This document shows positions 1 through 64,000 of a DNA stretch of 64,000 bases, one piece after another. The notes under the pieces were generated by a model that worked only from the letters and a program-made list of their open reading frames with translations, was not told the origin of the DNA and searched no databases. The position numbers were made by a program, and so were the translations under genes. Within the stretch, counting starts at the first letter, position 1; every line of letters starts with the position of its first letter. Source of the DNA: an uncultured Anaerolineaceae bacterium (GTDB taxonomy: Bacteria; Chloroflexota; Anaerolineae; Anaerolineales; Villigracilaceae); the NCBI GenBank assembly GCA_964524485.1, contig CAZGFR010000004.1, positions 3,036 through 67,035 of the forward strand. The letters are read 5' to 3'.

Positions 1-946
1 CGCCGAGCAGGTCAACGGCTGTCGCGCGGATCAGGTCCGCGGCGCTGGCGTGGTTAACGAGCGGCGGGCATCCGAAGACGAACTTCAACAGGTAGTCGCC
101 GCCCAGGGCGCGGGTCAGCTCGAAGGCGCGGCGCATCTCCGCTTCGATCTTCAGGCGCGAGGCCTCGCTCGTGAAGCGCAGCGTGCCGCTCAACTCCACC
201 TTCTCAGGAATGACGTTTTCGGTGAACCCGCCGTGGATCTGCCCGATGCTGACCACGGCTGGGTCGAACGGATCGATGCGGCGCGAGACCACGCCGTTTA
301 GCCCGACGATGACTTGACTCAGCAGGAAGAACGGGTCGACCGTTTCGTCGGGATAAGCGCCATGCCCGCCGACCCCGAAGAGGGTCCCGTACCAGGTGGT
401 GACTCCGCCGCCCGCCACGCCCGCGTTGATGCCGATCTGCCCGACGGGCGTGTGCGGGTCCACGTGCTGCGCGATGACCAGGTCCACGCCTTCGAGCGCT
501 CCATCCTGCACCATGCGCGGCGCACCGCTGATGCCTTCCTCATCCTCGGTCTCCTCCGACGGCTGAAACAGGAATCGCACGCGGCCAGGGAATTTTTCCT
601 TTGCAAGCAGCGCCGCTGCGCCCAACGCCATGCTGGTGTGGGAATCGTGGCCGCAGGCGTGCATCACGCCTGAGTTCTGCGAGGCATATTCACGGTCCTG
701 TGATTCCAGAATGGGCAGCGCATCCATATCCGCGCGGATGGCGATGGTACGGCCGTTCCCGTCGCCGATGTCAGCGACTACGCCCGTGCGTCCCACCCCG
801 CGGCGGACTCGGTAGCCGAGCTTCTCCAACTCCTGCGCCACGATCTCAGCCGTGCGCGTTACGTGAAAGCCCAACTCGGGGTGCATGTGAAAGTCACGCC
901 GCCAGTGGACGAGGTCTTCGAAAAGGGCATGAGCGGGTTTGAGCAT
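1..946 (-). CDS. M20-family amidohydrolase (N-acyl-L-amino acid amidohydrolase / hippurate hydrolase-like); C-terminus runs off the window edge
   Basis: Not in the ORF track because no stop lies in the window. My reverse translation from ATG (946-944) reads MLKPAHALFEDLVHWRRDFHMHPELGFHVTRTAEIVAQELEKLGYRV..IAIRADMDALPI..GVMHACGHDSHTSMALGAA..RFLFQPSEE. These are the metal-ligand motifs of the M20D family. Confidence 0.8.
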   Translation of the reverse strand, partial: MLKPAHALFEDLVHWRRDFHMHPELGFHVTRTAEIVAQELEKLGYRVRRGVGRTGVVADIGDGNGRTIAIRADMDALPILESQDREYASQNSGVMHACGHDSHTSMALGAAALLAKEKFPGRVRFLFQPSEETEDEEGISGAPRMVQDGALEGVDLVIAQHVDPHTPVGQIGINAGVAGGGVTTWYGTLFGVGGHGAYPDETVDPFFLLSQVIVGLNGVVSRRIDPFDPAVVSIGQIHGGFTENVIPEKVELSGTLRFTSEASRLKIEAEMRRAFELTRALGGDYLLKFVFGCPPLVNHASAADLIRATAVDLLG

Positions 947-951
947 GTCCA

Positions 952-2217
952 TCACCTGCGAATCGTCGCTTCTCGTTCAGGCCCGACGCCGATCCACTTG
1001 ACGGGTACGCCCGTCGCGGATTCGATCATCTGCACGTAGTCGCGCGCGCGCTGGGGCAGGTTCTCGAAGGAGCGCGCTGCGCGGATGTCTTCGTTCCAGC
1101 CTTTGACCGTTTGATATTGCAGGTCGACCTTGTCCAGGCTGTAGGCATCTAATTCGGCATAGCTGACGGGTTGACCGTTCAGCTTATAGCCCGTGCAGAC
1201 CTGAATCTCTTCGAGCCCGCTCAGCACGTCGAGCTTGGTCAGGCACAGTTCGGTGATGCCGCTCAGGGCCACGGCCGTCTTGACGATCTCCAGGTCCAGC
1301 CAGCCGACGCGGCGCGTGCGGCCTGTCGTGGCGGCGGTTTCGCCGAATTTCTGGTAGACCTGTGAGGCTGTGTCGTGGATCTCCGTCGGCAGCGGGCCGC
1401 CGCCCACGCGCGTGGTGTAGGCCTTGGTCACGCCGACGACGCGGGTGAGATAACGCGGCGGGATGCCGAGTCCAGCCGAGGCGGCGGAGGGGATGGTGGT
1501 CGAGGCGGTGACGAAGGGGTAGGTGCCCCAGTCGGTGTCGAGGAAGGTGCCCATCGCCTGTTCGAGCAGGAAGTGCTTGTCCGCTTTGAGGCCGTCCTGT
1601 ACCAGCGGGAAGAGTTCGCGCAGATAGGGTTTCATGCGTGCATAGTAACCGCGATACGCAGCGCGGACCTCGTCAAAGCTGAGCGCTTCACCGCCGAGCG
1701 CGATGATAATCTTGTTCTTCAATTCGAGTTGCACCTTGAGGCGCGATTCGAACATGTCGCTGGCAAAGTCCGTCCAGCGGATGCCGTTGTAGCTGACCTT
1801 GTCTGCAAAGACGGGGCCGATCCCGCGGCGTGTGGTGCCCGTTGCGCCCGCGCCTTTGGCCTCTTCGTACAGTCCATCCAGAATTTTGTGATACGGCATG
1901 ATCAGGTGTGAACGCGGCGAGACCCAGAAACGGCCATCCAGGCCGACGCCCGCCTGGTTGAGCGACTCGATCTCGTCGAGCAGCACTGCGGGATCGATGA
2001 CCACGCCGCCGCCGATCAGGCCTGTTGTCTTCTGTGCGAAGATGCCCGAGGGCACGAGGTGGATTTTGAACGTGCCGAACTCGTTGATGACCGTGTGGCC
2101 TGCGTTGTTCCCGCCATTGAAGCGCGCCACGTAGTCGGCGCTCTCGGCCAGAAAATCGACGACCTTGCCTTTGCCTTCGTCTCCCCATTGCGAACCGATC
2201 ACTGCGGTAACAGACAT
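952..2217 (-). CDS. purA: Adenylosuccinate synthetase
   Basis: From internal ATG 2217 the protein reads MSVTAVIGSQWGDEGKGKVVDFLAE..FNGGNNAGHTV (P-loop GDEGKGK and GHTV). An AGGAG SD lies 5 nt upstream of 2217. The 21-codon extension to 2280 in the ORF track is unsupported. Confidence 0.95.
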   Translation of the reverse strand: MSVTAVIGSQWGDEGKGKVVDFLAESADYVARFNGGNNAGHTVINEFGTFKIHLVPSGIFAQKTTGLIGGGVVIDPAVLLDEIESLNQAGVGLDGRFWVSPRSHLIMPYHKILDGLYEEAKGAGATGTTRRGIGPVFADKVSYNGIRWTDFASDMFESRLKVQLELKNKIIIALGGEALSFDEVRAAYRGYYARMKPYLRELFPLVQDGLKADKHFLLEQAMGTFLDTDWGTYPFVTASTTIPSAASAGLGIPPRYLTRVVGVTKAYTTRVGGGPLPTEIHDTASQVYQKFGETAATTGRTRRVGWLDLEIVKTAVALSGITELCLTKLDVLSGLEEIQVCTGYKLNGQPVSYAELDAYSLDKVDLQYQTVKGWNEDIRAARSFENLPQRARDYVQMIESATGVPVKWIGVGPEREATIRR

Positions 2218-2263
2218 TGTTTCTCCTGATTTTGCCCTGCGCGGAGTCGAAGGGCGGTGAATG

Positions 2264-2293
2264 ATGAAAAGTCTAGTCAACCCGCATTATAAT
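2264..2293 (+). promoter_or_regulatory. Candidate sigma70 promoter for guaB (ATGAAA -18- TATAAT)
   Basis: A perfect TATAAT lies at 2288-2293, 31 nt upstream of the guaB ATG. The -35 element is weak (ATGAAA, 2264-2269). Confidence 0.35.
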
Positions 2294-2323
2294 TCGGGCG
2301 TTTGATTCCATGAGGAGAGAGCC

Positions 2324-3763
2324 ATGAAAATCCTGCCTGATACCGCCTTGACGTATGACGACGTACTGCTCGTGCCGCAATATTCGGAAGCCGATTCGCG
2401 GCGTATCTTATCGACCCGTACGCAGTTGACCAAAAAGATCACCCTGCAAATCCCCATCGTCTCTGCCAACATGGACGTGGTGACTGAGAGCGAGATGGCC
2501 ATCACCATGGCTCGCGAGGGCGGCATCGGCATCATCCATCGCTTCCTGTCCATCGACGAGCAGGCGCGCCAGATCCAGCGGGTGAAGAAGGCCGAGTCCT
2601 TCATCGTGGACGACCCGATCACCATGCCCGAGACCAGTACCGTGGGCGAGGTGCAGCGCGTGGTGCAGGAGACCGGCTCGGGTGGAATCCTGATCCTGAA
2701 CGCGCGGAAGCAGTTGGTTGGCATTGTTACCACGCGAGACCTGCTCTTCGAAGACGACGCCGCCAAACCCGTCACCGCCATCATGCAGCGCAAGGTCATC
2801 ACTGCGCCGCGCGATACAACCTTGAAGCAGGCTGAGGGATTACTGCACGATCACCGCATCGAGAAATTGCCGCTGGTGGACGAGGGCGGTCAGGTCACGG
2901 GGCTGGTCACCTTGAAGGACATCATGAAGATCACGCAGTTTCCCAAGGCCACCAAGGACTCGCGCGGACGGCTGGCCGTCGGCGCGGCGGTGGGGGTGCG
3001 TGAAAAGGAGATGCGCCGCGTGGAAGCCATGCTCGAAGCGGGCGCGGACTGCATCGTGGTTGACATCGCCCACGGCGACTCACATCTGGAGATCGAGATG
3101 ATCAAACGCATCCGCCGCGCCTTCCCCGAGGCGCAGATCATCGGCGGGAACGTCGCCACGGCGGACGGGACCAGGCGCCTGATCGACGCGGGGGCGGACG
3201 CCGTCAAGGTGGGCGTGGGACCTGGCTCGATCTGCATCACGCGCATCGTGGCGGGATCAGGCATCCCGCAGTTGACAGCGGTCATCGCATGCGTGGAGGC
3301 AGCCCGCCCGTACGGGATTCCCATCATTGCGGACGGCGGCATCCGTCAGCCGGGTGACCTGGCCAAGGCCATGGCGGCAGGCGCGTCCACAGCCATGATC
3401 GGCAGCCTCTTGGCGGGCACCGACGAAAGCCCGGGCTTGATCCTGACCCGCCGCGGACATCGCTATAAAGCCTCGCGCGGCATGGCTTCGCGCGGCGCCG
3501 CCATCGACCGCAACCACCGCGAAGGCAGCGACCTGACGCAGGAGGAGATCGAAGAGTACGTGGCCGAGGGCGTCGAAGCGGCCGTGCCGTATCGCGGCAA
3601 GGCGCGTGAGGTGCTGACCCAGTTGGTCGGCGGACTGCAATCGGGCATGAGCTATAGCGGCGCGTCCACGCTGGAGGAGTTCACGCAGAAGGCCATCTTC
3701 GTGCGCATGACCGGCGCGGGCCTGCGCGAGTCGGGTCCGCATGACGTGGAGTTGTTGACATAA
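2324..3763 (+). CDS. guaB: Inosine-5'-monophosphate dehydrogenase with CBS pair
   Basis: The protein reads [42 protein letters not shown]. It has the catalytic loop [20 protein letters not shown] and the [11 protein letters not shown] motif. A GAGGAG SD lies upstream. Confidence 0.95.
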
Positions 3764-3775
3764 GTTCGCCATGTC

Positions 3776-3802
3776 ATTGCGAGGGCGTTAGCCCGAAGCA
3801 AT
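3776..3802 (+). other. Intergenic stem-loop (attgc-ga-gggc-gtta-gccc-gaa-gcaat)
   Basis: Read directly: outer stem attgc/gcaat, inner stem gggc/gccc, loop gtta. It sits 13 nt after the guaB stop and upstream of the real terminator. Confidence 0.4.
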
Positions 3803-3825
3803 CTCAAGGTGACAGGAAAATAAAA

Positions 3826-3855
3826 CTGGCCTGGATGATCTCCAGGCCAGTTTTT
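3826..3855. terminator. Bidirectional rho-independent terminator between convergent guaB and the plsC-like gene
   Basis: The stem is 10 bp (ctggcctgga, 3826-3835 / tccaggccag, 3841-3850) with loop tgatc. A T-run (3851-3855) follows and an A-run (aaaa) precedes it. Confidence 0.65.
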
Positions 3856-3898
3856 ATGTACCGCAAAGCACGCTAAGGCCGCGAAGATTCTTTATGAC

Positions 3899-3929
3899 CC
3901 TTTGTGTTCTTTGTGCCCTTTGTGGTTAA
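3899..3929 (-). repeat. 31-nt intergenic repeat with 9-nt periodicity, copy 1 (reverse complement ttaaccacaaagggcacaaagaacacaaagg)
   Basis: It matches 58968-58998 at 29 of 31 positions in inverted orientation. It is built of three cacRaagg-type 9-mers. Confidence 0.6.
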
Positions 3930-3932
3930 TGG

Positions 3933-4610
3933 CTAATTGCCAGTCGCGTGCTGCGCCAGCAACTCCTTCAAGCGCGGATGTCCCGCGTACACGCCGTGAT
4001 ACTTCTCGGGGATGAGCGCCGCGATGCGACACATGATCTCATCGGTGTAGCCCTTGAGGGCCGCGTCGCGATCCTTGCGCGGAAGTTCGGGCAGCGTGAA
4101 GGCGGGTCCCGCCTTCACGACGATGTGCGAGCGCTTCAATCGCTTGAGGTTCGACAGGATGACCTTGTCCTCGGTGCCCGCCAGCCCGACCGGCACGATG
4201 GGACGGTTCAGCTTGGACGCCAGGTAACTGACCCCGGGCCTGCCTTCGATCATCGAGCCGACTCGCGAACGCGTCCCTTCGGGCGCGATGACCAGGATGT
4301 TGCCCGCCTCCATCAGGCCGATGATTTTTCGCATGGCCTTCAGGTCGGGCTCGAAGCGGTTGATGAAGATCAGGTTGAAGTACTTCGCCAGGAAGCGGAA
4401 CAGCCAGATCTTCTCCCACTTTTCGGCCACGGGGATGAACACATCCCAGCGGTCGATGGCCAGGTACAGCATGGCCGAGTCGAGGATGCCGAGATGGTTG
4501 GTGGCGATGACGTACGCCCCCGTGGCGGGCAGGTTCTCGTAGCCCGAGATGTCCACGCGGGCAATGAGACGGACGACAGAGCGGATGATCCAACGCAGAA
4601 AAGTTCGCAT
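3933..4610 (-). CDS. 1-acyl-sn-glycerol-3-phosphate acyltransferase family (PlsC-like)
   Basis: It has the HxxxxD acyltransferase motif (ATNHLGILDS) and the APEGTRS motif, with an N-terminal TM segment. The start is taken at internal ATG 4610 (MRTFLRWIIRS). Confidence 0.8.
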   Translation of the reverse strand: MRTFLRWIIRSVVRLIARVDISGYENLPATGAYVIATNHLGILDSAMLYLAIDRWDVFIPVAEKWEKIWLFRFLAKYFNLIFINRFEPDLKAMRKIIGLMEAGNILVIAPEGTRSRVGSMIEGRPGVSYLASKLNRPIVPVGLAGTEDKVILSNLKRLKRSHIVVKAGPAFTLPELPRKDRDAALKGYTDEIMCRIAALIPEKYHGVYAGHPRLKELLAQHATGN

Positions 4611-4657
4611 GGGCCCAATCGTAAATCGTCCCTTGCAAATCGTCAACCGAAATACTC

Positions 4658-4687
4658 TTGCCTTTGCCTTGCGAAGCACGATATAAT
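4658..4687 (+). promoter_or_regulatory. Candidate sigma70 promoter for the ferredoxin gene (TTGCCT -18- TATAAT)
   Basis: TTGCCT lies at 4658-4663 and TATAAT at 4682-4687. An AAGGAGG SD follows at 4712-4718 and the ATG is at 4726. Confidence 0.5.
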
Positions 4688-4725
4688 GCCTTCATCTCGC
4701 TTTCCAATTCCCAAGGAGGTTCCGC

Positions 4726-5139
4726 ATGACCCACATCATTACCAGTTTGTGCGTTCGTGATCGCGGCTGCATCGAAGTCTGTCCGGTGGAGTGCATCATC
4801 CCTGGCCAGCCCGTGGCTGAATGGCCGTGGATGTACATCGACCCCGACACCTGCATCGACTGCGGCGCCTGCGTGCCCGAGTGCCCGTATGCCGCCATCT
4901 TCCCCGAAGACGAGGTCCCCTCGGCCTACACCGCCAAGGGCGGCGAATTCATCAGCAAGATCGGCCTCACAGGCCACTACGAAGGCACCAATCACCACGG
5001 CAAGCAGGTGGTGCTCGAGACCACCCAGCAGCTCGCCGCCGGCGAGGTCGTGGACCTGACCCTCGACATCAAGCCCAACTACGAGTTCTTCAAGAGCGGC
5101 CCGGGCTACGGCGCCAAGGACCAGGACACGGGTTCCTGA
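4726..5139 (+). CDS. 7Fe-type (3Fe-4S + 4Fe-4S) ferredoxin with ~75-aa C-terminal extension
   Basis: The Cys pattern SLCVRDRGCIEVCPVECI...DPDTCIDCGACVPECPYAAIF resembles FdxA-type ferredoxins. A strong SD is present. Confidence 0.85.
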   Translation: MTHIITSLCVRDRGCIEVCPVECIIPGQPVAEWPWMYIDPDTCIDCGACVPECPYAAIFPEDEVPSAYTAKGGEFISKIGLTGHYEGTNHHGKQVVLETTQQLAAGEVVDLTLDIKPNYEFFKSGPGYGAKDQDTGS

Positions 5140-5156
5140 TCGGTTCAGTACTTAAA

Positions 5157-5183
5157 GGCCAGGCGATTGCCTGGCCTTTTTTT
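5157..5183 (+). terminator. Rho-independent terminator after the ferredoxin gene
   Basis: Stem ggccaggc (5157-5164) / gcctggcc (5169-5176), loop gatt, then T7 (5177-5183). Confidence 0.7.
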
Positions 5184-5235
5184 GTCGGATTGTGCGAAAA
5201 TGATGGGGAAGATTCCACGCCAAAGGAGTTGACCG

Positions 5236-5949
5236 ATGTCCCGCCCTCGCTTGATCCAATTTGCCCTGGCCTTTTTGCTTTTGATCACCGCCTGCAACCT
5301 GCCGACGGCTGCCGCGCCCACCCTGCTTCCGACCCAGGCGGCGACAGCACTCCCCGTCAGCCCGACCGCCCCCAGCCTGCCGACTCCGCTCCCGCCGACC
5401 GAGAGTCTGCCTCCCGCCCCGACCCCCAGCCTGGCCCCGTCCTGGACGGCCACCCTGCCGCCCACGGCCGCGCCCGTCACCGTCAGCGCCACGGGCAACC
5501 TCAACGTCCGCCGCGGACCTGGGGTGGGTTACAACCCTGTCGGCGGCCTGCTCAAAGGCGAGACGGCCACCGCCACCGCCCGCGATGCCAACGGCGAATG
5601 GCTCTATATCAGCCTGGCCTCGTCCAAGCCGGGCTGGGTCTCGATCCTCACCAAGTTTTCCACCGTCAGCGGTGACGTGCAATCCCTGCCCGTGATGAAC
5701 GTGGACCCGCCCAAGCCCGCCTACTTCCGCAACTGCACCTTCCACCCCATGCTGGTCAAGCCCGCGGGGATCACCGTCCCGCCGCAGAACGAGTCGCCGC
5801 AAAACAAGGTCCAATTCAACCCGGGCGATTACGAGGTCAAGGACACCAGCGTGGCGGGCGAGCCGACCGTCATGGAGGCCACCCTGTTCGAAGGCCAGAC
5901 CATCGACATCCGCACCGACGGCATCCCCAATACGTACTCGTGCCCATAG
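5236..5949 (+). CDS. Secreted lipoprotein with bacterial SH3 domain
   Basis: A signal peptide with lipobox (LLLITAC) is followed by a Pro/Thr/Ala linker. An SH3b-like segment follows (ATGNLNVRRGPGVGYNPVGGLLKGETATATARDANGEWLYISL). Confidence 0.6.
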   Translation: MSRPRLIQFALAFLLLITACNLPTAAAPTLLPTQAATALPVSPTAPSLPTPLPPTESLPPAPTPSLAPSWTATLPPTAAPVTVSATGNLNVRRGPGVGYNPVGGLLKGETATATARDANGEWLYISLASSKPGWVSILTKFSTVSGDVQSLPVMNVDPPKPAYFRNCTFHPMLVKPAGITVPPQNESPQNKVQFNPGDYEVKDTSVAGEPTVMEATLFEGQTIDIRTDGIPNTYSCP

Positions 5950-5972
5950 CCTTGTAAGCAGGCAACAAAAAA

Positions 5973-5997
5973 ACGGACGGCGATTGCCGTCCGTTTT
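5973..5997. terminator. Bidirectional terminator between the SH3 lipoprotein gene and the convergent SEDS-PBP gene
   Basis: Stem acggacggc (5973-5981) / gccgtccgt (5986-5994), loop gatt. It is flanked by an A7 run upstream and ttt downstream. Confidence 0.6.
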
Positions 5998-6009
5998 GCT
6001 TAGGTATCG

Positions 6010-8421
6010 CTACGGCGTCATGGCCGCATTGAGCAATTCCCGTCCCACCAGGCGCGCCAACGCGGGATCATCCTCCTCCAGCGCGATGACCACCGCCAGC
6101 GGCGTGCCCTGCCAGTTGGGCTGGGTCCCGCCGAGATACCAGGTGATGGTCACATCCTCCTGCCGCGCCTGCCCGACGAATTCCCAAAAGGCATCGCCCT
6201 GCACGAGGAAGGCTTCCGCCGCCTGGTCCGCCGCCGAAGCGGGGATGGCGGTAACGGGCTCGCTCATGGGCGGGAGGATCACCCAGCCCTGCTGGGGCGT
6301 GTCCACGGCCAGGGCGATGCGCGGGGCGGGCCGCGTGCCGTGGTTCGACAGGGCCGAGGCTGCGATGGCCATCTGCAACGGGCTGACGCGCAGCGGGCTG
6401 GTCCCGTTTTGGGGCGAGGCGACCGCCACTGCCAGGCGGATCTGCGGCGTGGAGAAGAAACCCAGCCCCTTGAACAACGCCGACGATTGCTCCGCGCTGG
6501 GCTGCTTCAGCGTGGACAGGAAGGGCGTCCCCGCCGTCCCCAGCGGATAAGTTCCCTGCGCCGCGCGGTTGACCAGCGGCGCGCCCTCATCCTTGAGCAG
6601 GTCGCCGCCTTCGGCCTCGATCAGGTTCGGGTCAAAGGTGGGATGTGAGGCCATCACCAGGATCTCGCCGCTTTGCGCATTCATCAACACCGCCGCGCCG
6701 CGATGCTCCCCGAGCGACTGGTCCGCTGTGCGCTGCAAGCGCATCTCCAGGCTCAGGCGCACGTCCAGCCCGGGCGGGGGCATGCCGTACAGCAATTGGT
6801 CCCACCAGACCAGGCTGGTGGGGTTGCCTTGCAGGCCGCGCAGATAATCGTCGAGGCTGGCTTCGAGGCCGGCCTGGCCGAAGGTGGGTTGCGTGTATCC
6901 AATCACGGGGCCGAGGTCGGGGTACAGGTATTGGCGGACGTACGAGCCGCTTTCCCCGGTGGTGATGTTGAGCGGTTCGTCGCGGCGGTCGATCAGGTCG
7001 CCGCGCGGCACGTAGCGGTCGGCAATGGCGCGGCGCGGATTGTCGGTGCGGGTCAGCAGGTCGGGACTGCGCACCACGGCCCACCAGGCGGCCGCCAACG
7101 CGGCAGCCAGCAGTCCCAGGCTGAGCAGGCTCGCCAGGAGCGTGTAGGGCCGCGCAGAGGGCAGGGGAGCGGGTTCGCGCTCGGGGTGCGCGCCGATGCG
7201 CAGGAGGAACAGCAATGCGAGGAAGGAGGTCAGCAGCGACGAGCCGCCGTACGAGACGAAGGGCAACGTCACGCCCGTCAGCGGCAGGAGCCGCAGGTTG
7301 CCGCCGATGATGAGCAGGCTCTGGATGCCGAGGTAGGCGGTCAGCCCCGCCGCCAGGAAACGGCGGAAGCGGTCGGAGGCGCGCAGGGAGGCGGTCATGC
7401 CGCGGGCCAGGATCAGACCAAGGAGGCCGAGCAGGCCCAGGGTCCCGACCAGACCTGTTTCTTCGCCGATGGCCGCAAAGATGAAGTCCGAGATGGCCAC
7501 GGGGACCAGGCCCGGGCTTCCCAGCCCCGGTCCGCGGCCGAGAGTCCCGCCATTGGCCACCGCCAGCAGGGATTGGATGATCTGGTAGGAACGTCCGCTG
7601 GGGTCGGCCCACGGGTCGAGCCAGGCGTTCACGCGCACTTGCACGATGGGGATGAAGAAATAGCCGACCAGCCCCGCCAGCGCCAGGCCGAGCGTGGTGG
7701 CAAGCAGCACGCGGCGATGGTCGGTGGCGAGGAAGAGGATGACGGTGTAAAGCAGGATAAAGATGGAGGCCGTGCCCAGGTCGCGTTGAACGAGCAGGAT
7801 GAGCAGCGACAAGCCTGTGACGAACAGGGTGGGCAGGATCAGCGGAAAGGCGCTCAGGCGGACGGGTGTGCGGTCGGCGAGGTAGGCGGCCAGGTAGATG
7901 ATGAGCAGCAACTTGAGTGGTTCGGATGGTTGCAGGTAGATGCCGCAGCATCCCAGCCACAAGCGCGGACCTGCGCCGCCCGGGTTGGTGCCGAAGATCA
8001 GGGTCAGGGCGGTCAGCAGCAGCCCGCCGCTGAGAAGGACATACTTGTAACGTCGCAGGAATTGCAGGTCTTGGGGCAGACGCAGGCCGAGCAGGAACAC
8101 CACCACGCTGAGCGCCAGCCAGATCAATTGGCGCAGGCCGAAGCCCGAGTCCAGCCGCCAGATGGTGAGCATGCCCCAGCCGCTCAGGAGCAGGGCGGCG
8201 GGCAGCAGGTAGGGATCGCGGTCGGGCAGGGCGCGGCGGGTGACGGTGTCTGCCGCGATGGCCAGGGCGGCCCAGGCCGCGAATCCCAGCCAGTGCGACC
8301 AGCGCAGGTCCGTGGCAAAGGTATGCTCGCGCACCGCGGGTGAGAGCGTGAGGATGACCGAGTACAGAAAAAGGAAAACCGCCGCCCAGCGGAGCAGACG
8401 GTTTTGGAGAACGTCAGGCAT
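6010..8421 (-). CDS. Fusion protein: SEDS (FtsW/RodA-type) peptidoglycan glycosyltransferase + C-terminal PBP transpeptidase-like domain with degenerate catalytic motifs
   Basis: The N-terminal ~410 aa carry SEDS motifs (QPSEPLKL, RDLGTAS, SDFIFAAIGEETG, LPLTGVTLPFVSYGGSS). The C-terminal ~335 aa align to class B PBPs (RGDLIDRRDEPL, GAAVLMNAQSGEILVMASHPTFDPN, SPLQMAIAASALSNHG). I cannot find SxxK, SxN or KTG. The start is taken at ATG 8421 (MPDVLQNRLL). Confidence 0.85.
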   Translation of the reverse strand: MPDVLQNRLLRWAAVFLFLYSVILTLSPAVREHTFATDLRWSHWLGFAAWAALAIAADTVTRRALPDRDPYLLPAALLLSGWGMLTIWRLDSGFGLRQLIWLALSVVVFLLGLRLPQDLQFLRRYKYVLLSGGLLLTALTLIFGTNPGGAGPRLWLGCCGIYLQPSEPLKLLLIIYLAAYLADRTPVRLSAFPLILPTLFVTGLSLLILLVQRDLGTASIFILLYTVILFLATDHRRVLLATTLGLALAGLVGYFFIPIVQVRVNAWLDPWADPSGRSYQIIQSLLAVANGGTLGRGPGLGSPGLVPVAISDFIFAAIGEETGLVGTLGLLGLLGLILARGMTASLRASDRFRRFLAAGLTAYLGIQSLLIIGGNLRLLPLTGVTLPFVSYGGSSLLTSFLALLFLLRIGAHPEREPAPLPSARPYTLLASLLSLGLLAAALAAAWWAVVRSPDLLTRTDNPRRAIADRYVPRGDLIDRRDEPLNITTGESGSYVRQYLYPDLGPVIGYTQPTFGQAGLEASLDDYLRGLQGNPTSLVWWDQLLYGMPPPGLDVRLSLEMRLQRTADQSLGEHRGAAVLMNAQSGEILVMASHPTFDPNLIEAEGGDLLKDEGAPLVNRAAQGTYPLGTAGTPFLSTLKQPSAEQSSALFKGLGFFSTPQIRLAVAVASPQNGTSPLRVSPLQMAIAASALSNHGTRPAPRIALAVDTPQQGWVILPPMSEPVTAIPASAADQAAEAFLVQGDAFWEFVGQARQEDVTITWYLGGTQPNWQGTPLAVVIALEEDDPALARLVGRELLNAAMTP

Positions 8422-8426
8422 GGAGG

Positions 8427-9293
8427 TTACTTGAGGTATTTTCCAACCAGCAAATCCAGTTTTTGCCGCGTGGCGGGCGGGATGCGGTCGGGGCGGGTGA
8501 TGAGCGCGTCGGCCAGGGCGTGCTGGCAGGCGCAATCCCGTTCGGGGGTGAAGTCACGCGCCAGCAGGTGGATGGCCTCCTGCGCGATCTCGGTGTTCTT
8601 GTTGAGGGTCTGGATGACCATCTCCACCGTGACGGGCGCGGCGCTGACGTGCCACACGTCGTAGTCGGTGATGTGGGCCATCACGGCGTAGCACATCTCG
8701 GCCTCGCGCGCCAGAAAGGCCTCGGGTGAGGTGGTCATGCCGATTAGCGACATGCCCCACGAGCGGTAGGTGGTGGATTCGGCCTTGGTCGAGAAGCGTG
8801 GCCCCTCGATGGTGATGAAGGTCCCGCCGCGATGAATGGTCGCGCCCGCCTCGCGGGTGACCGACTCGAGTTGGTCGGAGAGTTCCTTGCAGAATGGATC
8901 GGCGATGCTGACATGCGCCACAAGTCCCTCGCCGAAGAAGGTCCGCTCGCGGCCTTTGGTGTTGTCGAAGATCTGGTCGGGGATGACGATGTGCCCGGGC
9001 GCGTAATCGTCGCGCAGGGAGCCGCAGGCGCTCACGCTGATGACCTGTTTCGCGCCGAGCGACTTGAGCGCGTGGATGTTGGCTCGGTAGTTGACCTCGC
9101 TGGGCGTGATGTGGTGCCCCAGCCCGTGACGGGCCAGGAAGGCCACCCGCTGCCCCTCGAGCGTGCCCACCACGATGGGCGCACTCGGTTTCCCGAAGGG
9201 CGTATCGAGATCGTACTCTTTTGTGTCTTTCAGGCCGCTCATGCTATACAAGCCCGAGCCGCCAATCACAGCGAACGAAACAGTTTCAGTCAT
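8427..9293 (-). CDS. mtnP: S-methyl-5'-thioadenosine phosphorylase
   Basis: The protein reads VSFAVIGGSGLY..FGKPS..GTLEGQRVAFLARHGLGHHITPSEVNYRANIHALKSLG, which is typical of MTAP. ATG 9293 overlaps the upstream stop (GATGACTGA). The ORF-track start at 9305 is a TTG. Confidence 0.9.
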   Translation of the reverse strand: MTETVSFAVIGGSGLYSMSGLKDTKEYDLDTPFGKPSAPIVVGTLEGQRVAFLARHGLGHHITPSEVNYRANIHALKSLGAKQVISVSACGSLRDDYAPGHIVIPDQIFDNTKGRERTFFGEGLVAHVSIADPFCKELSDQLESVTREAGATIHRGGTFITIEGPRFSTKAESTTYRSWGMSLIGMTTSPEAFLAREAEMCYAVMAHITDYDVWHVSAAPVTVEMVIQTLNKNTEIAQEAIHLLARDFTPERDCACQHALADALITRPDRIPPATRQKLDLLVGKYLK

Positions 9294-9759
9294 CTTTGCT
9301 CCCAAGTCGCAGGGTGGGTGAGACCAACGCTTCAGCCGCCAGGTTGACCAGCAGGCTGGCCTCCCCGATGCTCACCTCGTCGCCCGAGGTCAGTACGGTG
9401 GGCTGGGTGAGCATTTCCTGGTTGAGGCGGGTGCCGTTGGTCGAGCCGAGGTCCTCGACCCACCACTGTCCGTGATGATAGGAAAAGCGCGCGTGGCGCG
9501 CGGAGACGGTCTCTTCGAAGATGGGGATGTCGCAGACGGGATCGCGCCCGAGCGTGATCTCGGGCTGGATGAAATGCTTCACGGCGATGGTCTCTCCCCC
9601 CGCGCGGACCGTCAGGCTGATTCCCGCCGCCCGGCGGTTGACCAGTCCCATGGCCTCGCGGCGCACGTCCCGCCAGAAGGCGAACAAGGCCCAGGCCAGG
9701 AAACCGTACAGGGCCAGGGCCAGCAGAAGGCGCAGGGCCAGGACGATGGGGCCGCTCAT
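9286..9759 (-). CDS. Membrane-anchored FHA-domain protein (FhaB/FipA-like)
   Basis: It has an N-terminal TM segment and a C-terminal FHA domain (ITLGRDPVCDIPIFEETVSARHARFSYHHGQWWVEDLGSTNGTRLN). Its start forms an ATGA overlap with the upstream gene. Confidence 0.8.
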   Translation of the reverse strand: MSGPIVLALRLLLALALYGFLAWALFAFWRDVRREAMGLVNRRAAGISLTVRAGGETIAVKHFIQPEITLGRDPVCDIPIFEETVSARHARFSYHHGQWWVEDLGSTNGTRLNQEMLTQPTVLTSGDEVSIGEASLLVNLAAEALVSPTLRLGSKDD

Positions 9760-10580
9760 TTCGGTTTGGTGAATTTGGCGGTGGAACGGTCTTTGAGGAT
9801 CGCCGTCGGGCGGTCCGAGGCGGCAGGGTTGAGCGGGGCGGTATCCACCAGGTCAGGGCGCTGGGGCGGGTTGTCCTGCCCGAAGATGAGCGCCACCCCC
9901 GCCAGCGAGATGACATCGCCCGGGTACAACACCGACTGGCTGGTGCGCTGTCCGTTGACGAAGGTGCCGCCCGTCGAGTTCAGGTCGAACAACACGAAGC
10001 GCCCGTTGATGGCCCGCAATTGAGCATGGTTGCGCGAAATGCGTGGGTCATCGATGACCAACTGGTTGTCCATGCGGCGGCCGATGTTGACAACGCTGGC
10101 CGTCAGCGGATAGACCTTGACGCCCTCGATGATCAGGAAGGCGTTTTCGGGAATATGGTCTGCCTCCTTCGGCGCCTGGGGAGTCTCGTTGGGCATGCCT
10201 TTTGTCTCAGCCATAGGTTCCACACGATGAGAGGCCAGCACACTGGCGTCGTTCTGGGGATGGGATGCGTCGGTCGAAATGGTGATCGCAGGCGGCGAGG
10301 CAAATTGCAAGCCCGCCTCCTGTCCCGCCGACTTGAGAGCCTCGATCAGGGTTTCCAGCAGGTGTGGGTCCTGCCAGCGGGTCGCATCCTCAGGGTTCAC
10401 GATGATGGTGTACACGTTCGGCGCCAGGTCCCCGCCGTCCGTCTGTTGCACAAGGTTGCCCTGCATCGCGGCAGCCAGTTTCTGAGATACGCGGGATTCC
10501 ACGCTCTGGCCCGGCAGGACGCTCATCAACCGCACCTCGATCAGATTTTGCAGGCGGGCTTCCAGGTCGTTGAGATTCAT
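9756..10580 (-). CDS. FhaA-like protein (DUF3662-type N-domain + C-terminal FHA domain)
   Basis: The N-terminus reads MNLNDLEARLQNLIE..PNVYTIIVNPEDATRW. The C-terminal FHA domain reads VVNIGRRMDNQLVIDDPRISRNHAQLRAINGRFVLFDLNSTGGTFVNGQR. The start is taken at ATG 10580. Confidence 0.8.
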   Translation of the reverse strand: MNLNDLEARLQNLIEVRLMSVLPGQSVESRVSQKLAAAMQGNLVQQTDGGDLAPNVYTIIVNPEDATRWQDPHLLETLIEALKSAGQEAGLQFASPPAITISTDASHPQNDASVLASHRVEPMAETKGMPNETPQAPKEADHIPENAFLIIEGVKVYPLTASVVNIGRRMDNQLVIDDPRISRNHAQLRAINGRFVLFDLNSTGGTFVNGQRTSQSVLYPGDVISLAGVALIFGQDNPPQRPDLVDTAPLNPAASDRPTAILKDRSTAKFTKPK

Positions 10581-10590
10581 AGGTAAAAGC

Positions 10591-10619
10591 ATTATAGAAG
10601 GTCAAAGGGGATTCCGCAA
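10591..10619 (-). promoter_or_regulatory. Candidate sigma70 promoter (TTGCGG -17- TATAAT) only 10 nt upstream of the fhaA-like ATG
   Basis: The minus strand reads ggcTTGCGGaatcccctttgaccttcTATAATgcttttacctATG. There is no SD in the 10-nt gap. Confidence 0.45.
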
Positions 10620-10657
10620 GCCTTGTCCCTGGCCCACTGCTCCTACTCAAACGGATG

Positions 10658-10684
10658 AAAAAAACTCCCCCGCGCGGGGGGAGT
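10658..10684 (-). terminator. Rho-independent terminator of the zinc-ribbon gene
   Basis: The minus strand reads actcccccc-gcgc-gggggagt followed by T7. On the plus strand this is an A7 run at 10658-10664 followed by the stem-loop at 10664-10684. Confidence 0.75.
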
Positions 10685-10689
10685 GGAAT

Positions 10690-11274
10690 TTACAGGCGGT
10701 TTCCGCAGTTCGGGCATTGTTTCTCGCCCGCCTTGACCACGAAGCCGCAGTTGGGGCAGGTCCCCGGTTGGACCTTACCTAGCGGCGCGCCGCACGCGAC
10801 GCACGACGGCTCGCCGACCGGGTTGGCCGTGCCGCAGTATTCGCATTCCATGCGGCGCAGGCGCTCGGAGAGCCTTTTTGAAGCGCCGCGGGCCTGGGCG
10901 CTGGAGGCGATCACCTGCCAGACGCGGTCGCTGAGGGTCAGGTTTTCGATGTCCTGGGCCAGGTCGTCTAGGCGGCCGAGCAGGGCGAAGGGGTTTCGCA
11001 GGGCGGAGAGGGCGGTGGTCCCCAGGCTGGCGGCCACGCCGAACCAGGCCTGTTGGCCGATCTCGGCCATGACTCCATCCTCGAACTTCTGGATCGAGAC
11101 CGTCATGGCGGTGTCGCCGCCCGAAGCCGCCCCGGGGCGGGTGCTGATCTGCACGATCATCTTGTCGCCGTTGCCGAGGGTCTGGGCGCGCAGGTTGCCG
11201 CGGTTGAACTCCGCCAGAAGAGCCTGCGCCACTTCTGCTGGGGTGATATCGCCGTGAAAAACTTTTCGGTCCAT
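10690..11274 (-). CDS. Double zinc-ribbon protein with ~130-aa N-terminal domain of unknown function
   Basis: From ATG 11274 the protein reads MDRKVFHGDITPAEVAQALLAEF. Its C-terminus carries CEYCGTANPVGEPSCVACGAPL and CPNCGFVVKAGEKQCPNCG. The 99-codon extension in the ORF track overlaps the divergent gene and is rejected. Confidence 0.6.
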   Translation of the reverse strand: MDRKVFHGDITPAEVAQALLAEFNRGNLRAQTLGNGDKMIVQISTRPGAASGGDTAMTVSIQKFEDGVMAEIGQQAWFGVAASLGTTALSALRNPFALLGRLDDLAQDIENLTLSDRVWQVIASSAQARGASKRLSERLRRMECEYCGTANPVGEPSCVACGAPLGKVQPGTCPNCGFVVKAGEKQCPNCGNRL

Positions 11275-11281
11275 GTTTTCG

Positions 11282-11289
11282 ATTATAAT
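11282..11289. promoter_or_regulatory. Palindromic ATTATAAT box giving a TATAAT -10 hexamer on both strands of a 51-nt divergent intergenic region
   Basis: gattataatc (11281-11290) is its own reverse complement. On the minus strand TATAAT ends 7 nt before ATG 11274. On the plus strand it lies 36 nt before ATG 11326. Confidence 0.35.
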
Positions 11290-11325
11290 CGCCTTTGCGA
11301 TTCTCCTTAATCCATACCTACGAAT

Positions 11326-11949
11326 ATGAAGAGAAACTGGTTTCAACCCCTGCTTGGGCTGCTTATTTTTGTTGCCGTTTTCGGGCTGATGCTGGCCGCC
11401 CCCGGTCAGATCATTGCGCGCGCCCAGCAGCCGACAGGCTCCGTCCCCACGGTGACCGGCACGCCGGTGGCGGCCTACATTATCGTCAACTCCGACCAGG
11501 AGCAGATCAACGTGCGTGGCGGCCCGTCCACCTACCTGTACCCGCCCATTGGCGTGCTCCTCGCGGGGCAACAGGTCCCGGCCGTGGGACGTTCGCCCGG
11601 CGGCGACTGGATCCAGATCGTCTACCCGGGCGTGCCCGGCTCGGTGGGATGGGTCTATGCCCCGCTGGTGAAGATCTCGCCCGGCGCGAACCTGCCCATC
11701 GTCGAGCCGCCGCCTACGCCCACCCCGGTCTCGACCCCGACCATTGACCCCACGCTGCAGGCCGCTTTCATCACCCCCGAGGCTGCCACCCGCATGCCCA
11801 CCTATACGCCGCCCGCGCCGTTGGCCATCCCCACCTTCACGGACGCCAGCTCCGCACCCAGCGGAATCCCGATGGGCCTGCTGATCTTCGGCCTCGGCTT
11901 CATCGGCGCCCTGGGACTGGTCATCTCCTTCGTCCGCGGCGGACGCTAA
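11326..11949 (+). CDS. Exported SH3b-domain protein with C-terminal membrane anchor
   Basis: A signal peptide is followed by an SH3b-like segment (INVRGGPSTYLYPPIGVLLAGQQVPAVGRSPGGDWIQIVYPG). A Pro/Thr-rich linker and a C-terminal TM segment (GLLIFGLGFIGALGLVISFV) follow. Confidence 0.6.
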   Translation: MKRNWFQPLLGLLIFVAVFGLMLAAPGQIIARAQQPTGSVPTVTGTPVAAYIIVNSDQEQINVRGGPSTYLYPPIGVLLAGQQVPAVGRSPGGDWIQIVYPGVPGSVGWVYAPLVKISPGANLPIVEPPPTPTPVSTPTIDPTLQAAFITPEAATRMPTYTPPAPLAIPTFTDASSAPSGIPMGLLIFGLGFIGALGLVISFVRGGR

Positions 11950-11967
11950 TCACGCAGGAATCAAAAA

Positions 11968-11991
11968 GACCGACGTGCGTCGGTCTTTTTT
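11968..11991. terminator. Bidirectional rho-independent terminator between convergent genes
   Basis: Stem gaccgac (11968-11974) / gtcggtc (11979-11985), loop gtgc, then T6. An A5 run lies upstream. Confidence 0.7.
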
Positions 11992-12006
11992 GTTGTCAAG
12001 ATTTCG

Positions 12007-12384
12007 CTAGTTCTGGCAGGAGCAGGAACCGCCGCAGCCACAGCCTTCTTCGCCGTGGTCGTGACCCTTCTTGGCAGACGGGCTGTCCACGAGGAAGCCC
12101 GCGCCGTGGGTCGGGTCATTGACGAAGTCCACGGTGGCGCCGCGCAGGTAGTCGATAGAAACGTTGTCCACGACCACTTTGATGCCGTTGCTGTCGAAGG
12201 TGGTGTCCACGTCGCGGAAGTTGTTGTCGAGCGCCATGCCGAAGTTCACACTGCAGCATCCGCCGCCCGCCACGTACACACGCAGGGCGTAGCCTTCGAG
12301 CTTGCGCTCGTCCATGATATTTTTGACAGCCTGGGCGGCTGAGGTGGTGATGGTCAGGGTCTGGGTTTCGATTTCCTGTAACAT
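12007..12384 (-). CDS. HesB/IscA-family iron-sulfur cluster insertion protein with Cys/Gly-rich tail
   Basis: The protein reads ITTSAAQAVKNIM..GYALRVYVAGGGCCSVNFGMAL..IDYLRGATVDFVND and ends in the tail GCGCGGSCSCQN. ATG 12384 has an AGGAGA SD. The consensus promoter lies inside the ORF-track extension. Confidence 0.85.
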   Translation of the reverse strand: MLQEIETQTLTITTSAAQAVKNIMDERKLEGYALRVYVAGGGCCSVNFGMALDNNFRDVDTTFDSNGIKVVVDNVSIDYLRGATVDFVNDPTHGAGFLVDSPSAKKGHDHGEEGCGCGGSCSCQN

Positions 12385-12418
12385 GTTCGTCTCCTGTGAT
12401 TCAGGGGTAAGTGGATGG

Positions 12419-12447
12419 ATATTATCAGAATTTAGCAGGGCTGTCAA
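12419..12447 (-). promoter_or_regulatory. Near-consensus sigma70 promoter for the HesB/IscA gene (TTGACA -17- TAATAT)
   Basis: The minus strand reads gcgTTGACAgccctgctaaattctgaTAATATcc. On the plus strand these are tgtcaa at 12442-12447 and atatta at 12419-12424. Confidence 0.6.
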
Positions 12448-12457
12448 CGCAAAAATA

Positions 12458-12660
12458 TCAGAGCGCCCAGGCCAGCATCAGGCCGAAGAGGGCGACCACC
12501 AATCCGATGTGCAGGAACAGGTTGGAGGTCAGCAGGATGTTGCCTGCGGGCAGCAGGAATTGCAGGAGCAGATTCAGCAGGATGAGCCCGATGCCGAGCA
12601 GCGGCAGGAGTCCCTTGCGGTGGGCCAGGTATTCGGACAGAACATCAAGCAGTTTTGACA

Positions 12661-12661
<1 letters not shown>
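12458..12661 (-). CDS. Small (67 aa) two-TM membrane protein, translationally coupled to hflX
   Basis: The sequence is hydrophobic (LLPLLGIGLILLNLLLQFLL..LFLHIGLVVALFGLMLAWAL). Its ATG overlaps the hflX TGA (TGATG at 12659-12663). Confidence 0.45.
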
Positions 12662-14059
<1,398 letters not shown>

Positions 14060-14079
<20 letters not shown>

Positions 14080-15316
14080 CAGGTTGTATACGGCTCGAGT
14101 CTAAACTGTCGAATAATTTGGTCAGGCGCGGATCGATGGCGTCGGAGCGCGCGGGGATCAGGACATGGAATGTGGAACCAGGCATTTTCTTTTCATCGTG
14201 ACCTTCCGATTCGACCCAGATGGTACCGCCATGTGCTTCCACGATACCGCGCGCGATGGCCAGTCCCAGGCCTGGCCCGCCGCCTTTGAACTTGGTCTTG
14301 CCGCTGGAGTGCAGGTCCACGCGGCCCAACTGGCCGAACTTCTCGAAGATCAAGGCCTGGTTCTCGGGCGAGATGCCGATGCCTGTATCTGCGATGGTGA
14401 CCTCGATGAAGCCTGGCAGGGTGCGGCCGTTGATGAAGATGGAGCCCTTGTCGGGTGTGAACTTGATGGCGTTGCTCAGGATATTGCGCAGGGCCTGGTA
14501 CAGGCGTTCGGGGTCGGCAAAGATCCAGGTGTCGCTGCCGCTGAACTTCCTCAGGTCCAGGTTTTGCTGGCGTTCGAGGATGGTGGGCATCAACTCATTG
14601 CGGAGCAGGTCCAGCAGTTGGCCGATCTGGACGGGCTGCAAATTCAGCGAGAGCAGGTGGTTGTCGATCAACGAGACGTCGATCATGTCGTCCACGATCT
14701 GGCGCAGGCGGTTGATGCCGCCGTTCATGCCTTCCAGCAGGTTGTCGATGGTCTTTTGCTGGAGCGACGCCGCCAGGTCGCGGATCATCGAGGCGTAGCC
14801 CTCGATCAGGGTCAGCGGGGTCTTCAACTCGTGGGCCGCCACCGCGATGAAGCCCGACTTGCTGCGGTCGAGCTGTTCCATCTTCTTTTGCACGTCCGAC
14901 ATCTCGGTGGAGATGTGGGTCAGGCGGGTCTCCATCTCGTACCGCGAGACGACCTCCAGGCCGTAGCTGAAGACGGGAATGACCGTGGCGATATAGTCGA
15001 GCGCATCCTGCTCGCTCAGGGTCTCGCGGGCCACTTCGATGGTGAGGCTCAGGATGCGGTTCATCACGAAGGCCACGTGATACTGGCCCTGGTCGAGGTC
15101 GGTCTCGGTGGGGGAGCGCGCCCAGTCATACAGGATCGGCTCCAGCCAGGCCGAGTCGCCTGTGATGACCGCCTGCACCATCAGATCGTAGAAACGTCCG
15201 AGTTCGGCGACAAAGCTTTCGCGCACCCCTGTCCCGCGGGCAAGGGTTTGAGAGACGCGCTGAATCCAGGGTTCACGGACCTGGGTGAGAAGTTCGGGAA
15301 CGATCATTTCTCCCAA
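14060..15316 (-). CDS. Cytoplasmic sensor histidine kinase
   Basis: It has a HisKA H-box (FIAVAAHELKTPLT), an N box (LRNILSNAIKFT) and G boxes (DTGIGI, GGPGLGLAI). No TM segments are visible. The start is uncertain: 15316 is a TTG and an ATG lies at 15307. Its 3' end overlaps hflX by 20 nt. Confidence 0.85.
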
Positions 15317-15349
15317 GTGTACGCCGACTTTGTCAGTTTGAACATGATA

Positions 15350-16255
15350 CTAACGTTGACGATTTTGTTGGGCAATCCATTCCAGCAGGGTCGCGCCGAC
15401 CGCCTGCAGGCTGGCCGCCGACACCTTGTCGGGCGTGTCTTCGAGGGTGTGCCAGTAGGGGTAGTCGAAGTCGATGATGTCCACGGCGGGCAGGCCTGCT
15501 TCGAGGAAGGGCGTGTGGTCGTCCTCCATGCTGTATTTTTCCTGATCGATGAAAACGTCTCCGTAGCCGAGCTTGGCGGCCACGGCCCAGATCTCATCGC
15601 GGATGGCGGGCGTGGAATTACGCTCCTTGTACAGGTTCAGGTCCGCATCGCCGACCATATCCACGATGACCACGGCGCGCGGCGTGAGGGCCGGGTTCTG
15701 TTGGACGAAGGCGCGCGAGCCAAGGATCCAGTCCCAGCCATCGATGCGGCCATTATCCTCGGCGTCGAAGAACACCAGCCAGGTGGGGACGCTTTCCTTG
15801 GGCAGGGCGCGCGCCATCTCGAGCAGCACGGCTACACCCGAGGCGCCGTCATTCGCGCCTGGAACGGGCTGATCGTGATTCTTCGGCGCGGGGTCGTTGT
15901 CGGCGAAGAAGCGGGTGTCGTAGTGAGCGCCGAGGAGGATTTGTGGTGCTTCGTCATTGCGGCGGGCGACGATGTTCTCGACGGGGTGTCCCATCCTCTC
16001 GCTGGATTGGATCTCGACGATCCAGCCCGCCGCCTCCAGCTCGGACATGATCCATGTCTGGACTTGGGCATGGCCCTCGGACCCAGGCGTGCGCGGCCCG
16101 AAAGCGACCTGCGTCTGCACGTCGGCCAGGGCGCGCTCGCCGCTGAACGGGTCGGGGGTCACGGAGTCCAGCCAGAAGGAATAGCCATACCAGCCGATGA
16201 CGACGACCAGCAGGGCGGCGATGACGAAGATATAGATTTGGCTGCGTTTATTCAT
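15350..16255 (-). CDS. M28-family metallopeptidase / glutaminyl-cyclase-like protein, membrane anchored
   Basis: It carries the motifs [33 protein letters not shown] and DDHTPF, plus an N-terminal TM segment. The start is taken at ATG 16255 ([10 protein letters not shown]). Confidence 0.75.
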
Positions 16256-17588
16256 GTTGAGAAAGATAAGTCTCCAGGTCGCGCAGGGCGCGCTCGGCAT
16301 GCGCCGCTCCGCGTTCGCGCTTGCCGTGCTTGCCCGTCAGGACCAGCGGCGGCAGGATTCCGAAATTCGCCTTCATCGGCTGGAAGTCCTTCAAGTCCGC
16401 GTGGGTGACGTAGTGACACAGCGCGCCCAGCATGGTGGTCTCGGGCAAGGTCAGCGGAACCTGTCCCTTCAACAGCCGCGCGGCGTTGATGCCCGCCAGC
16501 GCGCCCGTGGCGATGTTGCCCATGTAACCTTCCACGCCCGTGATCTGGCCCGCGAAGAACAGGTCCTCGCGCTGGATATGCTGCAAGGTGGGACGCAGCA
16601 GTTTGGGTGAAGCGATGAAGGTGTTGCGGTGCATCTGCCCATAGCGGACGAATTCCGCGTTCTCCAGACCAGGGATCATGCGCAGCACACGGCGCTGTTC
16701 GGGGAATTTCAAGTTGGTCTGGAAGCCGACCATGTTGTACAGGCTGCCTGCCAGGTTGTCCTGCCGCAGCTGGACCACGGCCCACGGGCGGTGTCCCGTA
16801 CGCGGATCGGTCAGGCCCACGGGGCGCATCGGGCCAAAGGCCAGCGAGTCGCGTCCGCGCGCAGCGATGATCTCCACAGGCAGACAGCCCTCGAAGAAAT
16901 GTCCCGCCTTCACGCCCTCGCGGATGGCTTCCTCGAAGGAGCGCAACTCGATACGCTCAGCGGTTTGCAACGCTTCGACAAAGGCCAGATATTCTTCCTT
17001 GTTGAACGGACAGTTGATGTAATCGCCCTCGTCTTGCTCGCCTGCGCCGTAGCGCGAGGCGCGGAAGGCGATGTCCATGTTGATCGAGTCGGCGGCAATG
17101 ACGGGCGCAATGGCATCGAAGAAGAACAGATGCTCCTCGCCGCTCAACGCCGCGATCGACCTGGATAGACTGTCCGAGGTGAGCGGCCCGCTGGCTACGA
17201 TGACAGGTGTGGAGGGAATCTCCTTCACCTCCTCGCGCACCAGCTCGATATTGGGATGCGCCTCGATGCGTGCGGTGACCAGGCGCGCAAAGCCCTCACG
17301 GTCCACGGCCAGCGCGCCGCCTGCGGGCAGCGCGGCTTCTTCCGCGCAATCGAGCAGCAGGGAGCCGAGACGGCGCAACTCGTTCTTCAGTACACCCGAG
17401 GCGCGGTCGGCTAAATTCGAGCCGAGCGAGTTCGAGCAGACCAGCTCCGCCAGGTCGCCTGTTTGATGTGCGCCTGTGGGCGAGGCGGGACGCATTTCGT
17501 AGAGTCGGACGTTCAGTCCGCGTTGGGCGGCTTGATAGGCGGCTTCGCTGCCTGCCAATCCGCCGCCGATAACGATGAGATCAACCAT
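16248..17588 (-). CDS. trmFO: Folate-dependent tRNA (uracil54-C5)-methyltransferase
   Basis: [34 protein letters not shown] is an FAD-binding GxGxxG. The Gid/TrmFO-type length and motifs hold throughout. Confidence 0.9.
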
Positions 17589-17595
17589 GAAATGT

Positions 17596-17604
17596 ATTGT
17601 ACCA
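17596..17604 (-). promoter_or_regulatory. Extended -10 element (TGgTACAAT) 7 nt upstream of the trmFO ATG
   Basis: The minus strand reads ccccgaTGGTACAATacatttcATG. The 7-nt gap contains no SD. Confidence 0.45.
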
Positions 17605-17617
17605 TCGGGGTCTGCTG

Positions 17618-17623
17618 TATAAT
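17618..17623 (+). promoter_or_regulatory. TATAAT -10 hexamer 9 nt upstream of the first ATG of the GAF kinase gene
   Basis: The sequence reads ctgctgTATAATttataccgtATG. The -35 is weak (TTGTAC, 15-nt spacer). Confidence 0.35.
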
Positions 17624-17632
17624 TTATACCGT

Positions 17633-20230
17633 ATGCCCACCTCCTCGAACCTCAATTCCCACCTCAAAGAAGCCCTCGGCCTGACCTCTGCCCATTGGGT
17701 GGCCCTGGCGGACTGCGAGGGCGGGAAATGGACTCTGCTGGCTTCCCAGCGGCTGACCCGTTCCATGCAGGGGCAGTTGCTGCGCCTGCTTGAGGATCCC
17801 GCCATGAACGCCTGGCTGGACGGCATGTTGAGTGGCGGGAGCGGGCGTCCGTCCCAGGCCCTGCCTGCGGGGTTGGGCGCGGCGCGGGTGTTTGCCTTCC
17901 CTGTGGCCAATTCCACGCGCGTCCTGCTGGCTGCTGCCGATGGACAGAATCACGCGGACGGACGCCTGTGGCGTTTGTTGGCGTCCCTGCTGCCCGAACA
18001 CACGCCCGCCTATCTCGACCAGCCGACCCTGCACGAGGAGGTGCTGGCCAGCCTGCCCTATGACCTCTCGGGCTCCCTGGAGCGCATCCTCAAGGCCTTC
18101 ACGCAGGCGGTGCCCTGTCAGAGTGCGACGCTGGCCATTCGTCGCGGAGACACGCTCGAGGTCCTGGCCGCCTGGAACGAACCCAAATCGGGCGGCGAGT
18201 CCTTCCAGATCGAGTCGAACGAACTCCTGCGCCGCGTCGTCCGCACGCGCACGGAGGCGGCCGTCCTGCAGGGCCAGCCCGAATGGGACTCGATCCCTCA
18301 CGTCACCCGAAAACGCGGCGCGCGTGCATGGATCTGCCTGCCGCTGGTGATCGGTCAACGCCTGATCGGGGTGGTGACCATGTGGCGGACCCTCGCGCCG
18401 ACCCCGTCCGAGTGGCAGACCCTGCGCGAGCTGGCGGCCTACCTGGCCTCTTCCGTGGATGTGGCGGCCACCTTTGCCGAGATGAGCGCCCACCTGCGCC
18501 GCCTCGGCATGTTGAACGATTTTGCGCTGACCATCTCCTCGGCCCAGAACCTGGACCAGATCGCCCGCCGTGTGTTCGACCTGCTGGCGCGCACCTTTGG
18601 AACCGAGATGGTCACGCTCTTCCTGCTCTCCCTCGACGGGCGCATGGTGCGCGAGTTTCGCAGCCGCGAGCGCAGGTTGGCAGCGCGGATGAAGTCGTTA
18701 ACCAACCATCCCATTGCGCCATTCCTGAAGAAAGCCCGCCTTGTGCGTGCGGACACGTCTGCCAGCGGACTGCCCGTCCTGCACGAAAGCGCGCGCTCGG
18801 TCATGGCCGTGCCGCTCCGATACCGCGGACAGGTGATTGGCTCGATCCACATCGAGAGCCCGCGCCCCGAGGCCTTCAGCCAGTACGACGAGAATTTCAT
18901 GGTGGTGGTCGCCAGTCACCTGGCGGGCCTGGCCGAGTACGGACGCCTGCGCGAGGAGGCCGAGGGCCGCGCCCGCAGCCTGGGCCTGATCCACGAGATG
19001 GTCCAGCAGGTGATCGGCTTGCACGACCTGCAGGAGATGGCGCAGATTACCGCCGACCTGTTGGCGCAATACTTCGGCTACGAACTGGCCGCCGTGGTCT
19101 TCGAGGACCGCGAGCAGAACGAACTCATCCGCGGCTTCGGCGGCAAACATGGCGACACCATCCGCGAGATCGTGGGCGAGCGCGACCTGGCCATCTTCTC
19201 GGGCATCACGGGACACGTCTTCACCACAGGAGAAAGCACGCTGGTCAATGACACCCGCCAGGACCCGCACTACCAGGCCCTGCCAGGCTGGAGCGCCGCC
19301 TCTGAGATCTGTGTGCCCCTGCGTGATCTGGAGCGCGTCTTCGGGATTATCGACATCGAAAGTTCCCAGCCCAACGCCTTCACCACCAACGACCTGCTGG
19401 CCATCGAATCGCTGGCGGGCATCCTTTCGGCGGTCATCTCCAATTCGGATCAATACCGCCGCCTGCAATCCACCGTCCGCCAGTTGCGGCAGACGCAGGT
19501 GGAGTTGAAAGCCCGCATGGATGCACAACGCGCAGCCGAGAACCGCCTCATCCAGGCTGCCAAACTGGCCGCCGTGGGCGAGATGTCCGCGGGCATCGCG
19601 CACGAGTTGAACAATCCGCTTACCACGGTGACGGGTTTCACTGAGTTGATCCTCGAGGACCTGCCGCCCGAGGCCCAATACCGCACCGAACTGGAGATGG
19701 TCCAGCGCGAGGCCAAGCGCGCCACCGACGTGGTCCGCCGCCTGTTGGACTTCTCGCGCCAGGGCGAGCGCACTCGCACCCGCGCAGACCTGAATGAGAT
19801 CGTCGAAGACGTGGTGGCTCTTACACATCACCTAATTCACACCAGTGGCGTGCAATTGATCCTCGATCTGGCAGGCGACCTGCCCTGGGCCTCGATCGAC
19901 CGAAACCAGATGAAACAGGTCCTGCTCAACCTGATCCACAATGCCCTGCAGGCCATGCCCAACGGCGGCACCCTGCAGATCGCCACCACCACATCCAGCC
20001 GCGAAGCGCGCTCCTGGGTGACGCTCTCGGTACAGGACACGGGGGTGGGCATCCCGCCCCAGGATCTTGAGCGCGTCTTCGAGCCATTCTTCACCACCAA
20101 AGGGGAGCGCGGTGGCACAGGCCTGGGCCTGTCCGTCACCTATGGCATCGTCACCGACCACGGCGGCCTGATCGATGTGGCCAGCACGCCCGACGTCGGA
20201 TCCATCTTCACGGTTTGGCTGCCGCTCTAA
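17633..20230 (+). CDS. Cytoplasmic multi-GAF sensor histidine kinase
   Basis: Several GAF-like segments are followed by HisKA ([16 protein letters not shown]) and HATPase ([25 protein letters not shown]). The ORF track starts at TTG 17597 and the first ATG is at 17633. Confidence 0.85.
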
Positions 20231-21807
20231 TGGACGCGATTTCCGTTCTGGTCATCGACGACGAACCAGGCATTGCCATGTTGTGCAAGCGCCTGCTCAC
20301 GCGCGCGGGTTTCCACGTCTCCACGCTGACCGACTCGCGCCTGGCCGTGGACTTCATGCTCAACAACACGGTCGACCTGCTGCTGGTCGACATCCGCATG
20401 CCCGATGTGGATGGCTTCGAGGTCGTCGCTCACGCCCAGCGCATCCAACCCGATATTGCGGTGCTGGTGATGACGGGCTACGGCACGGTCGAGACCGCCA
20501 TCCGCGCCCTGCGCCAGGGCGTAGATGGTCTTCTGCTCAAGCCCTTTGACCACGGCGACGAACTCATCAAGTCTGTGCAGCAGGCTCTGGCCGACAACCA
20601 GCAAAAACGCGACGCTTCGCGCACCCGCGCCCTGCGTCCGCTCTTCTCCGTCACCGAGTCCCTGCTTTCCGAAACCCAGCCCGACCGCCTGCTCGATCTC
20701 ATCTCCAGCGCCATCTGCGGCTACCTGCGTTGTCCGCATGCGGGCTACTACCTGGCCGCGGGGAACGAGTCGTTACAGTTGTTGGAGGAACGTGGCCACG
20801 CCTTCGAGGGAAAACTGGACTCGGTCGCCGCACAGGTGGATGAAGCCAACGCCCCCAGCCTGATCCTGTCCAAAGGGCCGCGCGCCGCCAAATTCAAACG
20901 CCAATTGCTGGACCTCGGGCTGGGCTCCGCCATGTTGATTCCCGTCCAGCGCCCCAGCTTCCGCAGCGTGCTGTACGCCGCGCGTGACCCGCTGGAGCCG
21001 CCCTTCCAGGAATCTGATTTCGAGATGTTCCAGATCCTGGCGCGGCAGGCCGCCGCCGCGCTGGAAAATGCCCGCCTGTATGCCGCCCAATTGGAATACG
21101 TCCGCAAGGTGGAGGAATCCCAGAAGGCCCTGCTCCAGGTGGAGAAGATGGCCACGGCGGGACGCTTGAGCGCGTCCATCGCGCACGAGGTCAACAATCC
21201 GCTGCAGGCCGTGCAGAACTGCCTGCACCTCGCCGCCCGCGAAGACCTGCCGCCCGAGAAGCGCCAGGAATATTTCGACCTCGCCCGCACCGAACTCGAC
21301 CGCCTCACTGTCACCGTAAGGCGCATGCTGGACTTTTACCGTCCAGGCCCCGCTTCCAGCGCGAAACTTAACCTGTCCGAGATCTTCGATCACGTCCTGC
21401 ACCTGATGGCCAAGCAGTTATCCGAGCGCAATGTGATCGTGGATTTTGAGATTCCCGACTCCCTTCCGCCCATCCAGGCGGTCGGCGGTCAAATTCAGCA
21501 GGTCTTCATCAACCTGATCCTCAATGCCGCCGATGCGCTGCCCGAGGGCGGCCACCTTTGGATCTCTGCGCGGGCTGTGCGCGGCGGGGCCGAAATCCTC
21601 TTTCAAGATAGCGGCCCGGGCGTTCCGCCCGAAAAACAGGCCAACATCTTCGAGCCGTTCTTCAGCACCAAGGACGGTGGCACGGGTCTGGGCCTGACCG
21701 TGAGTTACAATATCATCACAGCGCATGGAGGCACCCTGGAACTGCTCCCCGACCGTGGTCCAGGCGCCTGCTTCCGAGTCTTTCTGCCCACTGGAGGTAA
21801 GCGATGA
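20230..21807 (+). CDS. Response-regulator receiver fused to GAF-like segment and histidine kinase core
   Basis: The REC domain reads ISVLVIDDEPG..LLLVDIRMPDVDG..VLVMTGY. HisKA (SASIAHEVNNPLQAV) and HATPase (GTGLGLTVSY) follow. The ATG at 20230 overlaps the upstream TAA (TAATG). Confidence 0.85.
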   Translation: MDAISVLVIDDEPGIAMLCKRLLTRAGFHVSTLTDSRLAVDFMLNNTVDLLLVDIRMPDVDGFEVVAHAQRIQPDIAVLVMTGYGTVETAIRALRQGVDGLLLKPFDHGDELIKSVQQALADNQQKRDASRTRALRPLFSVTESLLSETQPDRLLDLISSAICGYLRCPHAGYYLAAGNESLQLLEERGHAFEGKLDSVAAQVDEANAPSLILSKGPRAAKFKRQLLDLGLGSAMLIPVQRPSFRSVLYAARDPLEPPFQESDFEMFQILARQAAAALENARLYAAQLEYVRKVEESQKALLQVEKMATAGRLSASIAHEVNNPLQAVQNCLHLAAREDLPPEKRQEYFDLARTELDRLTVTVRRMLDFYRPGPASSAKLNLSEIFDHVLHLMAKQLSERNVIVDFEIPDSLPPIQAVGGQIQQVFINLILNAADALPEGGHLWISARAVRGGAEILFQDSGPGVPPEKQANIFEPFFSTKDGGTGLGLTVSYNIITAHGGTLELLPDRGPGACFRVFLPTGGKR

Positions 21808-22541
21808 AGTCAAACATCCTGGTTGTGGACGACGAACCCGTCGCCCGCCAATCCCTGACGGACATCCTCAAACTCGAGGGCTACAGCGTGGCCTCGGCTC
21901 CCAACGGTCATGCGGCCGTGGAACACGTCCGCACCCACCCCGTGGATCTGATGATTGTGGACCTGCGCATGCCAGGCATGGATGGCTTGGAAGTGGTACA
22001 GGTGGTCAACCAGATCTCCCCCGAGACCGAGGTCATCCTGCTTACGGCGTTCGGCTCTACCGAGACGGCTATTCAAGCCCTGCGGTTACGCATCCACGAT
22101 TACCTGCTCAAGCCCGCCTCGCCCTCCCAGGTGATGGCCAGCGTCAAGAAGGGACTGGCCCGCCGCTCCTCGCGGCTGCGCGTGCGCAGCGGGGCAGGGG
22201 GCGAGGTGGACGTGGAAGAACCCTCTGCACAGTTCAGCCTCAAGGACGGTACGGTGGTGGACCTCTCCCGCCGTCAGATCCGCATGAAGGACAAACTCGA
22301 ACACCTCACGCCTGCCGAGGGACGCCTGCTGCGTATCTTGATGGAGAACCCGGGCAAGGTCTTTTCTCACCGTGAGTTGGTCCTGTTGGTGCAGGGATAC
22401 GATGCCTCCCAGCGCGAAGCGCCCGAGATCCTGCGACCGCTGGTCAGTCGCCTGCGGCATAAATTGGAGATCTTCCCGATGTTGAACAACCGCGTGGTCA
22501 GCGTGCGCGGAACAGGCTACGTGTACGAGAACGAGGAATAA
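21804..22541 (+). CDS. OmpR-family DNA-binding response regulator
   Basis: The REC domain reads ILVVDDEP..LMIVDLRMPGMDG. The winged-helix C-terminus reads LTPAEGRLLRILMENPGKVFSHRELV..VSVRGTGYVY. Its start forms an ATGA overlap with the upstream gene. Confidence 0.9.
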   Translation: MKSNILVVDDEPVARQSLTDILKLEGYSVASAPNGHAAVEHVRTHPVDLMIVDLRMPGMDGLEVVQVVNQISPETEVILLTAFGSTETAIQALRLRIHDYLLKPASPSQVMASVKKGLARRSSRLRVRSGAGGEVDVEEPSAQFSLKDGTVVDLSRRQIRMKDKLEHLTPAEGRLLRILMENPGKVFSHRELVLLVQGYDASQREAPEILRPLVSRLRHKLEIFPMLNNRVVSVRGTGYVYENEE

Positions 22542-22549
22542 AACCAAAA

Positions 22550-22579
22550 CTGCCAGCTCACACGAGTTGGCAGTTTTTT
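22550..22579. terminator. Bidirectional rho-independent terminator (response regulator gene / convergent EamA gene)
   Basis: A 10-bp stem ctgccagctc / gagttggcag (one G-U pair) with loop acac is followed by T6. An A-rich run lies upstream. Confidence 0.65.
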
Positions 22580-22589
22580 GTTTGTGGAA

Positions 22590-23531
22590 TTACTGATAAG
22601 GCGGCCAGATTTCCTTGGGCGGGTCGGGCGGACGGATCCACGAGAGCCAGCCCTCGGCGTGCTTTTCGGGGGAGGTCTTCTCGAATCGGACCAGGAGCAG
22701 GCTGAGGCCAAGTCCCACGGCACCCAGCCATTGAAGTGGAGACAGGTTTTCGTGTAGCCAGTAGTAACTAAACAGGAGGGTCACCAGCAATTCTCCCAAC
22801 CCCAGCAGCGCGGTCTGCATCCCGCCGATCCGTTTGACGCCCAGGAACAACGCCAGGCGGGAAAGGAAGGTTGCCAGGGTCAACCCGAGCACGGGCTCCC
22901 AAGGGACATTTTGAGCAGGCCAGGTGCGGTCGAAGAGGAAATAGGCGGGTACGACCACTGCGCTCATCGAAAGCAAGGTATAGAGTGTGACGGTTTGTGC
23001 GGGTACTTCGTATAGCACGCGCTGGTTGATGGGCAGGTGCAGGGCGTAGAGCATGGCCGCGCCGATCATCATCAGCACGCCGGCCAGGTTGGTGGAACTG
23101 GCGGAGAGGTCGGTGAGCAGGATGACCGCCACCGAGGCCAGCCCGATGCGGATCAGCGTCAGACGGCTGAGGGTTTGTCGGTCGAGGATCATCCAGACGG
23201 CGAGGAACAGCGGGTAGAGCGAATAGAGCATCTGCCCGAGGCTGGCAGGCAGGCGGTTGAGCGCCATGTAATAGAGCAGGGAGCCAAGGCCGTTGATGAC
23301 ACCCGCCAGCATGCAACCGACCAGACCGACAGGGAAAATGTAGAGATATCGGCGGCCGAACAGGGCGACGATCAGGAAGAGCAGGGCGGCGGCCAGGCTG
23401 GTGCGCAAAGCTACCACCGCCAGGGGACTCAGCCCTTGGGTGATGGCCAGCTTGCCAAAGACCGGCGAGACCCCCAGGAACAGGGCCGATCCCAGCGCAG
23501 CGATGACTCCTGCCGTCTTTTTATTGATCAA
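22590..23531 (-). CDS. EamA/DMT-superfamily transporter
   Basis: It has ten predicted TM segments in two EamA-like halves. The start is a TTG with a GGGAGA SD 5 nt upstream. Confidence 0.8.
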   Translation of the reverse strand: MINKKTAGVIAALGSALFLGVSPVFGKLAITQGLSPLAVVALRTSLAAALLFLIVALFGRRYLYIFPVGLVGCMLAGVINGLGSLLYYMALNRLPASLGQMLYSLYPLFLAVWMILDRQTLSRLTLIRIGLASVAVILLTDLSASSTNLAGVLMMIGAAMLYALHLPINQRVLYEVPAQTVTLYTLLSMSAVVVPAYFLFDRTWPAQNVPWEPVLGLTLATFLSRLALFLGVKRIGGMQTALLGLGELLVTLLFSYYWLHENLSPLQWLGAVGLGLSLLLVRFEKTSPEKHAEGWLSWIRPPDPPKEIWPPYQ

Positions 23532-23694
23532 ACCGATCTCCCAGGTAGAAAAGACATTAGCTCACGAAGGGAATGCCATGATGCCAGAATCGCCCCGCTG
23601 TCGTTTGAAGCCTTCGTGTCTGTTCGGCAAAGGGGAACGAGAGAGCGAGAGGTCATCCCGCTCTTCTCGTTTGCTCCGCCCTCAAAGCGATGGA

Positions 23695-25365
23695 CTATTT
23701 GATCAACGAACGCACCTCTTCGAGGAATTCGTCGTTGAGGAAATCGCCCTTTTGCATCAACGCCTGGATCCGCCCGCTGAGCAGGTTCTTCTCCTGCGGG
23801 GTCAGTTCCTTGGCGGTGGACACGATCACAGGGATGTTGGCGGTCTCGGGGCGGGCGCGCAGGGCGTCCATCACGGCGAAGCCGTCCATTTCGGGCATCA
23901 TCAGGTCGAGGATGACCAGGTCGGGCAACTCACGCTGGATCAACTCCAGACCCTCCTTGCCGTTGGTGGCCTCGCTGATGGTGTAATTGCCCTGCGATTG
24001 CAGGATGCGGCGGATGAGGCGGCGGGCCTCGGCGGTGTCGTCCACGATGGCCACGCGCGGGAAGCGGTCGGGGGCCACGTTGTTGAGCGCGGCCAGCAGG
24101 CCGTCCTCGGGAGTCTCCTCCTTGGGCGGCAGGACGATGTTGCGCGACCAGTTCTCGCCCAGCACGAACTGCTCGGCGGGCATGGTGTGTCCTGTGGCAT
24201 TGACCACTACCACGTCGGTCGGCTTGATGATGCCCGCGCGGATGAGTTTGAACAGACCCGCGAATGCCACAGCGGCGGCGGGTTCAGCGGAGATGCCTTC
24301 CATCTTGGCCAGCACGTGCATGGCGCGGTAGGCTTCCTCGTCTGTGACGCTCTCGAAAGCGCCCTGGGTGGCGTTGACGTATTTGCTCAGGATGTTATAT
24401 GCGCGGCCCGGGTCGCCCGTGGCCAGGGTCTCGATGTGGGTGCGGGGTGAGGTGACAGGCTCGGCGTTTTCCAGCCCGCGCTTCCAGCTGCTGACCATCG
24501 GCGCGCAGCCGTCCGCCTGGATGGGGGCCATGGCGGGCATGCGGTCGGTCAGGCCCATCTCGTTCAGTTCACGAAATCCCTTGTAGACGCCGATGGGCCC
24601 CATCCCGCCGCTGATGGCCTGGATGTACCAATCGGGCGTGCGCCACACGGGGGGCTGGTTCCCGTTGACAGACGCGGGCGGACCCAGCAGGGCGGTCAGC
24701 TGTTCGGCAATCTCAAAGGCGATGGTCTTCATCGCTTCGATGGAGGTGATGGTGCGCGCACCCATGTCGAGGTACAGGTTGCGCTGACGGGCGAACTCAG
24801 CCGCCATCTGCTTGACCTGGTCGTAGGACCCCGTCACCTTGATGACCTGGCTTCCATATAGCGCGATCTCCCGCATTTTGACGGCAGGCACCAGACTGGT
24901 GACGAATGCCCACAACTTGATGCTCGCGCGCGAGGCATAGGCCGAATAGGCGATGGCCACGTTGCCCGTGGATGCTGCCACCATTTCGGTGATGCCCGCT
25001 TCCTTGAGCGCTGCGATCGTGACCGCCGCCTGGCGGTCCTTGAAGGAGCCCGTTGGACCCTGGCGCTCGTCCTTGATGTACAGGTTGGGGCAGCCCAGCA
25101 TCATGCCCAGGTTGACGGCCTGGATGAGCGGCGTGCCGCCTTCACCTAATCGCAGGCTGGGGATGGGGTTGCGGATGGGAAGCAGCTCACGGTAGCGCCA
25201 CAGGTCGAAGGGGCGGTTCGCGATCAGGTGAGTGAAGTTTTCAGCGATGTTCTTGTAATCGTAATCCGCTTCGCGCCACTGGCTGTTACAACGCGGGCAG
25301 TGGAAGGAACTGGGATGGTATTCTGCGACATAGCCGCAGTCCATGCACTTGATGGTGAAGGTCAC
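23695..25365 (-). CDS. Threonine-synthase-like PLP enzyme (N-terminal Zn ribbon) fused to a C-terminal response-regulator receiver domain
   Basis: The Zn ribbon reads CMDCGY..CPRC. The PLP-lysine motif is GPTGSFKDRQAAV, with ASTGN and a GGMGP glycine loop. The REC domain spans aa ~437-556 (VAIVDDTAEARR..LVILDLMMPEMDG..IPVIVSTAKE..MQKGDF). The GTG start has a GGAGAA SD 9 nt upstream, and the first ribbon Cys lies upstream of the first ATG. Confidence 0.85.
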   Translation of the reverse strand: MTFTIKCMDCGYVAEYHPSSFHCPRCNSQWREADYDYKNIAENFTHLIANRPFDLWRYRELLPIRNPIPSLRLGEGGTPLIQAVNLGMMLGCPNLYIKDERQGPTGSFKDRQAAVTIAALKEAGITEMVAASTGNVAIAYSAYASRASIKLWAFVTSLVPAVKMREIALYGSQVIKVTGSYDQVKQMAAEFARQRNLYLDMGARTITSIEAMKTIAFEIAEQLTALLGPPASVNGNQPPVWRTPDWYIQAISGGMGPIGVYKGFRELNEMGLTDRMPAMAPIQADGCAPMVSSWKRGLENAEPVTSPRTHIETLATGDPGRAYNILSKYVNATQGAFESVTDEEAYRAMHVLAKMEGISAEPAAAVAFAGLFKLIRAGIIKPTDVVVVNATGHTMPAEQFVLGENWSRNIVLPPKEETPEDGLLAALNNVAPDRFPRVAIVDDTAEARRLIRRILQSQGNYTISEATNGKEGLELIQRELPDLVILDLMMPEMDGFAVMDALRARPETANIPVIVSTAKELTPQEKNLLSGRIQALMQKGDFLNDEFLEEVRSLIK

Positions 25366-25379
25366 AGAGTGTGTTTCTC

Positions 25380-28300
25380 CTAAGCCGGGCCTGGTTTAAC
25401 ACGCTGGAGGGCGTGTTCGAGACTGGTGATAAGTTCCTTCTCGCTCAATCCGCTCTTGTGGACGAATTGCTGTCCGTAGTCTTCGAGCTGCTTGCGTTGT
25501 TCGGGCGTCAGGTCACCGCTGCTGACGATGATGATGGGGATCTCGCTCAAGCCCTTGTTGGTGCGCATTTTTTCGAGGATCTTGAAGCCGTCCATGTCGG
25601 GCATGAACAGGTCGATGATCACAGCCTGGGGGGCCTGGTTGAGGATCATCTCCCAGCCCTTGGCCCCGCCCTGGGCCAGCAGCGGTTTGTAGTTGCCGTT
25701 GTCGGTGAGCATCTTGCCCATCAGGCTCAGGTCGTTGGGATTGTCGTCGATGACCAGCACTTCGCGGATGGACCCGTCGGGGTTGATGCGGTTGAGGGCC
25801 TGGACCAGGTCCTCTTCCAGGATGGGCTTGACGAGGTAGTCGGAAGCGCCCAGGCTGAATCCGCGCTCCTGTTCTTCGATGATCGAGCAGATCATCACGG
25901 GGATGTCGCGCGTTTCGGGGTTCGATTTTAACTCAGTCAACACCTGCCAGCCGTCGATGCCAGGCATCATGATGTCGAGCGTAACTGCGAAGGGCTTGAG
26001 CTCGGCCACGCGTTTGACCGCCTGCGACGGGTCGCTGAGCGGGATGACCTGGTAGCCCGAGGATTGCAGATAGCGTTCGTACAGGCTGATGACCTGCGGG
26101 TCATCGTCGATGGCCAGGACCAGCTTGCCGCCATAATCGGCAGCCTTGGGTTCGCGATAGACGGGCAGCGTGAAGAAGAAGGTGCTGCCTTTTCCGACTT
26201 CGCTCCTGAGGCCGATCTCGCCGCCGTGCATGCGGATCAGGCGCTGGCTGATGGAGAGGCCCAGGCCCGAGCCGCCCGTCTTGCGGGTGGGGGCATCGTC
26301 CACCTGGGAGAAGGGCTGGAAGAGTTTGACCTGGTCCTTTTCGGCGATGCCTGGACCCGTGTCGGTCACGCCCACGTAGATCTCGGGCTGGCCCGAGGAA
26401 TTGTTCTGGATATAGGCGTCGACCGTAATGGAGCCCTCGTCGGTGAACTTGGCTGCATTGGAGAACAGGTTGATCAGCACCTGGCGGACGCGGATCGGGT
26501 CGGCGTGTGCGTGCGGCAGGTCGGCGGGGATGTTCTTGAGCAGGCGGATCTGCTTGTCCTTGACCAGGCCCGTCGCCGTGGACATGACGCTGGCGATGAT
26601 GTCGTTCATGTTGACTTCCTCGAAGGCCAGTTCCATCTTGCCTGCTTCGATCTTGGAAAGGTCGAGGATGTCGTTGATCAGGCCGAGCAGATGCTGGCCC
26701 GAGTTATAGATGGCGGTCAGGTCGCTTTGCTGCAACTCGGTGATGGGGCCGTCGATGCCCTTGAGGATCACGCGCGAGAAACCGATGATCGAGTTGAGCG
26801 GCGTGCGCAGTTCGTGGCTCATGTTCGCCAGGAAGGTGGTCTTCAGGCGGTCGATCTCGCGCATTTCCTTCACGGCTTCCATCGAAAGTTCGTAGGAGCG
26901 CGCGTTGTCGATGGCGATGGCCACCTGGTCTGCCAGGGTTTGCAGCACGGCCACGTCGTCCTCGGTGAAGGCGTCCGTTTGCGTGGACTGGATGTCCAGC
27001 GCGCCGATGACGCGGTTCCCCACCCGCAGCGGGATGGCCGCCTCGGCGCGGGTGCCTGGCAGCAGCGGATTGGGCTTGTGCAGCGTGCTGGATTCGGTGT
27101 CGTTGACGATGAGGGGCGCACCCGACTGGGTCACCTGGCCCACGATGGACTGCGACCCGACCTGCAGGCTGTGCCGCTGAATCTTCATGGCCGCGCCCGC
27201 TTCGCCAGTGGCTTCCTGTAAATGCGCCGTGAAGCCCGTCTCTTCGACGATGAAGATCGAGGCATGATAGAAGCCGAAGCGTTCACGCACCAGGTTGACC
27301 GTGCGGTTGAACAGGGTGTTCAGGTCGAGGGTGGAGGTCACCAGGCGGGCGATGTCGGACGAGGCTGCCAGATAGGTGTTGCGACGTTTCAGGCTTTCCT
27401 CGGCCAGTTTGCGTTCGGTGATGTTGCGGGCCACCCAGAAGACTTCGTCCTCGTTCAACTTCGAGAGGGTCGCCAGGAACCAGTAGACCGTGGTCCCGAC
27501 GGGCAGGTCGTACTCGAACTGGATCTTTTCGCCCGTTTCCAGGGTCTGACGGATGAGCGCCACGAAGCGGTCGGCCGCCTCGCTGGGCAGCACCTCGTGC
27601 ATGCGTTTACCGAGCAATTCGGCGGGCGGGCGGACGAGCAGGCCAGGGTTGGTCGGCGCGATGCGGATGTAGCGCGCGTCCCCATCCACCACCAACACCA
27701 CGTCTTCCATCGAGGAGAACAGGGTGCGCAGGTCTGCTTCGGATTTGGCCAGCGCATCGCGGGCTTCGAAGCGCTCGATGGCGGCTGTCACCTGGGCGGC
27801 CAGCGGAACAAGCGCCTGGATGTGACCCTCGTTCAAACGGATCTTCGGGTCGTAGGTCTGGATGGTCATCACGCCGCGCACACCCCTTGCCGAGCGCAGG
27901 GGGATACCCAGCCAGTCCTCACCGGGCGCGCCGTCGGGGGTGACCCGTCCCTGTTGTTGGAGCTCTTCATACATCTCAGGCGTCACCAGCAGCGGGGCAG
28001 CTGTGTTGATGATGTAACTGGTCAGGCCCAGCCCGTACTTCATCGGCGGCGGAGGCGGATCTTTTTCATCCACGAAATACGGGAAGTTGATCATTCCCTC
28101 GGAAGGATCGTACAGGGCGATATAGAAATTGTCGGCGGGGGCCAGCCGTCGGGCCGCGTCATGGACGGCGCGCAACAGGTCCGTCAGGCTGGCGGCATTC
28201 AGCGCAGCTTCCGTGATTTGGGCCGTGGCGGTCTGCACCAACTGGCCGATCTTGCTCTCGGTGATGTCCTGGTTCGCGCCGAACGAGCGGACCGTGCGTC

Positions 28301-29060
28301 CCTGCGCATCCTTTTGTATGCGGAAGCGCATGGCCACGTATCCCAGCGTCCCATCGCCGAATGTGACGCGGTGTTCGAGGCCAGTGCTAAAGTTCGGGTC
28401 ACTGGTCTCGACCGACTTCTGGATCTCCATGCCCACCAGAGGGGCATCCTCGGGGTGAACGAAGCGCTCTACATAGCGCGCGGCGTTCATGGTGTAACCG
28501 CCCTCGCGTTCGGCGCTGGTGCGCATCACGTTGTAGAACTGGTCGTTGAACGTGAAGGTGTCGGTCAGGAAATCATATTCCCAGTTGGCCAGGCGCGCAA
28601 TGCGCAAAGCCTCGCTCAATTGGGCTTCGCTGGCGCTCACCTTCTGGAACAGGCGCGCGTTCTCGAGAGCCAGTGAAAGCTGGTCGGTCACCTGCTTGAC
28701 GAGCAACTGATCGTCGGAACTCCAGGTGCGGGTGCGCTCCTCGTCCACCACGTGCATGGTGGCCCAGTTGGTCTGGTCCATCTGGAAGCCGATGGAGATG
28801 CTGGGCGGTACACCCATCTCGTTGCCGTTGTCCACGACGATGGAGTCGACCTGCTGCGTGAGCATGCCCGTGGCCGCCAGGCGCGGACGCGGCGCGGGAC
28901 GGGCCGATGCGACCGCCTTCGGGTCGACGACCTGCCTGCCGCCAGCCTCACGCGGACCCTTGGACTGGCCCCGTTTTGGCTTCGATGGGGCCTCTTCGGG
29001 CTGGATCCCGTCAAAGAGCGTATCAATACGCTTGTCGATTTTCTGTTTCTTCTTTGGCAT
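25380..29060 (-). CDS. Cytoplasmic hybrid sensor histidine kinase: basic N-tail, headless GAF-like module, PAS, GAF, PAS, GAF, HisKA, HATPase, two receiver domains
   Basis: HisKA reads FLANMSHELRTPLNSIIG. HATPase reads NLFSNAAKFT, DTGPGI, GGSGLGLSI. The two REC domains read LVLAIDDDP..VTLDIMMPGIDG and VLVIDDNP..VIIDLFMPDMDG. The kinase-proximal GAF (RFGFYHASIFIVEE..LADQVAIAIDNAR) belongs to the same family as the receptor GAFs. No TM segments are visible. The start is taken at ATG 29060; the ORF-track start at 29204 is a TTG. Confidence 0.85.
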   Translation of the reverse strand: MPKKKQKIDKRIDTLFDGIQPEEAPSKPKRGQSKGPREAGGRQVVDPKAVASARPAPRPRLAATGMLTQQVDSIVVDNGNEMGVPPSISIGFQMDQTNWATMHVVDEERTRTWSSDDQLLVKQVTDQLSLALENARLFQKVSASEAQLSEALRIARLANWEYDFLTDTFTFNDQFYNVMRTSAEREGGYTMNAARYVERFVHPEDAPLVGMEIQKSVETSDPNFSTGLEHRVTFGDGTLGYVAMRFRIQKDAQGRTVRSFGANQDITESKIGQLVQTATAQITEAALNAASLTDLLRAVHDAARRLAPADNFYIALYDPSEGMINFPYFVDEKDPPPPPMKYGLGLTSYIINTAAPLLVTPEMYEELQQQGRVTPDGAPGEDWLGIPLRSARGVRGVMTIQTYDPKIRLNEGHIQALVPLAAQVTAAIERFEARDALAKSEADLRTLFSSMEDVVLVVDGDARYIRIAPTNPGLLVRPPAELLGKRMHEVLPSEAADRFVALIRQTLETGEKIQFEYDLPVGTTVYWFLATLSKLNEDEVFWVARNITERKLAEESLKRRNTYLAASSDIARLVTSTLDLNTLFNRTVNLVRERFGFYHASIFIVEETGFTAHLQEATGEAGAAMKIQRHSLQVGSQSIVGQVTQSGAPLIVNDTESSTLHKPNPLLPGTRAEAAIPLRVGNRVIGALDIQSTQTDAFTEDDVAVLQTLADQVAIAIDNARSYELSMEAVKEMREIDRLKTTFLANMSHELRTPLNSIIGFSRVILKGIDGPITELQQSDLTAIYNSGQHLLGLINDILDLSKIEAGKMELAFEEVNMNDIIASVMSTATGLVKDKQIRLLKNIPADLPHAHADPIRVRQVLINLFSNAAKFTDEGSITVDAYIQNNSSGQPEIYVGVTDTGPGIAEKDQVKLFQPFSQVDDAPTRKTGGSGLGLSISQRLIRMHGGEIGLRSEVGKGSTFFFTLPVYREPKAADYGGKLVLAIDDDPQVISLYERYLQSSGYQVIPLSDPSQAVKRVAELKPFAVTLDIMMPGIDGWQVLTELKSNPETRDIPVMICSIIEEQERGFSLGASDYLVKPILEEDLVQALNRINPDGSIREVLVIDDNPNDLSLMGKMLTDNGNYKPLLAQGGAKGWEMILNQAPQAVIIDLFMPDMDGFKILEKMRTNKGLSEIPIIIVSSGDLTPEQRKQLEDYGQQFVHKSGLSEKELITSLEHALQRVKPGPA

Positions 29061-29820
29061 ATTCCACCAGTTCCTGGGCCAGGTCACGGTATTGGACGGA
29101 GCCGCGGGTGTTGGGTCGGTATTGGGTAATGGGCAGTCCTGCGATGGGGCTTTCGCGCAGTTTGGTATCCACTTCGATGACAGTCTTGAACACGCCCTCG
29201 CCAAAGGTGCTGCGCAACTGCTCGTTGATGTTGCGATGCGTGCGGTTGCGGCGGTCGAACATCGTCACCAGGATGCGATAGGCCAGGTCGGCGTTGCTTT
29301 CCATGCGGATGCGGCGGATGAGGTTCATCATGTTACGCAGGGCGTAAGCCGAGAAATACTCCGCCTGGGTGGGGATCACCAGCAGGTTGGCCGCGCTGAG
29401 CGCGTTCATGGTGATGGCGCCCAAAGCGGGCGGGCAGTCCATCAGGATGTACTCGTATTTCATGTTGCCCGCGCTCTGGATGGAACGGCGCAGGGTGGAG
29501 ATGTACCCCGTCCGCACGGGCAGGAAGTGTTCGGCGCTTTCGATGCGCGAGTTGCACGGCACCAGGTCGAGGTTGGCGATCTCCGTCGTGCGCACGGCCG
29601 TCATCAGCGGTGTGGCTTCGATCAGCACATTGCTCGACGTGTATTCACTCTCGCCGATCTCGATGCCCAGCGCCAGCGACAGGTTGGCCTGCGGGTCGAG
29701 GTCGATCAACAGCACCTTGTGTCCCAGTTCCGCCAGGGCGGCCCCGAGCGAGAGGGTGGTGGTGGTTTTGGCCACTCCACCTTTTTCGTTTGAAATGGCG
29801 ATTGTTTTGGTCATGGTCAT
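29023..29820 (-). CDS. Orphan ParA/MinD-family (Soj-like) P-loop ATPase
   Basis: It has the deviant Walker A (ISNEKGGVAKTTTT), then LLIDLDPQANLS and a Walker B region (ILMDCPPAL). No parB or parS-like partner is seen nearby. Confidence 0.9.
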   Translation of the reverse strand: MTMTKTIAISNEKGGVAKTTTTLSLGAALAELGHKVLLIDLDPQANLSLALGIEIGESEYTSSNVLIEATPLMTAVRTTEIANLDLVPCNSRIESAEHFLPVRTGYISTLRRSIQSAGNMKYEYILMDCPPALGAITMNALSAANLLVIPTQAEYFSAYALRNMMNLIRRIRMESNADLAYRILVTMFDRRNRTHRNINEQLRSTFGEGVFKTVIEVDTKLRESPIAGLPITQYRPNTRGSVQYRDLAQELVEYAKEETENRQAY

Positions 29821-29826
29821 CTCTCA

Positions 29827-32667
29827 CTAGGATTCGGGCCGCTCCGAAACGGATTGCGGCAGGACTTCGATGCGGTTGACGCCCAGGGCGTTCTTCAACT
29901 CCTGCATCGCCAGACGGATCATTTCGTTCGGGTCATTGGTCGAGCGGATGGTCGAGGTAATCTCAGATACCTTGCGTTCACGTTCGGCGCGTCGCAGGGA
30001 GTCCTGAAGCAGGCGGGCATTTTCGAGCGCCAGCGCCAGGCGGTCGGACGCGGTCTGCACCAGCGCCACCTCCTCCTTGGCCCACTGACGGTCCTTCTGC
30101 AGCGACATCACGTTCAGCACGCCGAGCAGTTCGCCGCGCAATTTAACGGGCATGACGATGGTCGGCTGGTGCGCGTCCCCGCCGTCCGTCACAACCACTT
30201 CGCCGCGTTCCAGCGCCTGCTGCATGCTCTCGCTTTGGACGGGCTTGTTGAGCAGCCTGCCGCCGCTGATCGACTGATAATAGCCGACGCTGGCGCTCTG
30301 CTGGGCGAAGCCCTTCCACTCCTGCCGCAGATACTGGCTGTACATGCTCTGCACTTCTTCGAGGGCCTGCTGGGTGCGTTCGAACAGGCGCGCGTTCTCG
30401 ATGGCGATGGCCACCTGGTCGGCCAGGGTGCTCAACACGTTGGCGTCGTTGTCGGTGAACGCCCCGTGCTTTTCGCTTTGCACGTCCAGCACGCCGATCA
30501 CGTCGCCGCGCACAATCAGCGGCAGGGCCATTTCGGAGTGGGTGTTAGGCAGGTCTGGGTTGTTGAAGAAAGCCGAGTCCGCGCCCACGTCGAGGGCGAT
30601 GCGCGGCTTGCCCGTGTTGGCCACATACCCCACGATGCCCGTCTGGCCCACCTGCAAGCGGTGACCGCGCGCCAGCATGCGCTGTCCGCCTTCGCTGTTG
30701 GCGGCCTGCAGCACGGCATAGGTGCGGGTCGGGTCGAGCAGGAAGATGCCTGTGTGATAGAAGCCGAATTTCTCGCTCACGGTACGGGCGATGAGCGGGA
30801 GCAGCACGTCGATACGCTGTTCAGCGGAGATGGCGCGTGAGACTTCGCTGATGGTCTCCAGGTTCCTGGCGCGCTCTTCACTTTGCAGGCGCGCGATCTC
30901 CAGGTCGTAGGTTCGCTCGGCCACGCTCCGTTCCAGTCCTCTCAGCGTATCGGAAAGCTGGCTCACGGTTTGATCCATCACACTGGCAAGCGTGCCGAGC
31001 TCGTCGGAGCGCTGGATGGCGTTCCGCACCGTGAGGTCGCCTGCCTGGATGCGCTCAGCGGTTGCCGTCAGGGACTGGACCGGGGCGACCAGCATCCTTG
31101 CGGATAGATTGGCCAGAAAACCTGCGCCAACGAAAAGGATCACAAGCAACGCCGCGCCCGCGCCCAATTGGCCGAACAAAGGCTGGAGGAAAGTCTCGCC
31201 GGGTTCCACGGCAATCGCCGTCCACGGTTTGAGCTGCGTGCGCGTCAGGCTGGCCTGGTCGTCACCGGGGGAGGTGTCGTTCGTTTCGAGTTCCACAGAG
31301 AAGAAATTCGAATCAGGATTTGCCAGGCCCGCTTCCATGTCGGGCAGGTTCAGCAGGAAATTCTCCTGTGGGCCAGGCGGGAGCCTCTGGGCATCCTGGA
31401 GGTCGGCGATCTGTGTCGCGCTGAACGGGGTGGATGTCTTGTAAAGCTTGTTCTCGTTCTTCTCGTCTGCGAGGATGGTGTGGTTTTCGTCCATCAGGAG
31501 AATGTAGGCGGTGGTATCGGCCGTATTGCCCTTCACAATTAGATTCTGCAGGACGGCCGCATCATATTCGACCACCAGCACCCCCAGCAGGGTGCCGTCC
31601 TCGTCCGAGATGGGGGCGCTGAAATACAGTTCCGCCGCACCCGTCTGCGGGTCGAACAGCACGTCCGAGGCGTAGGCCTGTCGATTCGAGATGACGGACC
31701 GATAGAAGGGGGCATTCGACTCATCGGTGGAGACGTGCGCCTGTTCCTCACTGCTGTCGAAGAGACTCTTGCCCTGGGCGTCGAGGACCAGATAGGTCTT
31801 GATCTCCCTTTGTGTCGAGCCCAGCGCCAGCAGCGTCCCCTGGAGTTCTTCGGCGGTTTCCTCTCCCTTGAGGAAGCCGATCACGCTGGGCAGGGTGGCA
31901 TTGGCCTGGATGGTGTTTAGATTATCCTGGAGGAAGGTGTCTATCTGGTGGGATGCCTGTTGCGCCTTATCCTGCAAACTCTGTCTGGATTTCTGGGTAA
32001 GGATATCCTGCGTGCTCAATAAAGCGGGGACGCCGATCATCAACACGGGCACGATCAACGTGATGAGGTAGGTTGTGTTGAGCTGGGTGCGCAACGACTT
32101 GAACTCGATCTGGGTGGTCAGGTGGATGCCGAAGAACAGCACCACCGCGCCGATGACGATGATGACACCCTGTTGGATCAAAGAGGCGATCGGAAGCCGC
32201 TCGGTGAGCTGCAGTCCATATTCGAAGATGAGGGTGGCGACGCTGAACATCCCGCCGATCACCAGGGCGAGTTGCACGCCGCGCGGCGGCAGCGCCTGCA
32301 GGGCAAAGATGGCCGTGAAGACTATCGCACCCAGAGCGAAAGTGATGCCCATCCCTGAAACGAAGAGCGTAGCAACGGTAAAGGTTAAGTTGACGATGCC
32401 GATGAATATCCAGGCCGTCAGGGAGGTATTCTTCGTCCGCCAGAGCAGGATCGTGCCTATCAGGATGGCCAGGCCCAGGATGGCATTGTCGATGAACAAC
32501 CCGTAATGCTGCCAGGCGCCGCCGCTCTGCCGTAACAGGCTGAGGTAGAACAGCTCGACCAGGATCACGGCGATCACGCCCGCCACACCGAAAGTCAGCA
32601 GGGTGCGATATTGGACGATTTGCTTGCTGGCTTGTCGTCGTTCTTGAGTGGGTTCAGAAGGTTGCAT
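29827..32667 (-). CDS. Receptor paralog R8: ~7 TM + dCache-like extracytoplasmic domain + TM + HAMP + GAF + GAF-like + C-terminal GAF-head stub; no output domain
   Basis: HAMP reads AERIQAGDLTVRNAIQRSDELGTLASVM. The signalling helix reads LERSVAERTYDLE. The GAF core reads KFGFYHTGIFLLD..GHRLQVGQTGIVGYVA..PDLPNTHSEMALPL..LADQVAIAIENARLF. A second module ends in RLALALENARLL. The terminal stub reads ERERKVSEITSTIRSTNDPNEMIRLAMQELKNALGVNRIEVL. Confidence 0.8.
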   Translation of the reverse strand: MQPSEPTQERRQASKQIVQYRTLLTFGVAGVIAVILVELFYLSLLRQSGGAWQHYGLFIDNAILGLAILIGTILLWRTKNTSLTAWIFIGIVNLTFTVATLFVSGMGITFALGAIVFTAIFALQALPPRGVQLALVIGGMFSVATLIFEYGLQLTERLPIASLIQQGVIIVIGAVVLFFGIHLTTQIEFKSLRTQLNTTYLITLIVPVLMIGVPALLSTQDILTQKSRQSLQDKAQQASHQIDTFLQDNLNTIQANATLPSVIGFLKGEETAEELQGTLLALGSTQREIKTYLVLDAQGKSLFDSSEEQAHVSTDESNAPFYRSVISNRQAYASDVLFDPQTGAAELYFSAPISDEDGTLLGVLVVEYDAAVLQNLIVKGNTADTTAYILLMDENHTILADEKNENKLYKTSTPFSATQIADLQDAQRLPPGPQENFLLNLPDMEAGLANPDSNFFSVELETNDTSPGDDQASLTRTQLKPWTAIAVEPGETFLQPLFGQLGAGAALLVILFVGAGFLANLSARMLVAPVQSLTATAERIQAGDLTVRNAIQRSDELGTLASVMDQTVSQLSDTLRGLERSVAERTYDLEIARLQSEERARNLETISEVSRAISAEQRIDVLLPLIARTVSEKFGFYHTGIFLLDPTRTYAVLQAANSEGGQRMLARGHRLQVGQTGIVGYVANTGKPRIALDVGADSAFFNNPDLPNTHSEMALPLIVRGDVIGVLDVQSEKHGAFTDNDANVLSTLADQVAIAIENARLFERTQQALEEVQSMYSQYLRQEWKGFAQQSASVGYYQSISGGRLLNKPVQSESMQQALERGEVVVTDGGDAHQPTIVMPVKLRGELLGVLNVMSLQKDRQWAKEEVALVQTASDRLALALENARLLQDSLRRAERERKVSEITSTIRSTNDPNEMIRLAMQELKNALGVNRIEVLPQSVSERPES

Positions 32668-32690
32668 AGATTTCTCTCACACTAAAGGCA

Positions 32691-35564
32691 TCACTTGCGG
32701 ACAGGTTGAGGCTTGACACCGTCGACCGTCGCCGACGGGGAAGGCTGTACCTGGACCAACACTTCGGTGTCGCCGCCCAGCGCCTGGCTCAACTCCTGCG
32801 CGGTGATCTGCAGGATCGACTCGAGGCGGATCGAAGAACCGATCTTGCCCGAAAGGTCGGCCGAGAGGCGTTCCAGTTCGGCGCGGCGGGTCGACTCTTC
32901 GAACAGGCGGGCGTTCTCCAGCGCGAGCGCCATTCGGTCGCTGACGGCCTGCACCAGGCTGATCTCGTCCACATTCCATTCGTGACCTTGTTGGCTCGGC
33001 TGGACGTTGATGACACCGATCACCTGGCCGCGGAGTTTGACCGGCATGGACAGGGACGCGGTCTGGCCGTCGTGCGCGGGGTTGAGGACCACCTCACCCC
33101 GTTCCAACGCGGCTCTCGCCTCGGCTGAATATTCCTCGGACTTCAGCCTGGCCCCGCCGCTCAGGGTTTGCTGGTATCCCAGGCCCTGGCTGCGGCGGGC
33201 AAAGCCCGTCCACTCCTGGCTGATGTACTGACGGTACACCGACTGCACCTCGGCCAGGGCGGCTTCCGTCTGGCTGAACAGGCGGGCGTTGTCGATGGCG
33301 ATGGCCACCTGGTCTGCCAGCACGGTGAGGGTGCTCAGGTTTTCGACCGTGAACACGCCGGAGTCGGTGCTTTGCATATCCAGCACGCCGATGGTCTGTC
33401 CGCGTGCGTTGAGGGGCAGCGCAATCTCGGAACGGGTATTGGGCAGATCGGGATTGTTGAAGAAAACGGCGTCAGCACCCACGTCGAGGGCGATGCGCGG
33501 TTGACCCGTCTGGGCCACGTAGCCCACGATGCCGGTCTGTCCCACTGCCAGGCTGTGACCGTGCGCCAGCATCCGCTTACCGCCTTCACTGCTGGCTGCC
33601 TGGAGGATGGCGAACTGTCGGTTGGAGTCGAGCAGGAAGATGCCCGTGTGATAGTAGCCGAATTTTTCGGTGATGAGGTTCGTGATGAGCGGCAGCAGCG
33701 ATTCGAGCCGCTGCTCGCCCGAGATGATGCGCGCCACGTCGCTAATGACCTCGAGGTCATGCGCGCGCGCCTCGCTTTGACGGCGGGCCACATCGAGGTC
33801 GTTAGTGCGTTCGGCCACGCGGGTTTCGAGGCTTTGCAGGGTCAGTTTCACCTGGTCGGACATGCGGTTGAACGTGGCTGCCAGTTCGCCGATCTCATCG
33901 TCCGCGCTGACGACAGCTTGGGCGGTCAGGTCGCCGGCGGCAAGTTTTTCAGCGGTGCTCTTCAAGGACAGCACCGGCTGCGAAATGATCCGCGCTGCAT
34001 ACAGGGACGAGAGTACGGCCAGCAGGATCAGCGCGATCGAGCCGAGCACGATGGCGCGGTTCTGGATGCGGACCGGGGCGTATAGCACGGATTCAGGCTG
34101 GCTGGCGATGGCCACCCACTTGACCGATTTCATCCGCGCGCCGGTCGTCAGAGCGCTGACCCCGGGCTTGGGCAGGTCGGCAGTGAAGTAGGGCGTTTGT
34201 TCGAGAGTCTGGATGCCCGCTACGACCGCGTCCGAACTGGCGATGGTTTCGTCGGCGGGACCGGGCGGAAGCAGTCCCTGCAATTGCAGGTTGGCCATGT
34301 CGATCGGCCCGTAGTTGCTGAAGGATTTGTACAACTCGTTGCGCGGACCGGTATAGGCCACGCGCACATAGGTACGGGCGTCCACCAGGGCCACGAGTTG
34401 TTGCTGTTCCTCATGGCCCGCCAACAGGGAGCGCATCATGTTCTGGAAGACGGCTGCGTTATATTCCGCGCGCAGGATGCCGATCACATCGCCGGAGAGG
34501 TTGCGGACCGGCGTGCTGAAATGGATATTGGCCTTGTTGCCGCTCTCGAAGACCAGGGTGGAGACGTACGGCAGGCCTGAGTTGAAGGGGACCTTGAAAT
34601 AGTCGAACCCGCTCTCGTCACGGCCGATCTGGTTCTCTGCCGTATCGAGGATATCCCGTCCGCTGACGTCGAGCAGGGCATACGAGTAGATGAACAGCAG
34701 GTCCTTGCGGACGAAGGTGTTCAGCGTGCGCAGGGCGTTGGCCTCCTCCGGGCTGCCCGCGCGCTGGAAGGTGGGCAGGGTCATGTACGCGATGATGGTG
34801 GGCTGTTGGGCTTCCGTGCGCAGGCTGTCCAATTGGGCGATGATGTACGCATCGGCCTTGTCGGCGGCGTTGGCGGCCAGGTCCGAGAGGTTCAACTTGG
34901 CCTGTGACTCCTGGGCCTGACGGCCCGCCAGGCTGCCAGCCGTGCCGAAGAGGAGCAGCGGGACCAGCGCTACGAGGGTGAAGGCGATCAGGATCTTTGC
35001 CTGCAGATTGAAGGAACTGAAATTCCTGAGGAGGAGGACGGTGAACACGATGGCCAGGACCGCTGAGATCGGGGTGCTGATCGTCGTGTTGGTTTGGATG
35101 CCAAACCCGACCGGCAGGAACAGGTCCGCGAGGATGGCCAGGGTGCCCAGGACGGCGGAGAAGGCAGCCGCCCGGACCACGTAGTTGGTCGGAAGCGTGG
35201 CGGTCGCGATGGTGGTCGTCATGACGATAAGCGCCAGGACCGGCGCAACCACCTGCCCGGGCAGCAGGTAGGGCATGAGCAGAATGGACATCACCAACAC
35301 AGTGATTAGGATGCCCATGCCGCCGCCCACCTGCCCGCGGTAGCTCAGGAGCAGGCTGACCAGGCCTGTCAGTGCCAGGAAACCGGCCAGGAAGACGCCG
35401 GCATAGATATCGCTCCCCAGGGTCTGCACGTTGAGCAAGAGGACTGCCGTGACGACGGTCAGGATCGCTGCTGTCAGACCGCTGATCCAGAGCGCGTTTC
35501 GGCGCCGCCTGTCTGTGAGGGCGTCGGAAGTGGGGGAGGGTGGTTGCGTTCGAGCGGGCATCAT
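32691..35564 (-). CDS. Receptor paralog R7: ~8 TM + dCache-like domain + TM + HAMP + GAF + GAF-like + GAF-head stub; no output domain
   Basis: It has the same architecture as R8. HAMP reads AEKLAAGDLTAQAVVSADDEIGELAATF, followed by LETRVAERTNDLD. The GAF core reads KFGYYHTGIFLLD..LADQVAIAIDNARLF. The stub reads RAELERLSADLSGKIGSSIRLESILQITAQELSQALGGDTEVLVQV. Confidence 0.8.
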   Translation of the reverse strand: MMPARTQPPSPTSDALTDRRRRNALWISGLTAAILTVVTAVLLLNVQTLGSDIYAGVFLAGFLALTGLVSLLLSYRGQVGGGMGILITVLVMSILLMPYLLPGQVVAPVLALIVMTTTIATATLPTNYVVRAAAFSAVLGTLAILADLFLPVGFGIQTNTTISTPISAVLAIVFTVLLLRNFSSFNLQAKILIAFTLVALVPLLLFGTAGSLAGRQAQESQAKLNLSDLAANAADKADAYIIAQLDSLRTEAQQPTIIAYMTLPTFQRAGSPEEANALRTLNTFVRKDLLFIYSYALLDVSGRDILDTAENQIGRDESGFDYFKVPFNSGLPYVSTLVFESGNKANIHFSTPVRNLSGDVIGILRAEYNAAVFQNMMRSLLAGHEEQQQLVALVDARTYVRVAYTGPRNELYKSFSNYGPIDMANLQLQGLLPPGPADETIASSDAVVAGIQTLEQTPYFTADLPKPGVSALTTGARMKSVKWVAIASQPESVLYAPVRIQNRAIVLGSIALILLAVLSSLYAARIISQPVLSLKSTAEKLAAGDLTAQAVVSADDEIGELAATFNRMSDQVKLTLQSLETRVAERTNDLDVARRQSEARAHDLEVISDVARIISGEQRLESLLPLITNLITEKFGYYHTGIFLLDSNRQFAILQAASSEGGKRMLAHGHSLAVGQTGIVGYVAQTGQPRIALDVGADAVFFNNPDLPNTRSEIALPLNARGQTIGVLDMQSTDSGVFTVENLSTLTVLADQVAIAIDNARLFSQTEAALAEVQSVYRQYISQEWTGFARRSQGLGYQQTLSGGARLKSEEYSAEARAALERGEVVLNPAHDGQTASLSMPVKLRGQVIGVINVQPSQQGHEWNVDEISLVQAVSDRMALALENARLFEESTRRAELERLSADLSGKIGSSIRLESILQITAQELSQALGGDTEVLVQVQPSPSATVDGVKPQPVRK

Positions 35565-35587
35565 GGTAGTTGTCTCATTTCGCGGCC

Positions 35588-36562
35588 CTATCTCAGGTAG
35601 GACTCGTCGAGCATGGCGTTGAAGTCGGGATTTGAGGTCAGGGTTCCAACCCGCACAAGGAAGTCAGTGTTGGTGGAGGCGATTTGCTGAATGGGGGAGG
35701 CGCCTCCGTCTGCACCGACCCGGTACAGGTCGAGATTGTTTTCGCGGTTGAACAGGGTGACGGGCGAGTTGAATTCGATGGTGCCCTGTGGAACCTTCAA
35801 GTATTCGGCGATGATCTGGCGGGCCGCCTGGGGATTCTGGCGGCGGAATTCCACGGCTTCGAACCAGGCGCGCAGGAAGGCGCGGATCTGGTCGGGCTGC
35901 GATTCAACCACCTCGCGGCGGAATACGATCACATCCGGGAAGAGCATCGAGGTCTCATTGGACTTGAACAGGATGCGGTTCCCTTTGGACAGGGCCTCAC
36001 CGGTGTAGGGTTCCCACGAAAAGCCTGCGTCGATGTCGACGCCCAACGCGGCGGGAACCTCGGCCGGGTCGTAATCGAACAGGGAGACGTCCGACAGTTT
36101 CAGACCGCCTGTTTCGAGCATCTGGACGACGAACAGTTCGTACGTCGAACCGATCGGCACGCCGATGCGCTTTCCTTTCAAATCCGGGACGCGCGTGATA
36201 TCGGGGCTGGCAATGACGGTGTTGGGACCGCCGTCGTCATAGACGGCTGGGATGACGATATCCGCGTGGTGGGAGGCGTTCAGCGCGTCGCCGATGTTCA
36301 TCAGCGCCCCGTCGAGCTGTCCGGCAGACAGGTCTGCCAGGCTTTTGTAATACACATCGTAATAGACGGGTTCCACGTCCACGCCGTACTTTTCGAACAG
36401 GCCGCGTTCCTTGGCGATGATCAGGGTGTAGTCACCCCACCAGGAAGTGAACTCGACCCGCAGGGGGGCGCGGGTGGCGGGCGCAGGTTCAAACGCGCCG
36501 CATGAGGTCAGCAGGCTGAGCACCACGGCGATTTGCAGGAATTTCCACAAGCGCGGGAACAT
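35588..36562 (-). CDS. Orphan lipoprotein substrate-binding protein, NMT1/THI5 (SsuA/TauA/NrtA-like) family
   Basis: It has a lipobox (LSLLTSCGA) and SBP-type sequence (LRVEFTSWWGDYTLIIAKERGLFEKYGVDVE..LKGKRIGVPIGSTYELF). No permease or ATPase genes are adjacent. Its ATG overlaps the R6 stop by 1 nt. Confidence 0.75.
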   Translation of the reverse strand: MFPRLWKFLQIAVVLSLLTSCGAFEPAPATRAPLRVEFTSWWGDYTLIIAKERGLFEKYGVDVEPVYYDVYYKSLADLSAGQLDGALMNIGDALNASHHADIVIPAVYDDGGPNTVIASPDITRVPDLKGKRIGVPIGSTYELFVVQMLETGGLKLSDVSLFDYDPAEVPAALGVDIDAGFSWEPYTGEALSKGNRILFKSNETSMLFPDVIVFRREVVESQPDQIRAFLRAWFEAVEFRRQNPQAARQIIAEYLKVPQGTIEFNSPVTLFNRENNLDLYRVGADGGASPIQQIASTNTDFLVRVGTLTSNPDFNAMLDESYLR

Positions 36563-38307
36563 TACTCGCCTCCTTGTGCGCCGGGCATCTCGGCCGCCTC
36601 GAGTTCAGCGGGTTGGATCTGCACCGTGACGTCCGAGCCGCCCAGGGCGCGGCTCAACTCTTCGGCCGCTGTCTGGATGATGGCCTCTATGCGGATGGTG
36701 GAACTGAGTTTGCCGGTGATCTCGGCGGTTACGCGCTCGACGTCCGCGCGGTGTTGGGCGGCGCGCAGCAGGGTGGAGGTCTCGAGCGCCAGCGAAAGGC
36801 GGTCGGCCACCGCCTCGGCGATATCGACATCGTCGGGATTCAAGGGTTTGTCCTGGGGGACGCGCAGGTTGATAATGCCGATGACCTGTTCGCGCAGGCG
36901 GATGGGCACAGCCAACGTGTTGGCCTGCTGGACGGTCTGATTGTTGCGCAGGGCTTGTTGGATGGGTTCGCCTTCGAGCGGCTTCTCCAGCGGGCGGACA
37001 CCCGCTGCCGAGGTTCGGTATCCCATGGCGGCGGCAGCCGGACGCAGGATTCTCCACGCCTGGGTGATATACCCGCTGGTGGCGCGCTGGGCCTCATTGA
37101 GCAGAGCGCGCGCCTCTACGAAGGAGTTGGCGTTCTGGATGGCGATGGCCACCTGGTCGGCCAACGTGGTGAGCGCCTCCACATCTTCCTGCTTGAAGGC
37201 GTTCGGCTCGGTGCTTTGCACGTCCAGTACGCCGATCAGTTCGCGGCCCACCCTCAGCGGCAGGGCCAACTCGGAGCGAGTGTTGGGCAGGTCGGGATTA
37301 TTGAAGAAGACCACGTCTTCGCCCGCGTTCATGGCGATGCGCGGATTGCCCGAACCCGCCACGTACCCCACGATGCCCACCTGCCCGACCTTGAGCCTGT
37401 GTCCGCGCGCGAGCATTTTCTGCCCGCCCTCGGTGTTGGCGGCTTTCAGGACGGCATACTCATGGGCATCATCCAACAGAAAAATGCCTGTGTGATAAAA
37501 GCCAAAATGCTGGCTGATGACATGCGTGATGCGCGGCAGGAGCGCGTCCAATTCCTGGACGGATGCGATGACCCGCGCCACCTGGGTGATGGCTTCGAAT
37601 TGGACGGCGCGTCGCTCGCTGTTGAGGCGGGCGGACTCCAGGTCGGCGGTGCGTTCCTGGATGCGCTCCTCCAGGTGCAGGCGGTTCTGCTCCAGTTCCC
37701 GCAGGGCCAGACGGGTCTGGCGGGCCTCCTGGGTGATCTCGCTTTCCAGGCGCTGCAGGCCGAGCACGATGACTCCGCTGAAAACCAGGAACATGCCCGC
37801 GGTACTGAGCCAGTTCAACACGTTCAGGTTGCCCGCCACGGCCACTGCCACGGGGGCGTAACCGTTCAGGTACACGATTCCCCCGAAGAGCATGGCCGAC
37901 AGGGAGAGGGCGGTGGCGGTCCAGCCCGCGCGGGACGAGAGCATCAGGGTGGCGATCACAACCGTGGCATAAAAGAACAGGGTCGCATCGCTGAGGATAC
38001 CGAAATAGGTTAATTCATTGATGGCCACGCCGAACACGGCCACCAACAGCACCAGTACGCGTCCCGTGTAGGGGAACGGCAGGATGGTGATGACCAGCGC
38101 CAGCAGGTAGCCCACGGCGAATACGATGGTGGTGACGGGATTTTGCGCGGCAAGGATGCCCGCGACCAGCGCAAAGAAACCGAACACCAGCCCGACTCCC
38201 AACATGGGGCGGATAAAACCCGCACGCCAGTTTCGCACTGCCGATTCGGCTCCGTGCTGGATTGGACGCAGCAGGCTGGTCAGGGTAGGATCGTTGTACT
38301 TGTTCAT
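36562..38307 (-). CDS. Receptor paralog R6: multi-TM (no large loop) + coiled coil + GAF + GAF-like + GAF-head stub; no HAMP, no output domain
   Basis: About 6 TM segments are followed by LEERIQERTADLE. The GAF core reads HFGFYHTGIFLLD..LADQVAIAIQNANSF. The stub reads RADVERVTAEITGKLSSTIRIEAIIQTAAEELSRALGGSDVTVQI. Confidence 0.8.
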   Translation of the reverse strand: MNKYNDPTLTSLLRPIQHGAESAVRNWRAGFIRPMLGVGLVFGFFALVAGILAAQNPVTTIVFAVGYLLALVITILPFPYTGRVLVLLVAVFGVAINELTYFGILSDATLFFYATVVIATLMLSSRAGWTATALSLSAMLFGGIVYLNGYAPVAVAVAGNLNVLNWLSTAGMFLVFSGVIVLGLQRLESEITQEARQTRLALRELEQNRLHLEERIQERTADLESARLNSERRAVQFEAITQVARVIASVQELDALLPRITHVISQHFGFYHTGIFLLDDAHEYAVLKAANTEGGQKMLARGHRLKVGQVGIVGYVAGSGNPRIAMNAGEDVVFFNNPDLPNTRSELALPLRVGRELIGVLDVQSTEPNAFKQEDVEALTTLADQVAIAIQNANSFVEARALLNEAQRATSGYITQAWRILRPAAAAMGYRTSAAGVRPLEKPLEGEPIQQALRNNQTVQQANTLAVPIRLREQVIGIINLRVPQDKPLNPDDVDIAEAVADRLSLALETSTLLRAAQHRADVERVTAEITGKLSSTIRIEAIIQTAAEELSRALGGSDVTVQIQPAELEAAEMPGAQGGE

Positions 38308-40493
38308 TCCTGGTCCTTGCCTTGGAACTGGATCGCGACCTCTGCGTCGGGCAGGGTCTGGCTGAGTTCCTGGACAGTGGTCTGGAGGATCTTCTCGATG
38401 TCCACCAGGCCGCCGATGCGCGCCGAGATCTCACCGATGGTGCGCTCTTTGGCGGCCAGCCTCTGGGTCTCTTCCAGCAGGCGGGCGTTCTCCAGCGCCA
38501 GACTCGCCTGGGTGGCGGCGTTCTCTGCGATGGACAGTTCGTTCCTGGTCCACTCGTAGGCGGGATCATCCTTCTCGATACCCAGCGTGCCGATCAACTG
38601 CCCCTGCAGCGCCAGCGGGACGAGCAGGGTGCTGCCCTTCTCTCCGCGCAGGATGACGGTCCGACCCTCGACCAACTGGGACAGTTGCTCTTTGGGCAGG
38701 TCCTGCTTGACGGGGGCCACGTTCAGGCCGTCGTACTCGAACTCGGATGACTTTTCCTGCGAAACCTGCTTCCATGCGTTGCGGACCTGAGCCTGATACA
38801 GCATCCCCAGATCGCGCAGGTTCTCGCGCGTGCGCTCCGCCAGGCGGGCGTTGTTGATGGCGATGGCCAACTGGTCGGCCACGGTCTGCATGATCTTGAC
38901 ATAATCGTCGTCGAAGGCCGCTTCCTGCTTGGACTGGACGTCGAGGGCGCCGATGATCTCGCCGCCATAAATGAGAGGCAGCGCCATCTCGGAGCGGGTC
39001 TCGGGCAGCAGCGGATTGCGGAAGTGGGTCACATCGGTGCCTACGTTGAGCGCCACGCGCGGACGTCCCGTCTGGGTGACGAAGCCCACGATGCCCACCT
39101 CGCCGATCTTGAGGCGGTGGTTCAGCGCCAGCAGTTGACGGCCCGCGTCGCCCGTGGCAGCGCGCAGAACAGCATACTCCTTGCGGTCGTCCACGAGGAA
39201 GATGCCTGCGTGATAAAAGCCGAATTCGTCGCGGATCAGGTTGGCGGCGCTGTTCAGGAGTGGATCCATTTGCTGCTCGGACGTGATCTCGCGCGCAATG
39301 CGCGAGGCGGTCTCAAGTTCACGGCGGCGGCGGTCCAGATCCTGGGTGCGTTCCCTGACGCTCTGTTCCAGGTTCCCGATCATGCTGCGCAATTGGAGGG
39401 TCATCTGGTTGAAGGCCGTGCCGAGTTGCCCGATCTCGTCATCTTCGTTCACAATCGAGATGTCCTGGCCCAAGTCGCCGTTTGCGATCGACAGGGCTGA
39501 ACGGGTCAAGTCGCCGAGCGGACTCAGGACGCGGCGGGTGGTGAAGAACAACACCAGGGCGCCGATGGCCATGGCGATGACCACCACGATCAACCCGAAG
39601 AGGATGCGCGAAAATTGCTGGGAAAGGGCGGGTCTCAGGTCCGTGAAGACCTCCACCGTGCCGATGGTCTGCCCCGAGTAATCCACAAGAGGGAAGCCAT
39701 AGATGCGGTAATTGGTATTGTCGCCAGCCTGAACGGGGACGCTGGTCTTTGCGCCCTGGACCAGACCTTCGTAGTAACTGGATCCCGCATAGGGCAGGGA
39801 GGGTTTGGTCGTGGCGAGCACGAACAGGTCAAGGGTGGGGCCAGGCTCGAAAGTGGTGAAATCCTGCAAGGTGGCAAGTTCGAGCGACTGACGCGTGAGC
39901 AGGATGCGCCACTCGTGCCCGTACTGAGCCTTGAGGTCATTCAGGAAGGTGTCGTCCACGTTCGAGCCGAACTCGACGGAACCGATGAACTGATTCTGGT
40001 AGAAGATGGGGGCCACGCCGCGCAGGCCCAAGCCGCCGCGTCCCACTTCCAACCCCACCACCGGCAGTTTGGTCTGGTTGACCTGTACCACTGTGCGGCG
40101 GAAAGTGGAAAGGTCATCGCCGAAATTCTCAAGGTCGTGCAGGCGCAGAAAGGAAATGGCGGGCGGGATGTGATACTGGTATTGCGGCAGGTCGAAACGC
40201 TGGTTGAGGGTCTGGTAGTTCTTGAGGGTCAACTGGGTCAGGGCCTGTCGGTCGCGGCGAGCGAAGGCATCCTGGATGCTCGGGTCGTTTGCAGCCTCGA
40301 GCGCCAGCCCCAGGGCCAGGGTGCCCTGGCTTTCCACCTTGGCGTTGAAAGCCGTCTCGAGTTGCTGATCGTCGGCGCGCTCGCGCTCGCGATTGGCCGC
40401 CTGGTTGGTCAGGTAACTGTAGACGAACAAGCCTGCAATGGCCACGATGAAGGCGGCCAGAGTGGGGATGAGGATTCTTTGGGAGAGTCTCAT
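38304..40493 (-). CDS. Receptor paralog R5: TM + Cache-like periplasmic domain + TM + HAMP + GAF + GAF-like + GAF-head stub; no output domain
   Basis: The Cache-like segment reads PPAISFLRLHDLENFGDDLSTFRRTVV..GLRGVAPIFYQNQFIGSVEFG. HAMP reads ANGDLGQDISIVNEDDEIGQLGTAFNQM. The GAF core reads EFGFYHAGIFLVD..VADQLAIAINNARL. The stub reads AAKERTIGEISARIGGLVDIEKILQTTVQELSQTLPDAEVAIQF. Confidence 0.8.
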   Translation of the reverse strand: MRLSQRILIPTLAAFIVAIAGLFVYSYLTNQAANRERERADDQQLETAFNAKVESQGTLALGLALEAANDPSIQDAFARRDRQALTQLTLKNYQTLNQRFDLPQYQYHIPPAISFLRLHDLENFGDDLSTFRRTVVQVNQTKLPVVGLEVGRGGLGLRGVAPIFYQNQFIGSVEFGSNVDDTFLNDLKAQYGHEWRILLTRQSLELATLQDFTTFEPGPTLDLFVLATTKPSLPYAGSSYYEGLVQGAKTSVPVQAGDNTNYRIYGFPLVDYSGQTIGTVEVFTDLRPALSQQFSRILFGLIVVVIAMAIGALVLFFTTRRVLSPLGDLTRSALSIANGDLGQDISIVNEDDEIGQLGTAFNQMTLQLRSMIGNLEQSVRERTQDLDRRRRELETASRIAREITSEQQMDPLLNSAANLIRDEFGFYHAGIFLVDDRKEYAVLRAATGDAGRQLLALNHRLKIGEVGIVGFVTQTGRPRVALNVGTDVTHFRNPLLPETRSEMALPLIYGGEIIGALDVQSKQEAAFDDDYVKIMQTVADQLAIAINNARLAERTRENLRDLGMLYQAQVRNAWKQVSQEKSSEFEYDGLNVAPVKQDLPKEQLSQLVEGRTVILRGEKGSTLLVPLALQGQLIGTLGIEKDDPAYEWTRNELSIAENAATQASLALENARLLEETQRLAAKERTIGEISARIGGLVDIEKILQTTVQELSQTLPDAEVAIQFQGKDQE

Positions 40494-42514
40494 GGCTGGC
40501 CCTCGCCTGTTTCCTCAACGCCGCTCTCGGGCAGGTTGATAGTGATGAAGGTGCGGCTGGCGTTGAAGGCCTTGCCGAGTTCGCGGATGGTGTTTTGCAG
40601 GATGCCGTCCATGGCTGTGGAACTGCGAATCTGGTTGACGATGTTGGCTGTCTGGCGTTCGGTGGCGGCGCGGAGTTGGGCTTCCTGGTACAGGCGGGCG
40701 CTTTCGAGCGTGCCGCTCACCTGGTCGGCCAGGGTGCCCACCACGTTGATCTCTTCCGTCGACCAGGGTGGGGAATTTCTGGGCTTGCTCAGACGCACCG
40801 AGCCGATGTTCTGTCCGCGCACCTTCAACGGGACCAGGAGCGTCAACCCGTTATCGGTGGTGACAGGCTGCTCGATCACGGACTGGTTTTTGACGTTGCC
40901 GCGTGTGATGCGGACGAAGTTGCCCTGCGAGGTGCTCATGAAGCCGAGCGTGTCGGTCAACTTCTGCATCTGCTGCCAGGCGGTCTGACTGACGTCGCCG
41001 TAGGCGCGGCGGACGGTCTCGAGCGCGTTTTGGTTTTCCTCGAACAGGCGGGCGTTCTCGATGGCTACAGCCACCTGGTCGGCCAGCACTTGCAGCACGT
41101 TGATGTCGTCCTGCGAGAAGGCGTTCGACTCCGTGCTTTGCACGTCCAGCGCGCCCAGGATCTCTCCACCCGCCACCAGCGGCAGGGCCATCTCGGAGCG
41201 GGTGTTGGGCAGGTCGGGGTTGTCGAAGAAGGTGGCGTCCGTGCCCACGTCCAGCGCAATGCGCGGATTGCCCGTCCCTGTGACGTAGCCCACGATGCCC
41301 ACCTCACCAACCTTCAGGCGGTGACCGCGGGTGAGCATGCGCTGTCCGCCCGTGCTGTTGGCGGCGCGCAGGACGGCAAACTCCTTGCGGTCGTCGAGAA
41401 GGAAGATGCCTGTGTGGTAGAAGCCGAAGCGTTCGCTGATCAACTGGGTCACCTGCGCAAGCAGGGGATTCAGGTCGCGCAGTTTGGCGGCCACGCTGCC
41501 GATCTCGGCGGCGGTCTGGATCTGCACGGCGCGTCGTTCCAGGTCGCGGGTACGGTCGGCCACACGGCTTTCCAATTGGCCCACCATGCCGCTTAGTTCG
41601 TTCGCCATACTGTTGAAGGCCTGTCCCAGTTTGCCGATCTCGTCGTCACGTTCGAGGGTCACGCGCGCCGACAGGTTGCCGCGGCTGATCTCGGTGGCAG
41701 TCTCGGCCACCTGGGTCAATGGTCTGGCCAGCGCGCGGGCGATCACCACGCCCAGGATGCTTCCGAAGACCGTGACCGCTGCGCCCAGGACGATGGTGGC
41801 CAGCCGCATGCTCTCGATCAACTCGTAGAGGGCGAAGGGCGCCGTCGAGAGGATGCCCTCATCGGTCAGTGTATTGCGGATGATGGTGATGCTCATCGCG
41901 CCGAGCAGCAGCGCCACGATCAGGGTGATGGTGGCGATGGCGTTGGCGATCTTCGGTCCGAGGCCGATACTGCGCGCCTGGAAGATGAGCAGCAGGATCT
42001 GGAAGAAGAACGCGAACGCCGCGAGGAATCCAGCGGCGCGGATGATGTCGGTGGGGGTGGCCAGCCGCGTGTAGAAATTGCCCGCGAACGCGTCGAAGAC
42101 CACAATCAGGCTGCCTGAGATATATCCGAAGAGCAGGGCCAGGTCTGCCCGGTTGAGCGGCAGGGTCAGCGTGCTGATGATCGAGACCAGGATGGCCGCC
42201 AGGATGCCGAACGGCAGGCCGAGGTCTTGCCGCAACGCCGCGCGGAGTGCGGCAGTGGCAATGATCCCGATCAGCAGCATCCAGACCGACTGTTCCACCT
42301 GTCCGCGCAGCGCGCGGAGCAGGCCGAGGATGGAGGCGACCATCACGCCCAGGATGCCCGCTATTTCCAACGCCATCGTCAGGTTGAAAGCCTTGAGGTT
42401 CGAGATGAGCGGGGAGAGATTGAGGAACGTGATGGCCAGGATCGCAATGGCGGAAAAGACCGCATTGCGTTGTTCGCGGCTCATGGCGGGAAAGGAGATT
42501 TCAGAAGTGCTCAT
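40490..42514 (-). CDS. Receptor paralog R4: multi-TM + HAMP + GAF + GAF-like + GAF-head stub; no output domain
   Basis: About 7 TM segments are followed by HAMP (SRGNLSARVTLERDDEIGKLGQAFNSM). The GAF core reads RFGFYHTGIFLLD..LADQVAVAIENARLF. The stub reads AATERQTANIVNQIRSSTAMDGILQNTIRELGKAFNASRTFITI. Confidence 0.8.
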   Translation of the reverse strand: MSTSEISFPAMSREQRNAVFSAIAILAITFLNLSPLISNLKAFNLTMALEIAGILGVMVASILGLLRALRGQVEQSVWMLLIGIIATAALRAALRQDLGLPFGILAAILVSIISTLTLPLNRADLALLFGYISGSLIVVFDAFAGNFYTRLATPTDIIRAAGFLAAFAFFFQILLLIFQARSIGLGPKIANAIATITLIVALLLGAMSITIIRNTLTDEGILSTAPFALYELIESMRLATIVLGAAVTVFGSILGVVIARALARPLTQVAETATEISRGNLSARVTLERDDEIGKLGQAFNSMANELSGMVGQLESRVADRTRDLERRAVQIQTAAEIGSVAAKLRDLNPLLAQVTQLISERFGFYHTGIFLLDDRKEFAVLRAANSTGGQRMLTRGHRLKVGEVGIVGYVTGTGNPRIALDVGTDATFFDNPDLPNTRSEMALPLVAGGEILGALDVQSTESNAFSQDDINVLQVLADQVAVAIENARLFEENQNALETVRRAYGDVSQTAWQQMQKLTDTLGFMSTSQGNFVRITRGNVKNQSVIEQPVTTDNGLTLLVPLKVRGQNIGSVRLSKPRNSPPWSTEEINVVGTLADQVSGTLESARLYQEAQLRAATERQTANIVNQIRSSTAMDGILQNTIRELGKAFNASRTFITINLPESGVEETGEGQP

Positions 42515-42515
42515 G

Positions 42516-44204
42516 TCAGTTCTGGCCCTTTAGCGCGCCGGGATGTTTCCCGTTCGGGTTCTCGTTCACCTCAGGTGCGGGTGGCGTGTTGAATCGCACT
42601 TCGGCCTCCGTCAGCCCGAAGGCATTGCGGAGTTCGTCGGCAGCGGTCTGGAGCACGGTCTCCATGTCCAGGGTTTGGCGGATGCGGTTGGACACGTTGG
42701 CGATCATTTGGTCGCGGGCGGCGTTCTTTTGGGTCTCCTCCAGCAGGCGGGAGGTGTCGAGCGCAAGCGCCACCTGGGCGGCGATCTCTGCCGCCAGTTC
42801 CTGCTCTCGTTTGTTCCAGGGAGGTGAGGTCTGTTTGCGGCGCAGGTTGATCACGCCGATTGCCTGTCCGCGCAGCTCGATGGGCACGCGCAGGGTCCAG
42901 CCGCTATCGTCGGGCAGGGACTCGCTGGCGCGTACATCGGTCAGCGGGCGGACGCCCAGGTGAGTGTACTGATATGCGGGGGCGCGGCGCTTGAGGTAGG
43001 TCACCCAGGCGTCGCGGGTCTGCAGGGCGGTGAGGGCCTGGAACTGGCCAATGATGGCCTCGCTCTCGGTGAACAGGCGGGTGTTCTCGATGGCGATGGC
43101 CAGTTGGTCGGCCACGGTACGCATGATCTCCACATCGTCTTCGCTGAAGGCGTTGACCTTTTCGGACTGGATGTCGAGCGCGCCGATCACATGTCCGCGT
43201 ACGATCAGGGGCAGGGCCATCTCGGAGTGGGTCAGCGGCAGGTGCGGATTGTCGAAGAAGACGGCGTCCGCGCCTGTGTCGAGGGCCACGCGCGGACGGG
43301 CGCGCGCGGTGACATAGCCGACGATGCCCGTCTGCCCGACGGTCAGGCGGTGGCCGAGGCTCAGCATCTGCCTGCCGCCTTCGGAAGAGGCGGCCTGGAG
43401 CACGGCAAATTGTTCCCTGTCGTCCAGCAGGAAGATACCGACGTGGTAGAAGCCGAACTGTTCGGCAATGTTGGATACCACGCCGTTCAACAGGGCTTGC
43501 AGGTCACGGACTTCGGCGATCCTGCGGGCCACCGACGAGGCGGCTTCGAGCTGGGTGGTCTTTTCGGCGATCTCGGTGGTGCGTTCTTCCACGCGCTTTT
43601 CGAGCAGGGAGCGTTCCTTCTCGAGCGCGTTCAGCGAGGAGCGGGCGTCGGCTTGGGCGTTCTCGAACTCGCGCTGGAGCAGAGCCAGGCCGATGATGGC
43701 GATGGCGTCCAGCATTAGCAAGGCCACAGCGCTGGTGAGCCAGATCTCCCAGGAGCCGATGATCAATTCCTTGTTGATGGGTTCGATCTGCCCGACGATC
43801 AGCATCCAGCCTGCCGCGGCAGTCGCTCCCAGTGAGATGATCGTGGCGACCACCGCCGCGCGGGTCGAGAGCAGCATGGCGGTGAACACGACCGTGGCGA
43901 ACAGGAACAGGCGTGAATCGCCCCAAATGCCCGTGTCGATCAACCCGACCGCACCCAGGGCGAAGGGAAGCAGGATGAAGATGCCCGCCCGCAGCACATA
44001 CGGAATGGGTGCAAACGTGATGACGATCAGCAGAGCGTAGGCCGCAAGGTTCACCAGCGGCGTGAAGGGATCGTTCCACGAACTGAGGGAGGGGATCAAT
44101 GCAAGGAAGGCAAAGACCAACGCGACGCGCAGGATGATGCGCAGGAAGTTCTCGCGCCAGGCCTGCAGGGTGTGGGAGGTATCTCGAATGGCATTCGTGG
44201 TCAT
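42516..44204 (-). CDS. Receptor paralog R3: multi-TM + coiled coil + GAF + GAF-like + GAF-head stub; no HAMP, no output domain
   Basis: About 6 TM segments are followed by LEKRVEERTTEIAE. The GAF core reads QFGFYHVGIFLLD..VADQLAIAIENTRLF. The stub reads AARDQMIANVSNRIRQTLDMETVLQTAADELRNAFGLTEAEVRF. Confidence 0.8.
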   Translation of the reverse strand: MTTNAIRDTSHTLQAWRENFLRIILRVALVFAFLALIPSLSSWNDPFTPLVNLAAYALLIVITFAPIPYVLRAGIFILLPFALGAVGLIDTGIWGDSRLFLFATVVFTAMLLSTRAAVVATIISLGATAAAGWMLIVGQIEPINKELIIGSWEIWLTSAVALLMLDAIAIIGLALLQREFENAQADARSSLNALEKERSLLEKRVEERTTEIAEKTTQLEAASSVARRIAEVRDLQALLNGVVSNIAEQFGFYHVGIFLLDDREQFAVLQAASSEGGRQMLSLGHRLTVGQTGIVGYVTARARPRVALDTGADAVFFDNPHLPLTHSEMALPLIVRGHVIGALDIQSEKVNAFSEDDVEIMRTVADQLAIAIENTRLFTESEAIIGQFQALTALQTRDAWVTYLKRRAPAYQYTHLGVRPLTDVRASESLPDDSGWTLRVPIELRGQAIGVINLRRKQTSPPWNKREQELAAEIAAQVALALDTSRLLEETQKNAARDQMIANVSNRIRQTLDMETVLQTAADELRNAFGLTEAEVRFNTPPAPEVNENPNGKHPGALKGQN

Positions 44205-44207
44205 GGG

Positions 44208-46124
44208 TTAGTCTGCCTTCAACTCGATGGTGACTTCGTCGGTGTCCAAGGCGCGGCCCATTTCCCTGGCGGCGGTCTGCATGATGCCGTCGATGGTGCT
44301 GGAGGACCAGATCTTGCCGGTGATCTCCGCCACCATGCGCTCGCGGCGGGCGGTGGACTGGCTGTCTTCCACCAGGCGTGCATTTTCTAACGCGAGCGCG
44401 GCTTGCGAAGCAATGGCTTCGATCATGCTTCTTTCTTCGGGAGTCCAGTCGTTGTCGCCCGTCAGGTTGATCTGACCGATGATCTGGTCACGCAACGACA
44501 ACGGGATATCGATCTGGCGCACTGTCTCGTGCGGCTCCACCTCGCCGTTTTCAAAGGAGAGGTTTGGTCGTTCGTCGGTGACGCGCTTCCAGGTATCAAG
44601 CAGGTACTGTTGCTGGATGGCGTGCATATCCTGCAGGTTCTGTCGAGCCTCCTGGAACAGGCGCGCGTTCTCGAGCGCGATGGCGATCTGGTTGGCCATG
44701 GTCTGAAGGGTCTCGATGTCCTCCGGGTCGAAGGCGCTATCCTTCGTCGATTGGGCGTCCAGCGCCCCGAGGACGCGGTCGCCCACGATAAGCGGGAGCG
44801 CGATCTCGGAGCGGGTGTACGGGAGCAGCGGATTGTCGAAGCGGACGTGGTTCCCGACGGTGTCCATCACCACCTGTGGCTGGCGCTCGCGGATGGCGGT
44901 CCCCACCATGTTCTTGCCATCCACTTCCAGGCGGTGCTTGTTCTCGCGCAACACGCGGCCTGCATCGCCGGTGGCGTTGCGGAGTTCGGCCCAGCGCTCG
45001 GAGGGGTCCAGCAGGAAGAGGGCCACGTAGTAGTAACCGAATTCCTCGGCGATCAAGTTCACGAGGCGTTCAGTCAGTTCGTTTGCGTCGAGGATGGCGC
45101 TGATGACGCGGCTGACCTGCACCGTGGCGCGCAATTGGGCGGTGCGTTCCTTGACCTGCGACTCGAGCGTTTCCTGAAGGGTGTTCAGACGCCCGGCCAT
45201 GTGGTTGAAGTAAATGGAGACTTCGCCGATTTCATCGGAGGCGATCACGTCCACGCGTTTGGTCAGGTCGCCTTGTTCCAATGCCTGCATGGCCTGGATC
45301 AGGTTGCGCATCGGGGTCAACAGGGTGCGCAGGATCAGGGCTGAGAGGGTCAATCCCAACACAAGGTTGATGGCGCTCGCCACGATTGACTGGACCTGGA
45401 AACTTCTCACCAAGTCTGCGCCGCCTGCTCCGCCGCTGGTTGCCAGGAGGACGTGATGATATCCGATCGGGCCCATCACCAGGATGCCGATGGCGATCAG
45501 CGTCAGCGCCGAACCGATGATCTTGTTTGTGAGACCGAACCCAACCACGTCCTTCAACTGGGCTTCGATGGTCTTGGGGATCAATACCACGCGGACCGGG
45601 CGCAGGAAATAATCGAGGATGTGTGAGGCGAGCGAAGCCCCGCCAAAGGAGGCCACCAGCCCGCCCATGATCCCGTACTGGAACTGCTCGGGCGTGACAC
45701 CGTGGTAGAAGTACAGGAACCCCAACAGCGGGATGGTCTCCCCGATCAACGCGACCAGGAAGGTGGTCAGGATGAAGCGCAGGGGCAGCGAGTTAACCTC
45801 CCGCCAGGCGGCGCTTTCGGTCTTGTCTCCGCTCGAAAGGGGTTTTCCCTGGCTCCACTGGGTCAATCGCAGGAAGGCGTTCTGGCTGGAGTAATACGTC
45901 CAGGCTGCCATGACGACATTTCCAATGGGGACCAGCACCCAGGTGATGCGGAACACCATCGAGATCTGGTCGGCGGTGAATTGGGCGTTGTTTTGCACGA
46001 AGTAGGTGGCCACAGCCGTGCTGACAAAGGCTATAAGCTGAACCACGAGCACCGTGACCGGCAGGTACCAGCCGCCCAGCCGCTTCAAAGCGTTTTGCAG
46101 GAAGGGTGCAAGGTCGAACTTCAT
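44208..46124 (-). CDS. Receptor paralog R2: ~6 TM + HAMP + GAF + GAF-like + GAF-head stub; no output domain
   Basis: HAMP reads LEQGDLTKRVDVIASDEIGEVSIYFNHM. The GAF core reads EFGYYYVALFLLD..MANQIAIALENARLF. The stub reads ARRERMVAEITGKIWSSSTIDGIMQTAAREMGRALDTDEVTIEL. Its start forms an ATGA overlap with R1. Confidence 0.8.
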   Translation of the reverse strand: MKFDLAPFLQNALKRLGGWYLPVTVLVVQLIAFVSTAVATYFVQNNAQFTADQISMVFRITWVLVPIGNVVMAAWTYYSSQNAFLRLTQWSQGKPLSSGDKTESAAWREVNSLPLRFILTTFLVALIGETIPLLGFLYFYHGVTPEQFQYGIMGGLVASFGGASLASHILDYFLRPVRVVLIPKTIEAQLKDVVGFGLTNKIIGSALTLIAIGILVMGPIGYHHVLLATSGGAGGADLVRSFQVQSIVASAINLVLGLTLSALILRTLLTPMRNLIQAMQALEQGDLTKRVDVIASDEIGEVSIYFNHMAGRLNTLQETLESQVKERTAQLRATVQVSRVISAILDANELTERLVNLIAEEFGYYYVALFLLDPSERWAELRNATGDAGRVLRENKHRLEVDGKNMVGTAIRERQPQVVMDTVGNHVRFDNPLLPYTRSEIALPLIVGDRVLGALDAQSTKDSAFDPEDIETLQTMANQIAIALENARLFQEARQNLQDMHAIQQQYLLDTWKRVTDERPNLSFENGEVEPHETVRQIDIPLSLRDQIIGQINLTGDNDWTPEERSMIEAIASQAALALENARLVEDSQSTARRERMVAEITGKIWSSSTIDGIMQTAAREMGRALDTDEVTIELKAD

Positions 46125-49100
46125 TTCGATCCCTCCCCATTGCCGTTGTGTGGGATGGCGGGGTTGATGGTGATGCGCGCATGCCGCGCTCCCACAACCT
46201 TCATCAGTTCGTTGCCCGTGGTCTCCAGGATGGTCTGGATGTCGGTGGAGCGGCGGATCTTGCTGGTCACCTCGAAGAGTTGGCGCTCGCGTTCGGCCTG
46301 GGTGCGGATCTGCTCCAGCAGGCGGGCGTTCGCGATGACGGCCGCCAGGCTGCCGCCCAGCGTGCCGAGCATTTCCTCGTCACCTTCGCTGTATGCGGCC
46401 TGCTGTTCGCTTTCCACGTTCAGCACGCCCAGCATTTCATTGCGGTAAATCAGAGGAACGGCCAGTTCGGAGCGCGTGTTGGAACTGACCTGGATGTAGC
46501 GCGGCTCGTCGGCGATGTCGTCGATGCGCAGGGGACGGCGGTGCGCCGCCACCCAGCCTGTCACACCGCTGCCCACCGGGATCCGAATCTGGGCTACTTC
46601 TTCCGAGTAGCCGACCGAGGCCTTGACCTGCAATTCCTTGCGGTCGCGGTCGAGCAGGAGGATCATCACACGGTCGCCGCCGAGCGTCACCTGGAGTCCG
46701 TTCACCGCGCTGGTAAGGGCTTCTTCCAGGGTGGTCCCGGAGGCCGCCGTGGTGGTGATGTGATGCAGCAGGCGGTGCTGGGAGAGGTGTTCCTGCGTTT
46801 CGGAGAACAGCTCGCTGTTTGCCACCGCCACCGCCATCTGGTCGGCGAGGATTTGCAGGGTGCGCAGGTTGTCGTCGTTGAAGGCGAAGATCTGCGTGCT
46901 TTGCACGTCCAGCACGCCCAGGATGCGGTCACTGACCTTGAGCGGGATGGCAGCCTCGCTCCTCGTCTCGGGCAGGAGCGGATTGGCATAATAAGTAGGA
47001 TCCTTGGCGGCGTCGTTGATGACCAGCATCTCGCCGCGCCCGGAGACGTATCCCACGATGGATTTGGAGCCGACGCCGAGTTTGTGCCCGGCGCGTTTGA
47101 GTTGCTGCCCTGCCTCACCGGTCGCCTCGCGGATGACGGCGAATTCCCCGGGCAGGTCGAGCAGGAACACGGACGCGTGATAGAAGTTGAAGCGTTCGCG
47201 GATCAGGTTGACGGCCTTGGCCAGCAGTTCGTCCACATTGAAGGAGCGGCTGACCTCGCGGGCGATTTCCGCCGCGGTCTCGAGCTGCACAGCGCGCTCG
47301 CGGCTGTCATCCAGCAGGCGCACGTTATAGATCACGCCCGCCACCTGCGACGAGAGGGCCGAGATGAATCTCAGGTTATTCTCGGTGAAAGCGCCTTCGT
47401 TCTCGGTGTCCTGCACGATCAAGGCGCCGATGGCCTCCCCGTTGAGGATCATGGGTGCGCCCATCCACGATCTGGGTGGACGGCCGATGATCTTGGCGCC
47501 CATGGCCGCCGCGCGTTTCTCGGTGTTTTCCACCAGCAGGAGTGGCTTCTTGGAGTGGATCAGAATCGAGGTCAGGCCCTCGCCCAGGGGGAACGGGTCG
47601 ATCTGGGTGATGCGTCCCTCGTCGTAGGCATACGGGATGCGGATCGTGTTGGACTTCGAGTCGTACAGCGCCACGATGAAACTGTGGTCGCCGATGATGT
47701 TCTGGACCTGTTTATGCAGGGTGGTGAACAGATCGCTGGCGTCGGTCGCCGTGGACACGATCTGGCCGATGGAGGTCAGCGCATTCAATTCGCGCATGCG
47801 CTCGTCGGTGGTGTCGGCGGCCTGGATCTTTTCAAGTGTGATCGAGGTCAGGTCGGCCAGGCTGATGTAGGGCTGCAAGGCCGAGCGGTTCAACTTGACG
47901 GCACGCGAACCGATCATCAGCAGGGCGTCCAGACTTTCACCGCGCATGATCGGCAGGTAGGCCACGGATTGGAAGCCCAGCGCGGTCGGAATGGCGGTCA
48001 GCGCGTTGGTGGTGGGGCTGGCCGTCAGGTCGTAGATGGATTCACCTGCCAGTTGGCGGACGGTCTCTGCGGGAGTCAATTTGATGTCGCGCGGCAGGGT
48101 GTTGACGGAGGGATTGCGCGTGTCGTTGATGAAATCCAGTTCGAGCTGATTGTTGCGCGGACGGAAGATACCCGTTGCGTAGGGTGCATCCCTGAGCGCC
48201 GCGCTGACGATGCTCAACGCCTCTGTCTCGCTCTGCGCCTGGGCGATCTGGCGGCTGGAGCGGTACAGGCGCTCGAGTTCCTGGAAGTTGATCTGCGTCG
48301 ATTCGACCAGGCTGGCGTTCTGGATGGCGGCCGCGATCTGGTTGGCCAGGGTTTGCAGCACCACGATGGCTTCCGAGTCGAAGGCGTTCGGCTCGGTGCT
48401 TTGTACGTCGAGCACACCGTAGACCAGGTCGCCCGAGGAGATCGGGACAGCGGCTTCGGCGCGCGTGTTGACCAGCAGGGTGTTCTTGAAGTGGAGCGGA
48501 TCCTCGACCGTGTCGGATGCGACGCGCGGCTGGTTATTGGCCGACACCCAGCCGACCAGGGAGGTCGAACCGACTTCGAGGCTGTGTCCACGCTCGAGCA
48601 GTTCGCGCGCCACCGGGCTGTAGGCCGCGCGGATGACCGCGTATTTGCCTGCGCGATCGAGCATGAATATGGACGAGTGATAATACCCGAAGCGTTCGAC
48701 GATTAGGCGGGTGGTGGTGTTCATCAATTCGGGCAGGTCAGTGGCGGCGGTGATGCCCTTGGCTACTTCGCCCGCCGTGCGGATCTGGCGTGTGCGCTCC
48801 GCGACCTTTTGTTCAAGGGAACGCGTCAGGCTGCTCAACTCGTCGGCCATCTGGTTGAACGAGTGGGCCAGCTGGCCGATCTCGTCCTGCCGTTTGACCT
48901 CGGCCCGCTGGTCGAGGTCACCTTCGGCGAAGCGGCGCGTGACCCCCGTCAGTAAAATGATGGGATTGATCATGCGGTTGATGCCGCCGCTGATGGCGAT
49001 GGCCGCCAGGATCATTGCGCCCAGGAAGATGCCGATGGTGAACGGCGCCAGGCTGTTGACCCGGTCAAGGACCACATCTCTCTGAATTTCAAGCACAACC

Positions 49101-50014
49101 CCGGCATTCATGCCGGGCAGCCATTTTGCCTGTGCAATGACGGTGTGACCGTCATTGGTTTCGAGCGTGAGCGAGGCGGGCGGCGGGGATTCCTCGGTCT
49201 GGCCCATCATCCCCGCGAAGGCCGTACCGAGCGAGGCTTTTTGTTCCTGGGATGGTTCGATACGCAGCAAGTCGCCCGTATACGGGTCGGCTCCGATCAG
49301 TACTCCGTCTGTGGTGACGAAATACGCCGAAGCCGAAGGGCTGAGTCGTACCAACGGGTCGAGGATGCGTGACAGGCTTTGCGGCTCGGTCACGCCCACC
49401 AGGGCTCCGAGTACCGAACCTGACTCGGTGCGGTAGGGCTGGATGGTGAGCGCCACCAACTGATTCGGATAGTATGGACGGAAATCGTAGACCGTGATCG
49501 TGATGGGCTTCCCCGCGCGAAGGCTGCCATACGCTGCGGTCTCTGCAATGGAAGTGGTCTCCCATTCCGGGCGGGTGGCCATCTGGATCGTGCCGTTCGG
49601 GCGCACCAGGAAGACCTGGTCGAAGGTGGGGTTGGCTTGATCTGCGTTCATTACGCGGATCTGATCCAGCACCTGCCTGCGCAGCGAGTTGAAGGTGGTG
49701 CTCTTGCGGTTGGAATGCAGCGCCTGCTGGAGCAGAGAGGCCAGGTCTTCGCGGTTGGTCAGCCGTTCCAGGCGGATGTTCTTGGTCTTGAGCAACAGGA
49801 CGACGTCGTCCGTCTGCCCGTTCAGCAGGGTCTGCATCTGTGTCACAGCCTGCTGTTGCAGCAAATCCCTGGAACGCAAATAAGCGCTGCCAGCCATGAT
49901 GATCAGCGGGATCAACGTCAAGCCAACCAGCGCCTGGATCAGCGTGCGTCTCAGACTGCCTGTAAATTCACCTGTGTTCATGTTCTGCGCGGAGCGACCG
50001 TCGAAGGATGTCAT
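46121..50014 (-). CDS. Receptor paralog R1 (1297 aa): TM + dCache-like domain + TM + HAMP + five GAF domains + GAF-head stub; no output domain
   Basis: HAMP reads AEGDLDQRAEVKRQDEIGQLAHSFNQM. Two GAFs carry the family core (RFGYYHSSIFMLD.., RFNFYHASVFLLD..LADQMAVAVANSELF), and three more divergent GAFs are present. The stub reads AERERQLFEVTSKIRRSTDIQTILETTGNELMKVVGARHARITI. Confidence 0.8.
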   Translation of the reverse strand: MTSFDGRSAQNMNTGEFTGSLRRTLIQALVGLTLIPLIIMAGSAYLRSRDLLQQQAVTQMQTLLNGQTDDVVLLLKTKNIRLERLTNREDLASLLQQALHSNRKSTTFNSLRRQVLDQIRVMNADQANPTFDQVFLVRPNGTIQMATRPEWETTSIAETAAYGSLRAGKPITITVYDFRPYYPNQLVALTIQPYRTESGSVLGALVGVTEPQSLSRILDPLVRLSPSASAYFVTTDGVLIGADPYTGDLLRIEPSQEQKASLGTAFAGMMGQTEESPPPASLTLETNDGHTVIAQAKWLPGMNAGVVLEIQRDVVLDRVNSLAPFTIGIFLGAMILAAIAISGGINRMINPIILLTGVTRRFAEGDLDQRAEVKRQDEIGQLAHSFNQMADELSSLTRSLEQKVAERTRQIRTAGEVAKGITAATDLPELMNTTTRLIVERFGYYHSSIFMLDRAGKYAVIRAAYSPVARELLERGHSLEVGSTSLVGWVSANNQPRVASDTVEDPLHFKNTLLVNTRAEAAVPISSGDLVYGVLDVQSTEPNAFDSEAIVVLQTLANQIAAAIQNASLVESTQINFQELERLYRSSRQIAQAQSETEALSIVSAALRDAPYATGIFRPRNNQLELDFINDTRNPSVNTLPRDIKLTPAETVRQLAGESIYDLTASPTTNALTAIPTALGFQSVAYLPIMRGESLDALLMIGSRAVKLNRSALQPYISLADLTSITLEKIQAADTTDERMRELNALTSIGQIVSTATDASDLFTTLHKQVQNIIGDHSFIVALYDSKSNTIRIPYAYDEGRITQIDPFPLGEGLTSILIHSKKPLLLVENTEKRAAAMGAKIIGRPPRSWMGAPMILNGEAIGALIVQDTENEGAFTENNLRFISALSSQVAGVIYNVRLLDDSRERAVQLETAAEIAREVSRSFNVDELLAKAVNLIRERFNFYHASVFLLDLPGEFAVIREATGEAGQQLKRAGHKLGVGSKSIVGYVSGRGEMLVINDAAKDPTYYANPLLPETRSEAAIPLKVSDRILGVLDVQSTQIFAFNDDNLRTLQILADQMAVAVANSELFSETQEHLSQHRLLHHITTTAASGTTLEEALTSAVNGLQVTLGGDRVMILLLDRDRKELQVKASVGYSEEVAQIRIPVGSGVTGWVAAHRRPLRIDDIADEPRYIQVSSNTRSELAVPLIYRNEMLGVLNVESEQQAAYSEGDEEMLGTLGGSLAAVIANARLLEQIRTQAERERQLFEVTSKIRRSTDIQTILETTGNELMKVVGARHARITINPAIPHNGNGEGSK

Positions 50015-50017
50015 GGT

Positions 50018-50464
50018 CTATGTGAATTCCCAAACTTGTTCCCCACTCAGGATGCGGCGGATCTGGTCAGGAAAACGGTCGGGGTCGAGCGGTTTGCCCA
50101 GAAAGCCATCGAAGCCCGAAGCGCGGGCTTTGTTCATCTGCTCCTGACTGGCTTCGGCCGTCACGGCAATGATTGGGATGGTCTTCAGCCGCTCGGAGGC
50201 GCGGATCTTCTTCAACGCCCCGTAGCCGTCCTCGTAGGGCAGGCGGATGTCCATCAGGATCAGGTCCAGGCGCGGCAGGGTGTCGGCATATTCCACCACC
50301 TCGTACCCCGAGGTCTTCCACTCGCAGTGGATGCCAAGGTAACCCAACATGCGGGCGATCAGCACGAAGTTGGACACGTTGTCCTCTACCACCAGCACGG
50401 TCGTATCTTTGGGGATGCCTGGTTTGCGGGCGGGTTGAACTTCCATCGAGGTGGGGTTAACCAT
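50018..50464 (-). CDS. Stand-alone CheY-like receiver protein (with ~20-aa N-terminal extension)
   Basis: The protein reads VLVVEDNVSN..LILMDIRLPYEDG..IPIIAVTAEA..GFLGKP. No output domain is present. Confidence 0.85.
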   Translation of the reverse strand: MVNPTSMEVQPARKPGIPKDTTVLVVEDNVSNFVLIARMLGYLGIHCEWKTSGYEVVEYADTLPRLDLILMDIRLPYEDGYGALKKIRASERLKTIPIIAVTAEASQEQMNKARASGFDGFLGKPLDPDRFPDQIRRILSGEQVWEFT

Positions 50465-50840
50465 TGGTGTTCCTCATAAAACGTTCGATCTGATGGGGCA
50501 GGTTGTCGATGTCGATCGGTTTCTGGATGTAGCCGTCGCAACCTGCTTCGAGGGATTTCTCGCGGTCACCGCGCATGACGTTGGCCGTCACCGCCACGAT
50601 GGGCACACGCGTGTGGGCGGGCATCGCGCGGATTTTGGCGGTCAGGGTGTAACCGTCCATGTCGGGCATGTTGATGTCCATCAGGATCAGGTCGGGGTTG
50701 CCTTTATCGAGCAGGCTCAAGGCTGCCTCGGCGTTGGGTGCTTCCATCAACTGGTACCCCTCCGCCTCCAGTACACGGCGGACCAGGCTGCGGTTATCAG
50801 AGTTATCTTCGACGTAGAGAATGGTCTTCTTATCGGACAT
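50457..50840 (-). CDS. Stand-alone CheY-like receiver protein; first gene of the 27-kb block
   Basis: The protein reads ILYVEDNSDNR..LILMDINMPDMDG..VPIVAVTANV..GYIQKP. A GGAG SD lies upstream. Its 3' end overlaps the next gene by 8 nt. Confidence 0.85.
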   Translation of the reverse strand: MSDKKTILYVEDNSDNRSLVRRVLEAEGYQLMEAPNAEAALSLLDKGNPDLILMDINMPDMDGYTLTAKIRAMPAHTRVPIVAVTANVMRGDREKSLEAGCDGYIQKPIDIDNLPHQIERFMRNTNG

Positions 50841-50914
50841 TTTGGGTCTCCGTATTCGATTCTACATGCGCGCAAAAAACCACTACATAACAGCAACCTT
50901 ACAAATCAATTAAC

Positions 50915-50942
50915 AAAAAAGTCGAGGACAACTGTCCTCGAC
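50915..50942 (-). terminator. Rho-independent terminator of tRNA-Gly
   Basis: The minus strand reads gtcgaggac-agtt-gtcctcgac followed by T6. On the plus strand this is an A6 run at 50915-50920 followed by the stem-loop at 50921-50942. It begins 4 nt after the tRNA 3' end. Confidence 0.75.
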
Positions 50943-50946
50943 TGAG

Positions 50947-51018
50947 AGCGGGTGAAGGGATTCGAACCCTCGATATCTTGCTTGGGAAGCAAGCGTTCTA
51001 CCACTGAACTACACCCGC
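50947..51018 (-). tRNA. tRNA-Gly (anticodon CCC), no encoded CCA
   Basis: The reverse complement reads GCGGGTGTAGTTCAGTGGTAGAACGCTTGCTTCCCAAGCAAGATATCGAGGGTTCGAATCCCTTCACCCGCT. It has a 7-bp acceptor stem, an anticodon stem CTTGC/GCAAG with loop TTCCCAA, and a T-arm GGTTCGAATCC. Confidence 0.9.
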
Positions 51019-51032
51019 AAGTGCGAACGGGG

Positions 51033-51061
51033 ATTATAGCCAGCCGCTGGGGCGGTGTCAA
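51033..51061 (-). promoter_or_regulatory. Perfect-consensus sigma70 promoter of tRNA-Gly (TTGACA -17- TATAAT)
   Basis: The minus strand reads cacTTGACAccgccccagcggctggcTATAATccccgttcgcactt followed by GCGGGTG. The -10 element ends 14 nt before the mature 5' end. Confidence 0.7.
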
Positions 51062-51094
51062 GTGACGGCGCATCCAGCCTTTTCCTGGACCCGC

Positions 51095-52099
51095 TCACTG
51101 TTCCCGTTTCAGCAGCTTGTGGGCCAGCCCGATCAGGGTCTCGCCTGCCTGCCCCTGGGGTGCGGCGGATTCCAGGCTTTGCAGGGCCTTGTCGGTCCAC
51201 TGTTTGGCCTGGGACTGGGCGTACTCGTACCCACCCGCATCCACCAGCCATTGGGCCACCTGCGCCACTTCCTCAGGCTGGATCGGTCCCTGTTTCCAGC
51301 GCTCGGCGAATTGTCCGCCACGGCTGAGGCCGTACAGCACGGGCAGGGAATTCTTGCCCTCCACCAGGTCGCTGGCCGCGGATTTGCCCGTCACGGCTTC
51401 GTCGCCCCAGATGCCGAGGATATCGTCCTGCACCTGGAAGGCTAGCCCGAGGTCAAAGCCGAAGGCGCGGTAGGCCTCCTGCCGCGGTTCGTCTGCGCCG
51501 CCCAGCAGCGCGCCGATGTGACAGCAGGCCGCCAGCAGGGCGGCCGTCTTGCCGCCGACCATCGGCCAATAATCGTCCACGCTCAGGTCGTGGCGCTCTT
51601 CATAAGACATGTCGAGGAACTGGCCGCGGGTCAGGTCGAGGCAGGTGTCGTGCAGGATGGAGGAGGCGCGCACCACGCGGTCGGCAGGATGAGATTCGAG
51701 CAGGTCGATCAGGGCCTGGTTCGAGATGACGAAGAGCGCGTCGCCCACGTTGATGGCCATCGGCGCACCCCAGCGCACCCATGCGGTGGGACGTCCGCGC
51801 CGCTTGGGGGAGTTGTCCTGGATGTCGTCGTGGACCAGGCTGAAGTTGTGGACCAACTCCACGGCGGCGGCGGCGGGCAGGGCGGTCTTCCAATCTGCGC
51901 CGCAGGCAGCGGCGGAGAGCAGCACCATCAGCGGACGGATGCGTTTGCCCGTGGCTTCGGGACCCGCGCCTTCGCCCGTCCAGCCCATGTGATAGGTGAG
52001 CATCTCGTGGAAGGCGCGGGTGCGCGGCTGGTCGAGGCGCGCCACTTGTCGCTGGAGTTCGCTTTCGATGGAGGGGAGCAGGTCAGAGATCATGGACAC
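51095..52099 (-). CDS. Polyprenyl diphosphate synthase (trans-IPPS, GGPP/FPP synthase-like)
   Basis: The first Asp-rich motif reads LVHDDIQDNSPKRRGRPT. The second region reads FQVQDDILGIWGDEAVTGKS. Confidence 0.85.
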   Translation of the reverse strand: MSMISDLLPSIESELQRQVARLDQPRTRAFHEMLTYHMGWTGEGAGPEATGKRIRPLMVLLSAAACGADWKTALPAAAAVELVHNFSLVHDDIQDNSPKRRGRPTAWVRWGAPMAINVGDALFVISNQALIDLLESHPADRVVRASSILHDTCLDLTRGQFLDMSYEERHDLSVDDYWPMVGGKTAALLAACCHIGALLGGADEPRQEAYRAFGFDLGLAFQVQDDILGIWGDEAVTGKSAASDLVEGKNSLPVLYGLSRGGQFAERWKQGPIQPEEVAQVAQWLVDAGGYEYAQSQAKQWTDKALQSLESAAPQGQAGETLIGLAHKLLKREQ

Positions 52100-52168
52100 C
52101 TTTTGACAATGGGCGCTTCGACTGCGGGTCTCGATACGCTCGCATCTCGACCCTCGGCTCAGCGCGAA

Positions 52169-52774
52169 TTAAAGAATTCCCAACTGCTGGAGTTCGCGCT
52201 CCAGTTGTTCGGGAGATTGATACTGGATGGTGACGATGTTCAACGCGCGCGCGGCGACGACGTTGGCGGGGTTGTCGTCGATGAAGACGCATTCCTCGGG
52301 CTTGCGGCCGATCTTCTCCAACATGCGCTGGAAGATGGCGGGGTCGGGCTTGACCAGCTTGACCTCGCCCGAGAGCAGATAACCATCCAGTAAATTGAAG
52401 AAGGTATGTTGTTTGCGGATGATGGGAAAGGTCTCCATTGACCAGTTGCTCAGGCCATAGACGGGCCAGCCCGCCGCTTTGACGCGCTTCAGGATCTCGA
52501 TGACGGGCGTGATCGGCTCGCCGATGGACTCTTCCCAGTGCTCGTGGTAGGCGCGGATCAGGTCCGCGTGTTGCGGGAATTGGGCCGTCAGGTCGGCCAC
52601 GCCCTCGGCGAACGGTCGGCCCTTGTCTTGCAGGGCGTTCCACTCCATGAAGTCGATCTCTTCGAGGAAGTGCTCCATGCTCTCGGCGTCGTCGAAGTAG
52701 CGGCGATACAGGTTGCGCGGGTCCCACTCGATCAGGACCCCGCCAAAGTCAAAGATGACAGCAGTGATGTTCAT
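52169..52774 (-). CDS. HAD-superfamily hydrolase (subfamily IA-like phosphatase)
   Basis: Motif I reads VIFDFGGVL. LSNWS and FIDDNPANV mark the later motifs. Confidence 0.75.
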   Translation of the reverse strand: MNITAVIFDFGGVLIEWDPRNLYRRYFDDAESMEHFLEEIDFMEWNALQDKGRPFAEGVADLTAQFPQHADLIRAYHEHWEESIGEPITPVIEILKRVKAAGWPVYGLSNWSMETFPIIRKQHTFFNLLDGYLLSGEVKLVKPDPAIFQRMLEKIGRKPEECVFIDDNPANVVAARALNIVTIQYQSPEQLERELQQLGIL

Positions 52775-52801
52775 GGCCTTTCCAGAATGGATGCGAGGAT
52801 G

Positions 52802-53686
52802 TCAGGCTGGCTCGAGGGTGAAGACCGTGATCTCGGGCCTGCAATTGAAGCGCGCGTTGACGGTGGTCACGCCGACGCCGCGGTTCGTATAGAGCAGCAT
52901 ATCCCCGATATTATACAGGCCGCTCGGGTATTTTTGTCCCAGTTCGGGCAGGATGGGCGGACCGATCAACGGGAGGTTGATCTGACCGCCGTGGGTGTGA
53001 CCCGAGATCTGCAGGTCGAAGCGCCCCGCCGCCGCGCTGGTATCCGCGAAATCGGGTTCGTGGGCGAGCAGGACCGCGGCGCCGTCCGCTGGCAGGGACG
53101 CGAGCACCTGGTCGAGACGGTTCATCTTGTAGAGGATGTCGTCCACGGCGGCGATGTGAAATTTGGCATCGCCCCGTGTGAAGGTCTGGACCGAATTGCG
53201 CATGACCGTGACCCCTGCCTCGGTCAGCGCCTGCTCGACCCACCCCGCGTTGACGCGGTGATCGTGATTGCCGAGGATGGCCAGGGTGGGACAATACGCG
53301 GCCAGCGTGGGGAAAGAGCGGCGGACAATGTCGAGGCTGTCTGCGTAGGTGGTCCACTCGTTCGGCCTGCCGTAGGGACGGTATTCGACGTAGTCACCCG
53401 TGAGGGCGATGAAATCGGGCTTCTGCTCCAGGGTCAATTGGATGATGTGGTCCAGCCGCTCACGGTCGATCCATTGCCCCAAATGGAAGTCGCTGACCTG
53501 GACCAGCCTGACGCCGCGAAAGGCGGGGTCGAGACGAGGCAGTTTCAGGGTGAGGTTCTTGATCTCGATCCAGTTCATCTCCACCTCGGTGCTGTAGCCA
53601 TACCCAAAAATCCCGAGCAGGACGGTCGGGATGGAAATGGATTTGATCAATTGGAAGAAGTCTCTGCGGGAAAGTTTTTTATTCAT
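52802..53686 (-). CDS. Calcineurin-like metallophosphoesterase, probably exported
   Basis: It carries VQVSDFHLG, LTGDYV, GNHD and GHTHGGQ. The N-terminus MNKKLSRRDFFQLIK looks Tat-like. The start is taken at ATG 53686; the ORF-track start is a TTG at 53704. Confidence 0.8.
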   Translation of the reverse strand: MNKKLSRRDFFQLIKSISIPTVLLGIFGYGYSTEVEMNWIEIKNLTLKLPRLDPAFRGVRLVQVSDFHLGQWIDRERLDHIIQLTLEQKPDFIALTGDYVEYRPYGRPNEWTTYADSLDIVRRSFPTLAAYCPTLAILGNHDHRVNAGWVEQALTEAGVTVMRNSVQTFTRGDAKFHIAAVDDILYKMNRLDQVLASLPADGAAVLLAHEPDFADTSAAAGRFDLQISGHTHGGQINLPLIGPPILPELGQKYPSGLYNIGDMLLYTNRGVGVTTVNARFNCRPEITVFTLEPA

Positions 53687-53789
53687 GCGATAAAGAGAGG
53701 GCAACTCGATATTTCTTGGACAACTCGATCCACGATTTGATTACCTGCCTAATGAAGTTGAAAGAGCGTATGAGTTTGTTGATGGTTTT

Positions 53790-54242
53790 TTATAACTCTG
53801 ATGTATCTGAAATGTACCCCAGGATCGCTATTTGCTTGAAGAACTCTTTGAGATCATCTTCCTGGCATTCATTTTGAAACCCTAATTTTCTGTGGTCATT
53901 TTCAAGTTCGATGCTTAAGTAATAGCCATACTTCAAGGCGCTTCGTATCATCCAAATTCCCAATGGGATAAGGCCCAGGAGCATAAATTCCATTGCGTAC
54001 ATTCTTAGGTATCCCATCCACGCGCTGTAAAGCCTCAAGATGGGATAGGCTGCGATAAGGAACAAAACAATCCCAAATACAACTTGCACCACAGGACGTT
54101 CTGCCTGATACCCAAACCCGAGCGAGACCTTCTTGATATCCGCCTTGCGGACTGTAATGACCTCGGTCCTGCCCTCAACCATGGAGATTTTATCGGGTGT
54201 AACAAGGATGCCATTGAAAAAGACAAACGAGGGTTCCATCAT
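53790..54242 (-). CDS. Hypothetical membrane protein (low-GC islet)
   Basis: It has three hydrophobic segments and no recognisable motif. A GGTGAGG SD lies ~9 nt before ATG 54242. It sits in AT-rich sequence. Confidence 0.45.
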   Translation of the reverse strand: MMEPSFVFFNGILVTPDKISMVEGRTEVITVRKADIKKVSLGFGYQAERPVVQVVFGIVLFLIAAYPILRLYSAWMGYLRMYAMEFMLLGLIPLGIWMIRSALKYGYYLSIELENDHRKLGFQNECQEDDLKEFFKQIAILGYISDTSEL

Positions 54243-54275
54243 GGCCAAAGCCTCACCTTTTATTTTTTTCCGTCC

Positions 54276-54788
54276 CTAGCGAAGACGATTTTCCAGTTCT
54301 TTCAGGTGTTCCAGTATTTCGGGATGAAAATCGAACTGATGGGCGTATGATAAAGCGTCTCTTACCATGCTTTCGAACTCGTCAAAGTTTACGTGTTTTG
54401 CCTGGATGAGGAAAACGATGTCGTCAAGGTCAGTGTCCAATCCACGATCCAGTTTGCTTAGCGCAATGCTATATGGGTCGGCAATAAAGATGTTCAGGTT
54501 TCCAAACCGACCGATGGGGATGGCGCGTTCCGCACTGCCCTTTGGCAAGGGGATGAAGCGGTCAAGAGGAACAGGCTCGGCGCTGATCTTCAACTCTTTT
54601 GCCGCTTGCAATATCATCTTATGAAGTTCGCTGGGATGAATGTCGTCTCCGACAAAATCGATATCAATAGTCAAGCGAGGGTTTCCGAGCAGGGCCAAAG
54701 CACTCCCGCCCACCAAGATTAAATCAGAATTGGGCGGTACGCGTTCTCCTAGATTTCGCAAAACAGCTTGAATTTCCGCGTTATCCAT
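54276..54788 (-). CDS. Small nucleotidyltransferase-fold protein, AbiEii/DUF6036-like (low-GC islet)
   Basis: LILVGGSALALLGNPRLTIDIDF resembles the GG[ST]AL...R.T.DIDF signature of AbiEii-type NTases. It lies 4 nt downstream of its partner gene. Confidence 0.5.
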   Translation of the reverse strand: MDNAEIQAVLRNLGERVPPNSDLILVGGSALALLGNPRLTIDIDFVGDDIHPSELHKMILQAAKELKISAEPVPLDRFIPLPKGSAERAIPIGRFGNLNIFIADPYSIALSKLDRGLDTDLDDIVFLIQAKHVNFDEFESMVRDALSYAHQFDFHPEILEHLKELENRLR

Positions 54789-54792
54789 ACAG

Positions 54793-55284
54793 TCAGCCCT
54801 TCTTTAACTCCAAGCCCTTGCGCCAAATTTGCGCAGCGTGTTGATAGGTGCCAAGCCAGTCGGCGTACGAGCCACTTAACTCCTTATGCCGCTTCGCCAA
54901 CGCTTGCAAGTTTTCGTCGGGACGATCGCTGGGAGTTAAATTCAATTCTTTGGAAAAAAGATCGGGGAGATCTTCGGTTGGCAGATATTTTTTTGCCAAC
55001 CAGACTGCCGCGCTGTAATAACATTGGAGGGTAAGTCGCGCGGACGGGGCAAGGCCTTTGGCCACTTTTCGAACCTGCGACGCAAATTCGGGGTGCTCCA
55101 GGAATAGGGGAATTAATGAAAGCCGCAGACGGGCTTCGTTGCTTTGAGCAAGCGCTGCGATCAGGCGGGCAGGGTCTGTGTACAGGGACTCGTCCGAACT
55201 TTTCCCCACCATGACAAAGTTCACGCCCAGCACGTGCAAAGCCTGTGCAAGTTGGTCACCCGTGCTTGCGGAGGTGTGTTTCAT
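54793..55284 (-). CDS. Hypothetical protein, putative partner of the NTase (low-GC islet)
   Basis: From ATG 55284 the protein reads MKHTSASTGDQLAQALHVLG. I found no recognisable motif. The ORF-track extension overlaps fni and is rejected. Confidence 0.45.
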   Translation of the reverse strand: MKHTSASTGDQLAQALHVLGVNFVMVGKSSDESLYTDPARLIAALAQSNEARLRLSLIPLFLEHPEFASQVRKVAKGLAPSARLTLQCYYSAAVWLAKKYLPTEDLPDLFSKELNLTPSDRPDENLQALAKRHKELSGSYADWLGTYQHAAQIWRKGLELKKG

Positions 55285-55312
55285 GATTAAATTATATCGC
55301 ACCTGGCACACA

Positions 55313-56341
55313 TTATTCCGCGACCAACTTTCCATCCTTAAGCCCATCCAACTTCCCCGCCCCACACGCAAACATTGTGACCTCGATCTGGCGTTTGGTC
55401 AGGTTCATCATCTCGACCACGTTCCCGGTGGAGACGGCGGCAGCTTTGAGGAACGGTCCCGCCATGCCGCCCAGGGTGGCGCCGAGGGCGACGCACTTGG
55501 CGATGTCGAGGCCGTCCTTGAGTCCGCCCGAGGCGAAGATGGGCATGTCGGGCGTAGCGCGGCGGACGTTGAGAATCGACTCGGCGGTGGGAATGCCCCA
55601 GCCAACGAATGTGGCCGCCAGTTGACGGGTGAACTCGTCGGGCGCGCGGTGCATCTCGACCTGCGACCAACTCGTGCCGCCCGCGCCCGCCACATCGATG
55701 GCAGAGACGCCGCACTCGGCCAGCAGTTTCGCCGTCCGCTCGGAGATGCCCCAGCCGACCTCCTTGGCAATGACGGGGATGGGCAGCTTGGCGCAGACCT
55801 CTTCGATCTTTTTGGCAATGCCCGCCCAGTTGGTGTCGCCCGCATCCTGCACGGCCTCTTGCAGCGGGTTGAGGTGCAGATAGAGCGCGTCGGCCTGGAT
55901 CATGTCCACGGCGCGGCGGCATTCGTCCACGCCGTAGCCGTAGTTGAATTGGACCGCGCCGAGGTTGGCGAAGAGCAGGATGTCAGGCGCGACTTTCCGC
56001 ACCTGGAAGGTGGCGGCCTGTTCGGGATGTTCCAATGCGGCGCGCTGCGACCCGACCCCCATTGCCACGCGGACCTCCTGGGCGGCTTCCGCCAGCCGCA
56101 GGTTGATCGTGCCCGCATCGGACGTGCCGCCCGTCATCGAGCTGACCAGGATCGGGGCGGAGAGCCGCCGTCCAAACAGGACCAGGCTGGGGTCCACGTG
56201 GTTGAGGTCCACTTCGGGCAGGGCCTCGTGGACGAAGCGGTAGTTCTCGAGTCCCGTGGTCAGCGCGGAGCGGACATCCTGCTCGAGATTGATCTTGATG
56301 TGGTCGGCTTTCCTCTGGTCGATCGGCGCAACTTTTGACAT
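55313..56341 (-). CDS. fni: Isopentenyl-diphosphate delta-isomerase, type 2 (FMN-dependent)
   Basis: The protein reads [69 protein letters not shown]. Confidence 0.9.
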
Positions 56342-56390
56342 AAGGTAGTGTTCCTGTCTTTGAACATCCCCTAAAGGGACGAGTGCTGGC

Positions 56391-56418
56391 TTGACAGTGC
56401 AAGTGAAAAGATTACAAT
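56391..56418 (+). promoter_or_regulatory. Near-consensus sigma70 promoter for acpP (TTGACA -16- TACAAT)
   Basis: TTGACA lies at 56391-56396 and TACAAT at 56413-56418. A GGAGGA SD follows at 56448-56453 and the ATG is at 56458. Confidence 0.6.
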
Positions 56419-56457
56419 AAGCCAGCCTATCTTGTACATACCAATTTGGAGGATCAA

Positions 56458-56691
56458 ATGTCTGACACGTATGAAGAAGTCAAGAAGATCGTTGTGGATC
56501 TGCTTGGCGTGGATGAAGCCAAGGTGACGGCCGATGCCCGTTTCCGCGAGGAACTCGAAGCCGATTCGCTCGACCTGGTGGAACTCATCATGGCCTTCGA
56601 GGACAAGTTCGGCGCCGAGATCTCGGACGAGGACGCGCAGTCCATCACGACCGTCGGCGAGGCCGTCAAGTACATCGACTCGCACAAATAA
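56458..56691 (+). CDS. acpP: Acyl carrier protein
   Basis: [52 protein letters not shown] contains the DSLD phosphopantetheine-attachment site. The ORF-track start at 56446 is a TTG lying inside the SD region. Confidence 0.9.
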
Positions 56692-56707
56692 TACAGCGAT
56701 TATAACC

Positions 56708-56736
56708 GTGGAGCCGCCCGTTGAAGGCGGCTCCAC
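56708..56736 (+). terminator. Terminator hairpin after acpP
   Basis: An 11-bp stem gtggagccgcc / ggcggctccac with loop cgttgaa. The T-run is weak (gcgttt). Confidence 0.5.
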
Positions 56737-56827
56737 GCGTTTAAGAGAGGGATTTGAGAGTCATTTACCTCTTTAACTTCCCCATTTTCGATGAGCGAAA
56801 ACGCTGGAGGAGTGATGAATAATACAA

Positions 56828-56854
56828 CTCCCCAATTTCACAGAAATTGGGGAG
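56828..56854 (-). terminator. Terminator hairpin after sucD
   Basis: An 11-bp stem ctccccaattt / aaattggggag with loop cacag. A U-rich tract (ttgtattatt) follows on the minus strand. Confidence 0.5.
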
Positions 56855-56867
56855 AGTAGGGTTGGGG

Positions 56868-57728
56868 CTATTTCAACAGCGAGGGGATTTCCTCGGGGTG
56901 CTTGGCCACGCGCACGCCCGCGGACTCGAGCGCGCGGACCTTGTCGGCTGCGGTGCCAGCTCCGCCTTCGATGATGGCGCCCGCGTGTCCCATGCGTTTG
57001 CCTGGAGGAGCGGTCTGGCCCGCGATGAAGGAGACCACGGGCTTGGTCATCTTGGTGCGGATGAAGTCGGCCGCCTTTTCCTCATCGGTGCCGCCGATCT
57101 CGCCGATCATCACGACCTTCTCGGTCTTGGGATCGTGCTCGAACATATCCAGCACGTCGATGAAGTTGGTGCCGTTGACGGGGTCGCCGCCGATGCCCAC
57201 GCAAGTGGACGAGCCCATGCCGACCTGCTTGAGCGCGTACAGCACTTCGTAGGTCAGCGTGCCCGAGCGTGAGACCACGCCCACGTTGCCAGGGATGGCG
57301 ATGTTGCCAGGGATGATGCCGACCTTGGCCTCGCCAGGGGTCAGCAGGCCAGGACAGTTCGGGCCGACCAGACGGACCTTCTTTTGATCGAGGTAGTTGC
57401 GCACGCGCATCATGTCCTGCACGGCCACGCCTTCGGTGATGCAGATGACCAGCGGGATGCCCGCATCCGCCGCCTCGAACATGGCGTCGGGGGCGAAGCG
57501 CGCGGGGACGAAGATGATCGAGGCGTTGGCGCCCGTGGCTTCGACGGCCAGCTTGACCGAGTCGAACACGGGGACCTTGTCCAGCACCCATTCGCCGCCC
57601 TTGCCAGGCGTCACGCCCGCGACGACGTTGGTGCCGTAATTGACCATCTGGGTGGTGTGGAAGAGGCCTTCCGAGCCTGTGATGCCCTGCACCAGCAGGC
57701 GGGTATTCTTGTCAACTAGGATGCTCAT
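56868..57728 (-). CDS. sucD: Succinyl-CoA synthetase alpha subunit
   Basis: The protein reads [30 protein letters not shown]. It contains the phosphohistidine loop MGHAGAI. Confidence 0.95.
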
Positions 57729-57731
57729 GGA

Positions 57732-58868
57732 TTAGGCTCCCTTCGCGGCAGCGACGGCCTTCTTGGCGGCGTCGGCGAGAGTTTCAGCGGTGATCATTTT
57801 GGCGTCGGCCAGCAGCTGGCGGCCTTCTTCAGCATTGGTGCCCACCAGGCGGACAACCATCGGGACCTTGGGCTTGACCTCGGCCATGGCGGCCAGGATG
57901 CCCTTGGCCACTTCGTCACAGCGGGTGATACCGCCGAAGATGTTGAACAGCACAGCCTTGACGTTCGGGTCGGACAGGATGATGCGCATGGCCGCGGCCA
58001 CTTTTTCCGCGCCCGCGCCGCCGCCGATATCCAGGAAGTTGGCGGGCTCGCCGCCGAAGAGTTTGACGATGTCCATACTGGTCATGGCCAGGCCTGCGCC
58101 GTTGACCATGCAGCCGATATTGCCGTCCAGTTTGATGAAGGACAGTCCGTACTTGCGGGCCTCGGTCTCGGCGGGGGCTTCCTCGTCGATGTCGCGCATC
58201 TCGCTCAGGTCCGAGTGGCGGAAGAGGGCGTTGTCGTCGATCATCATCTTGCCGTCCAGGGCCACCAGACGTTTGTCCTTGGTGATGACCAGCGGATTGA
58301 TCTCGGCCAGGGTGGCGTCGGTGCTGCTGTAGGCCTTCCACAGGCCGTTGGCAATGGCGCCAAAGTCCTTCCAGTATTCGCGCGGCAGGTCCATCGAGGC
58401 GGCGATGTCGCGGGCTTGATAGTCGCGCAGGCCCAGCAGGGGATCGATGTGGACCTTGATGATCTTTTCGGGATGGGTGGCAGCCACTTCTTCGATGTCC
58501 ACGCCGCCCGCGGCGGAGGCCATGATGACGGGTTTCTTGGCGGCGCGATCGTTGGTGATGGCGAAGTAGATTTCCTGGTCGATGGCGGCGGCTTCGTCCA
58601 CCAACACCTTGCGGACGGGCAGGCCCTTGATCTCCATGCCCAGGATCTGCGTGGCGAGCTGTTCGGCTTCCTGCGGGTCCTTGGCGAGTTTCACCCCACC
58701 CGCCTTGCCGCGTCCGCCGACGAGCACCTGCGATTTAATGACAACGCGGCCACCGAGCTCTTCTGCGATCTGTCTGGCTTCGCTTGCGGTTGCCGCGACC
58801 CGTCCCTTGGGGATGGGAATTCCGAACTTTGAAAAAATTTGTTTCGATTGGTATTCGTGAAGTTTCAT
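57732..58868 (-). CDS. sucC: Succinyl-CoA synthetase beta subunit
   Basis: [22 protein letters not shown] marks an ATP-grasp N-terminus. The motifs [14 protein letters not shown] and [10 protein letters not shown] are present. Confidence 0.95.
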
Positions 58869-58912
58869 CGCATCCTCTGTGTCAGGCGTGTGCCCGGGGT
58901 ACGTACAGCGCG

Positions 58913-58921
58913 ATTATACCA
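58913..58921 (-). promoter_or_regulatory. Extended -10 promoter element (TGgTATAAT) for sucCD
   Basis: The minus strand reads cccagTGGTATAATcgcgc. It lies ~44 nt upstream of the sucC ATG, and an AGAGGA SD lies in between. Confidence 0.45.
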
Positions 58922-58967
58922 CTGGGATTTTTGCCCCCTTCCTGACCTTTTCCCGTTTTTAAAGTGC

Positions 58968-58998
58968 TTAACCACGAAGGGCACAAAGTACACAAAGG
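58968..58998 (+). repeat. 31-nt intergenic repeat with 9-nt periodicity, copy 2 (ttaaccacgaagggcacaaagtacacaaagg)
   Basis: It matches the reverse complement of 3899-3929 at 29 of 31 positions. Confidence 0.6.
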
Positions 58999-59115
58999 AA
59001 AAAGAGATGCTCACCTGCGCTGACCAAACGCACGATTTTCCAAGCAAATCGGGTGCAAGTATCGCTTTCGTGCAGCACGACACATCAAGAGTATGGTATT
59101 AACTTGGAGTACATA

Positions 59116-59148
59116 TAAAACAAAAAGGAGCAACCTGCTGGCTGCTCC
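59116..59148 (-). terminator. Rho-independent terminator of the glycosyltransferase-NHL gene
   Basis: A 9-bp stem with one mismatch (ggagcaacc, 59127-59135 / ggctgctcc, 59140-59148) has loop tgct. On the minus strand it is followed by tttttgtttt. Confidence 0.6.
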
Positions 59149-59167
59149 TTTTGCATTCGAGATGATA

Positions 59168-62100
59168 TTACGGGACGGTGAAGCGCAGGATGCGCTGGAA
59201 GGCGGAGTCGGTGACCCAGACGTGACCCTCGGGGTCCACGGCGATGCCCGAGGGCAGGCCGAAGCCTGTGGGGGTGTCGCCGTAATCGCCCCAGACCTTG
59301 AGCAGTTCGCCGTCGCTCGAGAATTCCATCACGCGGAAGCCTTCGGGGTCGGTGATGAAGACGTGACCCTGTTGGTCCACGGCGATGAAGGGCTTGTTAT
59401 CGAGCGACTGGCTGAACCAGCCGTACACATCCCATTGCTTTTCGGGATAGAAGCTCATCCCATCCTCGGAGGGCAGGAAGGTCTGCACACGCTGGTTCCA
59501 CGTATCGGAGACGTAGATGCGGTCCTGCGCATCCACGGCCACGCCGACGGGTTCATCGAACATGCCAGGCTCCAGGCCGCCCGAGCCGATCTGGGTGATG
59601 GGCGTGCCGTCCGATTCGTAGACGACGATGCGTTTGTTGCCCGTGTCCGCCACGTAGACGCGGCCCTGGCTGTCCACGGCGATGCCGCGCGGACCGTAGA
59701 GTTTGAGCAGGGTATCGCCCTGTCCGAACTCGCCCCAGGCGGTGAGCGGGATGCCCGTCGACGAGAACTTCTGGATGCGGTGATTCCACGTATCGGAGAC
59801 ATACACCGACCCGTCGGGGCCGACTGCCACGCCCCACGGTTCGCTGAACTTGCCGAGCGGCGCAGGCGGACCCTGGGATGGGTCGGGGCTTTGCTCAAAG
59901 GAACCCCACTCGTTCAGGGTGATGCCCTCCGCGTTCAGGTGCAGGATGCGGTGATTGAGCGAGTCAGCCACGTAGAAGGTGCCATCCTTGGCGAAGGCCA
60001 GGGAGCGCGGCGCGTTCAACAGGACGGGATTCGCCTGGGTGGAGTCCAGCATCAGGTCGGCGGGGAGGGTGACAACCTTCCCTTCGGTGGGATCCTGCTG
60101 AGGCTGCTGCGCCACAGGGCCGACGCCATAATTCCAGATCTGGGCGGCCACGTCCTTGCGGATGTACATGCGCATCTGGTCGGCGGGCTGCCAGGTGGAG
60201 AGGGTCAGGTCGTTGCGACCCAAGGCCTGGGCGTAGGTGGTGTAATCGCGGTCGAGCCAGATCTTGACCAGGCCCGCGCGGATCTGCGGGTCGAGCAGGG
60301 CGGAGCAGACGCGCGAGTAATCGTTTTTCGGGAACCAGCGCAGGAATCCGAGCGGACCCTTGCAGGAATAGGTGTCGTCGAACGGGATGCTGGGTTCGGG
60401 GCGCGGGTTGACCAGGCCGAAGTAATCCTGCATCGGCCACCACATGCGGATGTAGTCCACGCGATAGTAGTTGGTGCCGAGGGCGGGCTCGATCTTGTCG
60501 AAGTTCTTCTGGTCCACGATCACCACCACGGCGTCACGCAGCGAGCGAGTGGGGGCGTCGAAGGAGCGCTGATTGGTGTAATCGCGCAGATACCACACGA
60601 ACGGCCAGGAGACGCCCGTGTCGGGCGCGGAGGCGTCGTAGGCGATGGCCAGGTTGTATCCGCCCGCGGTGCGTTCGGAGATCTCCTTGGCCTGGGCCAT
60701 GACCTGCTTGATGCCCGTCGCGCCGTGAGCATAGACGAGGAACTCGGTGGCGTCATCGTAATTGATGTACGAGGCGCGGAAGGAGGCGCGCATGGTCAGC
60801 GCCGCCAGCAGCGCAAAGAAGGTCAACACGAAGACCCGCTTGACCTGGTTGGAATTCCACTTCATCAGCAGGAAGGCCGCTCCCACGCCGCTGGCCACCG
60901 CCACCAGGGCGGGCAGCAGGAAGGCGCTGGTGGCTTCGAGCTGGGCCAACTCCTTGCCCTGGAAGGGTGGATTGAGATTCCAGGACAGGACGGCGTTGAA
61001 GAAGCTGGCCACGAAGACCACCACCACGCCGAGCGAGACCCATACGCGTTTTTCGCGCAAACCCTCCCAGTCCAGGGTTTCGAAGAGATGGCCGAGCGCC
61101 CAGCCCGTGATCAGGATCATCGGCCAGGTCAGGTGGACGGTGAGCCAGGGCATGCGCTCGCCCGCGTAGGAGAAGGCTGCCACGCTGATGACGCTCCACC
61201 AGGCCAGCAGGCTGAACATGTTGGTGAAGTTGTCGGCGGGGGCGGGTTCGTCGGTTTCTTCGTCGAAACCTGCGGCGGGCACGCGGACGGTGACCCGATC
61301 GTTCTCGTCGAGCGGAGCGTCACAGGCCACGCAGGAGGAGGATTGGACGGGATTGCTGGTGCCGCAATAGCCGCAGCGCAGGAAGGTCGCTTCGGTGAGA
61401 TTCTGTTCGGTGAGGAGGACGCCTGACTCGGAAAGTTCGACTTCCTCATTCTGCCTGGCTCGTCGAATCCACAGGCGGGCGCCGAGGAAGACGGCCAGCA
61501 GCAGACCGAGGGCGGGCAGGAACTCGTACATGGGAATCTGCACAAGCAGATAGTAGTACCAGGGTTGGCTGCCGCGCTGCACTCCCTGCTGGACGATCCA
61601 GTAACCGAGCGAGCCGATCGTGCCTGTGAAGAAGCCGTCGCTGTTGGTGAAGAAGGTGGTGTACAGCACGGTGAACGGCACCCAGAAGGTGAGCGCCAGT
61701 TTCCACCACAGGCGGCGGTTCCAGATGAAGCCGATGGCGATGGAGACGCCGAAAGTGGCCAGGAGCAGGAGCGCCACTTTGACCACTGCATCGACGGTCA
61801 TCGCCTGGACCGAGGCCATGTCGGTGGGGATGGTCACGTTCATCCATTTCTTCAGGACCTCGATCAGGAAGGCCGTCAGCAGGGGCAGGACCAGGGTCCC
61901 CGAAAGGATCAGCAGGTCGAAGGAACGCTCCTTGAGGATGCGCCTCCAGCCAAATCCGCGGATGAGATAGAAGGCGGCTGCGATGAAGGCTGCAAAGGCG
62001 AACACTCCCAGGATGACGGGAATCGAAACAGGGGAGGATCCTTCCGTTGCCAGCGGGGTCGGGACCGTCTGGCCTGGCGCGGCAGGAGCGGCGGTTTCCG

Positions 62101-62857
62101 TCCCCGAGAGAGTCTCATTCTGATGGGTGTACACCTGCGCGAAGACGGTCAACCCGCCCAATACCAGTCCGATCACCAGGGCGACCACGAAGGCGCGGTA
62201 ATCGGAGGGGTTGTGAGTCCACGGGCGATGGGTGACGCGGGCGATGAAATAAATCGCCAGGTAGAGCAGGATCTGCGCCGCATAGATGTAGGAAGTCTCT
62301 TTGGAGGTAAAGTGCAGACACAGTGCGGCGGCGAAGAAGTACAGGTATTTGGGCTTGGCGGTTTCGAGATAGCGCAGGGTGGCGTACAACATCACCACGC
62401 CCGAGAAGGCCACGAAGGACTCGTTGCGGACGTAGCGCGAGTAGTACAGCATGTAAGGCGAGATGACCATCAGGAAGCCCGCGATGATCGCGCCCGCCTT
62501 GCCGAGATAATCGCGCCAGTACCAGATCATCCAGACCGTGGCGATGCCGAACAGGGCAGCAGGGATGCGGGCCGTGAAGTCGCTCACGCCGAACAGGAAG
62601 TAGGTCAGCGCGATGATGTGGAACTGGAACGGCCCGTGCATCATCGGGCTGTGCTGGTAGCCCTGTCCGCGATAAAGCAGCCAGGAGAAATAGGTATGCA
62701 GGCTTTCGTCGTGGCTCATCACGCGCGGTTCGAGCATGTAGAAGCGCGTGGCAATGGCCAGCAGGATGACCAGCCCAAACAGCAGCACCTCGTTGGTGAT
62801 GGCAGGCAGGGCGGGATGAATGGAACGTTCAAGCCAGGGACGTTTTTCGTTGGTCAT
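59168..62857 (-). CDS. Giant membrane protein: GT-C-type (GT39/ArnT/TIGR03663-like) glycosyltransferase + inserted zinc ribbon + second TM block + C-terminal six-bladed NHL beta-propeller
   Basis: The N-terminus reads RFYMLEPRVMSHDESLHTYFSWLLYRG..PMMHGPFQFH with many TM segments. An internal zinc ribbon reads CGYCGTSNPVQSSSCVACDAPL. The C-terminal repeats read YVADSLNHRILHL, YVSDTWNHRIQKF, YVADTGNKRIVVY, YVSDTWNQRVQTF, FITDPEGFRVMEF and WVTDSAFQRILRF. Confidence 0.8.
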   Translation of the reverse strand: MTNEKRPWLERSIHPALPAITNEVLLFGLVILLAIATRFYMLEPRVMSHDESLHTYFSWLLYRGQGYQHSPMMHGPFQFHIIALTYFLFGVSDFTARIPAALFGIATVWMIWYWRDYLGKAGAIIAGFLMVISPYMLYYSRYVRNESFVAFSGVVMLYATLRYLETAKPKYLYFFAAALCLHFTSKETSYIYAAQILLYLAIYFIARVTHRPWTHNPSDYRAFVVALVIGLVLGGLTVFAQVYTHQNETLSGTETAAPAAPGQTVPTPLATEGSSPVSIPVILGVFAFAAFIAAAFYLIRGFGWRRILKERSFDLLILSGTLVLPLLTAFLIEVLKKWMNVTIPTDMASVQAMTVDAVVKVALLLLATFGVSIAIGFIWNRRLWWKLALTFWVPFTVLYTTFFTNSDGFFTGTIGSLGYWIVQQGVQRGSQPWYYYLLVQIPMYEFLPALGLLLAVFLGARLWIRRARQNEEVELSESGVLLTEQNLTEATFLRCGYCGTSNPVQSSSCVACDAPLDENDRVTVRVPAAGFDEETDEPAPADNFTNMFSLLAWWSVISVAAFSYAGERMPWLTVHLTWPMILITGWALGHLFETLDWEGLREKRVWVSLGVVVVFVASFFNAVLSWNLNPPFQGKELAQLEATSAFLLPALVAVASGVGAAFLLMKWNSNQVKRVFVLTFFALLAALTMRASFRASYINYDDATEFLVYAHGATGIKQVMAQAKEISERTAGGYNLAIAYDASAPDTGVSWPFVWYLRDYTNQRSFDAPTRSLRDAVVVIVDQKNFDKIEPALGTNYYRVDYIRMWWPMQDYFGLVNPRPEPSIPFDDTYSCKGPLGFLRWFPKNDYSRVCSALLDPQIRAGLVKIWLDRDYTTYAQALGRNDLTLSTWQPADQMRMYIRKDVAAQIWNYGVGPVAQQPQQDPTEGKVVTLPADLMLDSTQANPVLLNAPRSLAFAKDGTFYVADSLNHRILHLNAEGITLNEWGSFEQSPDPSQGPPAPLGKFSEPWGVAVGPDGSVYVSDTWNHRIQKFSSTGIPLTAWGEFGQGDTLLKLYGPRGIAVDSQGRVYVADTGNKRIVVYESDGTPITQIGSGGLEPGMFDEPVGVAVDAQDRIYVSDTWNQRVQTFLPSEDGMSFYPEKQWDVYGWFSQSLDNKPFIAVDQQGHVFITDPEGFRVMEFSSDGELLKVWGDYGDTPTGFGLPSGIAVDPEGHVWVTDSAFQRILRFTVP

Positions 62858-62878
62858 AAATTCTCTTATCGAAGGATT

Positions 62879-62907
62879 GAATTGGTGACTTATACTTCAC
62901 TCTTGAG
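62879..62907 (-). promoter_or_regulatory. Candidate sigma70 promoter (TTGTCA -17- TATAAG) for the glycosyltransferase-NHL gene
   Basis: The minus strand reads aacTTGTCAgaacctcaagagtgaagTATAAGtcacc. It lies ~31 nt upstream of ATG 62857. Confidence 0.4.
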
Positions 62908-62933
62908 GTTCTGACAAGTTGCCGAATCGGCCC

Positions 62934-63602
62934 CTACGGCGTGCTCATCGTGTATTCCGCCTGGGGAGTGATCGTGACCGTGGAGGAGGGAGTCCGCGAG
63001 CCGACCAGCGGGGTGACAGAACACATCGGGATCGATAGCTCGGCTGGCAGGGACTCCGCCGTCAGGCGATTGTAGGCCATCAGGACGTCTTTGGAGATGG
63101 AGAATTGCCGCGCAATGTCGTCCAACGTATCGCCCGCCTGGACCTGGTAGCGGATCGACTTGCACTTGGGCAGGCTCAGCAGCGTGGACGTGATCGGCGC
63201 GGACGGGGTGGGCACCAGCAGGGCGGTGGCCGTCAGCGCCTGGGTGGGATGAGGCCCGCGGCCTGCCCCGCGCGGAACCCCCAATGTAAGGATGATCGCC
63301 AGCAGGACGACCAGTAGAACAGGGGCTGCGACCCATCGGTTGGCAAATGTCGTGGCTGGCTGGCTAACCTTGACCCGTTGCAAGACCTCCTCCAGCGAGA
63401 GGGGCGCATGGGACGCAGGCAAATGGGCTTGCAGGCTTTTTCGCAGAGTCCCTTCCAGGCTCGTCAGTTCGGCCTCATAACGACGGCACTCGTCGCAGCC
63501 CGCGAGATGACCCTCCAGCGCGGCACGCTGCTCGGGGGACAGGGCCAGGTCCACGGCGGAGTCCAGCCAGGCGCGGGCCTGCAAATGGCTGATGGGGTTC
63601 AT
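62934..63602 (-). CDS. Anti-sigma factor (zf-HC2) with single TM and extracytoplasmic C-terminal LysM domain
   Basis: The zf-HC2 motif reads HLAGCDECRRYEAEL. The TM segment reads WVAAPVLLVVLLAIILTLGV. The LysM domain reads YQVQAGDTLDDIARQFSISKDVLMAYNRL. The start is taken at ATG 63602; the ORF-track start is a TTG at 63620. Confidence 0.75.
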   Translation of the reverse strand: MNPISHLQARAWLDSAVDLALSPEQRAALEGHLAGCDECRRYEAELTSLEGTLRKSLQAHLPASHAPLSLEEVLQRVKVSQPATTFANRWVAAPVLLVVLLAIILTLGVPRGAGRGPHPTQALTATALLVPTPSAPITSTLLSLPKCKSIRYQVQAGDTLDDIARQFSISKDVLMAYNRLTAESLPAELSIPMCSVTPLVGSRTPSSTVTITPQAEYTMSTP

Positions 63603-63606
63603 GGGG

Positions 63607-64000
63607 TCATTCTCCAGCAAGTTTCCTCAACTCGACTCGCAATCGTTCACGGGCGGTGTGCAGACGCGAATGGATCGTGCCTTCGTTCACGCTGAGCATC
63701 TCGGCAATCTCCGCCACCGACAGGTCGTTGTAATATCGAAGGACAAGCGGGATGCGGTGCTTGTCGTCCATGGACGAGACAGCCTGCCAGATGAAGCGTT
63801 CCTTCTCATTCTGGATGACGACCTCCTCGGGCAGGGGGCGCTGCGCATCCATGCGGAGGAGGGAGGTCAGTGTCTGCTTGAGGCGGTCCAGACTCCTGTG
63901 CTTGCGCAATCGGCTGCGGCTGAGATTGAGGGCGATGGTGAACAGCCAGGCTTTGAAGGAGGTCTGATCCCGATAGGCGCGCAGGGACCTCAACGCCGCG
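63607..64000 (-). CDS. ECF-type sigma-70 family RNA polymerase sigma factor; N-terminus outside the window
   Basis: Region 2 reads FKAWLFTIALNLSRSRLRK and region 4 reads LSVAEIAEMLSVNEGTIHSRLHTARERLR. The reading frame stays open to the window edge. Confidence 0.8.
   Translation of the reverse strand, partial: AALRSLRAYRDQTSFKAWLFTIALNLSRSRLRKHRSLDRLKQTLTSLLRMDAQRPLPEEVVIQNEKERFIWQAVSSMDDKHRIPLVLRYYNDLSVAEIAEMLSVNEGTIHSRLHTARERLRVELRKLAGE

Follow-up and report, generated by a model that had tools for sequence, protein, structure and literature searches.

[quoted passage not shown] An active question is how the polymerase is governed by its PBP partner. A gene in the 64-kb stretch of uncultured Anaerolineaceae DNA analyzed here (the window) joins an FtsW/RodA-type SEDS domain to a PBP-like domain in one ORF. 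A preliminary description of the DNA claimed that the transpeptidase half has lost all three of its catalytic motifs. If so, what is the PBP half kept for, and where do the peptide cross-links come from?

The fusion begins at the ATG at 8421, and its orthologs align from residue 1. A TTG start at 8535 is disfavored because the longer ORF would run into the upstream MTAP gene. Relatives of the fusion occur in 496 GTDB species-representative genomes. The best 80 of these relatives (loci L001-L080) are all full-length Anaerolineales-type fusions, two of which, both in long-read MAGs, are frameshifted; alignment counts given below are from 77 sequences. Complete Anaerolineales genomes with the fusion include Anaerolinea thermophila UNI-1 and the chromosome OW818655.1 (L057). 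The ORF, its translation and these loci substantiate the proposed covalent fusion of 803 residues.

Table 1 Features of the SEDS-PBP fusion gene and its upstream neighbors in the window
Feature	Position	Strand	Evidence and remarks
SEDS / pseudo-class-B-PBP fusion gene, 803 aa	6010..8421	-	ORF list and translation; stop codon 6010-6012
SEDS (FtsW/RodA) glycosyltransferase domain, residues 1-420, ten TM helices	7162..8421	-	Pfam, RodA structure matches, hydropathy, AF2
E167-P-L-K170 within invariant QPSEPLK (Thermus RodA: QPLELAK)	7912..7923	-	Alignment, orthologs
Asp312, motif SDFIF, equivalent of essential Asp255 of Thermus RodA (extracellular loop 4)	7486..7488	-	6BAR alignment; invariant in 77/77 orthologs
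Short cytoplasmic linker, then TM helix 11 (residues about 424-450), once the bPBP's N-terminal anchor	7042..7161	-	Hydropathy, AF2
Juxtamembrane TDNPRR motif followed by a probable PbpA-type pedestal (residues 461-560)	6742..7041	-	Pfam PF21922, conservation
Pseudo-transpeptidase domain (residues 561-803) with a PBP alpha/beta core that lacks the catalytic residues	6013..6741	-	Foldseek, profile-to-PDB alignment
T629-A-G-T632 at the Ser-x-x-Lys position	6526..6537	-	Aligned to S-T-F-K of the Eggerthella lenta PbpA-like domain 4MNR
Remnant of the all-helical subdomain, residues 633-679; about 80 residues including SxN missing	6385..6525	-	Length comparisons
E747-F-V749 at the Lys-Thr-Gly position (strand beta3)	6175..6183	-	Profile-to-PDB alignment, orthologs
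MTAP (S-methyl-5'-thioadenosine phosphorylase)	8427..9305	-	NCBIfam TIGR01694, 311 bits (cut-off 275); stop 5 nt before the fusion ATG
FhaB/FipA-like membrane FHA protein	9286..9759	-	Pfam FHA 3e-20; top NCBIfam match FhaB_Rv0019c, under cut-off
FhaA-like protein (FhaA_N + FHA)	9756..10592	-	Pfam PF12401 7e-12, FHA 7e-19; in 67/80 loci
Zinc-ribbon protein, first of cluster, start codon uncertain	10690..11571	-	Pfam DZR/zinc ribbon; upstream in 64/80 loci

Beyond the SEDS domain, the fusion has the layout of a class B PBP, with a TM helix, a pedestal and an alpha/beta core recognized by hydropathy, AlphaFold2 (AF2) and Foldseek. Hydropathy peaks at residues 432-450 and shows no hydrophobic segment past residue 470; AF2 places a helix at 424-450, and in the alignment to RodA the SEDS C-terminus falls at the end of TM10. 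The Pfam model PBP_dimer_2 (PF21922) matches residues 473-551 at 24.2 bits, just below its cut-off of 27, and is precomputed in most orthologs. The best stretch for the Pfam Transpeptidase model covers residues 575-626 (profile positions 1-41 of 299) and ends just short of the SxxK position. A full-length AF2 model made with a deeper alignment (pLDDT 92.5, pTM 0.87) superseded a model of the C-terminal 376 residues alone (pLDDT 76). Foldseek matched the C-terminal half to 4MNR (E 7e-18, target TM 0.67, rmsd 3.6 Å), and the matches to 4MNR, 4JBF and Mycobacterium tuberculosis PbpA (3UN7, target TM about 0.65) span target TM values of 0.63-0.67; the nearest structures are all PbpA-type. In these comparisons the C-terminal half has a PbpA-like fold.

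The SEDS half matches the Pfam family FTSW_RODA_SPOVE (PF01098) over residues 94-412 (8e-75, 252 bits; cut-off 26.4), as well as the structures of Thermus RodA (6BAR, 5e-34) and E. coli RodA (8TJ3_B), and hydropathy and AF2 agree on its helices. The equivalog models for FtsW (253 bits) and RodA (214 bits) both fall short of their cut-offs of about 337, which assigns the domain to neither subfamily. That it is intact, as first proposed, is borne out by the alignment of D312 with D255 of Thermus RodA and by the position of E167 and K170 in QPSEPLK. The motifs QPSEPLK, SDF, EExG and PFVSYGGSS are invariant or nearly so in the 77 aligned orthologs. Judged by its sequence, the SEDS half is apparently a working glycan polymerase.

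In the PBP half, an alignment of the family profile to PDB structures puts no Ser-x-x-Lys or Lys-Thr-Gly at the catalytic positions. The segment T629-A-G-T632 takes the place of the 4MNR S-T-F-K, and the catalytic Lys is found in 0 of 77 orthologs (L, T, Q, A, N and others stand there) and is likewise missing from the 65 further full-length sequences examined from the wider fusion clade. K-T-G aligns with E747-F-V749, and the same columns in the 77 aligned orthologs hold S or E, then H, W, Y or F, then V, I or T. The distance from the SxxK helix to the "PLQMA" helix is 123 residues in 4MNR versus 42 in the fusion family profile, and the SxN-bearing region has therefore been deleted. From the Ser position to SPLQMA, this short form of the protein has 51 residues versus 133 in P0222, an intact relative, and fifteen residues lie between T632 and ALFKGLGF. 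The preliminary description had reported each of these losses, and the check it proposed, whether orthologs share the degenerate motifs, comes out positive in the 77 aligned sequences. Across these orthologs the motif loss is far beyond chance. Strings matching "SxxK", "SxN" or "K[TS]G" do occur somewhere in the domain of some orthologs; they lie outside the aligned catalytic columns and were set aside as chance matches.

The gene order zinc ribbon-FhaA-FhaB-MTAP-fusion is found in 62-71 of the 80 loci. The FhaB-like gene is co-stranded with the fusion in 71/80 and MTAP in 62/80 (upstream by a distance measure in 49/80), and an SH3 lipoprotein and a ferredoxin are encoded downstream. This neighborhood resembles the actinobacterial fhaA-fhaB-pstP-rodA-pbpA-pknA-pknB cluster (PMC6554272, PMC11898655), with which it shares the FhaA and FhaB-like genes upstream, the PbpA fold match and probably the PbpA-type pedestal. 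In the actinobacterial cluster, however, rodA and pbpA are separate genes and PbpA is active and binds beta-lactams, whereas the Anaerolineae operon has MTAP at the phosphatase (PstP) position and no adjacent kinase or phosphatase: a PP2C between fhaB and the fusion, and Ser/Thr kinases downstream, are absent at this locus. One more distant relative (L096), and no other locus, has a complete kinase-FhaA-FhaB-PP2C-SEDS-PbpA-PASTA kinase cluster.

Because other Chloroflexota have a FhaA-FhaB-MTAP operon with separate rodA and intact pbpA genes, the fusion gene is the ortholog of their unfused, active RodA-PbpA pair. In L091, the order is FhaA-FhaB-MTAP-SEDS (426 aa)-PbpA (481 aa), with SxxK, SxN and KTG all present. 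L085 and L090 share the upstream MTAP; rodA and pbpA overlap by 4 nt in two of the three loci (L091 and L085) and lie side by side in L090, and the PbpAs of these pairs (466-481 aa) carry all three motifs. Between these pairs and the short form stand longer fusions of 850-900 aa, which keep the helical subdomain and have degenerate catalytic motifs too, with G-C-P at the SxN position in most; one of them (L082) shares the zinc ribbon-FhaA-FhaB-MTAP gene order. Since the long fusions are also degenerate, the catalytic loss is older and wider than the short form. In a neighbor-joining tree (about 180 residues, no bootstrap), the short family is one terminal clade within the long degenerate fusions, which are themselves nested among intact Chloroflexota PbpAs. 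These sequence comparisons indicate that fusion came first, then inactivation and then trimming. No fused and intact intermediate was found within the lineage among the relatives. P0222 (901 aa, fused, intact) shares 46% identity with the window protein in a BLAST alignment that stops exactly at the Ser position. It was considered for this role and rejected: the tree puts it with the unfused intact PbpAs, and its gene context differs. It was therefore treated as an independent fusion or a frameshift.

We consider it probable that in the Anaerolineae a RodA-PbpA pair was fused, inactivated and partly trimmed, that the dead half serves as a built-in activator or scaffold, and that cross-linking takes place in trans. 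Overlapping rodA and pbpA genes would have become a single ORF in an Anaerolineae lineage, the transpeptidase would then have lost Ser-x-x-Lys, Ser-x-Asn and Lys-Thr-Gly, and the helical subdomain with SxN would later have been deleted in a sub-clade that includes the window gene. The SEDS half would polymerize lipid II into glycan strands, while the attached former PBP TM helix and pedestal may keep the polymerase active or switch it on, in the manner of separate class B PBPs. The remainder of the PBP fold cannot form an acyl-enzyme and would be kept as a non-catalytic module, which may serve as a spacer, a scaffold or a regulatory lever, or bind nascent wall material or a partner. With all catalytic residues lost, the cross-linking of this wall material would fall to other enzymes, such as a further class B PBP, a class A PBP or L,D-transpeptidases. 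As in mycobacteria, control may run through Ser/Thr phosphorylation, as the conserved FhaA and FhaB genes suggest. A scan with a family HMM gave no further SEDS or bPBP gene in the window or within 10 kb of the fusion gene in the 80 genomes.

From published work we infer both the role of the dead half as an allosteric or structural partner and the cross-linking by other enzymes in trans. Class B PBPs activate SEDS polymerases; for FtsW, the cognate bPBP does so even as a variant without catalytic activity (bioRxiv 10.1101/358663). The TM helix of PBP2 alone stimulates RodA, and synthetic SEDS-PBP fusions are functional (PMC10449877). According to the introduction of a 2025 survey in Microlife (PMC12516126), an inactive canonical bPBP is tolerated in B. 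subtilis and C. difficile when another bPBP is present. Laboratory-made inactive bPBPs described in these sources (B. subtilis PBP2B, C. difficile SpoVD and the S-to-A variants in FtsW assays) support SEDS activation or assembly without transpeptidase chemistry, and the engineered E. coli RodA-PBP2 fusion (8TJ3) demonstrates that covalent fusion works. These mutants and synthetic constructs depend on a second PBP, whereas the loss in Anaerolineae is natural, fixed and ancient and is accompanied by remodeling of the domain. If a TM helix suffices to stimulate a SEDS protein, activation alone leaves selection on the pseudo-domain of ~240 residues unexplained.

The logic of a dead catalytic fold that regulates its partner is shared with the LytM-domain factors EnvC and NlpD, degenerate enzymes that activate amidases. 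They differ from the window protein in fold, in partner, in direction (hydrolases rather than a synthase) and in having no fusion. The best sequence and structure matches to the window protein are the SEDS-PbpA fusions of Coriobacteriia (E. lenta 4MNR, Atopobium parvulum 4JBF/4N1X), which have the same order of SEDS domain, TM helix, pedestal and PBP fold. The entry titles of these structures list covalently bound beta-lactams; S-x-x-K and K-T-G stand in the 4MNR alignment, and of A. parvulum the S-S-F-K alone is displayed, whereas the window protein lacks all three motifs, along with about 80 residues. SEDS-PBP fusions are thus already known, and the Microlife survey (PMC12516126) catalogs them as "bifunctional class B synthases". 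Literature searches brought up this general fusion survey alone, and no account of a SEDS-fused PBP that is dead by nature or of Anaerolineae PBP inventories.

The clade amounts to a natural separation-of-function experiment: the chemistry and a subdomain have been removed, and the membrane helix, pedestal and fold core are kept under selection. Comparing short degenerate, long degenerate and intact unfused orthologs from the same operon can reveal which parts of a bPBP are needed beyond cross-linking, and the fusions offer compact single-chain constructs for biochemistry and cryo-EM. Filamentous Anaerolineae are abundant in sludge, sediments and groundwater, and the locus raises the question of how their walls are cross-linked and how sensitive they are to beta-lactams. 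The annotations "FtsW/RodA/SpoVE family protein" and "penicillin-binding protein 2", like the "bifunctional" of the survey text, would mislead for this clade.

The strongest alternative, which we regard as possible and hold tentatively, is that the former transpeptidase has acquired a new non-catalytic function that goes beyond activation or scaffolding, gripping the nascent glycan strand or stem peptide or docking a cross-linker that acts in trans (an orphan PbpA-type or a class A PBP). Several residues were gained that the intact PbpAs lack. W713 is conserved at 1.00 in the short forms and 0.86-0.91 in the long; the clade-specific W746 replaces the Gly before KTG and is conserved at 1.00 in the short and near-long forms; and G765-T766, W770 and G772 are conserved in an inserted loop. 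The whole domain is also still under selection, cooperation between two bPBPs has a precedent in the survey text (PMC12516126), and one intact PbpA without a SEDS neighbor (P0415) is found on three independent contigs (L093-L095) from "Anaerolineales" MAGs. Against a new function, the Trp residues may only repack the core once the active site and helical subdomain are gone, and the conservation of W746 and W770 does not extend to the deepest degenerate forms. It may be, though this is again a minority view among our readings, that the Anaerolineae have a RodA-type synthase without a cognate D,D-transpeptidase, in which the PBP domain was rebuilt, with three invariant Trp at the old cleft, to hold a strand or recruit a cross-linker; such a synthase would be intrinsically blind to beta-lactams. 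The invariant W713, W746 and W770 hint at a newly gained function over a passive scaffold. None of the intact PbpA proteins examined on long contigs comes from a MAG that is also among L001-L080. A second candidate orphan PbpA (P0377) is doubtful, as another contig of the same assembly (L097), near-identical in its downstream context, has MTAP-SEDS upstream; P0415 is left as the one solid orphan.

We consider it improbable that the PBP half is a functionless, decaying leftover tied to an essential polymerase, even though it is the least conserved part of the protein (mean pairwise identity 0.43-0.50 versus 0.68-0.73 elsewhere) and about 80 residues are already gone in the sub-clade. The pedestal is the best-conserved part, with a mean pairwise identity of 0.73 (20/90 columns invariant) versus 0.68 for the SEDS domain, and the pseudo-domain itself retains 11 invariant columns and several invariant Trp and Gly. 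Compared with the two closest genomes (L001 and L002), dN/dS is 0.05-0.13 for every domain and 0.08-0.13 for the pseudo-domain, which reaches about 0.18-0.56 for more distant pairs and so stays well under 1 in all comparisons. The length of the domain is constant in 80/80 loci, it is retained across hundreds of species and modeled with high confidence by AF2, and no premature stops were seen save in the two frameshifted long-read assemblies. Taken together at roughly 0.1-0.3, the dN/dS ratios place the dead domain under purifying selection throughout a large clade.

Less probable still is that the protein remains an enzyme, a transpeptidase or hydrolase acting through non-canonical residues such as Thr629 as the nucleophile. 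Thr or Ser does occupy the old nucleophile position in 62/77 orthologs (T46, S16), yet the other 15 have Asp (6), Asn (5), Glu, Pro or Lys there, and no sequence has the general-base Lys. With the SxN segment deleted and the KTG strand now reading S/E-aromatic-aliphatic, the conservation list offers no other invariant polar triad.

An assembly or frameshift error in the window could in principle mimic the fusion or the motif loss, as a single indel could fuse the 4-nt rodA/pbpA overlap of the unfused relatives and P0222 may be such a case, but we regard this as refuted because independent assemblies agree, with the same degenerate fused ORF in 78/80 genomes, which come from many studies, and in metagenome contigs that number in the hundreds.

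The strings quoted in the preliminary description (HPTFDPN, NRAAQGTYPLGTAGTPFLSTL, ALFKGLGF, SPLQMAIAASALSNHG, EFVGQA, TWYLGGTQP and AVVIALE) were all found in the translation. EFVGQA had been placed exactly (6166-6183), and the coordinates of the segment at the Ser-x-x-Lys position were slightly off: YPLGTAGTPF occupies 6520-6549, while NRAAQG begins with its N at 6570.

We examined the two halves of the fusion protein, whose gene lies within window positions 1-17,083, a ~17 kb stretch with ~91.5% nucleotide identity to two Anaerolineales/Chloroflexi MAGs (loci L001 and L002), which points to an uncultured Anaerolineae bacterium as the source. A TTG start at 8535 was considered and rejected, as the reading frame would then overrun the gene upstream, and alignments with the orthologs begin at residue 1. 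Residues 94-412 comprise a full SEDS domain (Pfam, 8e-75). Thermus RodA has its essential Asp255 at the place of Asp312, and QPLELAK at that of the QPSEPLK motif; none of 77 orthologs departs from the window protein at these positions. Nor do the SDF and EExG motifs vary, and PFVSYGGSS shows no variation or next to none. The preliminary description had taken the SEDS half to be apparently intact, which these alignments bear out; on sequence grounds, it looks fully competent. A short linker follows RodA TM10 at its cytoplasmic end and leads into an extra hydrophobic helix (~424-450), downstream of which the protein has no hydrophobic segment. This helix once served to anchor the PBP at its N terminus, and the topology fits a simple end-to-end joining. 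Beyond the helix, a PbpA-type pedestal match falls just below the Pfam cut-off (residues 473-551, 24 bits versus 27), and the Pfam Transpeptidase match, in its best stretch (residues 575-626), spans positions 1-41 of the 299-position profile and no further.

Sequence searches returned PbpA-like class B PBPs as the best solved-structure matches. The closest of these are the PBP halves of Coriobacteriia SEDS-PBP fusions, which were crystallized with beta-lactams bound. The alignments to solved structures end at 'YPLGTA', directly ahead of the catalytic serine. When 31 orthologs were combined into a profile, its alignment to the Eggerthella lenta PbpA-like structure 4MNR could be traced through the domain. 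In this alignment T629-A-G-T632 occupies the place of S-T-F-K, and E747-F-V749 that of K-T-G. From the SxxK helix to the 'PLQMA' helix the family profile has 42 residues, compared to 123 in 4MNR, and the part that bears Ser-x-Asn is absent from the short family, as judged by alignment. Over 77 sequences, the serine position is occupied by T (46), S (16), D (6), N (5), E (2), P (1) or K (1). The SxxK lysine position holds L, T, Q, A, N, D, V or R and in no case K, and the KTG columns read S/E, then H/W/Y/F, then V/I/T. The loss of all three catalytic motifs proposed in the preliminary description is thus confirmed and extends to the orthologs; its landmark strings are all present, with coordinates correct to within a few codons.

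Given 54 sequences, AlphaFold2 modeled the full-length protein with very high confidence: the mean pLDDT is 92.5, the pTM is 0.87, and pLDDT falls below 50 in no segment. The predicted extracellular part has a PbpA-type fold, matching 4MNR with an E-value of 7e-18, a target-normalised TM-score of 0.67 and an RMSD of 3.6 Å, and M. tuberculosis PbpA with a TM-score of ~0.65. The model retains the core of the fold, namely the five-stranded sheet, the first and last helices and the would-be serine helix; of the helical subdomain, two short helices are left. The protein has the characteristics of a SEDS protein and the fold and architecture of a PBP, and lacks each of the three class B PBP catalytic motifs. 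It is properly called a SEDS polymerase carrying a pseudo-transpeptidase of PbpA origin, and not a penicillin-binding protein.

To place the pseudo-domain in a wider context, the C-terminal 376 residues were searched against 5.8 billion proteins, giving 388 hits. The best 120 of these show 49-75% identity and most are visibly SEDS-fused; the named ones among them mostly bear the label Anaerolineales, Anaerolineae or Chloroflexota. When GTDB was scanned with each species represented by one genome, 496 genomes contained a relative; MAGs under the names Anaerolinea thermophila, Brevefilum fermentans and Candidatus Villigracilis are among the best 80. All 80 best loci encode the full ~805-residue fusion, with frameshifts in two long-read assemblies. 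Thus, the degenerate fusion is a family and not an accident. Mean pairwise identity is 0.73 in the pedestal, 0.68 in the SEDS domain, 0.65 in the head of the PBP domain and 0.43-0.50 in the remaining pseudo-domain. Relative to the two closest genomes, dN/dS (Nei-Gojobori) is 0.05-0.13 in each domain; for more distant pairs, it is 0.18-0.56 in the pseudo-domain and 0.10-0.18 in the SEDS domain and pedestal. These values indicate that the pseudo-domain is more relaxed than the rest, yet clearly non-neutral.

Searching 1.84 billion cluster representatives with a profile yielded 880 clusters at E <= 1e-30, and the full-length matches were mostly long fusions of 850-900 residues. These retain the ~80-residue helical subdomain but are catalytically degenerate nonetheless: none has the SxxK lysine, the KTG segment is gone, and S-C-N has become G-C-P in most. 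The cysteine pair corresponding to C...S-C-N of the intact enzyme is kept as C...G-C-P in 57-60 of 66 aligned long fusions (P0123-P0269), which suggests that a conserved disulfide in the helical subdomain has outlasted the catalytic residues. Both cysteines disappeared from the short form of the window with the deletion. STFK, SCN and KTGT occur together in a single representative, P0222, an intact fused relative of 901 residues (cysteines at ~674 and 694). It is 46% identical to the window protein over residues 88-629, and the BLAST alignment stops exactly at the serine position. Among 120 stand-alone PbpAs retrieved with P0222, 72 have all three motifs by strict patterns and 112 have both SxN-type and KTG-type patterns. 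A neighbor-joining tree of the pedestal and PBP head placed the short family as one terminal clade within the long degenerate fusions, these in turn among intact Chloroflexota PbpAs, and P0222 with unfused proteins. The simplest history would be that overlapping rodA and pbpA genes fused, the catalytic residues were lost, and the helical subdomain was then deleted in the lineage of the window; the number of events is provisional, since the tree is based on a short alignment without resampling support.

Gene context ties the short, long and unfused forms together. The order zinc-ribbon protein, FhaA, FhaB, MTAP, fusion is found in the window and in 62-71 of the 80 loci, with a convergent ferredoxin gene downstream of the fusion. 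A long degenerate fusion (L082) has the same FhaA-FhaB-MTAP context. In a Chloroflexi MAG (L091), FhaA-FhaB-MTAP precede separate SEDS (426 residues) and PbpA (481 residues) genes that overlap by 4 nt, and two further genomes (L085 and L090) contain MTAP-SEDS-PbpA. A more distant locus (L096) has the full actinobacterial-type cluster of kinase, FhaA, FhaB, PP2C, SEDS, PbpA and PASTA kinase, in which the PP2C phosphatase occupies the place of MTAP. The MTAP stop codon lies 5 nt ahead of the fusion ATG, and MTAP sits between fhaB and the SEDS gene in 62 of the 80 Anaerolineales loci. Unfused Chloroflexota operons have it too, and it was also seen at the further loci L082 (the long fusion), L085, L090, L091 and L097. 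A methionine-salvage enzyme is in this way embedded among wall-synthesis genes. In 64 of 80 loci, fhaA is immediately preceded by the zinc-ribbon gene, which may be an uncharacterized member of the cluster. The gene for the predicted SH3 lipoprotein occupies its position next to the fusion in only 11 of 80.

Features of the fusion locus and residues gained in the degenerate clade
Feature	Position	Strand	Remarks
SEDS/pseudo-PBP fusion gene	6010-8421	-	803 aa from ATG 8421
MTAP (S-methyl-5'-thioadenosine phosphorylase)	8427-9305	-	above TIGR01694 cut-off
Zinc-ribbon protein	10690-11571	-	C-terminal double zinc ribbon; N-terminal part matches no family; start codon uncertain
Predicted lipoprotein, bacterial SH3 domain	5236-5949	+	just past the 3' end of the fusion
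W713	residue 713		in inserted G-W element; conserved in short and long forms
W746	residue 746		replaces glycine just ahead of KTG; invariant in short and near-long forms
G-T...W770-x-G loop	around residue 770		gained in degenerate clade

A SEDS polymerase has been shown to require its class B PBP, and to be activated even by a catalytically inactive one (bioRxiv 10.1101/358663). The PBP2 transmembrane helix alone stimulates RodA, and synthetic SEDS-PBP fusions are active and complement deletions (PMC10449877). In B. subtilis and C. difficile, division can proceed when the canonical bPBP is catalytically dead, provided that another bPBP is present (PMC12516126). By extension from these reports, our preferred reading is that the SEDS half would polymerize lipid II, while the attached helix and pedestal would serve as a built-in activator and as a lever for its regulation. 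The pedestal is the extracellular part with the highest conservation, in keeping with such a role. The pseudo-domain would be unable to undergo acylation and would have a non-catalytic role, with cross-links supplied by other enzymes. The preliminary reading of a pseudo-transpeptidase kept as a structural or allosteric partner is thus supported, within sequence analysis, structure prediction and comparative genomics. By analogy with mycobacteria, the conservation of FhaA/FhaB suggests phospho-dependent control (PMC11898655, PMC6554272).

If the helix alone activates the SEDS enzyme, selection on ~240 further residues needs another reason, and a purely passive role fits poorly. Conserved residues absent from intact PbpAs have arisen in the degenerate clade (W713, W746 and the G-T...W770-x-G loop). 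These residues could form a new binding surface at the old cleft, the main alternative, but they may just repack the core, and we consider such a surface less likely than not.

Neither the window nor the 10 kb around the gene in the 80 genomes contains a further SEDS protein or class B PBP. P0415, an intact class B PBP of the PbpA type, occurs on three independent contigs (L093-L095) from MAGs labeled Anaerolineales (GCA_020634795.1 and GCA_020634835.1); it has no SEDS neighbor and a conserved context of LMW phosphatase, PbpA and FAD oxidase. It is a candidate trans-acting transpeptidase. Of the intact PbpAs traced to long contigs, none belongs to a MAG represented among the 80 fusion loci. 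Natural SEDS-PBP fusions are already known, and a 2025 survey lists 117, termed putative bifunctional synthases (PMC12516126). In our literature search we found neither a description of a SEDS-fused class B PBP that is naturally degenerate nor one of this Anaerolineae clade. The finding would be of greater interest if the pseudo-domain has a new function, or if the organisms depend on non-PBP cross-linking.

Elsewhere, the window contains a 25-kb run of paralogous sensor proteins (25380-50840, minus strand), interrupted by an NMT1-type binding protein (35588-36562). Six of its nine large genes, those outside 40490-46124, were scanned, revealing dCache/HAMP/GAF and MASE11-GAF architectures, a four-GAF protein of 1297 residues and a PAS-GAF-HisKA-HATPase-REC hybrid kinase. 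Two short genes (50018-50840) appear from N-terminal sequence to encode single receiver domains. Three small ORFs at 53790-55371 (minus strand) have no NCBIfam match and a third-position GC of 0.53-0.60, compared to ~0.8 elsewhere; local GC drops to 0.55-0.57 around them, and the stretch is probably a foreign insertion. Finally, a 1229-residue protein (59168-62857, minus strand) combines a PMT_2-type membrane glycosyltransferase with an NHL-repeat beta-propeller.

Follow-up and report, generated by a model that had tools for sequence, protein, structure and literature searches.

The gene cluster analysed here encodes what we consider, with modest confidence, to be an Anaerolineales multi-receptor two-component system, in which kinase-less receptors would act on one ParA-positioned kinase and, through it, on a metabolic output. 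An ORF scan of the window (the whole 64,000-nt stretch of DNA analysed, from an uncultured Anaerolineaceae bacterium) identified 14 tightly packed minus-strand genes from 50840 down to 23695, and this layout bears out the coordinates and junctions given for the 14 ORFs in a preliminary description. The cluster, its borders and its neighbors comprise the following features:

50946-51018, minus strand: tRNA-Gly(CCC), upstream border of the cluster
50457-50840, minus strand: REC1, single-domain receiver, 127 aa
50018-50464, minus strand: REC2, single-domain receiver, 148 aa
46121-50014, minus strand: R1, core receptor
44208-46124, minus strand: R2, core receptor
42516-44204, minus strand: R3, core receptor
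40490-42514, minus strand: R4, variable receptor
38304-40493, minus strand: R5, variable receptor
36562-38307, minus strand: R6, variable receptor
35588-36562, minus strand: SBP, orphan lipoprotein solute-binding protein
32691-35564, minus strand: R7, receptor
29827-32667, minus strand: R8, receptor of the same architecture as R7
29023-29820, minus strand: ParA, ParA/Soj-type ATPase
25380-29060, minus strand: HK, soluble hybrid histidine kinase
29013-29060, minus strand: HK residues 1-16, MPKKKQKIDKRIDTLF, ParB-like N-terminal peptide
28641-28805, minus strand: HK residues ~86-140, GAF fragment, three strands and a helix, LLVKQVTDQLSLALENARLFQ
23695-25365, minus strand: ThrC-REC, ThrC-like PLP enzyme with C-terminal receiver
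22590-23531, minus strand: EamA-family (drug/metabolite) transporter, probable fifteenth gene
22546-22577: bidirectional intrinsic terminator, 14-bp stem between A-run and T-run
21804-22541, plus strand: OmpR-type regulator, third gene of the convergent operon
20215-21807, plus strand: REC-HK, second gene of the convergent operon
17597-20230, plus strand: GAFx3-HK, first gene of the convergent operon (17597-22541)

Overlaps of 4 nt occur at 46121-46124 (R1/R2), 40490-40493 (R4/R5) and 38304-38307 (R5/R6), R6 and SBP overlap by 1 nt at 36562, the ParA and HK genes share 38 nt, and the non-overlapping junctions within the 14 genes are gaps of 1-23 nt. For HK, the mechanical ORF call begins at TTG 29204; the conserved start is ATG 29060. 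Upstream, the tRNA-Gly gene has its own promoter (12/12 sigma-70 match, 51061-51033) and a terminator at 50943-50920. Sequence scans for internal promoters and terminators that might split the block gave no excess of either within the cluster, and the sequence would fit transcription as a single unit. Because the first strong terminator downstream lies past EamA, at 22546-22577, and EamA follows ThrC-REC in every related locus reaching that far, the co-directional unit most likely continues into EamA as gene 15, one gene beyond the preliminary description. A stable hairpin within the 163-nt gap between ThrC-REC and EamA may, in turn, point to separate transcription of EamA. The terminator at 22546-22577 is likely the 3' end of both the cluster and the convergent operon.

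Genomic neighborhood analysis reveals that this arrangement recurs. A ParA-based genome scan yielded 24 loci, labeled nearly all as Anaerolineales or Chloroflexota, with the order receptors(n)-[SBP]-receptors-ParA-HK-ThrC_REC-EamA and ParA identities from 99% down to 55%; two more contexts, reached via receptor homologues, show the same arrangement, and the nearest receptor homologues examined all lie within such clusters. No other cluster protein is as conserved as REC2 (83-92% identity among the best 80 loci kept), and in 31/31 long metagenomic contigs found through it the cluster opens with REC1-REC2-R1-R2-R3, an R1-like protein always being the first receptor behind REC2 in related loci. 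Receptor number differs between genomes, from 4 to >8, while REC1, REC2 and R1-R3 are constant, and across genera the receptors are bracketed by REC1-REC2 on one side and ParA-HK-ThrC_REC-EamA on the other. Gene-order conservation had been set beforehand as a refutation test, and the order is kept across genera. On the sequences compared, the cluster is lineage-specific (Anaerolineales) and kept in metagenome-assembled genomes. Groundwater, sediments and wastewater reactors harbor this clade in abundance. Metagenome searches gave hundreds to thousands of relatives of the conserved core proteins, yet all of the proteins carry annotations no more specific than 'GAF domain-containing protein', 'threonine synthase' and the like.

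The eight receptors combine diverse sensors with a constant cytoplasmic part. A hydropathy scan detected 2-9 membrane segments in each of the eight; HK, ParA and the receivers have none. R1 consists of two transmembrane segments, a periplasmic dCache_1 domain, HAMP, a signalling helix, five GAF units, the first and fourth being of the GAF-A type, and a C-terminal tail. The remaining receptors all end in a signalling helix, GAF-A, a reduced GAF and the tail, preceded in R2 by a polytopic membrane region without a Pfam family match and HAMP, in R3 by a MASE11 membrane sensor without HAMP, in R4 by about 8 transmembrane segments and HAMP, in R5 by two transmembrane segments, a periplasmic dCache_3 domain and HAMP, in R6 by a MASE11-like region (below the Pfam cut-off), and in R7 by six N-terminal transmembrane segments, a periplasmic dCache_1 domain, a further transmembrane segment and HAMP; R8 has the domain architecture of R7. 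Pfam assigned only dCache, MASE11, HAMP and GAF domains to the eight receptors and no enzymatic output domain to any of them. This matches the domain content reported earlier, and the overall composition claimed there stands, with a single transmitter and five receivers beside a ParA-type ATPase and eight membrane sensors that lack an output and have a constant GAF module in common.

C-terminal alignment places the constant module in 8/8 receptors, in the order signalling helix, GAF-A, reduced GAF, long exit helix and conserved C-terminal tail. The signalling helix of all eight carries the motif L-E-x-x-V-x-E-[RK]-T-x-[EDQ]-L (PMC8199190) or a one-residue variant. The receptors extend 45-60 residues past the second GAF (in R8, exit helix and tail lie at about 29869-30036, minus strand), with no fused catalytic effector behind the exit helix. 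Matched to a GAF-unit profile of 176 positions, the receptors' reduced GAFs cover positions ~118-176 and the tails positions 10-62; the tail shares homology with the opening third of such a unit. It could be the remnant of a lost unit, but its conservation speaks against this. An AlphaFold model of the R8 cytoplasmic module (mean pLDDT 85.5) shows, in order, a helix, a GAF, a long helix, a small GAF-like domain, a 45-residue exit helix and a short helix, and thus two GAF folds on a long connecting helix. The best Foldseek matches of this model are the tandem GAFs of PDE2/PDE5/CyaB2 and the GAF-PHY region of phytochromes (1MC0, 3IBJ, 3LFV, 1YKD and 8W26, at E about 1e-10), with low overall TM-scores (0.3-0.4) because the relative domain orientation differs. 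Among orthologues, identity is 76-96% in exit helix and tail and 77-84% in GAF-A, and far lower in the sensors (44-57%) and the reduced GAF (36-67%). The 'shared module' signal is in part generic: the motif ALENARL in the GAF C-terminal helix recurs in a very large number of GAF domains, and a profile built from the receptor C-termini matched >113,000 representative sequences, the majority from giant tandem-GAF proteins.

HK is the sole transmitter of the 14 genes, a hybrid kinase with HisKA (E=1.8e-19, H-box SHELRTPLN) and HATPase_c (E=3.2e-27) in one protein. Its order is N-terminal peptide, disordered linker, GAF fragment, PAS, GAF, PAS, GAF-A type, HisKA, HATPase_c, REC, REC. With two PAS and two full GAF domains, the kinase has inputs of its own and might not need the receptors. 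Its GAF-A-type domain directly precedes the phospho-acceptor helix (DHp-proximal) and shares, with the GAF-A domains of R1-R8, a mutual identity of 40-69%; the other GAFs in the window have ≤34% identity to any other, and the GAF-A type is common there only to receptors and HK. The HK fragment is the last third of a GAF unit (positions 137-176 of the 176-position profile), homologous to the receptors' reduced GAF, with 20 invariant positions across 21 sequences. Its strands are unfolded in an AlphaFold monomer (pLDDT 38-60).

ParA (AAA_31, E=1.1e-46) is a ParA/Soj-type deviant Walker A ATPase (KGGVAKTT), with ParA 8RAY and Soj 1WCV as best PDB matches. A MinD-like membrane helix is absent from its C-terminus, which is acidic (EYAKEETENRQAY), making membrane attachment of the MinD type unlikely. 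The HK gene that overlaps it begins with a conserved peptide, MPKKKPIDKRLNKLF, in which M1, K4 and F16 are invariant and K3, K5, K10, R11, L12 and L15 are conserved to at least 90%, followed by an unconserved, disordered linker. In ParB, the motif lies in an N-terminus that lacks structure and consists of a run of hydrophobic residues flanking a central Arg/Lys (PMC12462528); throughout the ParA ATPase family, partner N-termini are a general feature (PMC11407121). The Arg of the HK peptide stands at i+3 from the first hydrophobic residue, as opposed to i+2 in M. xanthus ParB, so the peptide resembles the ParB motif but is not identical to it. In 19/19 loci examined the HK gene starts within the end of the ParA gene, the overlap being 32-38 nt in the 18 with clean start calls and 79 nt in the frameshifted L019. 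Taken together, these sequence features suggest that the partner of ParA may be the kinase, not the receptors.

Five receivers are encoded: two on HK, two stand-alone (REC1, REC2) and one on ThrC-REC. Alignment with E. coli CheY shows that the acid pocket, phospho-acceptor Asp, Thr/Ser and Lys are kept in 5/5, REC1 having acid pocket, Asp, Thr and Lys all present and REC2 an insertion behind helix 1. The term 'CheY-like' used earlier holds for the single-domain form of REC1 and REC2, but membership of the CheY family is rejected, as REC1 scores 62.6 bits with the haloarchaeal CheY model (cut-off 200) and REC2 39.6 bits with PRK10610 (cut-off 189); both are generic single-domain receivers. The reported absence of Che parts is confirmed by Pfam, which detected no MCP signalling domain (PF00015), CheA or CheW in the 14 proteins, and no GGDEF/EAL, cyclase or DNA-binding domain either; CheB, CheR and adaptation enzymes are not present, and a Pfam search of the cluster and its flanks detected no Hpt. 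Lacking an MCP domain, CheA, CheW and a CheY-family regulator, the cluster is not a Che system.

ThrC-REC belongs to the fold-type II PLP enzymes and carries a Cys4 ribbon at its N-terminus and the receiver at its C-terminus. The PALP-REC fusion is found in all 120 matches listed (77-99% identity), of which the taxon-labeled entries are Anaerolineae. Threonine synthases are its best family and structure matches, its orthologues are conserved at 60-99%, and the PLP lysine motif SFKDR (GSFKDRQ in ThrC-REC) is kept in all of them. It reaches none of the curated (NCBIfam) threonine-synthase cut-offs, scoring 248.4 bits with the best model, PRK08197 (cut-off 303), and 152.1 bits with TIGR00260 (cut-off 167.1). 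In alignments to 2D1F, 6CGQ, 2ZSJ and 1UIM, DMGARTITSIEAMKT replaces NSxNPxRxEGQKT, and in all 15 orthologues the NSVNPxR(I/L)EGQKT segment of solved threonine synthases has become D[MLA]GAR[TS][IV]...MKT. We take this segment to hold residues binding the substrate phosphate. ThrC-REC is a candidate effector. The EamA family to which its neighbor belongs includes the threonine/homoserine exporter RhtA and the cysteine/O-acetylserine exporter EamA. In most related loci reaching that far, the convergent GAF-HK/REC-HK/OmpR operon adjoins the cluster and is a possible transcriptional branch. The preliminary description had seen 'no output', which remains true of the receptors; the ThrC-REC fusion, EamA, which it had left out, and the adjoining OmpR operon make it an overstatement for the locus.

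SBP is an NMT1/SsuA-type lipoprotein (lipobox LLTSC) with no ABC permease or ATPase near it. Wherever present in related loci it sits directly upstream of an R7-like receptor, and in locus L001 SBP and the R7 sensor diverge together. SBP is a probable co-sensor of R7, its gene context being that of an SBP-dependent sensor: a binding protein without a transporter, beside its sensor.

In the multi-receptor system that we favor, the diverse sensors (dCache, MASE11, unclassified polytopic) would signal via HAMP and/or the signalling helix into the constant module. The receptors would control soluble HK through direct, homotypic GAF/helix contacts, as suggested by the GAF-A type and the receptor-like GAF fragment that HK carries. 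HK would itself be a partner or cargo of ParA, which would distribute or position it, most likely on the nucleoid; the ParB-like peptide on its disordered tether and the ParA/HK gene overlap point to this. Phosphoryl groups would pass from HK to the five receivers, without an Hpt in the cluster. ThrC-REC and EamA would form the recognizable effector, by which a compound resembling an amino acid would be made and exported in a regulated way, and the convergent REC-HK/OmpR operon may contribute a transcriptional branch.

A more elaborate version, assembly by GAF-fragment complementation with metabolite feedback, is a speculative one to which we give little weight. Here, receptor tails (first third of a GAF) would dock in trans with last-third fragments, carried by R2-R8 and by HK, whose fragment, behind the ParA-binding tether, could not fold alone. 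R1 would be a pure donor and HK a pure acceptor, and docking would link numerous receptors to a single kinase or join receptors into clusters. Under the control of its receiver, the ThrC-like enzyme would produce a ligand resembling an amino acid. The GAF-A pockets of receptors and HK would sense this ligand, so that feedback would reach the whole system, much as in methylation-based adaptation; alternatively, the ligand would serve as a signal secreted through EamA.

Three other explanations compete with the multi-receptor two-component reading. The cluster could be a GAF-based analogue of a chemosensory array, that is, a receptor lattice with an embedded kinase, placed by ParA, with REC1 and REC2 acting in CheY-like fashion on a motility or polarity device. 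ParC and PpfA position chemoreceptor arrays (PMC11407121), and numerous receptors that vary but keep a constant module, a lone kinase, single-domain receivers and a ParA in the operon fit such a design, in which tails (first GAF third) and fragments (last third) could chain proteins. We nevertheless think it unlikely, in view of the missing MCP, CheA, CheW, CheB, CheR and adaptation enzymes, receiver scores far under the CheY family cut-offs, a ParB-like peptide on the soluble kinase and on no receptor, and a ParA C-terminus without membrane helix. Cultured Anaerolineae, moreover, are non-motile filaments.

It is less likely still that the receptors are independent of the kinase, an amplified ligand-binding family amid unrelated two-component genes, with HK using its own PAS and GAF domains. 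Their varying number and identity (4 to >8) would suit a duplicating family, and two PAS and two full GAF domains would supply HK with input; yet the receptors of different genera always lie between REC1-REC2 and ParA-HK-ThrC_REC-EamA, junctions overlap or leave gaps of 1-23 nt, all nearest receptor homologues examined sit in such clusters, the GAF-A type is restricted to receptors and HK, and the C-terminus is strongly conserved in receptors without output. Similarly doubtful is the idea that ThrC-REC is the organism's threonine synthase and that the cluster regulates threonine or amino-acid biosynthesis and efflux. The family and structure matches, the retained SFKDR, the 60-99% conservation and the kinship of EamA with the threonine/homoserine exporter RhtA speak for this idea, but the enzyme falls below every NCBIfam cut-off (248 versus 303 for the best model) and its NSVNPxR(I/L)EGQKT segment is substituted in all orthologues.

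Two-component systems normally consist of one sensor kinase and one regulator, and many-receptors-to-one-kinase designs are, to our knowledge, known essentially from chemotaxis alone. Our literature searches yielded no paper on a signalling design such as this one. The cluster suggests a second, independently built many-receptors-one-kinase solution, made of GAF modules, whose output would be an enzyme and an exporter instead of a motor or promoter. It also suggests a ParA ATPase with a histidine kinase as cargo, a class absent from the cargo listed in a review (PMC11407121). It thereby offers a handle on how output-less sensor proteins signal, on what ParA-family ATPases can position, and on how multicellular filaments integrate many environmental inputs.

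Known systems share individual features with the cluster. NarX/NarQ have the same order of membrane sensor, HAMP, signalling helix and GAF, with a GAF that is PtsP-like, and the best single-domain structural matches of GAF-A include the PtsP GAFs 3CI6 and 3TRC (TM-score about 0.8), the former being the template on which the NarX/NarQ GAF-like domains were modeled (PMC8199190). Unlike NarX/NarQ, the cluster receptors end before the DHp/catalytic domain and carry a reduced GAF, exit helix and tail, the kinase domains residing on a separate soluble protein. The ParC/ParP (Vibrio) and PpfA/TlpT (Rhodobacter) arrays likewise combine variable-input receptors with a constant part, one kinase, single-domain receivers, and an operon ParA-family ATPase with a partner bearing an N-terminal contact region, whereas the cluster lacks the MCP hairpin, CheA, CheW, CheB and CheR, has a HisKA-type kinase and probably uses that kinase as its ParA partner. 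PDE2/5/6, the CyaB2 cyclase and GAF-PHY phytochromes share the predicted fold of two GAF-like domains and an exit helix. The exit helix of these tandem-GAF proteins serves to drive the catalytic domain fused behind it, while the cluster receptors have nothing fused and a second GAF cut to about the last third of the unit plus new strands. OsERS2, an ethylene receptor, attaches by way of its GAF domain to a histidine kinase that is a separate protein, and inhibits that kinase (PMC6981129). The ethylene receptors and MHZ1/OsHK1 thus offer a precedent for a membrane receptor GAF acting on a separate kinase that feeds a phosphorelay (PMC6981129), as is proposed here; they differ in being eukaryotic, in keeping (often inactive) kinase domains, and in having no ParA and no multi-paralogue operon. 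With ParABS, the cluster shares a Soj-like ParA and an overlapping downstream gene with a basic-hydrophobic N-terminal peptide on a disordered tether, but the partner is a histidine kinase without ParB/Srx or DNA-binding domain, and the basic residue is one position off. Finally, the pairing of SBP with an R7-like receptor resembles LuxP/LuxQ and TorT/TorS, in which a transporter-less binding protein is encoded beside its sensor.

The cluster is a co-oriented, conserved gene set. Between 50840 and 23695 it comprises 14 successive ORFs on the minus strand (ORF calling, window), matching exactly the coordinates that the preliminary description had assigned to a GAF-based receptor-array signaling system, and Pfam scans of the block also confirmed the protein list given there. 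In order, the genes encode REC1, REC2, R1-R6, SBP, R7, R8, ParA, HK and ThrC-REC. These components and the elements that border them are as follows.

REC1 and REC2, minus strand: two stand-alone, single-domain receivers (Pfam)
R1-R8, minus strand: membrane receptors with a dCache sensor, a MASE11 sensor or none recognised, HAMP present or absent, and GAF (Pfam)
SBP, minus strand: orphan binding lipoprotein, NMT1/SsuA-like (Pfam)
ParA, minus strand: ParA-type ATPase (Pfam)
HK, minus strand: soluble PAS/GAF hybrid histidine kinase with two receivers (Pfam)
ThrC-REC, minus strand: PALP (ThrC-like) enzyme with a receiver at the C-terminus (Pfam)
50946-51018: tRNA-Gly upstream of the cluster, with a perfect sigma-70 promoter and its own terminator
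22590-23531, minus strand: EamA-family transporter, 163 nt downstream of ThrC-REC on the shared strand
22546-22577, both strands: bidirectional terminator after EamA, the sole strong terminator in the area
17597-22541, opposite to the cluster: convergent operon beyond the terminator, encoding a GAFx3 kinase, a REC-kinase and an OmpR-type regulator

The block genes overlap by 4 nt at 46121-46124, 40490-40493 and 38304-38307, by 1 nt at 36562, by 8 nt between REC1 and REC2 and by 38 nt between ParA and HK (taking ATG 29060 as the HK start), and gaps range from 1 to 23 nt. The first ATG, preceded by a GGAG ribosome-binding site, lies ∼74 nt past the tRNA-Gly terminator, and an Rfam scan of the region returned nothing besides the tRNA. 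Consistent with an undivided block, terminator-like and promoter-like sites within it are no commoner than in shuffled sequence (computational scans, the promoter scan using a sigma-70 consensus of uncertain value for Chloroflexota). The 14 ORFs originally described stand, but the unit probably extends past ThrC-REC, as EamA and the strong terminator at 22546-22577 lie beyond it. The ThrC-EamA spacer (23532-23694, minus strand) contains a stable local hairpin (ACGAGAAGAGCGGG...CCUCUCGCUCUCUCGU) that might act as a leaky terminator or mark a processing site. Because the U-tract of this hairpin is short and weak and the overall fold of the spacer is not better than that of shuffles (z = -1.0), EamA is likely co-transcribed with the cluster as a fifteenth gene.

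The G+C content of the window is ∼62%, and falls to 0.55-0.57 (∼0.62 elsewhere) at 52000-56000, a stretch with several short ORFs, among them a 214-aa ORF with no Pfam match (52083-52727). Elsewhere, a single 841-aa ORF (6010-8535, minus strand) carries an FtsW/RodA/SpoVE (SEDS) domain and a penicillin-binding transpeptidase domain, thus fusing a glycosyltransferase to its partner PBP. A protein of 1229 aa (59168-62857, minus strand) combines an N-terminal PMT_2 glycosyltransferase-like membrane domain with C-terminal NHL beta-propeller repeats.

Genome comparison reveals that the gene order is kept across related loci and is thus not unique to this genome, so that this refuting condition of the preliminary description does not apply. 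A scan with ParA, taking one genome per species, returned 24 loci, 22 of which are labeled as Anaerolineales, Anaerolinea, Bellilinea, Longilinea or Chloroflexota metagenome-assembled genomes. The other two are an unrelated Nostoc ParA (36%) and a receptor-ParA fragment (68-69% identity) on a 3.4-kb contig from a Gammaproteobacteria bin (L021, JAKEGK010000227.1), which is probably mis-binned. Re-annotation by ORF calling and BLASTP recovered the order receptors(n)-[SBP]-receptors-ParA-HK-ThrC_REC-EamA in all loci reaching that far, at ParA identities from 99% to 55%. Past EamA, most loci of sufficient reach carry the convergent OmpR-type regulator and REC-kinase, whose counterparts in the distant Longilinea/Bellilinea are only 34-39% identical. 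A complete small cluster is found in Bellilinea (L023: REC1, REC2, four receptors, ParA, HK, ThrC-REC, EamA), and two receptor homologues chosen from a protein search both lie in clusters of the same kind. In one 2.3-Mb contig (L019, CAWEKL010000009.1), HK, ThrC-REC and EamA are each split over several ORFs, probably through frameshift errors of long-read assembly.

A metagenome scan with REC2 found 515 relatives, from which the best 80 loci were kept. All 31 contigs of at least 9 kb start with REC1-REC2-R1-like-R2-like-R3-like and are variable afterwards; most adjoin the polyprenyl synthetase gene that also neighbors the cluster in the window. Because the ParA loci and the REC2 contigs show this order, REC1, REC2, R1-R3, ParA, HK, ThrC-REC and EamA form a fixed core, and the middle receptors are an expandable set. 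The R1-like proteins after REC2 (L035-L102) fall into size classes of ∼700 aa and ∼1300 aa, with one group of 1040 aa; the difference presumably lies in how many internal GAF units they contain, their place after REC2 being constant. Receptors are far less conserved than core proteins: in loci L004/L005, identities are 87-92% for ParA, 88-91% for ThrC-REC, 74-80% for HK and 57-68% for receptors. REC2 (50018-50464), which has an unusual insertion (GYLGIHCEW) after helix 1, is the best conserved cluster protein (83-92% in the 80 loci), which hints at a constrained partner surface.

R1-R8 are output-less membrane receptors sharing a constant module. A hydropathy scan assigns 2-9 membrane segments to each receptor and none to HK, ParA or the receivers, and alignment reveals a C-terminal module common to all eight. 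It begins with a signaling helix directly following HAMP, or MASE11 in R3 and R6; the motif L-E-x-x-V-x-E-[RK]-T-x-[EDQ]-L (PMC8199190) is canonical or one residue off in all eight (LERSVAERTYDL in R8). The next element, GAF-A, is a complete GAF of a special type. Members of the GAF-A set (R2-R8, two of the five GAFs of R1 and the DHp-adjacent GAF of HK) share 40-69% mutual identity in pairwise comparison; for the remaining GAFs of the window, identity to any other GAF does not exceed 34%. Foldseek matches GAF-A alone to the GAF domains of free methionine-sulfoxide reductase and PtsP (TM-score ∼0.8, 22-24% identity). Relatives of this type bind amino acids or oxo-acids, and by analogy such a compound is a lead for the GAF-A ligand.

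The cytoplasmic part of R8, modeled with AlphaFold from a 52-sequence alignment (pLDDT 85.5), consists of a helix and a GAF, then a long helix and a small GAF-like domain of five strands, and finally an exit helix of 45 residues and a short terminal helix; its Foldseek matches are the tandem GAFs of PDE2/5 and CyaB2 and the GAF-PHY of phytochromes. Mapping onto a 176-position profile of the complete GAF unit, built from giant tandem-GAF proteins, places the receptor elements as follows.

GAF-A: positions ∼11-176, complete
Reduced GAF of R2-R7: positions ∼110-176
Reduced GAF of R8: positions 90-176
C-terminal tail of all eight receptors: positions 10-62, helices 1-2 and strand 1
R1: five complete GAF units, then the same tail as in the other receptors

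As the pieces map to unit positions 118-176 and then 10-62, the reduced GAF and the tail might be read as one GAF, circularly permuted within the chain. This is unlikely, because the exit helix is straight over its 45 residues and the tail is helical, not a strand, in the monomer model, and because R1 also bears the tail behind a complete GAF; the two elements may instead swap inside a dimer. Orthologues keep the exit helix and tail (76-96% identity) and GAF-A (77-84%) best, with sensors at 44-57% and the reduced GAF at 36-67%, and a C-terminal interaction surface would explain this better than a decaying remnant. A profile of the receptor C-terminus, run against 1.8 billion representatives, returned no Rosetta-stone fusion to kinases; it matches mainly giant tandem-GAF proteins and reveals homology between the tail and the beginning of a GAF unit. 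The motif in the C-terminal helix of GAFs is a generic one, common to GAF domains at large.

On the sensor side, R2 (44208-46124), R4 (40490-42514) and the N-termini of R7 and R8 (∼34900-35564 and 32000-32667) contain 5-8 membrane helices assigned to no Pfam family, which may be undescribed membrane-embedded sensor modules. In related loci that have SBP, the next gene downstream is always an R7-like receptor. In L001, a close relative (ParA 99%, ThrC-REC 98%), SBP is 61% and the R7 sensor 52% identical, with neighbors at 84-99% and the R7 GAF-A at 92%. The drop in nucleotide similarity (window 34808-35801, L001 4017-5007) covers exactly the SBP C-terminus and the R7 N-terminal sensor, which looks like a swapped or fast-evolving cassette. 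This joint divergence, with the constant position of SBP, suggests that SBP probably serves R7.

HK, the one kinase of the cluster, combines the GAF-A type with a receptor-like fragment and a ParB-like peptide. In each of the 19 orthologues examined, the HK gene begins before the ParA gene has ended, with an overlap of 32-38 nt in 18 and of 79 nt in the frameshifted L019. The N-terminus reads MPKKK(P/Q)(K)IDKRL(D/N)xLF; alignment of 21 sequences shows M1, K4 and F16 to be invariant and K3, K5, K10, R11, L12 and L15 to be at least 90% conserved, and the linker that follows is variable in length and shows no conservation (the homologue search returned mostly short-contig fragments, of use for alignment only). 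In the AlphaFold prediction, residues 9-15 form a short helix and the chain is disordered up to about residue 105. In Myxococcus xanthus ParB, the ParA-binding motif likewise lies in an unstructured N-terminus, with the hydrophobic residues L11, L15, L18 and I19 flanking a central R13, and a peptide of 20 residues is enough (PMC12462528); contact through the partner's N-terminal region is a common feature of the ATPase family (PMC11407121). By this analogy, the HK N-terminus is laid out like those of ParA partners: in its spacing (I/L, x, x, R, L, x, x, L, F) the hydrophobic positions match ParB and the invariant Arg is displaced by one. The ParA of the cluster is Soj-like (8RAY and 1WCV being its best PDB matches); its deviant Walker A motif is intact, and its C-terminus is acidic and lacks a membrane helix.

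After the linker, HK has a very strongly conserved 55-residue stretch (SLAFQxGQNNWATLQVxDE..R.WS.DEQLLVKQVxDQLSLALENARLFQE) that corresponds to positions 137-176 of the GAF unit and can be aligned with the reduced GAF of the receptors. In the monomer model its strands are unfolded (pLDDT 38-60) and the next helix is confident. Peptide and fragment are both present in the distant Longilinea/Bellilinea kinases, where an inserted PAS separates the two. P0496, a metagenomic protein of 190 aa on a 903-nt contig, lacks kinase domains and consists of a ParB-like peptide, a linker, the GAF fragment and a tail like that of the receptors. It may represent an adaptor form of the ParA partner, or an artefact of the short contig.

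ThrC-REC and EamA form a conserved enzyme and exporter pair. The fusion of PALP and receiver is found in all 120 ThrC-REC relatives among the matches listed (77-99% identical), those with a taxon label being Anaerolineae, under the source names 'threonine synthase' or 'pyridoxal-phosphate dependent enzyme'. Among solved structures, threonine synthases come closest to ThrC-REC, which retains the PLP lysine motif and scores below every curated threonine-synthase cut-off. The segment NSVNPxR(I/L)EGQKT of solved threonine synthases, which we take to contribute to substrate phosphate binding, is replaced by DMGARTITSIEAMKT, a swap kept in all orthologues, the most distant included. A substrate or reaction other than that of threonine synthase is therefore plausible. 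The best curated match of EamA is a carboxylate/amino acid/amine transporter family, below cut-off. Taken together, the two proteins point to an amino-acid-like compound whose synthesis and export would be receiver-controlled. A downstream transcriptional branch might run through the REC-kinase and OmpR-type regulator of the convergent operon.

All five receivers are competent as judged by their residues, each having the phospho-acceptor Asp, Thr/Ser and Lys, and the cluster is classed as a two-component phosphorelay with accessory sensors. In the proposed mechanism, the receptors would control the kinase through direct GAF/helix contacts, for which the ethylene receptor GAF, which binds and inhibits a separate kinase, is a precedent (PMC6981129). 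ParA would position or distribute HK, phosphate would pass from HK to all five receivers without an Hpt, and ThrC-REC and EamA would act as the effector. A more specific version, with receptors docking to HK by fragment complementation and metabolite feedback through the shared GAF-A pocket, we regard as rather improbable.

A literature search found no account of the cluster, of ThrC-receiver fusions or of split GAF elements, and public annotations of the cluster proteins are generic. Membership in a Che-type array is ruled out by the absence of MCP, CheA and CheW domains (Pfam). Compared with known systems, the receptors resemble NarX/NarQ-type kinases up to the GAF but then lack DHp and CA, and they share the fold of tandem-GAF regulators without an effector. 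The ParA-HK pair is like ParA-ParB, except that HK lacks DNA binding. Although the cluster is without any defining Che part, its system logic is like that of chemosensory arrays with ParC or PpfA.

Follow-up and report, generated by a model that had tools for sequence, protein, structure and literature searches.

To our knowledge, the final step of a two-component system is nearly always transcription, the turnover of a second messenger or chemotaxis. The methylesterase CheB and the regulators PleD/WspR each tie an enzyme by a flexible linker to a phosphorylatable receiver with a kinase gene adjacent. Their receivers are N-terminal and their substrates are signaling compounds (methyl-glutamate, GTP). 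Several fold-type II PLP enzymes are controlled by an extra domain through gating of the active site or of the dimer. IlvA has an ACT-like C-terminal domain, cystathionine beta-synthase (CBS) has a C-terminal Bateman module (SAM) and plant threonine synthase (ThrC) has an N-terminal SAM-responsive extension. Cysteate synthase (TIGR03844; CapA2, 9K3C) is derived from ThrC and has an N-terminal extension and no receiver, so the ThrC scaffold has been re-specialized before. Receivers on ordinary metabolic enzymes are a recognized class, and the sections of the census available to us give REC-glycosyltransferase, REC-thioredoxin reductase and REC-pyruvate phosphate dikinase as examples (Galperin et al. 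2018, PMC5847659). The fusions in those sections are mostly sporadic, and no PLP or PALP enzyme is mentioned there among the REC-enzyme fusions. A literature search for a PLP or ThrC response regulator found none.

The gene described here, PALP-REC, lies in a window of 64,000 nucleotides (the whole stretch of DNA analyzed) and encodes a ThrC-like PLP domain followed by a receiver. Like CheB and PleD/WspR it joins an enzyme to a receiver by a flexible linker beside a kinase gene, but its receiver sits at the C-terminus and its catalytic part is a PLP amino-acid enzyme. It shares a fold-type II core and an appended domain with IlvA, CBS and plant ThrC, whereas the regulators of those enzymes bind metabolites and that of PALP-REC would be a kinase-driven phosphorylation switch. 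As in the census fusions, a metabolic enzyme would come under two-component control through domain fusion; PALP-REC differs from those covered in the sections cited in being an order-wide core gene with fixed partners. The best reading is that PALP-REC is a phosphorylation-controlled PLP enzyme, a newly described variant among receiver-fused metabolic enzymes. A reading of the same DNA made earlier from the sequence only (the sequence-only reading) had called such an output unusual. The architecture is indeed rare and undescribed, but judging from the census sections cited it is not unprecedented in kind (PMC5847659).

Gene and domain layout

The PALP-REC gene starts with GTG, 14 nt after the stop of the kinase gene, and an AGGAG Shine-Dalgarno sequence lies 12 nt 5' of the start. 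The features of the gene are as follows.

23695 to 25365, minus strand: PALP-REC gene, with zinc ribbon, ThrC-like PALP domain, linker and C-terminal REC, 556 aa plus stop (ORF, Pfam, orthologues)
25288 to 25347, minus strand: N-terminal zinc ribbon of four cysteines (C7, C10, C23, C26), invariant in alignments A1 and A2
24190 to 25152, minus strand: PALP catalytic domain, residues 72-392 (Pfam PF00291, E 1.5e-62, 212 bits), with PLP Lys109, the S132-T133-G134-N135 loop, the S252-G-G-M-G-P257 phosphate loop and the clade-specific residues Q112, D200, R204 and E210-A-M-K-T214
24058 to 24183, minus strand: inter-domain linker of about 40 residues, about 395-436 (AF2 pLDDT and conservation)
23698 to 24057, minus strand: receiver domain, residues 437-556, with D442/D443, phospho-acceptor D487, T517 and K539 (Pfam)

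Both Pfam domains were found in the single ORF, Response_reg (PF00072) matching residues 438-538 (E 1.1e-20, 74 bits). PDB receivers matched the receiver at E 1e-19. The residues that had been named from the letters are all present in the ORF, namely the four cysteines, K109 in GSFKDR, G253-G254-M255-G256-P257 and the receiver residues listed above. The receiver is complete, as had been proposed, and its DNA range for residues 437-556 was calculated correctly. In the AF2 model both domains are confident (PALP pLDDT mostly 85-98), linker residues 395-419 are disordered (pLDDT <50) and no confident REC-PALP interface is seen. The linker holds a short conserved helix, E-G-L-L-A-A-L, with G422 invariant and A426/L427 conserved to 90% or more (alignment A1).

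Conservation of the fusion

Full-length PALP-REC was found in at least 80 species-level genome loci at 69-99% identity, all from Anaerolineales / Chloroflexota MAGs. More than 120 protein clusters (77-99% identity) were recovered and every one carries PF00291 plus PF00072. About six full-length clusters at 50% identity occur among 1.84 billion representatives, two of which are PALP-REC-REC. Closer annotated relatives were sought in a plasmid collection, where the best match had at most 33% identity. In a neighbor-joining tree the fused proteins form one clade within a group lacking the EGQKT motif, apart from canonical ThrCs, and the fusion is monophyletic. Judged from these genomes, PALP-REC is a conserved core gene of the whole order Anaerolineales and near-universal there.

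By sequence identity the PALP core (82%) is the most conserved part of the locus, ahead of the housekeeping gene TrmFO (71%), EamA (63%) and the kinase (62%). Conservation of PALP-REC as high as this would also fit a housekeeping enzyme.

The single reading frame was confirmed independently by the clusters and the genome loci. An artificial fusion made by assembly error or frameshift, or a decaying pseudo-enzyme, had to be considered and was rejected, its probability being negligible. The same unbroken frame occurs in >120 clusters and 80 assemblies, including long-read contigs >1 Mb, and the functional residues are invariant; no point in favor of an artefact was found. None of the three findings named earlier as fatal to the idea (a frameshift, loss of PLP residues, absence of the fusion from relatives) was encountered. 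That a ThrC-fold PLP domain is fused to a complete receiver, and that this fusion is genuine and conserved, is confirmed.

Neighboring genes

The neighborhood contains the following features.

25380 to 29204, minus strand: hybrid histidine kinase, PAS-PAS-GAF-HisKA-HATPase-REC-REC, the presumed phosphodonor (Pfam)
22590 to 23531, minus strand: EamA/DMT-family transporter, co-conserved downstream partner (Pfam EamA)
22546 to 22577, no strand: bidirectional terminator hairpin, a 14-bp stem between A and T runs, ending the minus-strand operon past EamA
29827 to 50014, minus strand: upstream block of eight transmitter-less Cache/MASE11-HAMP-GAF sensor proteins and one SsuA-like binding protein (Pfam)
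35588 to 36562, minus strand: the SsuA-like binding protein (NCBIfam TIGR01728, 151.7 bits against a cut-off of 163.5)

In 73 of 74 testable loci a kinase core lies about 1.5 kb upstream of PALP-REC in the same orientation, as expected of a response regulator with a cognate kinase. EamA follows PALP-REC, again in the same orientation, in 77 of 79 testable loci. The synteny of kinase, PALP-REC and EamA is near-absolute; in one genome (L081) the fused gene lies away from any kinase or EamA. The upstream sensor part varies between genomes. In 50 of 67 loci an OmpR-type regulator and two further kinases are encoded convergently. The PALP-REC-REC variant with 46% identity also has a large GAF/PAS kinase immediately upstream, and two further single-receiver genes follow the PALP-REC-REC genes. 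The kinase is a hybrid with two receivers, and Pfam found no Hpt domain in the block.

PALP-REC had been taken for the last gene of the block, which was not borne out. EamA follows on the same strand, the hairpin beyond it is the only strong terminator and none was predicted between PALP-REC and EamA. No riboswitch preceding EamA was found with Rfam in 21000-30500, where nothing matched at E values up to 1. The EamA protein weakly matches TIGR00950 (carboxylate/amino acid/amine transporter). PALP-REC is not adjacent to hom or thrB in the window operon. Pfam analysis of the block agreed with the earlier view that PALP-REC is the only metabolic-enzyme candidate in the 12-gene sensor operon.

Catalytic domain

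Among the fused homologues, 126/126 retain K109, S132, G134, N135, S252, G254, G256, N389, G392, H393 and T394, and the PALP domain looks active on this conservation. Besides the PLP lysine it retains its loops for the cofactor and the carboxylate. The zinc-ribbon cysteines are retained in 122-126 of 126; the ribbon is also seen in unfused relatives and in a subset of canonical ThrCs (P0247, P0262, P0270). The Schiff-base lysine lies in the S-F-K-D motif of fold-type II PLP enzymes, K109 aligning to K61 of 1UIM. The best folds in Foldseek were ThrC structures (TM 0.85-0.87). PALP-REC resembles class I ThrC (TIGR00260; 2D1F, 6CGQ, 2ZSJ, 1UIM) in its fold-type II core, the lysine in SFKDR, the STGN loop and the C-terminal TGH.

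PALP-REC was aligned to five solved ThrCs (2d1f, 6cgq, 2zsj, 1uim and 1e5x), to which class it has about 30-38% identity. All five keep STGNT, NS-N--R-EGQKT and GNAGN, which PALP-REC lacks. Its equivalents are STGNV, MGARTITSIEAMKT in place of NS-NP-R-EGQKT, and GGMGP, together with FKDRQ for FKDRG, and it differs further from class I ThrC in its C-terminal receiver. Residue by residue, T88 is replaced by V, N154/S155 by M-G/A, R160 by S and Q164 by M. Of the 126 fused homologues, 120-126 carry these motif replacements. In general form the motifs read STG(N/D)T, N-S-x-N-x-x-R-x-E-G-Q-K-T and G-N-x-G-N; Omi et al. (2003) and Murakawa et al. (2011) reportedly assign them to the substrate-phosphate site, where T88, N154, S155, R160 and N188 bind the phosphate of O-phosphohomoserine. 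A basic R/K204 (125/126) and invariant Q112 and D200 lie near the remodeled loop; these three might rebuild an anion site and so allow a phosphorylated substrate.

PALP-REC scored 152.1 bits on TIGR00260 against a cut-off of 167.1 and 248.4 on PRK08197 against a cut-off of 303; all other ThrC models were far below cut-off. As a control, P0247, P0262 and P0270 scored 336 bits on TIGR00260. Unfused relatives of the same clade were at or just above ThrC cut-offs (P0128, 181 bits; P0137, 196 bits). With the hallmark motifs replaced and scores below the cut-offs of the curated ThrC models, the protein should not be named threonine synthase. The description "threonine-synthase-like" stands for ancestry and fold. 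The PALP domain derives from ThrC and is probably no threonine synthase.

Two other assignments were tried and rejected. For cysteate synthase (TIGR03844) PALP-REC scored 114.4 bits against 324.9, and the match to 9K3C had E 7.9e-11, 22% identity and a fold TM of 0.73. For serine/threonine dehydratase (IlvA/TdcB), a class defined by its equivalog cut-off and a GGGGL-type loop, scores were at most 64 bits against cut-offs of 320-420 and fold matches (E ~1e-15) ranked behind all ThrCs.

Receiver domain

D487 and T/S517 are each present in 126/126 fused homologues, D443 and K539 each in 125/126 and D/E442 in 125-126 of 126. PALP-REC thus has the acidic pocket, the phospho-acceptor Asp, the Thr/Ser and the Lys of a receiver, and by these residues it is apparently phosphorylatable. 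In the cluster P0124 the acidic pocket and the Lys of the receiver are gone while the PALP residues remain, a pattern pointing to catalysis as the main role. The canonical order, an N-terminal REC followed by a C-terminal effector, is that of most response regulators and is reversed here. With the receiver C-terminal, to call the PLP domain an output is an assumption, and it could equally be an input.

Proposed mechanism and alternatives

We give slightly better than an even chance to PALP-REC being a response regulator with a PLP-dependent fold-type II effector, formerly a zinc-ribbon ThrC, with a remodeled substrate pocket. A phosphorylation signal would then probably switch its amino-acid reaction on or off. 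We infer as follows which protein donates the phosphoryl group, in which direction regulation runs, what reaction is catalyzed and what the transporter does. The co-transcribed hybrid histidine kinase would integrate the Cache/HAMP/GAF sensors of the operon and phosphorylate Asp487, directly or while its own two receivers compete for the phosphoryl group. The phosphorylated REC, on its flexible linker, may make the PLP domain, presumably a dimer, more or less active through loss of an inhibitory contact (compare CheB or CBS) or through altered dimer packing (compare PleD). The substrate would be an alpha-amino acid other than O-phosphohomoserine, on which the enzyme would carry out a beta/gamma elimination or replacement, and the linked EamA transporter may carry the substrate or product across the membrane.

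The linked transporter makes an earlier suggestion, that the enzyme could make or destroy a signal, more plausible. Kinase, PALP-REC and EamA would in that case form a signal-production or signal-destruction module, in which a phosphorelay cue causes the ThrC-derived enzyme to synthesize or break down a non-proteinogenic amino acid or a messenger derived from an amino acid, and EamA exports or imports the compound. We regard this version as speculative and of low probability.

It is also conceivable, if unlikely, that PALP-REC is the genuine threonine synthase of the cell and that its receiver places threonine synthesis under phosphorelay control, comparable to the SAM-binding extension of plant ThrC. 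The top sequence and fold matches are true ThrCs, many homologues are annotated as threonine synthase by JGI, the gene is near-universal in the order with a conservation above that of TrmFO, and R/K204 could stand in for R160. In tblastn searches with Tth and Mtb ThrC of the window and 84 loci (+/-10 kb each, 1.4 Mb, a sample far too small to be informative) no second ThrC-like gene appeared and only the fused gene or its relative was found in each. The hallmark motifs are nevertheless replaced at four separate sites, all curated equivalog cut-offs are missed where canonical zinc-ribbon ThrCs score twice as high, and PALP-REC clusters apart from those enzymes. Its fixed partners are a kinase and a transporter, never hom/thrB in the window operon. 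A rather improbable arrangement is that the PLP domain acts as the input, amino-acid binding or turnover tuning how the attached receiver takes up or drains phosphoryl groups from the hybrid kinase. PALP-REC would then be a metabolite-gated phosphate sink or connector with its true output elsewhere, for example in the convergent OmpR-type regulator. A C-terminal REC is found in CheV and hybrid kinases, and the two-receiver variants with their two single-receiver genes look sink-like; the kinase with two receivers of its own and no Hpt, and the convergent regulator and kinases, would also fit. The invariance of the catalytic Lys and of every PLP-contact loop in the most conserved part of the locus, however, goes beyond what ligand binding usually demands. 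The fate of the P0124 receiver argues against an input role as well, and the EamA linkage suggests a small-molecule product or substrate.

Significance and annotation

If the reading of PALP-REC as a response regulator with a PLP effector is correct, phosphorylation of a PLP amino-acid enzyme would connect the sensing of the environment directly, at the post-translational level, to amino-acid chemistry. Anaerolineales, including Ca. Villigracilis, dominate activated sludge, anammox reactors and groundwater. Were the signal module real, filamentous members of this order would possess a two-component-gated switch for chemical communication or cross-feeding. PALP-REC is unusually tractable, being a soluble 556-aa protein with a chromophoric cofactor, an obvious phospho-site, an adjacent kinase and a transporter that hints at the metabolite.

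Hundreds of database entries named threonine synthase do not have the ThrC hallmark motifs. Metabolic reconstructions of uncultured Anaerolineales may misjudge threonine biosynthesis as a result of such mislabeled entries. Separately, the "threonine synthase" of Ca. Chlorohelix (H20) was observed to be itself non-canonical, with FKARG, SAGNAG and YRVEGKKT.

Fused gene and its distribution

The PALP-REC gene (23695..25365, minus strand) is a single open reading frame of 556 codons with a GTG start. An AGGAG Shine-Dalgarno sequence lies 12 nt 5' of the GTG, and the gap to the preceding gene's stop is only 14 nt. Pfam matched PALP to residues 72-392 (E 1.5e-62) and Response_reg to residues 438-538 (E 1.1e-20) of the query. 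The frame was as described in the sequence-only reading. The zinc ribbon (C7/C10/C23/C26), the PLP lysine (K109 within GSFKDR), the GGMGP loop (253-257) and the receiver residues (D442/D443, D487, T517 and K539) were all found where that reading had placed them, and its DNA range for the receiver was correct.

In a search of 5.8 billion proteins, the clusters matching the query at 77-99% identity numbered more than 120; all were approximately 550-559 aa long and carried PF00291 and PF00072. Named members were Anaerolineae or Anaerolineales MAGs. One genome per GTDB species was also scanned, giving at least 600 pattern matches (counts are lower bounds). Full-length PALP-REC was present at 69-99% identity in all of the best 80 loci among these matches. 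All 80 were from Anaerolineales, Anaerolineae or Chloroflexota MAGs, Ca. Villigracilis among them, and some were on long-read contigs of more than 1 Mb. The locus from groundwater MAG JACPVF01 (L002) was ~99% identical to the window. Among 1.84 billion representatives at 50% identity, an exhaustive HMMER search recovered only ~6 fused clusters of full length (P0121-P0126, 46-65% identity), including two PALP-REC-REC proteins of 708 and 715 aa (P0122 and P0123). The fused proteins formed one clade in a rough NJ tree, indicating that the fusion arose once. An assembly artefact or pseudogene, including a fusion created by a frameshift, has a negligible probability and is refuted by the full-length orthologs, with the single fused frame intact in the more than 120 clusters and the best 80 loci and functional residues invariant.

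Gene neighborhood

Features around PALP-REC (window coordinates)
17597-20230, plus strand: GAF histidine kinase, second two-component unit, convergent with the operon
20215-21807, plus strand: REC-GAF-HisKA-HATPase kinase, same unit
21804-22541, plus strand: OmpR-type regulator, same unit
22546-22577: terminator beyond EamA, a 14-bp hairpin between A and T runs
22590-23531, minus strand: EamA/DMT transporter, 313 aa, next after PALP-REC
25380-29204, minus strand: hybrid histidine kinase PAS-PAS-GAF-HisKA-HATPase-REC-REC, directly upstream of PALP-REC
29827-50014, minus strand: eight membrane sensor genes and one SsuA-like binding protein, upstream of the kinase
35588-36562, minus strand: the NMT1/SsuA-type periplasmic binding protein amid the sensor genes, without an ABC transporter partner

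The block comprises 12 genes over ~27 kb (~50014 to 22590): sensors, binding protein, kinase, PALP-REC and EamA. PALP-REC had been read as its last gene, which did not hold, since EamA follows on the same strand and the only convincing terminator lies after EamA. The sensor proteins combine dCache_1, dCache_3 or MASE11 with HAMP and between one and four GAF domains. Pfam detected neither a transmitter nor an output domain in any of the eight consecutive sensors, and no Hpt domain in the block. PALP-REC stood as the only candidate for an enzymatic output, as first proposed, with no other enzyme detected in the 12 genes.

Of the 81 orthologous loci listed, 74 could be tested for the kinase core, which lay ~1.5 kb upstream on the same strand in 73; EamA was downstream of PALP-REC in 77 of 79. 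The upstream sensor genes differed from genome to genome. A convergent OmpR-type regulator with two further kinases was present in 50 of the 67 orthologous loci that could be tested. Beyond this unit the order was also conserved, with TrmFO (16248-17588) and then an M28 peptidase.

The binding protein scored 151.7 bits on TIGR01728 (aliphatic-sulfonate binding, cut-off 163.5). In the few loci with a long enough flank, an NMT1/SsuA-type protein recurred at ~-9.4 to -10.7 kb. It may serve as a co-sensor. If its ligand were a sulfonate, this would suit an enzyme resembling threonine synthase (ThrC) or cysteate synthase, which is only a lead.

The region 52000-56000 had a G+C content of 0.55-0.57 compared to ~0.62 elsewhere in the window. 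An AbiEii/DUF6036-type nucleotidyltransferase is encoded there (54276-54788) along with several ORFs that had no Pfam match, and the region may be a small mobile island.

Catalytic domain

The nearest solved relatives of the PALP domain, by sequence and predicted fold, were class I threonine synthases. 2D1F, 6CGQ, 2ZSJ and 1UIM matched the query sequence at E ~1e-40, and ThrC structures gave a TM of 0.85-0.87 on the target in Foldseek with the predicted fold. Arabidopsis ThrC, CapA2 cysteate synthase (9K3C), dehydratases and TrpB ranked lower. K109, S132, G134, N135, S252, G254, G256, N389, G392, H393 and T394 were invariant in 126 fused homologues, with T133 (125/126), G253 (125/126) and P257 (122/126) near-invariant. 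The residues kept are those holding the cofactor and the alpha-carboxylate; no loss of PLP residues was seen.

Residues of Thermus thermophilus ThrC, numbered by counting along the alignment of the query to solved ThrCs, were replaced as follows: T88 by V136, N154/S155 by M201-G202/A203, R160 by S208, G163-Q164 by A211-M212 and G187-N-A-G-N191 by G253-G-M-G-P257. The Gly following FKDR was replaced by Q112. These ThrC residues reportedly form the phosphate site for O-phosphohomoserine, the phosphate also being said to be catalytic. All five solved ThrCs aligned (Mtb, B. subtilis, Aquifex, Thermus and Arabidopsis) retained the hallmark motifs, as did canonical ThrCs with the same zinc ribbon (P0247, P0262 and P0270), which scored 336 bits on the curated ThrC model TIGR00260. 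On this model the query scored 152 bits and other fused clusters 144-166 (cut-off 167). The query scored 248 on PRK08197 (cut-off 303) and was below the cut-off of every other ThrC, cysteate synthase and dehydratase equivalog model.

In the rough NJ tree the fused proteins formed a separate non-EGQKT clade with unfused P0128 (53% identity), P0134, P0135, P0137, P0140, P0150 and others. The nearest unfused relatives scored 130-196 bits, right at the curated ThrC threshold. The closest is encoded among housekeeping genes in a Gram-negative organism. Given the replaced motifs, sub-threshold scores and separate clade, the domain was classed as ThrC-derived with a remodelled pocket. The initial label "threonine-synthase-like" thus stands for ancestry and fold, but not for identity as a threonine synthase. 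A basic residue, R/K204, was present in 125 of 126 fused homologues and Q112 and D200 were invariant. These three could form an anion site, making a phosphorylated or sulfonated substrate possible.

Receiver domain and predicted structure

The receiver is complete, as the sequence-only reading had it. D/E442 with D443 was found in 125 of 126 fused homologues, D487 and T/S517 in all 126 and K539 in 125. The single exception was P0124 (562 aa), with D442H, D443S and K539S; it retains the phospho-acceptor Asp and may carry a pseudo-receiver. Its PLP residues are all intact. Loss of the acidic pair and Lys but not of the PALP residues suggests that the enzymatic function is primary. The two receivers of the neighboring kinase were each ~32% identical to the fused one.

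AlphaFold2 with a 53-sequence alignment gave a mean pLDDT of 81 and a pTM of 0.74. PALP was confident and REC moderately confident. The linker (395-419) had a pLDDT below 50 and was followed by a short conserved helix (423-428). No REC-PALP interface could be inferred from this model.

Proposed mechanism and alternatives

Classical cases of a regulatory domain added to a fold-type II PLP enzyme are IlvA, CBS and plant ThrC. The reading somewhat favored here is a receiver-controlled PLP enzyme acting on a substrate other than O-phosphohomoserine, with kinase input and EamA transport. The hybrid kinase would gather input from the sensor array and phosphorylate D487. Flexibly tethered, the receiver would then change the activity of the PLP domain. 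It might lift an inhibitory contact, in the manner of CheB or of the CBS Bateman module, or shift the packing of the dimer, as PleD does. The reaction would be a beta/gamma elimination or replacement with an amino acid as substrate, and EamA would carry the enzyme's substrate or product. The analysis establishes the architecture, the conserved residues, the position of the clade and the synteny; the phosphodonor, the direction of control, the reaction and the part played by EamA are inferred. A role for the trio in making or destroying an exported signal derived from an amino acid is doubtful.

A genuine threonine synthase under phospho-control is unlikely. In its favor, conservation is very high: between the window and locus L001 the PALP core is 82% identical, TrmFO 71% and the kinase and EamA 62-63%. 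Also in its favor, no second ThrC-like gene was seen in the window and 84 loci (1.4 Mb, a small sample). The lost ThrC motifs and the scores under curated cut-offs argue against it. It is quite improbable that the PLP domain is instead a metabolite input gating the receiver as a phosphate sink or connector. The C-terminal position of REC, the REC-REC variants with additional single receivers, the absence of Hpt from the block and the nearby OmpR system fit such a role, but the invariant catalytic machinery and the P0124 cluster do not.

Fusions of a receiver to a standard metabolic enzyme form a recognized class (Galperin et al., PMC5847659). The searchable literature yielded no account of a response regulator of the PLP or ThrC-like type, so the variant is new while the kind is not. 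Database names for the homologues were automatic only ("threonine synthase", "pyridoxal-phosphate dependent enzyme"). Interest is raised by the fixed kinase, enzyme and transporter trio across an entire, environmentally abundant order.

Divergent and relocated members

A PALP-REC-REC variant of 46% identity lies directly behind a 1312-aa HAMP-GAF-PAS kinase (locus L083, 8001-11000), with two stand-alone receiver genes and an acetyltransferase downstream in place of EamA. An intact fused gene without kinase or EamA was found once among the loci listed (L081, 6730-15195). Its neighbors are Fe-S and metal-cofactor genes (Nitro_FeMo-Co, two MinD-like 4Fe-4S ATPases and FeS_assembly_P), an ARMT1-like phosphatase, a ZIP transporter, a radical SAM gene and DUF364 genes.

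WP_341472039, on the Ca. Chlorohelix allophototropha plasmid NZ_CP128401.1 (locus L085, 2953-4191), is annotated "threonine synthase" and lacks the canonical ThrC motifs, having FKARG, SAGNAG, YRVEGKKT and GGGTG. Its gene has a phosphoglycerate-dehydrogenase-like gene on one side and a response regulator paired with a HAMP kinase on the other. This is a further ThrC-like paralogue beside two-component genes. The zinc-ribbon ThrC-like proteins P0252 (491 aa) and P0266 (499 aa) have C-terminal tails of ~90 aa that are winged-helix-like by eye, and P0207 (611 aa) has an extra C-terminal domain of ~200 aa. With these differing additions, the scaffold has gained regulatory appendages more than once.
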